Origin: Armatimonadota bacterium
GTDB lineage: Bacteria > Armatimonadota > UBA5829 > DTLH01
Reading direction: 5' to 3'
DNA length: 23,405 nucleotides
NCBI GenBank assembly: GCA_038207085.1
Contig: JBBRAE010000041.1
Span: 1 to 23,405 of the forward strand
Of this stretch, positions 1-23,405 are shown one piece after another; position 1 is the stretch's first letter; every line of letters starts with the position of its first letter. The notes beneath the pieces were generated by a model that had not been told where the DNA came from, did no database searches, and saw nothing but the letters and a program-made list of their open reading frames with translations. A program made the position numbers and the translations under genes.

Positions 1-8
1 GCTTCTCT

Positions 9-677
9 TTAGATTCTCTGATCTTCCCTCAGAATAACCCTGCAGCCGCCTTCGTGGCTCTTTGACCAGTCGGTCATCTCGGCGATCTCCGTCAGGCGCT
101 CAAGCTCCCCTATCGACTTCAGGCGGTCGTAGATCAACTGCCAACCGCAGTCGAGACCCGCATCGACTTCGCACTTGCCGTCGCGTGCGCCGCCGCAGGG
201 GCCGTTCAGGAGCTTCTTTGAGCAGCGGGTAACAGGGCAGATGCCGCCGTAATGGCCGACCCGGCACGTGCCGCAGCCGATGCACTTCTCGGTCCAGACG
301 CCCTGGTTCTCAAGTATGCCGATGAACTCGGTGTTGACTCCTGGGAAGACGGGTTTACCTGGAAAGCGCTCGGCTATCGCCTGAACCCCCGCGCCGCAGG
401 CGAGGGAGACGATAGCATCGACGTCCTTTGCCGGGTCGCCGACTTCCTGGATGAACTCGTTCTCGCACTGGCGCTCGATCGTGAACTCGCGCACTTCTTT
501 CTGGTCGCCCGCGATACGAAACGCCATCCGAAGCGCCGACCCAAGCACGCCGACTTCCTTCTCGCCGCCGACCTGACACACTGTAACGCATGTCCCGCAG
601 CCAACGATCAGGATCCTGTTATATCTCTTCAGGTCATCCCTGAGCTCGCTTACACTTTTTCTTGATGCAACAATCAT
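9..677 (-). CDS. metV: MetV, Fe-S/zinc-finger partner subunit of methylene-THF reductase (MTHFR C-terminal domain family)
   Basis: 222 aa. Cys motifs GCGTCVTVCQVGG, RQCE, ACGAG, CIGCGTC, CPVTRCSKKLLNGPCGG and CEV..CGW. ATGA overlap with mvhD. The hdr-mvhD-metV context fits. Confidence 0.85.
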   Translation of the reverse strand: MIVASRKSVSELRDDLKRYNRILIVGCGTCVTVCQVGGEKEVGVLGSALRMAFRIAGDQKEVREFTIERQCENEFIQEVGDPAKDVDAIVSLACGAGVQAIAERFPGKPVFPGVNTEFIGILENQGVWTEKCIGCGTCRVGHYGGICPVTRCSKKLLNGPCGGARDGKCEVDAGLDCGWQLIYDRLKSIGELERLTEIAEMTDWSKSHEGGCRVILREDQRI

Positions 678-1120
678 CTCGTCACCTGTTCCCTATTACC
701 TGATTCCTGTTTGCTACCGAGCGGGTTGGGTCCGATCTTGCGCACCCGCTCCGTCATCTCGGTTACAATCTCCGCAAACCTCGCGCCCATCGCGCTTGAG
801 AGGTTATAAAACTCCACGCGCTCCGGCTCCATACCGGCCTCAAGCATGATCTGTTTGGCAAGGCCGATGCGCTTTTTGGCCCGGAGGTTCCCTTCCTGGA
901 AATGGCAGCCGCCTTCGAGGCATCCTGCGATGATCACGCCGTCCGCGCCGTTTTCAAACGCCCGCAGCACGTAGCCGATGTCCATCTTGCCCGTGCATGG
1001 CAGCCTGAGCACCCGGACGTTGGGCGGATACTGGAGCCTCATCGACCCCGCGAGGTCCGCCGCGGCGTATGCGCAGTAGTTGCAGCAAAGCGCCAGGATT
1101 TTCGGTTCGAAGTTACTCAT
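674..1120 (-). CDS. mvhD: MvhD/FlpD [2Fe-2S] subunit
   Basis: Start re-called to ATG 1120 (MSNFEPKILALCCNYCAYAAADLAG), which overlaps the hdrA stop as ATGA. Motifs PCTG and GCLEGGCHFQEGN. 148 aa. Confidence 0.92.
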   Translation of the reverse strand: MSNFEPKILALCCNYCAYAAADLAGSMRLQYPPNVRVLRLPCTGKMDIGYVLRAFENGADGVIIAGCLEGGCHFQEGNLRAKKRIGLAKQIMLEAGMEPERVEFYNLSSAMGARFAEIVTEMTERVRKIGPNPLGSKQESGNREQVTR

Positions 1121-4100
1121 AGCAGGGACAACTCCTCCATCATCGCATCGATTGCGGCGACGATCTGCAGGTCGGTGAAGTGCTGAAGCTCGATCGCCTT
1201 GCCCGGGCACGCCGAGGCGCAGCTTCCGCAGCCCATACACTTCGCGGCGTCGATTGCCACACGGGTCTTGCCGCCATTGTTGGTCGGGATCGGCGCGCCG
1301 TACGGACACACCTTGACGCATGTCATGCACGACGCGCACTTTCTGACGTCGACCACGCTCACCATACCACCGACGGGAATCGTCTTTCGCGAAAGCACCG
1401 TCGCCGCTCGTCCAGCGGCTGCAAGCGCCTGTGAGAGGTTCTCCGTAAGCGGCTTGGGCGAGTGCGCGAGGCCGCAAAGGAACAACCCTTCGGATGCGAA
1501 ATCCACAGGCCGAAGCTTCATATGCGCCTCAAGGAAGAACCCGTCCATATTGACCGGCACCTTGGCAAGCTCACTCACCGCAAGGTTGTCCCCGGCCGAT
1601 ATGCCCGTCGAAAGCGCGAGCAGATCAACCGAAAGATCGATCTTTCGCCCCGTCGCAGGCTCTGTAAACGTAACAACGAGCTTATCTTTGCCCGAAACGC
1701 GTGGCGCATCGTTCTCATCGTAGCGAATGAATATGACGCCAGCCTCGCGTGCCTTCTGGTAAGCCTCTTCGCGCATCCCGTAGGTGCGCATCTCGCGGTA
1801 AAGGACGACCACTTCGGCGTCCGGGCGCTTCTCTTTGATCGCAAGCGCGTTTTTCACCGCCGCCGAGCAGCACACGCGGCTGCAGAACGGACGCTCCTCG
1901 TTTCGCGAGCCGACGCAGCCAATCATCGCAACCGTCGCGTCTTTCGGCAGCTCAAGCCCACCGGCGAGCTTCTCTTCGAGGTCATACTGAGTCATAACTC
2001 TGGGGTCTTCACCCAGGAGATATTCGTTCGGACGGTGGGCAACGCCGCCCGTTGCGACTATCACAACACCGTGTTCAATAGTGCGGCCGTCCGAAAGCTT
2101 GCTTGCAAAATGGCCGATATGGCCATCGAGCTTAACAACTTCGGTATTCAGATACACCTTGATCCTGGGCATATTTTCGACCGACTCGATCAAACGATTC
2201 TTGAACGACTGAACATCCTCGCCAAAGAGCGTCTCGTGCATCTCGTGGAGCCGCCCGCCGAGCTTGCCGGACTTCTCGACCAGGTGCGTCGTATACCCCT
2301 GGCGCGCAAGAGAAAGCGCCGTAGTCAGTCCCGTCGCCCCGCCGCCGATCACCAGCGCCTCAGGAATGACCTTTTGCTGGTCGGTGGTAAGCGCATAGTT
2401 GTGCGCCGCACGGTTGACGGTCATCTGAACGAGATCAAACGCCTTGGAGGTCGCCGAATGGTGGTCGCCTGAGTGCACCCACGAGCATTGATCCCGGATG
2501 TTCGCCATCTCGACCAAATAGGGGTTCAGCCCACACTCCCGCGCCGTGTCCCTGAAGATCGCCTCGTGCGTTCTAGGCGAGCAGGAGGCGACGACCAGAC
2601 GATTGAGGTCGTGCTCCTTGATAAGCTCTTTGATGCGCTCCTGGCTGTTGTCGGCGCAGGCATAGACGGCCGTCTCGGCATAGAAGACACCCGGAATCTG
2701 GCGCGCGGCCTCGACGACCTTCTCTACATCAACGACTGATGCGATGTTGACGCCGCAGTGGCAGACAAAAAGCCCGACCCTGGGCGGCGCATCTGTGAAA
2801 TCGCGCTCTCGCGGATACTTCTTCTCAGTAACAAGCGTGCCTCGCCCTGGCGCAAGCAATTCCATCACCTGCGCGGCGGCCCCTGATGCCTGTGCAACCG
2901 TCTCGGGGATATCTTTTGGCCCCTGGAAGACGCCCGCGACAAACACGCCTGGTTTGCTAGTTGTGACCGGCTCAAGGCCGTCGGTCTTGCAGAACCCGCA
3001 GGCGTCGACGTCTATCCCGACCGTAGTCCCAAGCCGCTTCATCTCCGCGCTTGGAGTAAACCCAGTCGAGAGAACCACGAGGTCGAACTTCTCCTGCCGC
3101 TTCTCGCCGTCGATGTATGAAATCAAGAGGTCATGAGTCCCCGGCACGTCGATCAAACGCGAAGGCATCGCCCGCACGAACTTGACCCCGGCTGCTTTGG
3201 CGCGCTCGAAGTAGCGGTCAAAGTCTTTGCCGAAGGCTCTGATATCCATATAAAAGATGGTAACTTCAAGGCCCGGCTCATGCTCCATCGCGATGATCGA
3301 CTCTTTGATCGCCGCCATACAGCAGAACGCCGAGCAGTAACCCTTGCCGTTGGTGTGATCACGCGAGCCGACGCACTGGATAAACGCAAGCTTTCTGGGC
3401 GCTTTGCCGTCTGAAAGCCTCTGAATATGCCCGGAGAACGGCCCACTCGCCGAGAGCATCCGCTCAAACTGCACGTTTGTCACGACGTTGGGGTAGCGCC
3501 CGTAGCCAAACTCGCCGCGCACCTTGGCGTCAAACTCGCTCGCGCCCGGCGCAAGGAGCACCGCGCCCACCTCAAGCTCAACGAACACATCCTTCATCGT
3601 GTGATCGATCGCCTTAGGCTGGCAGACCTTGACGCATTCCATGCACTCACAGCAGAGCCCGCACGCAAGACAGCGCGAAGCTTCGGCCTTGGCCTGTTCC
3701 TCGCTGTAGCCCTCGTGAGGCAGGGGGATCTGTTTTTCACGAGGAATCGCGTTTCGTCTGTGCGCAAGCTCAAGCTTCTGGTGCTTCTCGTCGTTCCAAA
3801 GTCTCGGGTCCGCGCTTCTGCCCTCGGCCATGTCTTCGCTTCGGATATATCGGTCGATCGACTCAGCCGCGCGCTTGCCTGCAGCGACAGCTTCAGAAAG
3901 CGTCCCTGCGCCCGCGACGACATCTCCGCCCGCGAAGACTCCGTTTACGTTTGTAGCAAGCGTTACGGGGTCAACGTCTAAGAGGCCCCACTTGTTAAAC
4001 TCAAACTCTATACCGCCGCAGAAGTCCTTAGCAACCTGCTGACCGATCGCCACAAGCGCAGTGTCGCACTCGAGGGTGTGCTCGCTTCCCGCGACCGCCT

Positions 4101-5529
4101 CGGGTCTGCGCCTGCCGCTTGCGTCTTTGTCCTCAGAAAGCGCCATCTTGATAAGCTCCACGCCTGAGAGCTTGCCGTCACGCCCCACAAACCTCTTGGG
4201 GTTCACAAGGAAGCTGAACTTCACGCCTTCTGCTATCGCATCCTCGACCTCGGTCGGGTCAGCGGGCATCTCGCGCTTGGTCCGGCGATAAAGCACGGTC
4301 ACATCAGAGCCGATGCGACGAGCGGCCCGGGCGACATCCATCGCCGCGTTTCCGCCGCCGATCACAACGACCCGCTTGCCAATCTCCACCTTTTGCCCGA
4401 GGTTCACGCGCTTGATAAAATCAAGCCCCTTATCGACGCCCCTCAGCTCCTCCCCCTTGACGCCCATCTCGGTCGCCGCCTGAGCGCCCGCCGCGACAAA
4501 AACCGCGCTGTAGCCCTGGCCCTTGAGGTCAGCGATCGTCATATCGCGCCCTATGGGAGAGTTGGTCTTGATCTCAACGCCAAGCGACTCGATAGCTTTG
4601 ATCTCGCCGTCCATCACGTTGCGGGGCAGCCGAAAGTCCGGGATACCCATCCGCATCATACCGCCCGCAACCGCCATAGCCTCAAGGATCGTGACCCCAT
4701 AGCCGCGCCGAGCAAGGTAGTCAGCAGCTCCAAGCCCCGCAGGCCCCGAGCCGATAATCGCGACCCTCTCGCCTCTGCGCTCGATCTCAGGAGCAGTCTG
4801 AGCGCCCGTGTGCTCGATGACGAATCTCTTCAGCCCTCGCACCGAAAGCGGCTCATCATATCGCCCGCGCTGGCACTCGCTTTCACAGGGCCTGTGGCAG
4901 ACGTAGCTGCAGATCGAGGGCAGCGGGTTGTCCTTGCGGATGATCGCCACAGCCTCGTCAAACTTTCCATTGGCGACGAGCTGGATATAGGCCTGCGCGT
5001 TCTGCCCCATCGGACACGCCGAAACGCACGGAGCGGTGTCGCGCTTGCTGATCGAAAAAACGTTGGGGACAGCCTGAGCATAGGGACGATTGATCGCGCC
5101 CCGGGTATTGAGCCCCTTGTTGAACTCGTTTGGCACCCGCACAGGGCACGCTCGCTCGCAGTCGCCGCAGGCGTTGCACTTGTCCTCGTCGACCAGGCGC
5201 GCTTTTTTGCGCAGGCGAACGGTGAAGTTCCCCGCCTCGCCCGAGACCTCTTCGACCTCGGAGAGCGTCAGAATCTCGATATTCTGGTTGCGCGCGCACT
5301 CCACGAGCTTGGGCGATATGATACACATCGCGCAGTCGCCGGTCGGGAACGTCTTGTCGAGGCTCGCCATCCGCCCGCCGATCGAGGCCGTCGGCTCCAC
5401 AAGGTAGACCTTGAAGCCGGAGTTCGCCATATCTAGCGCGGCCTGAATCCCCGCGATACCACCGCCGCAGACCATCACCGCGCCCGTTGGGCTTATGCTA
5501 ATATTCGGTTGCATAGATTCTTCAATCAT
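1117..5529 (-). CDS. hdrA: Large HdrA-family flavoprotein (HdrL type): two HdrA FAD modules plus an inserted GltD-like NAD(P)H oxidoreductase module
   Basis: First HdrA module: GGGIAG, LDKTFPTGDC, IQCVGSR, YCSAFCC. GltD-like insert: CVSACP, CHRPCESEC, IIGSGPAG, VIGGGNAAMD, LYRR. Then CHCG/CSP/CSWVH. Second HdrA module: GGGATG, CVGSR, CSRVCC. C-terminal 2x[4Fe-4S] ferredoxin. Confidence 0.9.
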   Translation of the reverse strand: MIEESMQPNISISPTGAVMVCGGGIAGIQAALDMANSGFKVYLVEPTASIGGRMASLDKTFPTGDCAMCIISPKLVECARNQNIEILTLSEVEEVSGEAGNFTVRLRKKARLVDEDKCNACGDCERACPVRVPNEFNKGLNTRGAINRPYAQAVPNVFSISKRDTAPCVSACPMGQNAQAYIQLVANGKFDEAVAIIRKDNPLPSICSYVCHRPCESECQRGRYDEPLSVRGLKRFVIEHTGAQTAPEIERRGERVAIIGSGPAGLGAADYLARRGYGVTILEAMAVAGGMMRMGIPDFRLPRNVMDGEIKAIESLGVEIKTNSPIGRDMTIADLKGQGYSAVFVAAGAQAATEMGVKGEELRGVDKGLDFIKRVNLGQKVEIGKRVVVIGGGNAAMDVARAARRIGSDVTVLYRRTKREMPADPTEVEDAIAEGVKFSFLVNPKRFVGRDGKLSGVELIKMALSEDKDASGRRRPEAVAGSEHTLECDTALVAIGQQVAKDFCGGIEFEFNKWGLLDVDPVTLATNVNGVFAGGDVVAGAGTLSEAVAAGKRAAESIDRYIRSEDMAEGRSADPRLWNDEKHQKLELAHRRNAIPREKQIPLPHEGYSEEQAKAEASRCLACGLCCECMECVKVCQPKAIDHTMKDVFVELEVGAVLLAPGASEFDAKVRGEFGYGRYPNVVTNVQFERMLSASGPFSGHIQRLSDGKAPRKLAFIQCVGSRDHTNGKGYCSAFCCMAAIKESIIAMEHEPGLEVTIFYMDIRAFGKDFDRYFERAKAAGVKFVRAMPSRLIDVPGTHDLLISYIDGEKRQEKFDLVVLSTGFTPSAEMKRLGTTVGIDVDACGFCKTDGLEPVTTSKPGVFVAGVFQGPKDIPETVAQASGAAAQVMELLAPGRGTLVTEKKYPRERDFTDAPPRVGLFVCHCGVNIASVVDVEKVVEAARQIPGVFYAETAVYACADNSQERIKELIKEHDLNRLVVASCSPRTHEAIFRDTARECGLNPYLVEMANIRDQCSWVHSGDHHSATSKAFDLVQMTVNRAAHNYALTTDQQKVIPEALVIGGGATGLTTALSLARQGYTTHLVEKSGKLGGRLHEMHETLFGEDVQSFKNRLIESVENMPRIKVYLNTEVVKLDGHIGHFASKLSDGRTIEHGVVIVATGGVAHRPNEYLLGEDPRVMTQYDLEEKLAGGLELPKDATVAMIGCVGSRNEERPFCSRVCCSAAVKNALAIKEKRPDAEVVVLYREMRTYGMREEAYQKAREAGVIFIRYDENDAPRVSGKDKLVVTFTEPATGRKIDLSVDLLALSTGISAGDNLAVSELAKVPVNMDGFFLEAHMKLRPVDFASEGLFLCGLAHSPKPLTENLSQALAAAGRAATVLSRKTIPVGGMVSVVDVRKCASCMTCVKVCPYGAPIPTNNGGKTRVAIDAAKCMGCGSCASACPGKAIELQHFTDLQIVAAIDAMMEELSLL

Positions 5530-5577
5530 ATTCTTTAGTCTCCAAATGGAGTTAGAAAGCGAGAAAAGCTTAATCTC

Positions 5578-5698
5578 GATCGTGTCGTGTCTCCAGACGC
5601 GGCACGCATATTTGAGGAGTCTCCTGACTCCGATCCGTGCGCTGCGGGGTCAGAGACCCTGGGAATATCCGCGCTGGGTCTGGAGACCCAGCGCGATC
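5578..5698. repeat. REP-doublet-like palindromic element bounded by GATC
   Basis: GATC followed by hairpin cgtgtcgtgtc-tcca-gacgcggcacg at the left end. Mirrored hairpin cgcgctgggtc-tgga-gacccagcgcg followed by GATC at the right end. Inner small hairpins ggagtc-tcct-gactcc and gggtc-aga-gaccc. Confidence 0.65.
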
Positions 5699-5705
5699 AA
5701 AAGCA

Positions 5706-6560
5706 TTACTTCATCATCGCAGGCGCAGCCGTAAACAGCCTCCCAAGCCCAAGCGCCGAAGCGTCGAGCCCGAGCGCGTAGCCAATGAGCTGAGTAAAGT
5801 AAAGCACCGGCACGCCAAGCTTGGTGCCGTATTTGGACTCGATATCCTTCTGCCTCATATCCAAGTTCGCCTGGCAGAGTGGACACGCCGCGGCGAGGCA
5901 ATCGGCCCCGGCGGCTTTCGCCATCTCTATGATGTCCCGGCCAAGCTCTTCGACCGCCGACTTGTTGGTGATCGCAAAGCTCCCGCCGCAGCACTCAAGC
6001 GCGTGCGGCCACTCCATCGGCTCCGCTCCAAGAGCAATGAGCAGGTTCTCCATAAGCTTCGGCGACTCAGGGTCGTCAAATATCGAAAGCTCGCGCGGTC
6101 TTGAAAGCAAACACCCGTAATATCCGGCGACTTTGAGCCCGTCGAGACTCCGAACCGCCATACTCTTGATCTCAGCGATGCCGACATCTTCTGTAAGCAC
6201 CTGAAGCAGATGCCGCACCCGCACCTCACCCGCGTAGGGCATTCCGATAATCGCCTCAACCTTGGCGCGCATCTCGGGATCGTTTTTCATCACCATGTTT
6301 GCGTTGGCGAGCCTGCTGTAGCACGCCGCGCAGACCACGACCATATCGCGCCCAAGCTTTGCGGCCTCGGCGAGGTTCTTGGCGGGAAGCGCAACGGAAA
6401 GCGTCGCATCGACCGAGTGCGCCGGGGTCGAGCCGCAGCACGTCCAGCCCGGAAGCTCATCAAGCCTGATGTCGAGCGCTTTGGCTAGAGCCATCGTCGA
6501 CTCGTGGAAGTCCCGCGCCGTCGACTCAAGCGAACACCCGGGGAAGAAGGTGTATCTCAT
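5706..6560 (-). CDS. hdrB: Heterodisulfide reductase-like subunit B (two CCG domains)
   Basis: YTFFPGCSL, WTCCGS, VCAAC, YYGC, ECCGG and ACPLCQ. ATGA overlap with hdrC. Confidence 0.93.
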   Translation of the reverse strand: MRYTFFPGCSLESTARDFHESTMALAKALDIRLDELPGWTCCGSTPAHSVDATLSVALPAKNLAEAAKLGRDMVVVCAACYSRLANANMVMKNDPEMRAKVEAIIGMPYAGEVRVRHLLQVLTEDVGIAEIKSMAVRSLDGLKVAGYYGCLLSRPRELSIFDDPESPKLMENLLIALGAEPMEWPHALECCGGSFAITNKSAVEELGRDIIEMAKAAGADCLAAACPLCQANLDMRQKDIESKYGTKLGVPVLYFTQLIGYALGLDASALGLGRLFTAAPAMMK

Positions 6561-7099
6561 CGTTTCTTCTCCTCGACTTTCTGGAAAATCCGCCGCACAC
6601 CCGCAGAATCGGCGCCCTTGGGAGGCATAAGCTTCATTTTGCCCTTCTGAAACATCGCGCGGCCCTTGTCCATGTCGCTAAAGAAATCGCGCGTCTTAAG
6701 CTTGTAACTGAGCAGCATCAACGGCTCATAGACCCGTCCGTGGCGCTTAACAGAGCCGAGGAACGAGTCGTTAAACGCGCTAGACCTGCTCTCGGCCGAC
6801 TTCTTCTCCCGCGTCGCGATCTCCCGAAGCGCGTCGATCACCTCAGGGGTCTTGACCCCCATCGGGCATCGGCTGACGCATGTCGCGCACGAGGCGCACG
6901 CCCAAACCGTCTTGCTCTTGAGGACCTCCTCGCGCGCGCCGAGCTGGATCATACGGATCAACTGGCTTGGCCGCAGGTCGGTTTCAAAGCTCATCGGGCA
7001 CCCCGCGGAGCACTTGCCGCACTGGTAGCAGGCCGAAACCCTGAGCCGTCCCTGCGGATCGATCTCGGTCACAAACTCCGAAGTGAAAAGCTTACTCAT
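6557..7099 (-). CDS. hdrC: Heterodisulfide reductase-like subunit C (2x[4Fe-4S])
   Basis: CYQCGKCSAGCP and WACASCATCVSRCP. Start at 7099 preferred because GGAGG lies 9 nt upstream; 7108 is the alternative. Confidence 0.92.
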   Translation of the reverse strand: MSKLFTSEFVTEIDPQGRLRVSACYQCGKCSAGCPMSFETDLRPSQLIRMIQLGAREEVLKSKTVWACASCATCVSRCPMGVKTPEVIDALREIATREKKSAESRSSAFNDSFLGSVKRHGRVYEPLMLLSYKLKTRDFFSDMDKGRAMFQKGKMKLMPPKGADSAGVRRIFQKVEEKKR

Positions 7100-9713
7100 C
7101 GCCTTCATCCTCCAACCCCTCAGGGATAGGGCTCGACACAGCCGCCGGCTTCACCGCCGAAACCTTGCGGTAGACATCAAGCGGGCTGCGCTTGATCCCG
7201 TCGACGGTCAACAGATCATCGATCTTCACGCCAAACAGTCGCTCGTTTTCTTCAAGGAACGGCAGGATGACCTTCCAGTCGGCCTCGGTCATATCCGAGA
7301 AGTAGCCGCCGTTCAGCTGATCGAGCGAGAGCGTCTTTCGCGGGTCCCTGGCATAGATCGCGCCGCCCGAGGCAAGAGAGAACAGGTTGCTCCCCGGATA
7401 CGGCGACGCAAGCTCGACGATATTTGCATTGTGGTCGAACTTGACGCCGTTTAGGATAACAAACCCTCCACCCGCCAAGGGGTCCCCGGCCATAAACGAC
7501 TCGGCGAGGAAGTCGAGGCACGTCCCGTTGATAACAACCTTGGGCCGCCCGACGCCGTTGATAAGTGGCCGCCCGGCAGCATTTCCAAGAATCCAGACAT
7601 CTCCGCCCTTCGCGCCATACATAAAGGTCTGCCCGACGTCTCCATAGACCACGAGTTTCCCTTCTTTGGCGACCTGCCCGAGCTGGTCCTGTGCGTTGCC
7701 GTGGACGTAAAGCTCAAGCCCGTCTATGCCTGAGGCCAGATAGTCGCCAGAGCTTCCGTAGGCATCGATTCGCACCCCGTGAGTCCCCGGGCCAAGCCCA
7801 CACCCCAGGAACCTCTGCCCGATATAGCCGTAGCAGATAAAGCGTTTCCAACCCAGGAAGAACCCGTCGGCGACGTAGCGGGAATCGCAGTCGTCCTCGG
7901 GCGGGAACCCGTGGGCGTCTACAACAAGCACCTCTTCAAGCCCCTCAGGAGCACGAAGCTCGCCTCGCGTGTCCCAATCTATCCTGGCAAAGCGCGAAGC
8001 TCCAACCGCCTGAGGCATAAGAGTGACTGAGGCGAATATCTCGTCCAGACTCCGGTCGATAATATCAAGAATCGAGGCCCGCTTTTTCTCACCGGTCGGG
8101 TAATGCCTGTCGCGAAGAAGGGTCAGCGCCTCGATGATGACCGATTTGGCCGCATCCGACTCACCTGCGCGCTTCACAAGCTCGCGCGCCGTCCAGCGAA
8201 CGTCGTTCCAGCTCCAACTCGCAATGCTCGTCCTCACCCAGTCAAACATCAGTCCGGCATCAAACGAGCGAGCGACCTCATCGAGCTTGGCCGCGATATC
8301 ACCAGAGGCAGATGAAATCTCAGCCGTGAGATCAACGTGCTTCTGTCCCGATGGCAGCTTCACATCGCGCCCGAACTTGTCGGTGCAGACCATATCTTTC
8401 TCTTCGCCGCCGGTCAGCGTGAACATAAACGCGCCGCCGTCGGTGTGGCTTCCGCCTCGTGCGTTCCAATAGGTGTCGGCCACTCGGCAGAACCTGGGGT
8501 CTTCGGAGGCGAGGCTGTGGAGCGTCGCGTCGATCGCCTGCTTTTCAGAGCACAGAAAGCCGATCTTCACTTCCTCGTTCTCCATCATAGCAAACACCTG
8601 GGGCCGAAGCATCGCTGTGTCGGTGATGCCAAGCAGCTGATACTCCTGCTTGTCCGGGTTGCTCCGGGCGATGATAAAGAACCAAGGCCCGTCAGGCGAA
8701 GCATGAATGTGCGCGGCCTGCATCTGCCGGTAGACTTCCTGCTTTTCGATCGGCAACATATCAAAGTCCCGCTCGGTCGTCGGGGCGAGGCCTTCGATGA
8801 TATACTCAAGCGGATATTTATATATTCTATTCCAAAGGTCAAAAACGAGCACTGAGACCTCGGTGTCGGTCAGGAACAACGGCTTCACATTTCGCTGCAA
8901 CAGATACTCGCAGACCGAGTAGTAGTTCGCGAAGTCGCCGTTGTGGACCAGGGCCTCGTTCATCCCGCAGAAGGGGTGAGCGCCGCCGGGGTGCCACACG
9001 CGGCCCTTTGTGGGGTAGCGCTGGTGGGCGATCCAGATGTGGGCTTTGAAGTCCTCAAGACCATAGTATTCGACGTTCGCCTCGGCATACCCGACGATCT
9101 TGAAGATCGCCATATCGCGCCCGTGCGAGAGCACAAACGCCTGCTTGTCACCGAGCGCCGCATAGAACTTGGAGTTGAGCTTAAACGAGTTCTGATACAT
9201 AAACTCGTCCTCGATCTCCCGGGCGGGTGCGCCGTCAAGGCCCAGTTCTTTGGTAAACGCCTCAAGAACCGCGGGCTTAACTCGCACAAAGTATCGCCAA
9301 ACGTCCGGCGGCTTCACTTCAAGCCCGATCTCGCGCCAATCCTTGACCGGCTCGACAAAGGTTCGGGAGTGAACGTCAAACACGGGGTCGACGAACTCGG
9401 CTTCGACCGTTTCACGCGCCGCAGGGTCAAGGATCGCGATCTGGAGCAGATAGTGACTGCTCAAAATCTCTCGGGAGACGCCAAGCTGCTCAGGATCAAG
9501 CCCGACGCATGCGATGCCTCCGCCCTTGCCGTTGCCTCTGTTGTGCATCTGCACGCTAGGCTCATAGATGTGTTTTCCGCGCACGGGAACGGTAGACGCA
9601 AACCCCGTAACGCCGCATCCGCCTTCCTCGTCGACGCTCATCATGCCCTTCGGGTCCCAATCGCCGACAAGCCGCATCCGGCTATCAAGTATCTTCTTTG
9701 AAATATCAATCAT
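7092..9713 (-). CDS. Glutamate synthase-related subunit: class II glutamine amidotransferase domain fused to a C-terminal GXGXG beta-helix domain
   Basis: Amidotransferase motifs EEGG-CGVTGF (Ntn Cys33), HNRG, AHQRYPT..AHPF, HNGD and TDTE. C-terminal repeats GQRFLGCG, GSSGDYLASG, GDVGQTFMYGAKGG and GNAAGR. No FMN barrel. Confidence 0.85.
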   Translation of the reverse strand: MIDISKKILDSRMRLVGDWDPKGMMSVDEEGGCGVTGFASTVPVRGKHIYEPSVQMHNRGNGKGGGIACVGLDPEQLGVSREILSSHYLLQIAILDPAARETVEAEFVDPVFDVHSRTFVEPVKDWREIGLEVKPPDVWRYFVRVKPAVLEAFTKELGLDGAPAREIEDEFMYQNSFKLNSKFYAALGDKQAFVLSHGRDMAIFKIVGYAEANVEYYGLEDFKAHIWIAHQRYPTKGRVWHPGGAHPFCGMNEALVHNGDFANYYSVCEYLLQRNVKPLFLTDTEVSVLVFDLWNRIYKYPLEYIIEGLAPTTERDFDMLPIEKQEVYRQMQAAHIHASPDGPWFFIIARSNPDKQEYQLLGITDTAMLRPQVFAMMENEEVKIGFLCSEKQAIDATLHSLASEDPRFCRVADTYWNARGGSHTDGGAFMFTLTGGEEKDMVCTDKFGRDVKLPSGQKHVDLTAEISSASGDIAAKLDEVARSFDAGLMFDWVRTSIASWSWNDVRWTARELVKRAGESDAAKSVIIEALTLLRDRHYPTGEKKRASILDIIDRSLDEIFASVTLMPQAVGASRFARIDWDTRGELRAPEGLEEVLVVDAHGFPPEDDCDSRYVADGFFLGWKRFICYGYIGQRFLGCGLGPGTHGVRIDAYGSSGDYLASGIDGLELYVHGNAQDQLGQVAKEGKLVVYGDVGQTFMYGAKGGDVWILGNAAGRPLINGVGRPKVVINGTCLDFLAESFMAGDPLAGGGFVILNGVKFDHNANIVELASPYPGSNLFSLASGGAIYARDPRKTLSLDQLNGGYFSDMTEADWKVILPFLEENERLFGVKIDDLLTVDGIKRSPLDVYRKVSAVKPAAVSSPIPEGLEDEGDE

Positions 9714-11226
9714 TGGTGTAATCCATATGCCGCAACAGGTCCGTGCGGCCCGAAAGCTCCTTCACGCTCTTTAGGCCCAGCCGAACGAGCAAATCGACCA
9801 GCTGCTCATGCCACGCAAAGTAAAGATTTGTGAGCCTCTGCGTGACCCACTCTATCTGCATCTTGTCCACAAGCTCAAGGTCCGTCGTCGCGATCCCGCG
9901 CGCGCATCCCCTGCCCGACTCGCAACGCCTGCAGCGTATGCACCCCGTCGCGACCATCTCGCTTGTGCCGATCACAACCCCGTCGGCCCCAAGTGCGATC
10001 GCCTTGGCAATATCTGTCGCCGTCCTGATGCCGCCCGAAACGATCAACGTCACGTGCTCCCTGATCCCCTCGTCTTTCAGGAACTGGTCGACCTTGGAGA
10101 TACCATATTCAATCGGCGTCGCGATGTTCTTCTTCGCGATATCCGGGGCAGCGCCCGTCCCGCCGTAGCTTCCGTCGAGGTGCACGATGTGCGCTCCCGC
10201 GTAGAAGCTCCCGACCGCCACCATATCAACGTCCGCCGGGGTCGAAACCTTGGCCGAAACAAGCGCCGTTCGGTTGATGTGCTTGATCCAGTCGATGTGT
10301 TTTTTATGGTCTTCGATCGAATACACGCTATGGAACGGGAACGGCGAGAAGAGCGGCGTCCCCGGAGTCGCTTCGCGCATCGCTGCAACCGACGGTGTGT
10401 TCTTGTCGCCCATCAGGTGGCCGCCAAGCCCCGGTTTCGCGCCCTGCGCGTATTTGAACTCGACGATCCGCGCGCGCATAATCGTCTCTTCTCTTATGCC
10501 GAAAAGCCCCGTCGCAACCTGCGTTATGACGTGGTCTTTATAGGGCACAAGCCGCTCGATATAGCCGCCCTCGCCGGTGTTGGTAAACGAGTTCCACGCC
10601 TTGAACGCCCGGGCGCGCCCGACAATCAGGTGCGGGCTCACCGACCCAAAGCTCATCCCGCCGCCATACCACGGGACATCTATCACCACGCTGGGTCTGT
10701 CATCCCCGCGCCGATTGAGCTCAAGGTGCGTATCGACCTCGCTTGGGTCCACCTTCTCGGGGTTCTCAGGAAATACAAAGTAAAGCTTATCAAACCCGCC
10801 GCCGGAGTTTCCGACCTGGCTTTCAAGGTCGCCTACCGGAGGCTTTCCGGTTTCGGCCATCTGCCATGTCGAGAGAATCAGGTCCGCAGTCCAACGATAG
10901 TCGCCCATCGACTCATACATCGGGTTCAGCTTGACCGAAAGCGCCTTGGCGGGACATGCGTCCACGCAGAAGTTGCCTTCGGCTTTGCAGCGCTCAGCGC
11001 CGATGCACTTATAGTCGATCGGTCTCACGGGGTCGCGATAGCCCTCGGGCCTCGCGTGCACTTCGTACGGGCAGACCGTCTCGCACTTGCCGCAGTTTGT
11101 GCACGCGTTCGAGCGGCTTACCCGCCACTTGCCGATCGCGTTGCGGTATCTGTCCGGGCAGTGTTTTGCCTTTCGCTCGACCTCGGGGTCGATCCCCAGT
11201 TCAACAACTCGTGTGTCAAGAGCCAT
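9706..11226 (-). CDS. Glutamate synthase FMN-binding subunit (GltB domain 2) with N-terminal ferredoxin
   Basis: Start re-called to ATG 11226 (MALDTRV, GGAGG upstream). Motifs CTNCGKCETVCP, GGMSFGS, TGEGG, QVATG, KYAQGAKPGLGGHL, DGSYGGTGAAP, SGGIR, ALGAD and CIRCRRCESGRGC. Confidence 0.9.
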   Translation of the reverse strand: MALDTRVVELGIDPEVERKAKHCPDRYRNAIGKWRVSRSNACTNCGKCETVCPYEVHARPEGYRDPVRPIDYKCIGAERCKAEGNFCVDACPAKALSVKLNPMYESMGDYRWTADLILSTWQMAETGKPPVGDLESQVGNSGGGFDKLYFVFPENPEKVDPSEVDTHLELNRRGDDRPSVVIDVPWYGGGMSFGSVSPHLIVGRARAFKAWNSFTNTGEGGYIERLVPYKDHVITQVATGLFGIREETIMRARIVEFKYAQGAKPGLGGHLMGDKNTPSVAAMREATPGTPLFSPFPFHSVYSIEDHKKHIDWIKHINRTALVSAKVSTPADVDMVAVGSFYAGAHIVHLDGSYGGTGAAPDIAKKNIATPIEYGISKVDQFLKDEGIREHVTLIVSGGIRTATDIAKAIALGADGVVIGTSEMVATGCIRCRRCESGRGCARGIATTDLELVDKMQIEWVTQRLTNLYFAWHEQLVDLLVRLGLKSVKELSGRTDLLRHMDYTND

Positions 11227-12622
11227 TACTACCATCCTCCGAGCGTCGCTTGCCAAACAGCCTGCCGAACGTTTCTCGCTCAAGATCTTCAAAGAACATA
11301 GCCCGGCCCACTTCACCACGAAGCCGCCGAACCTCGCGAATACCCATCGCGCCGAGCACTTCAAGGAGCTGCGAATGCCACGCGCCCATCAAGTTGACGA
11401 TCCGCTGTGTCGCATACTCCGAATCGCGCTCACCAATACCCTCGGGGCAGACGATCCCACGCCGGCACTTGCCGCAAAGCCTGCACTCAAGCGCCACCAT
11501 CAGCGGCAGGTCGATCGCGATCACGTCCGCGCCGCAGATAATAGCCTTCGCCAGGTGCTCCGCGAGTGCAATCCCGCCGCTTGCGATGATCGTAACCTCG
11601 TCGCGGCAGTTGTTTTCGATAAGCCTGAGGTGAACGTCGCGCAAAACGTCTTTGATGTGCCTGGGGTTAGGCCCGTGCTCGCGCCCTTCGGAGTCGCAGG
11701 CGATGTGGATCACCTCCGCGCCCTCTTTGGCAAGCTTGACGGCCCTGCCTGCAGAGTTCGCCCCGGCCTGGACGCGAATCGCGCAGATAACATCGCGGTT
11801 AACCGACTTCGCCCGCGCAATATGCTCAAATACGTCTTCAGAGTCGCTGAACTCGACAATCGTCGAACCCTTAAGCCACTCCTCGGGCATCTCCGCTCCG
11901 TGGAAGAACGGCGCGACCGACGGCATGTGCGCCGCGATCTCAGGGGTCATATTCTGCGGGTCAAAGAGCGCGACCGTCCCAAGCTCGCGGGCGGCGTGAG
12001 CGATCGCCCGGCGGTTGCCAAGCGACGGCTTGTGCCAAGTCATCGTGTCGAAAATCACAGGGATCGGAAGCGTAAGCATCGGCGGCGGCTCAACTGCGAG
12101 GTTCATCCCGCTAAACGCCAGCCTCCCGAGCTTTCGACCGATATCGACCGATGTGCTGATATACTCGCGCCCGTGGATCCCGTCGCGAGTAGGCCGCACG
12201 ATCTCGGACATGTCGGTCCACATCGAGTCAAACCCAGGCCCCGAAAACGGCCCCGGATACCCTGCGCCTGAGACCGGAACCTTGCCTGTCTCGGCCTGGA
12301 ACCAGGTCGTCGCGATGATATCGGGCTTCCAGTAGTCGTTCCCCATACGAACGAACTGCGGGTTGACGCGCCGGGTGAGAAGTCCCTTGGTGCAGCTCTG
12401 CACGCATGAGAGGCAGCTTCGGCAGTCGTAGAGATAATCGACATAGTCCGTGGTCTCACGGATCTCCCGGTCTTCTTTTGCGTAAACGTCAAAGATGCAC
12501 TCGCGCTTGACGCAGTTGCGGCAGGAGGAACAGTCCTCCCGCCAGTCGATGATCCCGTATTTTCCCACCGGCCTCTTGATAGGCGGCGTAGCTTTTACAT
12601 GAACATGATATTTTGCAGGCAT
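11216..12622 (-). CDS. Divergent glutamate synthase FMN-barrel-like paralogue with N-terminal ferredoxin
   Basis: Has CSSCRNCVKREC, CRSCLSCVQSC, GPGFDSMW, ASGGI, AIICGAD and CRLCGKCRRGIVCP. Lacks the GMSxG, TGEGG and QGAKPGxGG motifs. Confidence 0.82.
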   Translation of the reverse strand: MPAKYHVHVKATPPIKRPVGKYGIIDWREDCSSCRNCVKRECIFDVYAKEDREIRETTDYVDYLYDCRSCLSCVQSCTKGLLTRRVNPQFVRMGNDYWKPDIIATTWFQAETGKVPVSGAGYPGPFSGPGFDSMWTDMSEIVRPTRDGIHGREYISTSVDIGRKLGRLAFSGMNLAVEPPPMLTLPIPVIFDTMTWHKPSLGNRRAIAHAARELGTVALFDPQNMTPEIAAHMPSVAPFFHGAEMPEEWLKGSTIVEFSDSEDVFEHIARAKSVNRDVICAIRVQAGANSAGRAVKLAKEGAEVIHIACDSEGREHGPNPRHIKDVLRDVHLRLIENNCRDEVTIIASGGIALAEHLAKAIICGADVIAIDLPLMVALECRLCGKCRRGIVCPEGIGERDSEYATQRIVNLMGAWHSQLLEVLGAMGIREVRRLRGEVGRAMFFEDLERETFGRLFGKRRSEDGSNGS

Positions 12623-12747
12623 TTTATTAGCTCTCAGCTCACACTCTGTCGGTTATTGTTGGTTGTTGGTCGGAGGAATCTGTCCCCCGGCCCCGTTCCG
12701 CGGATTCTATCCGCCAACCCAGTAATCGACTATCGCCAATAAGTGAA

Positions 12748-12880
12748 GATCGTGCGCGATATTTATCGCGCACGCAAAGAACAGCGAGGGAGCTTGGCTC
12801 CCGGTGAATGGGCTATAGTCGACTCACCGGACTTAAGTCCTCATGCTTCTTTGCATTCGGGAGCAATCTCCCGAAGGATC
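12748..12880. repeat. 133-bp GATC-bounded REP-doublet/MITE-like element, copy A
   Basis: Terminal hairpins cgtgcgcgata-tt-tatcgcgcacg and ttcgggag-caat-ctcccgaa, each flanked by GATC and by GCAAAGAA. Its reverse complement matches 14757-14889 at 106/133 positions (ungapped, hand count). Confidence 0.88.
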
Positions 12881-12894
12881 TTCAATGTTCAATA

Positions 12895-12925
12895 TGCTTC
12901 GGGACAGCTTTTTCATCCCGAAGCA
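12895..12925 (-). terminator. Hairpin downstream of the metF-like gene; possible weak terminator or processing site
   Basis: tgcttcggga-N11-tcccgaagca, a 10-bp stem. No real U-tract follows. Confidence 0.3.
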
Positions 12926-12962
12926 CACCTCCCAGCAAGAGACCCAGTCTCCACTTTACACT

Positions 12963-13799
12963 CTAAAGCTTAATTCCAGCCGAATCCAGCACCCGCGCGG
13001 TGCGGCCTTCACCAGCGTCGTAGATATGGATGCCACGCACGCCGTCGATCTTCTGAACGGCCTTTATGACCTCGACCGCATAGTCAAGGCTCACCTTCTC
13101 GACGACCGAATCGGGGATACTGACCCCGCGATACTTCTCACGAGTCTCAAGCGCCTCGTCTTTGCCCTCAATCGGCAGGATTCCGGCGATGATGTGTATC
13201 TTCTTATCAAGCCCGCGCTCGCGAACAAGCTTCATCCACGCCTCGAACTTCTCAAGGTCGAAGACAGGTGAGGTGATAACAAACCTCGCGCCCGAAGCCG
13301 CAACCTTCTCAAGCACGATCACCTGAAGCTCTATGGGGTCCGAAAACGGGTTGGTAGTCGTCCCCGTGACAAGCTCAGTCCCGTGGTTCAAGTTGTGCGC
13401 GAGCCCCAGAAGCTGGATCGGGTCAAGGTCAAAGACCCCCCGAGACGACCGAGTCTTCTCGTCAAGCGACTGATGGTTCCCCGGCGCGCAGATCACGTTG
13501 TTGATCCCAAGCGACGCCGCGCCGACGAGCATGGACTGAAGCGCCGTGCGGTTCATATCCCGGGTAGTAAGCTCAAGCACCGGCTCGATCCCCGCTTTGG
13601 CGAGGTGAACCCCAGCCGCAAGGCCCGACATCCGAGCGCCTTCGCAGTCCGAAACTACCGCCGCGTGGATCTTCCCAGAAAGGCTTTCCGCTGCTCTGGC
13701 AAGCGCGCCTAGGTCAGCGGCTTCCGGCGGAACAATCCCAGCGGTCACAACAAACCCACCGGCTTCAATAACACTTGCTATTTTGGAGGAAATGGACAT
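12963..13799 (-). CDS. MetF-like flavoprotein (methylene-THF reductase family), divergent
   Basis: FVVTAGIVPP, RMSGLAA, EPVLELTTRDMNRTALQS, GVFDLDPIQLL, KVASGARFVITSPVFD, AGILP and GIHI. Several catalytic positions are substituted. Confidence 0.82.
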   Translation of the reverse strand: MSISSKIASVIEAGGFVVTAGIVPPEAADLGALARAAESLSGKIHAAVVSDCEGARMSGLAAGVHLAKAGIEPVLELTTRDMNRTALQSMLVGAASLGINNVICAPGNHQSLDEKTRSSRGVFDLDPIQLLGLAHNLNHGTELVTGTTTNPFSDPIELQVIVLEKVAASGARFVITSPVFDLEKFEAWMKLVRERGLDKKIHIIAGILPIEGKDEALETREKYRGVSIPDSVVEKVSLDYAVEVIKAVQKIDGVRGIHIYDAGEGRTARVLDSAGIKL

Positions 13800-13813
13800 T
13801 TTGGCTCCACCGT

Positions 13814-14242
13814 TTACAATAGATTAAGGGCACTTCGCCCGAGGGATCTGATCTTTGTGAGTGCCTGCTCGATGGATTTCTCCATCGCTTCAGTGCTTGC
13901 TTCGGGTAGGACGATTTCGATGCGGTCGCCGCCGATTCCAATCTCGTCGAGCACGCCTCGCACATAGCCCGAACGCCTCCCGGCCCGGAGGTTTCCTTCG
14001 GCCATCTTGCACTCGCCAGCAGGACAACCGACGATCACCACGCCGTCCGCGCCGCCTTCAAATGCTTTGAAGAGCCGATGGGGGTCAATCTTGCCTGCGC
14101 ACGGGACGATTTCATAGGTCACACCATCGGCTTCGACATAGTCGAGGGCCGCCCCCGATCCCGCACTCTGGCAGGCATAGAGATAAATGCTGGTTCGGGT
14201 GCTTGCGCCGCCATGCCCAACAACATCGCGCTCAGCTTTCAT
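13814..14242 (-). CDS. MvhD-like [2Fe-2S] protein, divergent second copy
   Basis: VPCAGKID, KAFEGGADGVVIVGCPAGECKMAEGNLRA and LDEIGIGGDRI. AGGAGG Shine-Dalgarno at 14251-14256. Confidence 0.85.
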   Translation of the reverse strand: MKAERDVVGHGGASTRTSIYLYACQSAGSGAALDYVEADGVTYEIVPCAGKIDPHRLFKAFEGGADGVVIVGCPAGECKMAEGNLRAGRRSGYVRGVLDEIGIGGDRIEIVLPEASTEAMEKSIEQALTKIRSLGRSALNLL

Positions 14243-14258
14243 AGATTGATCCTCCTAA

Positions 14259-14378
14259 GTAAATGGCGTATTCTGCCATTTACATTCCCATCGTGACGAG
14301 GCCGACAGCAGCGCGCAGTTTGCGCTGTGAAAGGCCTCAGGCACGATTCCCAAGTAAATGGCGCTTTTTGCCATTTAC
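14259..14378. repeat. Two copies of the palindrome GTAAATGGC-N7-GCCATTTAC enclosing a nested hairpin
   Basis: Copies at 14259-14283 and 14354-14378. Between them: cgtg..gaggcc..cagcgc / gcgctg..ggcctc..cacg. Confidence 0.8.
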
Positions 14379-14394
14379 GTTCACGTAAAAACAC

Positions 14395-14436
14395 AAAAAA
14401 GGCGCTTTCCACCGAACTGATTCGATGGAAAGCGCC
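14395..14436 (-). terminator. Intrinsic terminator (attenuator) in the operon leader
   Basis: mRNA reads GGCGCUUUCCAUCGAA-UCAG-UUCGGUGGAAAGCGCC-UUUUUU: a 16-bp stem with one G-U pair, then U6. It lies between the promoter and the first gene. Confidence 0.88.
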
Positions 14437-14504
14437 TCAATAGCAGACGTGTCAACAGGCGCTTCGCCACGAACCATAACAGTTCGGAGCTGACGCCTTC
14501 GTCA
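14412..14504 (-). promoter_or_regulatory. Putative antiterminator / RNA switch
   Basis: The mRNA segment from 14487-14457 is complementary to the terminator 5' arm and loop (14437-14412). An upstream hairpin UGAC-GAAGGC-GUCA lies at 14491-14504. Confidence 0.6.
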
Positions 14505-14622
14505 TTGAACCAAGAACATACCCGGTTCTGCCGCAGGACCCACACTGGCCGCTGCGACACAAAATCTGAATACTACCCTGTACTCATCAGCCAACGACTA
14601 TTCAGCCGCCAGCCTCTTTAGC

Positions 14623-14651
14623 AATATAACTCTACAGCGCTATATTGTCAA
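14623..14651 (-). promoter_or_regulatory. Sigma70-type promoter for the redox cluster
   Basis: TTGACA-N17-TATATT on the minus strand. Confidence 0.75.
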
Positions 14652-14756
14652 TGGGAAACAAGCCTGAAACACCGAAATAGTGTAACTATCGCTTATTCTT
14701 GACGCAATCAATCTGTAACAGTGCAGCTACCGTCCACGTGTTCCACTGCCTGCCAC

Positions 14757-14889
14757 GATCGTTCGGGAGATTGCTCCCGAACGCAAAGAACATTGAGGAC
14801 TTTAGTCCGGGGCATCGACTATAGCCGACAGAGCGGTAGCTAAGCTCCCTCGTTTTCTGTTTCGCACGCTATAAATATCGCTCGCGATC
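14757..14889. repeat. 133-bp GATC-bounded element, copy B (inverted relative to copy A), overlapping the peptidase 3' end
   Basis: About 80% identical to the reverse complement of 12748-12880. Perfect hairpin cgttcgggag-attg-ctcccgaacg. Confidence 0.88.
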
Positions 14890-15743
14890 ATCTGCCTGCA
14901 CCCCTCCCCCGCAAGGTACCGCGCAGCCGTCATAACCGACACCGTGTGCAGCCGAACCCGCTCCTCCATCGCATATTTGCGGCGTCCCGACTGTCGGCTC
15001 TCAAGAAGCAGAGCAGGTGTAGCCCGCCTTGACGGCAGATACCTGTGGGCGAGTTTTGCGTTGCTTCCCGAGGCACTTGTCGCGTGCCTCGGGGCAAGCC
15101 CCGCGCTTCGGAGTTTCGAGATGATCAGATGCTGCAGCTCAATGTTGTATGAGCACACCGGCCCCGGAGCGCCGCTTGATATAGCCTCAACAAAGTCCCG
15201 CCGCCCGTCGCACCGATCAAGCTCGTGGGCGTCTATGACAATGCTCGGGCTCCATGCCTTGATCGCCCGGATGACGGCGCGGGTCTCGGGCTGTCGCTGC
15301 AGGGTCCAGTCGCGGTTGAGATCGGCGTTGTTGGCGTTTCGCCGCTTATCGCGGCGCGCGCCGTCCGGGTTCATCATCGGCACGATCACAAACGTCACGC
15401 GCTTCAAAATACGCAAATCGTCCGCGCTTGGGCTTGCGAAGTATTTACGAATGAGTCCAATCATCGCTTCGGTAGGCGCAGGCTCATCTCCGTGCTGTCG
15501 GCAGATGACAAATATCCGGCGAGTCTCCTCGACCGGCACGTCGGGGTCACGAATAACGACGAGTGGTATCTGCTGCCCGGTCACCGACTCCCCCACCGAC
15601 ACAACCGACACCCTACCCGAGCCGACCAACCCGTCAAGCACCCCAACCTCAGATAGCAGTCGAAGCACTTGAGCCCTGCTTGTTACAGCCGACAAAGGGC
15701 TCGCGGCGAAGAGAAACGCCGCGGCTACAGTGATCCACTTCAC
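14802..15743 (-). CDS. Secreted M14-family zinc carboxypeptidase-like protein
   Basis: Signal-peptide-like N-terminus. Motifs QHGDE (HxxE), MNPDG, RRNANNADLNRD, DAHE and LLES. GTG start with GGAGG upstream. Confidence 0.85.
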   Translation of the reverse strand: MKWITVAAAFLFAASPLSAVTSRAQVLRLLSEVGVLDGLVGSGRVSVVSVGESVTGQQIPLVVIRDPDVPVEETRRIFVICRQHGDEPAPTEAMIGLIRKYFASPSADDLRILKRVTFVIVPMMNPDGARRDKRRNANNADLNRDWTLQRQPETRAVIRAIKAWSPSIVIDAHELDRCDGRRDFVEAISSGAPGPVCSYNIELQHLIISKLRSAGLAPRHATSASGSNAKLAHRYLPSRRATPALLLESRQSGRRKYAMEERVRLHTVSVMTAARYLAGEGCRQMIASDIYSVRNRKRGSLATALSAIVDAPD

Positions 15744-15841
15744 ACCATCCTCCCGCTTGCCGGCACCGAGATTTGGTGTAGCTTACCAAACGTCGCCGCG
15801 AGGCAAACATCGCCCCTGGCGAGAAAACCGCGTTTCTCCGC

Positions 15842-15870
15842 TTGACCGTCAGGGCAAGGAGGGGTAAAAT
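15842..15870 (+). promoter_or_regulatory. Sigma70-type promoter for dxs
   Basis: TTGACC-N17-TAAAAT, ending 15 nt before the ATG. Confidence 0.6.
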
Positions 15871-15885
15871 GAAGGGGTTACAATT

Positions 15886-17793
15886 ATGCCGGAAGTTCAG
15901 CGAATACTCGACCGCGTGCGGTCGCCACAAGATGTAAAAAGCCTTACCGCAGGTGAGCTTACAGAGCTTGCCGAGGAAATGCGAAGCGAGATCATCAGCA
16001 CCGTCTCACAGACGGGGGGACATCTCGCCTCCAACCTCGGTGTGGTCGAGCTCGCCATCGCGCTGCATACCGTCTTCGACTCGCCCACTGACAAGATACT
16101 CTGGGACGTAAGCCACCAGTCTTACCCTCACAAACTTCTAACCGGCAGGCGGAATAAGTTCCACACGCTGAGACAGCCCGGAGGCATGTCGGGGTTCACC
16201 AAGCGGGAAGAGTCTGAGCACGACCCGTTCGGCGCGGGGCATGCGAGCACCTCCATCGCCGCCGCGCTCGGCCTCGCCAAGGCACGGGACCTGCGGGGGA
16301 CCAATGAGTCGATCATAGCCGTCATCGGCGACGGAGCGCTTACAGGCGGCCTCGCTCTTGAAGGCCTGAACAACGCCCGCGACCTCAACACCGACGCGAT
16401 CATCGTGCTAAACGACAACGAGATGTCCATCTCGGCAAACGTCACCGCGCTCGCCCTTCACCTCACCAAACTGCGCCTCGCCCCCTTCTACCAGAAGGTC
16501 GAGAGCAAGGCCAAGACCGCGCTTGAGAAGTCGCCGCACGGCAAGCTCCTCGCGCGGGCAGCCGAAGGGATCAGCCAGGGCGTTACGCACCTGATCGGGT
16601 CAAAAACCGGGGTCATCTTTGAAGAGTTCGGATTCAGATACCTAGGCCCAATCGACGGCCACAACATCGCCCAGCTCGTCGAAACGCTCGAAAGCGCCCG
16701 AAAAGTAAAAGGCCCCGTGCTAGTCCACGTCCTTACAAAAAAGGGCAAAGGCTACGAGCACGCCGAGGCCAACGCGAGAAAGTTCCACGGAATCGCGCCC
16801 TTCACCGTCGACGACGGCAAGATCGAGCCCACACTCGGCAACGCAAGCTTCACCAAGGCCTTTGGGGAGACTCTGGTCGAGCTTGGCGAGAAGGACCCGC
16901 GCGTGGTCGCGATCACCGCCGCCATGCCCGACGGAACCGGGCTCTCGCCATTCGCTGAGAAGTTCCCGGACAGGTTTTTCGATGTCGGGATCGCCGAAGC
17001 CCACGCCGTCACATTCGCGGCGGGTCTTGCGGCGGGCGGGCTTCGTCCTGTAGTCGCGATATACTCGACGTTCCTTCAAAGATCGTACGACCAGATCATA
17101 CACGACGTGTGCCTGCAAAATCTGCCCGTCATCTTCGCGCTAGACCGCGCTGGGATAGTCGGCGAGGACGGTCCGACCCACCACGGAGTCTTTGACCTTT
17201 CATTCCTGCGACACATCCCCGAGATGACCATAATGGCCGCGCGCGACGCCAACATGCTCCGCGACATGCTCACAACCGCGATGAAGCACAATGGGCCATC
17301 GGCGCTCCGCTACCCCAGAGGCGGCGGCCCGACGGTATACGAGTCGCGCGAACCCTCGCCGCTCACGATCGGCCAGGCCGAAGAGGTCGCAGCTGGCTCA
17401 GACGTCACCATCATAGCGGCGGGCCCGGCTGTGTATACGGCGATCAAGGCCTCAAAGCTCCTAAGAGAACAGGGAGTCTCCGCGCAGGTCATCGACGTGC
17501 GCTTCATCAAGCCCTTGGACGAAAAAATGATCCTGTCCGCCGCCGAAACCACCGGCAGGCTTGTAGTAGTCGAAGAAAACTCAGTCGCCGGCGGTCTGGG
17601 AGGCGCAGTGCTCGAGCTCCTCGCCTCGCGAGGACTACAGATCCCAGTAAAACAGATCGGCGCCCCCGACAGGTTCCTCGATCACGGCTCCACCGCAGCA
17701 ATCAAAAAGTCGATCGGCCTCTCCTCAGACGGCATAATGTCGGCAGTGCGAGAACTCTTGGGGATCAGCAGTCAGCCATCAGCTGTCAGCTAA
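15886..17793 (+). CDS. dxs: 1-deoxy-D-xylulose-5-phosphate synthase
   Basis: GGHLASNLG, WDVSHQSYPHK, GHASTS, GDGALTGG..LNDN (ThDP motif), GPIDGH, DVGIAE and GEDGPTHHG. 635 aa. Confidence 0.97.
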   Translation: MPEVQRILDRVRSPQDVKSLTAGELTELAEEMRSEIISTVSQTGGHLASNLGVVELAIALHTVFDSPTDKILWDVSHQSYPHKLLTGRRNKFHTLRQPGGMSGFTKREESEHDPFGAGHASTSIAAALGLAKARDLRGTNESIIAVIGDGALTGGLALEGLNNARDLNTDAIIVLNDNEMSISANVTALALHLTKLRLAPFYQKVESKAKTALEKSPHGKLLARAAEGISQGVTHLIGSKTGVIFEEFGFRYLGPIDGHNIAQLVETLESARKVKGPVLVHVLTKKGKGYEHAEANARKFHGIAPFTVDDGKIEPTLGNASFTKAFGETLVELGEKDPRVVAITAAMPDGTGLSPFAEKFPDRFFDVGIAEAHAVTFAAGLAAGGLRPVVAIYSTFLQRSYDQIIHDVCLQNLPVIFALDRAGIVGEDGPTHHGVFDLSFLRHIPEMTIMAARDANMLRDMLTTAMKHNGPSALRYPRGGGPTVYESREPSPLTIGQAEEVAAGSDVTIIAAGPAVYTAIKASKLLREQGVSAQVIDVRFIKPLDEKMILSAAETTGRLVVVEENSVAGGLGGAVLELLASRGLQIPVKQIGAPDRFLDHGSTAAIKKSIGLSSDGIMSAVRELLGISSQPSAVS

Positions 17794-17868
17794 CCCGCAC
17801 TATTCACGAACCCCGTGAATAATGCTCTCTTAGCAAGAGCTTTATTCGCTTCACGAATAAAGCGGGCT
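17791..17868 (+). repeat. 78-bp triple-hairpin repeat, copy 1
   Basis: 66/78 identical (hand count) to 18426-18503. Begins at the dxs TAA. Confidence 0.88.
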
Positions 17869-17984
17869 AACGGCTTCGATGCTTCAGTGCCGCCTCCAAC
17901 GCGAACCACTGTTGGATTCCAGTCGTCGGTATGGTAAAATACTTAAGTAAATCGACCGGATGACTATGAGGCTCGCCAACTATT

Positions 17985-18428
17985 ATGAAGCTATCCACCC
18001 GTTCAAGATATGGAATCAGGGCAATGCTTGCTCTTGCTACGCACCTGGGCGCTGACCCTATGATGACCAAAGATATCGCAGAAAAGCAGAACCTGCCCGG
18101 GACATATCTGGAGCAGCTAATGCTCATCCTTAGAAAGTCGGGCCTGGTGAACGCGACCCGCGGGGCCAAGGGTGGTTACGTGCTTGCCCGAAGCGCGACG
18201 GACATCACTATCGCACAGGTAGTAGAGGCGCTCGAAGGCAATATAGACATAGCAGACTGCGCCGACGTCCCAAGCTGCTGCCTTGACGCCAACGCCTGCG
18301 CGCTAAAAGACCTGTTCACCAGAGCCAACCGGGCGCTCTTTGATGTTTTTGACGGGATAACGCTCCGGCAGTTGGCTGAAGATCAGAAGAGCAAAGAGGC
18401 GGCAACCACTCCCATGTATTTTATCTAA
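17985..18428 (+). CDS. Rrf2-family transcriptional regulator (IscR/CymR-like), with a Cys cluster
   Basis: MKLSTRSRYGIRA, YLEQL, RGAKGGYVLA, ALEG and DCADVPSCCLDANAC. Confidence 0.93.
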   Translation: MKLSTRSRYGIRAMLALATHLGADPMMTKDIAEKQNLPGTYLEQLMLILRKSGLVNATRGAKGGYVLARSATDITIAQVVEALEGNIDIADCADVPSCCLDANACALKDLFTRANRALFDVFDGITLRQLAEDQKSKEAATTPMYFI

Positions 18429-18503
18429 CCCGCGTTATTCACGAGAAGCGCGAATAATACTCTGTTAGCGAGAGCTTTATTCGCTTCACGAATAAAGTCG
18501 GCT
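18426..18503 (+). repeat. 78-bp triple-hairpin repeat, copy 2
   Basis: Direct repeat of 17791-17868. Begins at the rrf2 TAA. Confidence 0.88.
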
Positions 18504-18536
18504 CACCGTCGAGAATAGCGCGGTGGGTAGTCATGT

Positions 18537-18580
18537 AGAAAAGGCGCACGGGATAAATATCCCGTGCGCCTTCGTTTATT
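18537..18580. terminator. Probable bidirectional intrinsic terminator between the convergent rrf2 and RRM genes
   Basis: Perfect long stem aaggcgcacgggat-aaat-atcccgtgcgcctt. T-rich tails on both strands. Confidence 0.75.
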
Positions 18581-18602
18581 CGTTAATCAACTAAAAAGTT
18601 GA

Positions 18603-18932
18603 TTACCAGCGACCGCCGCCGCCACCGCTGCTGCGACCACCGCCACCGCCACCGCCGTAGCCACCGCGGCTTCCGCCGCCGCCGCCGCCACTGCTTCTCT
18701 CGGTCTTAGGTCGTGCTTCGTTGACAGTAAGGGTCCTGCCGCCGACTTCTTTGCCGTTCATGGCATCGATAGCTGCCTGCATCTGCTCTGCAGGTATCTC
18801 CACGAACGCGAAGCCTTTGTCTCCGATGACTCTAACTTCAGCCACGGGTCCATAGGGCTCGAACATCGTACGCAGATCATTTTCTGTGGTGCTGTAGGCC
18901 ATGTTGCCTACGTAAAGAGATTTGTTGGCCAA
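18603..18932 (-). CDS. RRM (RNP-1) RNA-binding protein with Gly-rich tail
   Basis: Start re-called to TTG 18932 (MANKSLYVGNM). RNP2 LYVGNM, RNP1 KGFAFVEI, GRTLTVNEARP, then a GGG/R tail. 109 aa. Confidence 0.92.
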   Translation of the reverse strand: MANKSLYVGNMAYSTTENDLRTMFEPYGPVAEVRVIGDKGFAFVEIPAEQMQAAIDAMNGKEVGGRTLTVNEARPKTERSSGGGGGGSRGGYGGGGGGGRSSGGGGGRW

Positions 18933-19074
18933 TTGCTTGCCTTCTTTCCGGGAAATTCCCAGGGTCGTCCAACGATGGACGGTGGCGATATGCCACCTGA
19001 GGGATTCGATCAGCGGGAGAAGGAAGAACAATCTACCGAATGAACGAAGTTCCGAATCGCTACGTTGAATCTCT

Positions 19075-19103
19075 ATGATATTACCACATATAGGCATTTA
19101 CAA
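19075..19103 (-). promoter_or_regulatory. Possible sigma70 promoter for the RRM gene
   Basis: TTGTAA-N17-TATCAT with an AT-rich upstream tract. Implies a 5' UTR of about 135 nt. Confidence 0.5.
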
Positions 19104-19153
19104 ACACGAATTTGAAAATATTTTTTTACTTACGTAAACTAGGAGTGTTTGTT

Positions 19154-19208
19154 GGGTGGCGATTTCCGAATCGCCACCCCAAAGCTAAGACGGGATTTCC
19201 GAATCCCG
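19154..19208. repeat. Pair of REP-like hairpins sharing the core GATT-TCCG-AATC
   Basis: gggtggcgatt-tccg-aatcgccaccc (19154-19179) and cgggatt-tccg-aatcccg (19191-19208). Confidence 0.6.
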
Positions 19209-19388
19209 AAGGGCATAATGCATGGCAATTGACCCACTACGAGTGTCAAAAACTCCCCGATTTACCCTCGACAGGGGTTCGGACGCAGAAGACGCGACTG
19301 TTGAAAATTTGTGTTCCGTCCGTCAAACCAGCTATAATAGCTATTCACTGCACGCTCCAAATACGTGCAAACAGGATTAAGTACTATC

Positions 19389-20003
19389 ATGCATATTACC
19401 TCGGAATTTGTATTAAGTGTAGGCACCATCGATCAGTTGCCCAAGGATAACCTGCCGGAGATTGCGCTGGCCGGACGCTCCAACGTCGGCAAGTCCTCCC
19501 TGATCAACACGCTAGTGGGCAAGACGGGGCTCGCTCGCACCTCCAACACCCCTGGGCGCACCCAGACCCTGAACTATTACCGAATCACTCCCGATGAGAA
19601 GACCGGAAAGCCATTTTTCATAGTCGATATGCCCGGATACGGCTTTGCGGCTGTCAGCAAAGCGAGCCGGGACAGATGGGGCGAGCTAATCGAGCAATAC
19701 CTGACCACGCGACCAAATCTCTGCGCCATCATGCAGATCATCGACCTGCGCCACCCGCCCCAGCCCCTCGATCACACGATGTCTGAGTGGCTGCACAGCA
19801 ACAAGCACCGTTACGTCCTAATCGGCACCAAAGCAGACAAAGTGGCAAAGACCAAAGTCGGTGGGTTGTTGACGGAGGCATCCGAAATCCTGGGCGTCGA
19901 CAGCCAGGACGCGATGGCATTCTCAGCGCCGACCAGACTTGGCCGCGACCAGATCTGGCGCTGGATGATAAGCGTAACCAACCCCATCGACCCTGAGTTG
20001 TAG
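19389..20003 (+). CDS. engB: Ribosome biogenesis GTPase EngB/YsxC/YihA
   Basis: G1 GRSNVGKSS, G2 TSNTPGRTQ, G3 DMPGYG, G4 TKADK and G5 FSA. ATG 19389 preferred as start. Confidence 0.95.
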   Translation: MHITSEFVLSVGTIDQLPKDNLPEIALAGRSNVGKSSLINTLVGKTGLARTSNTPGRTQTLNYYRITPDEKTGKPFFIVDMPGYGFAAVSKASRDRWGELIEQYLTTRPNLCAIMQIIDLRHPPQPLDHTMSEWLHSNKHRYVLIGTKADKVAKTKVGGLLTEASEILGVDSQDAMAFSAPTRLGRDQIWRWMISVTNPIDPEL

Positions 20004-20038
20004 GTCTGTATGCCGATTCAGACTGTATGCTCACATAA

Positions 20039-20193
20039 AAAAAGGGACAAACACCATTTATCTTGACACTCCCTCGGCCGCTCCGCTATACTCTGTCCAT
20101 GCCAAGAACGGCACGTGTAGTCATTGAATGTGTGCCATATCACGTGACCCAGAGGGGGAATCGCCGTCACGTAAAAGGTGTCTGTCCACTTTT
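20039..20193 (+). mobile_element. Miniature remnant of a RAYT/TnpA(REP)-like HUH transposase element
   Basis: 20099-20167 encodes MPRTARVVIECVPYHVTQRGNRR, a typical RAYT N-terminus, and then the similarity stops. Imperfect 21-bp inverted ends at 20039-20059 and 20173-20193 (17/21). Confidence 0.7.
20063..20092 (+). promoter_or_regulatory. Near-consensus sigma70 promoter inside the transposase remnant
   Basis: TTGACA-N18-TATACT, with an ATG 6 nt downstream (leaderless geometry). Confidence 0.65.
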
Positions 20194-20246
20194 ACAAGAA
20201 CGAGCACCGGAGCATAGCTATTTTGCAATTACCTCAGGAGGCAAAG

Positions 20247-21727
20247 ATGACTGGAAGATTCCTGTATTATGCTGTCGTGTACGCAAGGACCATTCCGGCA
20301 CTGTCATTTCTGTCGGTAATAACGCTGTGTATTGCGCCGTTGTGCGCGGAAGGGGCAGGACAACCTATGGTTACCACGCGTGTCGTCACTTATCCATCCC
20401 CACCGGGGGAGACACGCTCAGGTGATTGGGCGGTCGAAGTCAACGGCAGGTCCATGTTCTGTCATACGGTCGGCACACTGAACGGCGGTCCGGCATCATT
20501 CGCGAGCTTTGATTTTTCGGGGACGGTCACCATCAAGGTCATCTCGACGCGCCCGGTGAACACGGCGAAAGCGCTGCCAGCATCTTTCGGCATTACGCCG
20601 ATGGTGAATGGCAAAGAGATTACCTTCACGCTGAACAAGCCGCGTAATGTCACCATCGAGATCAACGGAGGCATTGATCGGGCGTTGCATATCTTAGCCA
20701 ACCCGCTGGAGACCGGCGCGCCGAAGCCCGGTGATCCAAACGTGATCTACTACGGTCCAGGGGTACACGAGGTGGCGACGTTGAAGCTGACGGACAATCA
20801 AACGCTTTACCTTGCTGGCGGCGCCATACTCCGCGCCGTTATCCCTAAAGACGAAAAACCGTTGATCGAACATGGATGGCGTGACCAGAAGAAATACGCG
20901 CCGTTCCTGGTGGCCAGTGCCGCGAAACACGTGAAAATCCGCGGGCGTGGAATCATCGACCTGGGGTTGCTGCCATGGCTATCGCGGAATACGTTTGGGT
21001 TATCCAAGTGCGAGAATCTACTGATCGAAGGCATTACCATCTTGAGTGCGCCGGAGTGGGTTGTTGCCTTGTTCGAATGTAAGAACGTGACCATCCGCAA
21101 CGTGAAGGAGATCTGCAAAGGAGAGAACTCCGACGGCGTGGATATCTGCAACAGCCAGGATGTGCTGGTAGAGGGGGGATTCTATCGGAACAACGACGAC
21201 GAAATCTGTGTAAAGACCACGTTGCCGCCGCCAGCGCAGGAATCGAAAAACATCATCGTCCGGGGTGCCGTCATCTGGAACGAACACGCGCGGGGGCTTG
21301 GGATAACCTCTGAGACGCGAGCCAACATCTCGAATGTCCTGTTCCAAGATTGCGACATCATCCACGACCTCGGCAATTGGAGTTGCCTGGCCATCTTGGT
21401 ATCCGATTCCGGTACCATGAGCAACATCCGTTTCGAGGATATTCGGATCGAAGACACTCAGTCGGCAGTCTTCGACTGCTGGGTCGGCGCGGACCAATGG
21501 GCCACGACCCGCAGCGCGGCCACATCAACGGCGTGACATTCAAGAACATTACGGTCACCAGCCCCACCATCCCGGTCTCCCGCCTCACGGGCTGCGACGC
21601 GGCGCACCAGATCGAAAATGTCACTTTCGACCACGTGATTATCGGCAGAAAACTGGCCAGCTCGGCCGGGGATCTGAAACTGCAGATGAATGCGTTTGTG
21701 AAGAATGTACGGTTCTTGGCGAAATGA
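20247..21727 (+). pseudogene. Secreted GH28-like / pectin-lyase-fold beta-helix glycoside hydrolase, frameshifted
   Basis: GGAGG plus ATG at 20247 and a hydrophobic N-terminal segment. Motifs YYGPGVH, IRGRGIID, NSDGVD and NNDDEICVK. The frame shifts at the GGG run 21499-21501; the C-terminus (GHINGVTFKNI..VKNVRF) is in ORF 21350-21727. Confidence 0.78.
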
Positions 21728-21842
21728 AGGACGTGTCGTTGGTTGGGGAAGGCGTTCCTGATTCTATTCTCTTTCTATGCTTCGGTGCGCCAAGTTAAGC
21801 TCACCTGATTCTCCGGCCTGGAAGTGGCCGGTCTGTAATTGC

Positions 21843-23225
21843 GTAAGAGTTCACTCTTCGTGAGTATTACTTACATGTAGGAAGACGCTCATGAGTGTAG
21901 TCCTGGTCTTGGAGCCGTGTGCCGAACGGGTTCCTCCGCTAATCTTTCGGGCAATCACGGCCGGTCTTATGGCCCTCTCAGCGGCATTGTTCCCTGATGG
22001 GCAACCAGGATATTGCACAAACGTGAACAACTCTCCCAGATGCCGGTCGATTCTCTTTGCAAGCGTGTGCTCCAGTGGCGCATAGCGCCAGCCTTTAAGA
22101 GACGGCGCGGATAGCGCCGTCGATGTGGTGCAGTCTTGTCTTTTAGATAAGGCTGGGCAATCGACAGTATTCGCAACTCCAACTCCTGGCGAAATCGGAC
22201 TCGCATAGCCTCGGGAAAGCCGCGCCGTGCTATCTTCTTGGCTGCTTTATACAGCGCAATTATCGAATCCACCCACGCCCGTACACTCTCATTACTGGGA
22301 TGAGTCTCCACAAGCTTCTTCAGGTCACGCAGGAAATGAGGCCAGCACCGCTGGATTGGGCCGCTATACCAGTTGTAGCCCCCGTAGAAGTCGCAGAGCA
22401 TCACACCCGAGAAGCACGCTCCAAACAACCTCTGGGCTACAGCACCCGCGCGGGAGCGCTCCAAGTGAAAGTATCTCAGCTCCGGTGTGAACAAACTCCA
22501 CAGATAACCGTTGATGCCGTCTTCACGCCATCCTGTCTCATCACCATGAGCATGAGGGCTGCCCCGAATCCCTCGCAGTATCCACTGGACCGTGCCCGTT
22601 GCAAACCCGGCTACTTTGTGAAGCAGTTCGGTGATCTCACCAAGGGATATATGAAGTCCGTAAAGGCCCTCAAGCAGCTTCTGTATAGACCGAAGCGGCA
22701 TCCTCTTGGCTATGGCGAGCGTGGCGATGAGGCTTGTCAGCCTTATTCCCATCCTGGACTTGCCGATCACACCGTCTTTAGCACAGAGTGTCGGGATATA
22801 GTCCTTCTGGCACACCCCGCACGCCTGGAGTGTATCCAGCCACCACAGAGCCCCCGGCCACAGTCAGGACAGATATCGACGGTATGGCGGACCTCACGGG
22901 TCGAAATCTCGAGCTTCCTCGTAAACGACTGCTTACGTTTCTTACGCTCTTCACGCTCAGCAGCCCGACGCTCGGACCGGTTCGGCTTCACCCACTCAGG
23001 AGTGGATGGCTTTGCCCCGCCTCCCATGCCCAGACGAGCACGAAGATCCGCGGTCTCTTTCTCAAGAGCCGCTACACGCTCCCGCAGTTCCAGGATGATC
23101 GATATCAGTTCTTCCCGACTCAGTTCGTCCACGCATGCTACTTCGACAACTCCCTAATTTGTACATCCATACTATGAGTGAACATGCAAACTTTTTTCTG
23201 TTTCTCAGGAAGAGTGAACTCTTAC
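21843..23225 (-). mobile_element. IS66-family insertion sequence (single-ORF type), degraded
   Basis: 22-bp terminal inverted repeats GTAAGAGTTCACTCTTC(G/C)TGAG at 21843-21864 and 23204-23225 (21/22). No target-site duplication is visible. Confidence 0.9.
21851..23132 (-). pseudogene. IS66 DDE transposase pseudogene
   Basis: Coiled coil, CPDCG, CGVC, HGDETGW, CDFYGGY, QRCWPHFLRD and NNAAERAIRPAVIARKISGG. Broken near 22821 and by a 53-bp insert at 22073-22125. C-terminus is short. Confidence 0.9.
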
Positions 23226-23405
23226 TCATAAGCGTCCAACCAACTTTATATGAAGCAAGTCACTCGCGTGAGGGGCGTCCGCTCTTTTGATATGGGCCTG
23301 TTTGGCCGATTATCTATACTAAGAAGCGTCGCCGATGCGCGTAGAAAGGTAAGGCGGAAAAATGCCTAACCTATGCAGCAGCTACAAAATAAGGGGCTGC
23401 CCGGC

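Follow-up and report, generated by a model that had tools for sequence, protein, structure and literature searches.

A candidate split glutamate synthase fed by an Hdr-type redox machine in an Armatimonadota bacterium

Glutamate synthases (GltS) of the split 'archaeal' type, which the locus described here resembles, have the GltB domains encoded by separate genes, a ferredoxin domain at the N-terminus of the FMN subunit, and an electron-input subunit that is exchangeable. In N-methylglutamate synthase, MgsABC, three proteins are homologous to the amidotransferase, FMN and GXGXG domains of GltB, and the enzyme needs no net electron input. The F420-dependent GltS includes an FrhB-like 'subunit 4' (PMC3087415), and in ANME FrhB10 clusters with GltS subunits (PMC9012536); as outlined in the cited sections, these cases are a precedent for exchanging the input module of a split GltS. 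HdrA proteins with a large GltD/NfnB-like insertion at the inserted-ferredoxin domain, followed by mvhD, are represented by Desulfobacterium autotrophicum HdrL, the 'type III' HdrA and ANME-1 HdrA9-11 (PMC2702500, PMC12054007, PMC9012536). The sections of these three papers cited here place them next to dsr, mvhADG, fdh-like or other hdr genes and include no link to glutamate synthase genes, and we found no description in the literature of a glutamate synthase joined to Hdr/MvhD/MetV proteins.

The DNA analyzed, referred to as the window, is a 23,405-nt stretch of an Armatimonadota contig (JBBRAE010000041.1, assembly GCA_038207085.1). It includes, from nucleotide 14242 to 9, a row of ten minus-strand genes defined by ORF coordinates in the order mvhD-like, metF-like, three GltB-like genes (gltX3, gltFMN and gatGXG), hdrC, hdrB, hdrA (1470 aa), mvhD and metV (Table 1), with family assignments that were borne out by Pfam and NCBIfam profiles. 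Our preferred reading, to which we give a probability of about 0.55, is that the ten genes specify a single multi-subunit GOGAT, of the split 'archaeal' type and fed by an Hdr-type redox machine. The window differs from the known split enzymes in that a single 873-aa protein combines the glutaminase and GXGXG domains and a second, degenerate FMN-like subunit, GltX3, replaces the central domain, and from the F420-dependent version in that the input neighbours are MvhD, MetV, a MetF-like protein and HdrCB-HdrL instead of FrhB. The canonical GltB + GltD NADPH-GltS (PDB 2vdc, 6s6s) is recognizable in the synthase domain (185 bits to GltB) and in a GltD-like FAD/NAD(P)H/2x[4Fe-4S] module (205 bits to GltD 2vdc_G), but in the window this module is inserted in HdrA rather than being a free subunit, the cluster motif adjacent to the FMN has four cysteines (C-x2-C-x2-C-x5-C) rather than the three of a 3Fe-4S cluster, and the domain order is permuted. 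The order hdrC-hdrB-hdrA-mvhD-metV is that of the Moorella thermoacetica MetFV-HdrCBA-MvhD cluster (PMC6085437, PMC9012536), whose HdrA, in the section cited, also consists of two fused HdrA modules. To this arrangement the window adds the three GltS genes and the NfnB/GltD insert in HdrA, while it has no metF after metV; its sole MetF-like gene is located 13 kb upstream and the product lacks the conserved Asp and Gln.

Table 1. Location of the genes and non-coding features of the locus
Feature	Position	Strand	Description
MvhD2	13814..14242	-	MvhD-like [2Fe-2S] adaptor, 142 aa; Pfam FlpD 75 bits
MetF-like protein	12963..13799	-	degenerate MetF/MTHFR-like TIM barrel, 278 aa; Pfam MTHFR 69 bits
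GltX3	11216..12622	-	N-terminal 2x[4Fe-4S] domain and degenerate GltS TIM barrel
GltFMN	9706..11226	-	FMN/synthase subunit; N-terminal 2x[4Fe-4S] domain, C-x2-C-x2-C-x5-C cluster motif
GatGXG	7092..9713	-	873 aa; class-II (Ntn) glutaminase domain, helical linker, GXGXG beta-helix
HdrC	6557..7099	-	2x[4Fe-4S]; TIGR03290 79 bits, Fer4_8; start at 7099 or 7108
HdrB	5706..6560	-	two CCG domains; Pfam CCG 85 bits, TIGR03288 199 bits
HdrL	1117..5529	-	giant HdrA, 1470 aa; two HdrA-type modules and GltD/NfnB-like insert (residues about 163-625)
MvhD (canonical)	674..1120	-	Pfam FlpD 165 bits; ATGA overlap with hdrL
MetV	9..677	-	iron-sulfur/zinc partner of MetF; Pfam DUF5981 (MTHFR C-terminal) 118 bits; last gene of the operon
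Promoter candidate, sigma-70-like	14623..14651	-	TTGACA-17-TATATT, 11/12, consensus match only; upstream of the operon
Structured leader / small-RNA candidate	14390..14620	-	ends in 18-bp terminator-like hairpin (14438-14399) and T-run
Palindrome pair	14261-14281, 14356-14376		AAATGGC-N7-GCCATTT; candidate operator sites
136-nt repeat element	12745..12880		metF-like/gltX3 gap; inverted copy at 14757-14892, 79% complementary
Perfect GC-rich hairpin	5669..5694		hdrB-hdrL spacer; no T-run after the hairpin

All the stop/start overlaps listed in the original prediction are present in the ORF coordinates and junction sequences. The gltX3 stop TGA (11218-11216) and the gltFMN ATG (11226) overlap at 11216-11226, the gltFMN stop and the gatGXG ATG at 9706-9713, and the gatGXG stop TAA (7094-7092) and the hdrC ATG (7099, with a GGAGG 9 nt upstream) share the 8 nt 7092-7099, while the hdrC/hdrB, hdrL/mvhD and mvhD/metV junctions each consist of a common ATGA (6557-6560, 1117-1120 and 674-677, respectively). 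The overlaps are unbroken from gltX3 to hdrB and then from hdrL to metV. Absent from the original prediction were the MvhD-like (14242-13814) and MTHFR-like (13799-12963) genes at the head of the row and two spacers without overlap: the hdrB-hdrL spacer (176 nt), with a perfect hairpin, and the metF-like/gltX3 spacer (340 nt), with the 136-nt repeat element. These spacers, one with a hairpin, could divide the row into separate transcripts; no gap comparable to the metF-like/gltX3 one was found in the relatives' loci.

The region of the promoter candidate has 7 promoter-like sites against a shuffle mean of 4.0. The candidate leader has a predicted RNA fold of -104.4 kcal/mol (z = -7.0; 0/200 shuffles as good), but it has no Rfam match and is not conserved in the loci of the best 80 of 596 hits. 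Both palindromes are located between the leader hairpin and the first start codon. A search allowing up to 2 mismatches gave 3 matches, 2 of them perfect, and 3 matches occurred in 0/100 shuffles; none of the same 80 loci has the pattern in its exact form.

The trio GltX3, GltFMN and GatGXG very probably constitutes a genuine glutamate synthase, judging by its invariant Ntn cysteine, its 185-bit synthase domain and the nitrogen-assimilation genes that adjoin it. GltFMN scores 309 bits against Pfam Glu_synthase and 185 bits against residues 855-1170 of the A. brasilense GltS alpha subunit, and it conserves the AQGAKPG-GG substrate loop of GltS. GltX3 is 28% identical to GltFMN along its full length, matches Glu_synthase in its C-terminal half only (63 bits) and has Cys sets that are invariant in the alignment; its AF2 model (pLDDT 75) has as best Foldseek match the GltS alpha chain 6s6s_A (E 5.5e-9). 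GltX3-GltFMN fusions occur in 3 loci and at least 630 database clusters, and Pfam Glu_syn_central was present in 115/120 of the fused proteins among the matches listed; GltX3 is the equivalent of the GltB central domain. GatGXG, with homologues in at least 7665 clusters, includes the PurF/GlmS-type motifs EGGC33GV, IAHQRYPT and HNGDFANY, which are invariant in 18 sequences, as is the Ntn cysteine Cys33. Pfam GXGXG scored 43 bits and GATase_6 22.7 bits, the latter below cut-off, a profile search with the glutaminase domain found no PDB amidotransferase, and the nearest relative of the GXGXG part by sequence is FwdC. The AF2 model is poor (core pLDDT <50), and its fold match to 7mfm_G reaches only E 3e-4.

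Judged by its sequence, the hdrA of this operon encodes an "HdrL", an HdrA interrupted by an NAD(P)H module of the GltD/NfnB kind. The insert, of the NAD(P)H-FAD-2x[4Fe-4S] type, occupies approximately residues 160-650 (PRK12771, 521 bits; TIGR01316, 353 bits) and scores 394 bits against NfnA 9n5u, besides the 205 bits to GltD. On M. wolfeii HdrA 5odc_A, HdrL residues 10-162 and 626-838 correspond to 138-290 and 293-509, and residues 915-1041 and 1324-1465 to 3-129 and 510-651. The insert is kept by 16/16 Hdr-type relatives. The earlier statement that there is no stand-alone gltD is literally true, since no GltD-like sequence was found outside HdrA among the 18 window proteins scanned (the other ORFs of at least 140 aa overlap these genes on the opposite strand), but it is misleading because the module is within HdrA, where it provides the NAD(P)H entry point that had been postulated.

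The four cysteines of MvhD2 are invariant in 22 orthologues, and an MvhD-like ORF precedes the trio in 51 instances among the loci of the best 80 of 596 hits. MetV is 54-64% identical to its counterparts in Hdr-type relatives, where no conserved gene follows metV. A second metF after metV exists neither in the window nor in 16 relatives; the partner of MetV is encoded by the metF-like gene that heads the operon. The MetF-like protein carries Asn108 instead of the Asp ('GD') conserved in MTHFRs, Ser177 instead of the conserved Gln ('TQ') and Gly21 at what we take to be the Glu position.

Neighbourhoods were compared in the relatives' loci of the best 80 of 596 hits, so that the counts are biased to window-like clusters. 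The linkage of glt and hdr genes that had been proposed recurs, the order trio-hdr-mvhD-metV being found in 16 of the 61 loci that extend 2.5 kb or more downstream, those 16 coming from Chloroflexota, Planctomycetota, Myxococcota, Acidobacteriota and Armatimonadota, and in 3 further truncated loci; however, MvhD and MetVF are the deeper partners, often without Hdr. Among 42 fully informative loci the trio adjoins Hdr, MvhD, MetV and MetF in 17, and MvhD, MetV and MetF without Hdr in 13; MvhD is the sole partner in 3, and the trio is alone in 5. An MvhD-like gene is next to the trio in 35/42 and metV in 34/42, one cluster type (type C) having the order mvhD - trio - metVF. The most widely conserved neighbours of the trio are MvhD and MetVF, not Hdr, which is missing in many lineages. 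In the tree, 4 of the 5 trio-alone loci nest within the Hdr-type clade, which means that the three genes can occur with no such partners alongside. The HdrL and GltS (GatGXG) trees show the same groupings. Three ANME-1 loci (L030, L036 and L060) also have the trio. Nearby genes in the 80 loci include glnA (11, type I GS, 560 bits), carA (12), carB (10), purF (8), amt (7), P-II (5), NrpR (3) and gdh (3).

One could suppose that the row encodes two co-regulated enzymes, a ferredoxin-dependent split GltS and an Hdr/MvhD/MetV(F) complex of other function. The trio-alone and MvhD-only loci, the 176- and 340-nt spacers and the failure to find a fusion of MvhD, MetV or Hdr to a GltS part, a kind of search that gives weak evidence, are what such an arrangement would look like. 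Nevertheless we regard it as unlikely: gatGXG and hdrC overlap by 8 nt, the MetF-like/MvhD2 and MetV/MvhD pairs are at opposite ends of the row with the glt and hdr genes between them, the order is conserved across five phyla with congruent HdrL and GatGXG trees, and MvhD is not known to act other than as an adaptor to HdrA-type proteins (PMC2702500).

A dual-output anabolic reductase, in which one Hdr/MvhD input would serve both a glutamate synthase and a MetVF methylene-THF reductase making methyl-THF for methionine or C1 metabolism, appears quite improbable, as does the second output through MetV(F) that the original prediction included. Besides the gene order shared with Moorella, it would account for the presence of MetVF immediately beside the trio in 13+2 of the 42 fully informative loci and for the MetF of non-Hdr cluster types, which keeps Glu, Asp and Gln in 23/24 sequences. 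Against this, in Hdr-type clusters the Asp is kept in only 8/18 and the Gln in 11/18, a sign that selection for folate chemistry is relaxed precisely in the clusters with Hdr, and no second metF follows metV in the window or the 16 relatives. In the window protein these three positions are occupied by Gly, Asn and Ser; as the conserved Asp and Gln are lost, methylene-THF output from this operon is unlikely. The intact MetF of the non-Hdr types is also a point against one complex, since it is what one would expect of a genuine MTHFR in a shared operon and not of a pure adaptor. Finally, an N-methylglutamate-synthase-like amine exchange or other reductive amination, a reaction that would either supply C1/folate chemistry or take from it by way of the MetF-like protein, would suit the divergent glutaminase domain, the FwdC-like GXGXG part and the folate-enzyme homologue, but it is very improbable because the context is glnA, amt, P-II, NrpR, carAB and purF, with no gmaS/mgd-type genes among the annotated families common to at least 3 loci, the GltS substrate loop is kept, and the extensive Fe-S wiring implies net reduction.

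Returning to the Hdr-fed glutamate synthase, we lean towards an electron input through the Hdr-type machine, with neither a separate GltD nor free ferredoxin in that role. GatGXG would hydrolyze glutamine at the Ntn cysteine, bared by loss of a propeptide of roughly 32 residues, and the ammonia would reach GltFMN, where 2-oxoglutarate would be converted to 2-iminoglutarate and then reduced at the FMN. NAD(P)H would be oxidized at the GltD/NfnB-like module within HdrL, and electrons would leave the HdrL flavins and clusters and reach those of GltX3 and GltFMN by way of the two [2Fe-2S] adaptors, MvhD and MvhD2, and of MetV. GltX3, in the role of the GltB central domain, would form the wire to FMN together with the ferredoxin domains at the N-termini. 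The catalytically decayed MetF-like protein would be a companion of MetV, and HdrCB a second branch. As the GOGAT reaction with NAD(P)H is strongly exergonic, it is possible that the complex bifurcates, co-reducing ferredoxin or a disulfide. A split glutamate synthase fed in this way would represent an undescribed way to power nitrogen assimilation, in several bacterial phyla.

Ten consecutive genes are encoded on the minus strand between nucleotides 14242 and 9, as defined by the ORF listing and assigned to families with Pfam and NCBIfam; they are listed in the table together with the segments of HdrL, the HdrA of the window, and the other features discussed below. Three of them, gltX3, gltFMN and gatGXG, encode GltB-like proteins (hereafter the trio) and MvhD2 is an MvhD-like protein at the head of the operon. 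Reading of the junction sequences showed that every stop/start overlap described in the original prediction is present, the hdrL stop codon being overlapped by mvhD. The hdrB-hdrL spacer is 176 nt long and includes a perfect hairpin. The 340-nt spacer between the metF-like gene and gltX3 owes its length to a 136-nt repeat element, and relatives lack such a gap.

Features of the window (nucleotide positions, except where residues are indicated)
Feature	Position	Strand	Characteristics
MvhD2 (MvhD-like)	14242-13814	-	142 aa; FlpD 75 bits
MetF/MTHFR-like	13799-12963	-	278 aa; MTHFR 69 bits
GltX3	12622-11216	-	468 aa; Fer4 and C-terminal half of Glu_synthase, 63 bits
GltFMN	11226-9706	-	506 aa; Glu_synthase 309 bits; N-terminal dicluster domain
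GatGXG	9713-7092	-	873 aa; GXGXG 43 bits; GATase_6 22.7 bits, under cut-off
HdrC	7099-6557	-	TIGR03290 79 bits
HdrB	6560-5706	-	two CCG stretches; TIGR03288 199 bits
HdrA (HdrL)	5529-1117	-	1470 aa
HdrL segment	residues 10-162		HdrA 138-290 (5odc_A alignment)
HdrL insertion	residues ~163-625		between HdrA positions 290 and 293
HdrL segment	residues 626-838		HdrA 293-509 (5odc_A alignment)
HdrL segment	residues 915-1041		HdrA 3-129, N-terminal domain (5odc_A alignment)
HdrL segment	residues 1324-1465		HdrA 510-651, C-terminal ferredoxin domain (5odc_A alignment)
MvhD	1120-674	-	FlpD 165 bits
MetV	677-9	-	DUF5981 118 bits
Leader-like region	14390-14651	-	directly upstream of the operon
Palindrome AAATGGC-N7-GCCATTT	14261-14281; 14356-14376		two perfect copies, 95 bp apart
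136-nt inverted repeats	12745-12880; 14757-14892		79% complementary
82-nt direct repeats	17790-17871; 18425-18506		84% identical
Rrf2-family regulator gene	17985-18428
RRM-domain RNA-binding protein	18603-19097	-	small; long Gly/Arg/Ser-rich tail
IS66-family transposase ORF	21967-22815	-	282 aa, probably truncated
25-nt inverted repeats	21840-21864; 23204-23228		enclose the IS66-family ORF

A GatGXG profile search of species-representative genomes confirmed at least 596 places, and the related loci are the best 80 of these, ranked by similarity and mostly from MAGs, so that the counts are biased towards window-like sequences. Synteny was counted by tblastn of the ten window proteins against the 80 loci because longest-ORF calling took antisense shadow ORFs (families c9, c12, c17 and c30) in GC-rich loci. 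GltX3 and GltFMN lie upstream of GatGXG in 58 of the 59 loci with at least 3.3 kb of upstream sequence; in the remaining locus, L047, GltFMN was found by tblastn and GltX3 by ORF analysis. Hdr genes are located directly downstream in 16 of the 61 loci with at least 2.5 kb on that side, and three shorter loci (L007, L020 and L026) end inside hdrCB or hdrL. At the 42 fully informative loci (those extending at least 5.8 kb on the upstream and 7.7 kb on the downstream side) the trio is adjoined by Hdr, MvhD, MetV and MetF in 17 cases, consisting of 16 window-type loci and L040, which has a plain HdrA upstream; by MvhD, MetV and MetF in 13; by MvhD only in three; by MetV and MetF in two; and by MvhD and MetV in two, while five loci have the trio only. 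The gene order depends on the lineage (mvhD-metV-metF-trio, mvhD-trio-metV-metF or mvhD-trio), and all window-type loci have the MetF-like gene at the head and metV at the tail, with nothing conserved after metV. The MvhD-MetVF-GltS module was found in at least 10 phylum-level groups. The broader conserved partner of the trio is MvhD with or without MetVF, Hdr being a lineage-restricted addition. The trio-Hdr linkage, on whose conservation the original prediction of an Hdr-coupled glutamate synthase depended, recurs in other genomes; both the conserved synteny and the logic of the domains support this core idea.

A GatGXG tree was built with FastTree from 73 of the 80 rows, those outside 780-1000 aa being left out. 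One starred clade of 20 rows contains 15 Hdr-type rows, four trio-only Chloroflexia and one unclassified row, and covers Chloroflexota, Planctomycetota, Myxococcota and Acidobacteriota; the window GatGXG groups with L001 (Armatimonadota) and L002 in another clade, which is also starred. For the Hdr-type loci the HdrL and GatGXG trees (FastTree) contain identical groups, a pattern that inheritance or transfer of the operon as one piece would produce. The locus L028, from an Anaeromyxobacter sp. MAG labeled Myxococcota, is found among Acidobacteriota/Bryobacteraceae in both trees, which reflects either transfer of the whole operon or a mis-binned contig.

GltFMN includes an FMN-binding synthase domain (PF01645, 309 bits), matches the GltS synthase domain (2vdc_A, residues 855-1170) with 185 bits, and keeps the AQGAKPG-GG loop (2-oxoglutarate/FMN). 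Where GltB has the [3Fe-4S] motif C-x5-C-x4-C beside the FMN, GltFMN has four cysteines, C-x2-C-x2-C-x5-C, which probably bind a [4Fe-4S] cluster, a variant of the motif and not its loss. GltX3 is a paralogue of GltFMN with 28% identity over the full length, in which eight N-terminal cysteines and a C-terminal cysteine set are invariant; together the two proteins carry seven or more Fe-S motifs. The AF2 model of GltX3 (pLDDT 75) is a TIM barrel, which among PDB entries most closely resembles the GltS alpha chain 6s6s_A (E 5.5e-9), with FMN hydroxy-acid oxidases ranking next, and in the ESM Atlas GltX3 matches solely 'glutamate synthase-related' clusters. GltX3 and GltFMN form a single ORF in L031, L058 and L063, and such fusions of about 970-1070 aa account for at least 630 database clusters. 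Both Glu_syn_central (PF04898) and Glu_synthase were present in 115 of the 120 fused proteins listed; among GltX3 members Glu_syn_central was matched in 15 of 22, always below threshold. Taking the fold and the fusions with Glu_syn_central together, GltX3 is probably the equivalent of the GltB central domain. Four loci (L003, L032, L065 and L066) encode an extra Glu_synthase-like protein of about 543 aa, family c16 (e.g. L032:1282-2913), near glnA and upstream of the mvhD-trio cluster. Pfam matches only its C-terminal half, NCBIfam gave no match, and it may be a further GltX3-like paralogue.

The GatGXG family comprises at least 7665 protein clusters, those listed being 61-76% identical across phyla. 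The motifs EGGC33GV, IAHQRYPT and HNGDFANY, which we take to be the Ntn amidotransferase signature, are invariant in 18 sequences; the GATase_6 score is 22.7 bits against a cut-off of 27, and exposure of Cys33 needs the removal of a 32-residue propeptide. The AF2 model, made with 18 close sequences, has a mean pLDDT of 64 (below 50 in the glutaminase core), and its only significant Foldseek match, GltS 7mfm_G (E 3e-4), is a weak pointer given the low confidence of the model. The GXGXG beta-helix (PF01493) scores 43 bits, above the cut-off of 32.5, and this part matches FwdC (5t5i_C) in a profile search.

The original prediction had left room for the GltB-like proteins to carry out a related reaction, as N-methylglutamate synthase does. 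That enzyme, MgsABC, is encoded in clusters with gmaS and mgdABCD and has no net electron input. This clustering is not seen among the annotated shared neighbors of the trio, and GltX3 and GltFMN carry their numerous Fe-S motifs. The shared neighbor families annotated in the 80 loci include glnA (11 loci), carA (12), carB (10), purF (8), amt (7), P-II (5), NrpR (3) and gdh (3) and no mgd-like family, and the neighboring glutamine synthetase is a GlnA of type I (560 bits; cut-off 429). This nitrogen-assimilation context argues against an N-methylglutamate synthase role and supports the conversion of glutamine and 2-oxoglutarate to two glutamates as the probable activity of the trio.

HdrL aligns with the Methanothermococcus/Methanothermobacter-type HdrA (5odc_A) with 604 bits in four collinear-permuted stretches, and has the HdrA features, i.e., a TrxR-like FAD domain, an N-terminal cluster domain, and inserted and C-terminal ferredoxin domains. 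Its insertion is a complete GltD/NfnB-type module, scoring 521 bits with PRK12771 (residues 159-652), 353 bits with TIGR01316, 394 bits with NfnA (9n5u) and 205 bits with GltD (2vdc_G). The statement that no stand-alone gltD is present in the window was thus literally true, yet a GltD-like NAD(P)H module exists inside HdrL. At the second dinucleotide motif the window protein and six relatives have GGGNAAMD...YRR, the other relatives ...ACLE...; the GXGXXA/GXGXXG rule, quoted in PMC12054007, suggests NADPH for the window protein. The same architecture is described for HdrL of Desulfobacterium autotrophicum (PMC2702500), for type III HdrA, including the GltD/NfnB-like insert and an mvhD gene downstream (PMC12054007), and for HdrA9-11 with their NfnB insertion and the Moorella HdrA with its two modules (PMC9012536). 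The window also encodes the other components of HdrABC-MvhD complexes, with two CCG stretches in HdrB, two [4Fe-4S] in HdrC, and MvhD. In two window-type loci from Acidobacteriota (L011 and L013) hdrL directly follows gatGXG, with neither hdrC nor hdrB, and HdrCB is therefore dispensable for the module.

MetV is 54-64% identical to the proteins of the Hdr-type relatives. In a profile of 20 cluster MetF proteins, the 'GD' and 'TQ' columns aligned with ALRGD and TQ in human MTHFR. The window MetF-like protein has Asn108 and Ser177 in place of the active-site Asp and Gln, and Gly21 at a third column, presumably the catalytic Glu position. In the MetF proteins of non-Hdr clusters Asp and Gln are each found in 23 of 24, and in those of Hdr-type clusters in 8 and 11 of 18, respectively. 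We infer that the Hdr-type MetF-like protein would no longer be a methylene-THF reductase and would persist as MetV's partner in structure or electron transfer; a functional MTHFR may be part of the complex in the non-Hdr cluster types. The Moorella-type MetFV-HdrCBA-MvhD order, hdrC-hdrB-hdrA-mvhD-metV-metF, agrees with the window up to metV, and no metF follows metV in the window, where 8 nt are left, or in 16 relatives. In contrast to the Moorella-type MetF, the window protein lacks the active-site Asp (ALRGD) and Gln (TQ). With these substitutions and no metF after metV, the proposal that MetV(F) is a second output of the Hdr hub needs correcting.

In the leader-like region a promoter-like site close to the consensus, TTGACA-17-TATATT, precedes some 220 nt with six hairpins (z = -7.0), and the region ends in an 18-bp terminator-like stem and a T-run. 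It may represent an attenuator leader or a small RNA of no established class; Rfam gave no match in the whole window at gathering thresholds, and none in 12600-14850 at E<=1. The second copy of the palindrome directly adjoins the first gene's ribosome-binding site, and both copies are probably operator sites for an unassigned regulator. Neither leader nor palindromes had a counterpart in the 80 related loci. The 136-nt inverted repeats, which appear to be copies of an intergenic repeat specific to this genome, bracket the mvhD2 and metF-like genes and the leader. A recent insertion of this gene pair was rejected, since relatives without the repeats have both genes before gltX3. The 82-nt repeats, each internally palindromic, flank the Rrf2-family regulator gene and represent a second intergenic repeat family. 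The start of the RRM-protein ORF as listed is probably too far upstream.

We propose that GatGXG would hydrolyze glutamine and GltFMN would reduce 2-iminoglutarate, with HdrL oxidizing NAD(P)H at its GltD-like insert and passing electrons to MvhD2 and MetV, and from these to the clusters of GltFMN and GltX3; HdrCB would be a second electron branch. Standard potentials are about -320 mV for NAD(P)H and roughly -0.1 to -0.15 V for 2-oxoglutarate plus NH4+/glutamate, and glutamine hydrolysis is a further driving force, so that the GOGAT reaction could drive ferredoxin reduction by bifurcation. In the full reading, which is tentative and to which we give about one chance in four, this exergonic reaction would drive flavin-based bifurcation, NAD(P)H electrons of HdrL going through MvhD, MetV, the MetF-like protein and GltX3 to the synthase FMN on one path and to ferredoxin or an HdrBC disulfide on the other; MetV and the dead MetF would be pure electron-transfer adaptors, and MvhD-MetVF-GltS an unrecognized class of glutamate synthase. 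A search for MvhD-like fusions among longer proteins gave five matches, namely HdrA-type proteins, one protein with a ferredoxin domain and a further fusion; none of them included GltS parts, which is weak evidence. The 120 longer proteins listed for the GltX3 profile were all GltX3-GltFMN fusions, and none had FlpD, MTHFR or DUF5981.

No clustering of glutamate synthase genes with MvhD, MetVF or Hdr was found described in the literature covered, which excluded most subscription journals and supplements, so an earlier mention is possible; the papers covered include PMC8097209, PMC7117923, PMC7282089 and PMC5947623. The kinds of component are known, and what is new here is a split GltS joined to an HdrL/MvhD/MetV input module. 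For split archaeal-type glutamate synthases little is known about the electron donor; the cluster offers MvhD, MetV and Hdr as candidates, and a concrete NAD(P)H entry site makes the question testable. The results also suggest that a glutamate synthase module may include some of the MetF/MetV pairs now annotated as MTHFR of the Wood-Ljungdahl or methionine pathway, with consequences for the metabolic reconstruction of Chloroflexota, Acidobacteriota, Desulfobacterota, Planctomycetota and others. If the proposal is true, a central anabolic reaction would join the short list of Hdr-type complexes, and energy-limited anaerobes could recover energy from ammonium assimilation, nitrogen assimilation by bifurcation regenerating low-potential reductant instead of wasting the energy.

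Follow-up and report, generated by a model that had tools for sequence, protein, structure and literature searches.

ANTAR substrates have been described as mini-hairpins of at least 3 bp whose hexaloops carry A at position 1 (A1) and G at position 4 (G4), the second hairpin lying inside the 5′ arm of a terminator (Ramesh 2012, PMC3369931). For EutV, which acts on the Enterococcus faecalis eut genes, a linker of 5–12 nt is needed (PMC3369931); its action was lost when the linker was lengthened by 20 nt, and in the EutV–RNA structure G4 is the sole base-specific contact, a single hexaloop being the minimal site (PMC8934654). In Geobacter sulfurreducens, the targets of GnfK/GnfR are leaders of nitrogen-fixation genes: nifH, nifEN and nifX, along with glnK and amtB (Ueki and Lovley 2010, PMC2995071). 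The site of GnfR, which is an ANTAR protein, is CAGGCAANGGCGCC, i.e. GGC-[AANGGC]-GCC; it was shown by RNA binding and overlaps the leader terminators of nitrogen genes (PMC2995071). Putative ANTAR substrates also occur at glutamate synthase and glutamine synthetase genes of Firmicutes, e.g. Desulfotomaculum reducens and Carboxydothermus (Ramesh 2012, PMC3369931).

The leader described here lies in a 23,405-nt stretch of DNA from an Armatimonadota bacterium (contig JBBRAE010000041.1), which is referred to below as the window; the genome it belongs to is G000. Judged from the sequences compared, the leader is a real, conserved attenuator. We consider that it is probably of the ANTAR type, that is, a nitrogen-linked, protein-dependent antitermination attenuator controlling a redox operon that contains glutamate synthase genes.

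Elements of the leader

All the elements of the leader lie on the minus strand (Table 1). Three promoter-like sites were present between positions 13800 and 16000, where 0.8 were expected, and no site matching at 9/12 positions or more was found between the terminator T3 and the ATG of the first gene. Transcription is predicted to start near position 14616, giving a leader of 230 nt (about 14616–14387). The two hairpins at its 5′ end are particular to this genome and were not seen in related leaders. They are followed by H0, the core of which is lengthened by eight further pairs (fold energy −19.2 kcal/mol), and by Hx, which ends 2 nt upstream of H2; a same-family relative has a counterpart of Hx, GGAUAC-[AUUGCA]-GUAUCU, placed beside a hairpin termed H1 (see below). 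H2 is proposed to be the antitermination hairpin, putatively bound by a protein. Its loop and 3′ stem make up the 5′ arm of T2*, a larger hairpin that has lost its U tract: the window reads CGCCUGUUGAC where a leader of the same family (L185 of G004) reads CGCCUUUUUGU and most other relatives read CGCCCUUUUU.

Table 1. Positions of the leader elements and neighbouring features in the window
Feature	Position	Strand	Description
Sigma-70-type promoter	14623..14651	(-)	TTGACA-17-TATATT, 11/12 consensus matches
Two additional 5′ hairpins	14614-14589 and 14586-14567	(-)	From the fold; the second has the hexaloop AGGGUA
H0	14529..14559	(-)	GGCC 14550-14547, hexaloop AGUGUG 14546-14541 (A1 = 14546, G4 = 14543), GGUC 14540-14537
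Hx	14507..14528	(-)	8-bp hairpin, hexaloop UAUGUU 14520-14515, G4; −10.5 kcal/mol
H2	14491..14504	(-)	UGAC-[GAAGGC]-GUCA, loop 14500-14495, G4 = 14497
T2*	14453..14501	(-)	Homologous to terminator T2 of the relatives; −21.3 kcal/mol
Antiterminator helix	14418..14476	(-)	T2* 3′ arm paired with T3 5′ arm; −25.7 kcal/mol
T3, intrinsic terminator	14387..14438	(-)	18-bp stem 14438-14399, U tract to 14387; −30.7 kcal/mol
Inserted repeat element	14249..14386	(-)	Two palindromic units around a GC-rich hairpin
First operon gene, MvhD/FlpD-like	13814..14242	(-)	142 aa

A first-pass annotation, made from the letters of the sequence, had reported the promoter, a strong terminator about 150 nt before the start codon, a UGAC-GAAGGC-GUCA hairpin with G4 and a G at loop position 1 (G1), a near-copy of the terminator 3′ arm further upstream, and an alternative pairing that would exclude the terminator. 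Each of these was recovered. The stem of T3 ends 157 nt from the ATG at 14242; the near-copy (14454–14474) is 76% identical to the 3′ arm (14397–14417) over 21 nt, and positions 14457–14476 are 75% complementary to 14418–14437 over 20 nt, which gives the antiterminator helix of Table 1. Two points are to be corrected. The alternative pairing is particular to this genome and is not the conserved feature; and the second canonical hexaloop that had been missed in the first pass is provided by H0, which has both A1 and G4 and covaries in the related leaders.

The stretch from 14620 to 14380 folds at −106.9 kcal/mol, compared with −76.5 ± 4.2 kcal/mol for 200 shuffled sequences (z = −7.3). That the leader is more than a chance assembly of hairpins is argued mainly by its conservation in 22 other leaders. 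A leader peptide was also considered: a 17-codon open reading frame runs from an AUG at 14505 over H2 and T2*. It was rejected, as it lacks a Shine–Dalgarno (SD) sequence and its start codon is not conserved, the position being UCG or CUG in several relatives.

Conservation in related leaders

The Rfam search that the first-pass annotation had recommended did not assign the leader to any family. No Rfam covariance model matched the window at the gathering score; between 14150 and 14850 the only matches were to miRNA and snoRNA models at chance level (E of 1.9 or more), and in 10 related loci, searched at E values up to 1, there were none except for one tRNA. Two covariance models were made from the leaders themselves: R1 represents unit B (10 sequences, the window excluded) and R2 represents unit A (12 sequences). 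R1 and R2 together found one locus per genome, in 16 of the 52 other genomes of the class (17 of 53 with that of the window). R1 matched the window leader at 14516–14392 (19.6 bits, E = 0.0068), with H2 paired with the T3 3′ arm.

In metagenomes, a scan by alignment of MvhD gave 80 loci; the upstream regions of 17 were read, and the leader was present in seven, one of which (L079) repeats another (L050). The three nearest MvhD relatives among the metagenome loci (L065, L066 and L068) show a promoter without an attenuator behind it; several other metagenome MvhD loci are paralogues lying behind another gene. A pattern scan of contigs rendered at least 120 matches, mostly chance matches in GC-rich genomes; among the matches listed, 80 loci were scored with R1 and one was real, L244, which reads identically to L180 of G052. 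The comparison that follows covers 23 distinct leaders, namely that of the window, 16 from genomes of the class and six from metagenome contigs.

In all 23 leaders the promoter is succeeded by at least one of the units A and B, with short hairpins that overlap intrinsic terminators. Unit A stands alone in seven, unit B alone in six (that of the window included), and both are present in 10. The common layout is a sigma-70-type promoter, H0, a spacer hairpin and then the attenuator unit or units; the promoters of the relatives, which are of the same type, lie directly upstream of H0, the spacer hairpin between H0 and H1 or H2 varies freely in both sequence and length, and in the related genomes the leader abuts the SD. 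Unit A consists of H1, GGAC-N7/8-GUCC, which overlaps terminator T1, the 3′ half of H1 being the 5′ arm of T1 (GUCCACCC ... GGGUGGA plus a U tract). The H1 loop has 7–8 nt in 16 of the 17 leaders with unit A, and 14 nt in the remaining one (L071). Unit B consists of H2, GAC-[GARGGC]-GUC, the loop and 3′ half of which make the T2 5′ arm; this arm begins within the H2 loop in the 10 related unit-B leaders that were folded, while the five found later (L180 and L182–L185) were read by sequence.

The core of H2 was invariant. All 16 unit-B leaders have the GAC/GUC stem, A at loop position 2 and G4, and all 16 conform to GAC-[RARGRY]-GUC; the loops are GAGGGC (nine leaders), GAAGGC (three), GAGGGU (two), AAGGGC (L071) and GAGGAC (one). 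Fifteen of the 16 have G at loop position 1; A occurs there in L071 only. G1 and C6 can pair, in which case RNAfold draws a 5-bp stem closed by a tetraloop; as a 3-bp hairpin, H2 can only compete with the hairpin that overlaps it if something stabilises it. The stem sequences GAC/GUC and GGAC/GUCC do not vary, but for the UGAC 5′ arm of H1 in L185.

Covariation analysis on orthologous leaders, also advised in the first pass, supported H0. The alignment made for H0 excludes four of the 23 leaders: L049 and L051, where the hairpin was not found, L070, which has a 7-nt loop, and L185, where a different A1/G4 hexaloop hairpin lies beside H1. The consensus of the other 19 is GGCC-[ANNGNN]-GGYC, with A1 in 15 and G4 in all 19, the G4 count being partly circular since the metagenome members had first been picked by a pattern that requires G4. 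Compensatory changes were seen in six of the eight pairs, and 85.5% of the cells in the alignment are paired. This value was 70.9% in shuffles, none of which reached that of the real alignment (0/500), and at most 47% in slid controls.

Comparison with known ANTAR substrates

H2 comes near to the GnfR site. In the comparison with the GnfR consensus, GGCAANGGCGCC and GACGAAGGCGUC agree at 8 of the 11 specified positions. Two of the three mismatches together form a compensatory change of a G–C to an A–U stem pair; the remaining one falls at loop position 1, which is G here (A in one of 16 leaders). H2 is also placed in the same way relative to the terminator. As in the GnfK/GnfR leaders, the leader has a short conserved site that overlaps an intrinsic terminator on its 5′ side, the genes behind it are for nitrogen assimilation, and there is a receiver-ANTAR regulator with a partner kinase. 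The present system differs in having one target per genome and a sigma-70-type promoter, as well as a covarying A1/G4 hexaloop hairpin further upstream and often a tandem of two attenuators. Its kinase has GAF domains, whereas GnfK is described as having no sensor domain (PMC2995071), and its host is an Armatimonadota-like bacterium rather than Geobacter.

With EutV the leaders share hexaloop mini-hairpins of at least 3 bp with G4, a second hairpin within the terminator 5′ arm, an upstream A1/G4 hairpin and the possibility of several attenuators in one transcription unit. The window has three hexaloop stem-loops of at least 3 bp (H0, Hx and H2, with the caveat that H2 may be drawn with a tetraloop), and G4 is present in both H0 and H2, bearing in mind that the H0 set was in part selected for it. 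Of the three, H0 has A1, H2 has G1 and Hx has U1. H2 overlaps the terminator in the 10 folded unit-B relatives, and in the window it overlaps T2*, which has no U tract. The linker of 5–12 nt is not kept: Hx and H2 are 2 nt apart, H0 and H2 about 25 nt apart with Hx filling the interval, and H0 is set 40–60 nt from H1/H2 across a hairpin. In the relatives, the stretch from the H0 loop to H1 or H2 measures 23–61 nt, and most of them have a spacer hairpin in it. Further differences from EutV are that the terminator-overlapping hairpin lacks A1, that the loop of unit A has 7–8 nt, and that in the window the hairpin proposed to be bound would act through an added anti-antiterminator hairpin and not by direct overlap with the terminator. 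The resemblance to an ANTAR target that the first-pass annotation had seen in H2 was strengthened by the invariance of H2 in the relatives and its nearness to the GnfR site, and weakened by G1 and the atypical spacing.

The putative substrates of the Firmicutes have in common with the present leaders the regulated gene class, glutamate synthase, and attenuators within nitrogen-assimilation operons. They were derived from a model with two A1/G4 hexaloops, and are compared here by their description; a further difference is that the operon studied here fuses glutamate synthase domains with Hdr-, MvhD- and MTHFR-like genes.

Other candidate sites were sought in the genome of the window. A loose genome-wide scan for two A1/G4 hexaloops with a terminator gave 44 candidates, none of them convincing, and a search for GnfR-like hairpins feeding a terminator gave 11, none of which was evidently a leader. 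The exact H2, H0 and H1 words had 7, 52 and 3 matches elsewhere in this genome; the other exact-word matches look coding by eye, and terminator-like sequence was found only behind the H2 of the window.

Operon and candidate regulator gene

The MvhD/FlpD-like gene is followed in the operon by genes for an MTHFR-like protein, two Glu_synthase (FMN domain) proteins with ferredoxin motifs, a GATase-GXGXG protein, HdrC-like and HdrB-like proteins, a 1470-aa HdrA-like flavoprotein, a second MvhD and a protein with the C-terminal domain of MTHFR. This unusual composition suggests that the glutamate synthase is linked to Hdr and possibly electron-bifurcating, or forms a hybrid with methylene-THF reductase. 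For the MTHFR-like protein, close relatives at E of 1e-55 or better turned up in 12 of the 53 class genomes; the same threshold gave none among the 348 genomes sampled from the rest of the phylum. The operon spans 1117–14242 (minus strand), with the glutamate synthase genes placed between the MvhD/MTHFR-like genes and those for HdrC, HdrB, the HdrA-like fusion, MvhD and the protein with the MTHFR C-terminal domain.

In G004, which belongs to the same family, what follows the same leader is a plain, split operon for glutamate synthase (ferredoxin, Pyr_redox_2, GATase_2, Glu_synthase, GXGXG). Glutamate synthase is the gene class that the regulated operons have in common. A candidate regulator is encoded in the genome of the window: the ANTAR domain (PF03861) was matched at 82.5 bits, at G000:C10:48158-48316, in a 191-aa receiver-ANTAR protein, and the gene is followed by one for a GAF-GAF-HisKA_2 kinase. 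ANTAR genes are present in 50 of the 53 genomes of the class, so their co-occurrence with the leader is uninformative. In G000, no such leader was found before glnA, either of the amtB–glnK pairs or the ANTAR gene, and a search for nifH did not find it. The first-pass annotation had proposed nitrogen-responsive attenuation; the switch, the glutamate synthase operon of G004 and the ANTAR gene speak for it, while the regulation as such is something we infer.

Two minor observations were made in these searches. Both amtB–glnK pairs of G000 share an upstream word, GCTACGAAATC-n3-CCGTAACAATAG (G000:C24 ~41930-41960 and G000:C2 ~186100-186130), which might serve as the site of a nitrogen regulator or as a motif of a small RNA. 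In G019 (G019:C134:219153-224136), an ANTAR response-regulator gene lies ~4 kb upstream of a canonical metF-type gene, a proximity that may be coincidental.

Proposed mechanism and alternative explanations

A scheme that joins these elements can be put forward for the window. By default, the nascent RNA would form T2*, whose 5′ arm is supplied by the H2 loop and the 3′ half of that hairpin; the T3 5′ arm would then be left free, and T3 would terminate transcription before the operon. An activated regulator, most likely the phosphorylated receiver-ANTAR protein encoded beside the GAF histidine kinase, would grip the short hexaloop hairpins, H0 (and/or Hx) serving for recruitment and H2 for antitermination, and T2* would thereby be blocked. 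The T2* 3′ arm, once freed, would pair with the T3 5′ arm as the antiterminator, and RNA polymerase would read through. The relay in the window would accordingly consist of three hairpins, with T2* as an anti-antiterminator, the antiterminator and T3. In line with this order of events, the antiterminator is the minimum-energy fold of a transcript ending at 14417, and T2* plus T3 win once the T3 3′ arm has been made. When H2 was forced, the equilibrium fold still contained T3, which makes the argument for readthrough a kinetic one. The relay is missing in the related genomes, where H2 or its sister H1 overlaps the terminator directly; it is specific to the genome of the window, where it is built on an ancestral terminator that has decayed. 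Of this scheme, the structures, their conservation, the mutually exclusive pairings, the genomic setting and the regulator gene are observed; binding by a protein, which protein it is, the nitrogen signal and the kinetics are inferred.

The ANTAR reading draws on the nearness of H2 to the GnfR site, the glutamate synthase operon of G004, the receiver-ANTAR gene of G000, the invariant core of H2, the covarying H0, the hairpin energies and the match of R1 to the window. The points that tell against it are G1 in 15 of 16 H2 loops, an H1 that is not a hexaloop, a spacing outside the EutV range, and the single locus per genome together with the lack of such a leader before glnA and the amtB–glnK pairs of G000, which is out of the ordinary for a regulator serving a regulon. 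An alternative is a lineage-restricted sensor of a single operon outside the ANTAR family, whether a new riboswitch or the site of another RNA-binding protein, and we regard it as unlikely but not negligible. Nitrogen or redox state might then be read by the tandem GAC-GA..GG..GUC mini-hairpins together with the 5′ A1/G4 hexaloop hairpin, to which we lend no more than limited credence, and the controlled target might be the unusual Hdr-linked glutamate synthase complex, a proposal that we view with similar reserve. The first-pass annotation had offered a new cis-regulatory RNA as its second option; this is not needed given that a variant of a known, ANTAR-type control may account for the leader, though the doubtful chance of a new non-ANTAR sensor is what is left of it.

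As for what such a sensor might be, an undescribed metabolite riboswitch would have a ligand (e.g. glutamine, 2-oxoglutarate or a redox/folate cofactor) steady H0, the spacer and H1–H2 against the terminator. A single locus per genome, always with one type of operon, is usual for riboswitches, the loop nucleotides are invariant and the units come in tandem; having no match to an Rfam family, it would be a new one. However, the conserved parts are hairpins of 3–4 bp, neither a junction nor a pocket is conserved, the spacer hairpin is free in sequence and length, unit A or unit B alone suffices in 13 of the 23 leaders, and no consistent complementarity between the loops of H0 and H1 was seen on inspection by eye. 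The near match to a protein-binding site, that of GnfR, offers a simpler account, and we think a riboswitch improbable.

We judge it just as improbable that a different RNA-binding protein reads the GAC-GA..GG..GUC hairpins, their likeness to ANTAR sites being convergent. Such a protein would fit the non-canonical features, namely G1, the H1 octaloop, the spacing and the presence of a single target, and stems that never vary suggest a sequence-specific reading that goes beyond the G4-only base contact reported for EutV (PMC8934654). On the other hand, no candidate RNA-binding gene was seen beside the operons examined, and in the literature compared, ANTAR proteins are the sole family of nitrogen-linked antiterminators. 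Least probable of all is that, in this genome, the unit from promoter to T3 is by now a relic or a small RNA that stands on its own and is terminated constitutively, with transcription of the operon starting inside or after the repeat element: the great strength of T3 and its persistence in the equilibrium fold with H2 forced, the loss of the ancestral T2 U tract and the 138-nt insertion between T3 and the SD would suit it, but there is no promoter-like site matching at 9/12 positions or more from T3 to the ATG, the complementarities of T2*, the antiterminator and T3 make a coherent relay, H0, Hx and H2 are intact, and related leaders abut the SD and leave no space for another promoter.

If the ANTAR reading, which we prefer, is correct, nitrogen antitermination of the ANTAR/GnfR type would extend to an uncultured Armatimonadota-like lineage. 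The recognition motif would be a relaxed one, with G allowed at loop position 1, units in tandem, and a spacer hairpin that parts distant recruitment and antitermination hairpins, and this would help to explain why many ANTAR targets are missed by model-based searches. Nitrogen status would also be suggested to control an unstudied operon that joins glutamate synthase with Hdr-like, MvhD and MTHFR-like proteins, and the three-hairpin relay would illustrate one way of rebuilding an attenuator whose terminator has decayed.

A repeat element between the leader and the first gene

The repeat element that follows T3 is separate from the switch. Its palindromic units, GTAAATGGC-N7-GCCATTTAC, lie at 14378–14354 and 14283–14259, and it ends at the SD AGGAGG (14256–14251). 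The distance of about 150 nt between terminator and start codon, which the first-pass annotation had noted, is indeed present; it is due to the insertion of this element and not to the switch. When the leader was compared with the DNA of 60 relatives, matches were limited to the part occupied by the repeat element, and the repeat itself had no Rfam match.

G000 has 16 long copies of the repeat; that of the window is among them and is absent from the related leaders. The repeat unit is a palindrome, (G)TAAATGGC-N5-9-GCCATTTA(C), followed by an RGGAG word, and strict units number 49 in this genome. An SD-like word and a start codon (of an open reading frame of at least 50 aa) lie within ~25 nt of 38 of the 49 units, compared with 1.7% of random positions, and all 38 of these SD-associated units have an A-rich spacer on the sense strand. 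A covarying GC-rich hairpin is carried by the 16 long-form loci. Genes of diverse kinds follow the 12 copies that were checked (HIT, atpB, atpE, hisA, ferredoxin, metK, UDP-glucose dehydrogenase, PfkB and others). The repeat could be a stabiliser or processing site at the 5′ end of mRNAs, or a mobile repeat with a strong preference for its site of insertion.

Insertions were also seen in two related leaders. In L183 (G031:C52), from another genus, a unit of the palindrome family, AAAATGGCAAAAACGCCATTTTC, is inserted between T1 and H2, and the MTHFR-like gene at this locus is apparently split into two frames. In L022 (G007:C122), a repetitive insertion of ~270 nt, rich in GGGGAG/CCCTC, lies between T2 and the start codon; it parallels the repeat insertion of the window in that both separate the attenuator from the first gene.
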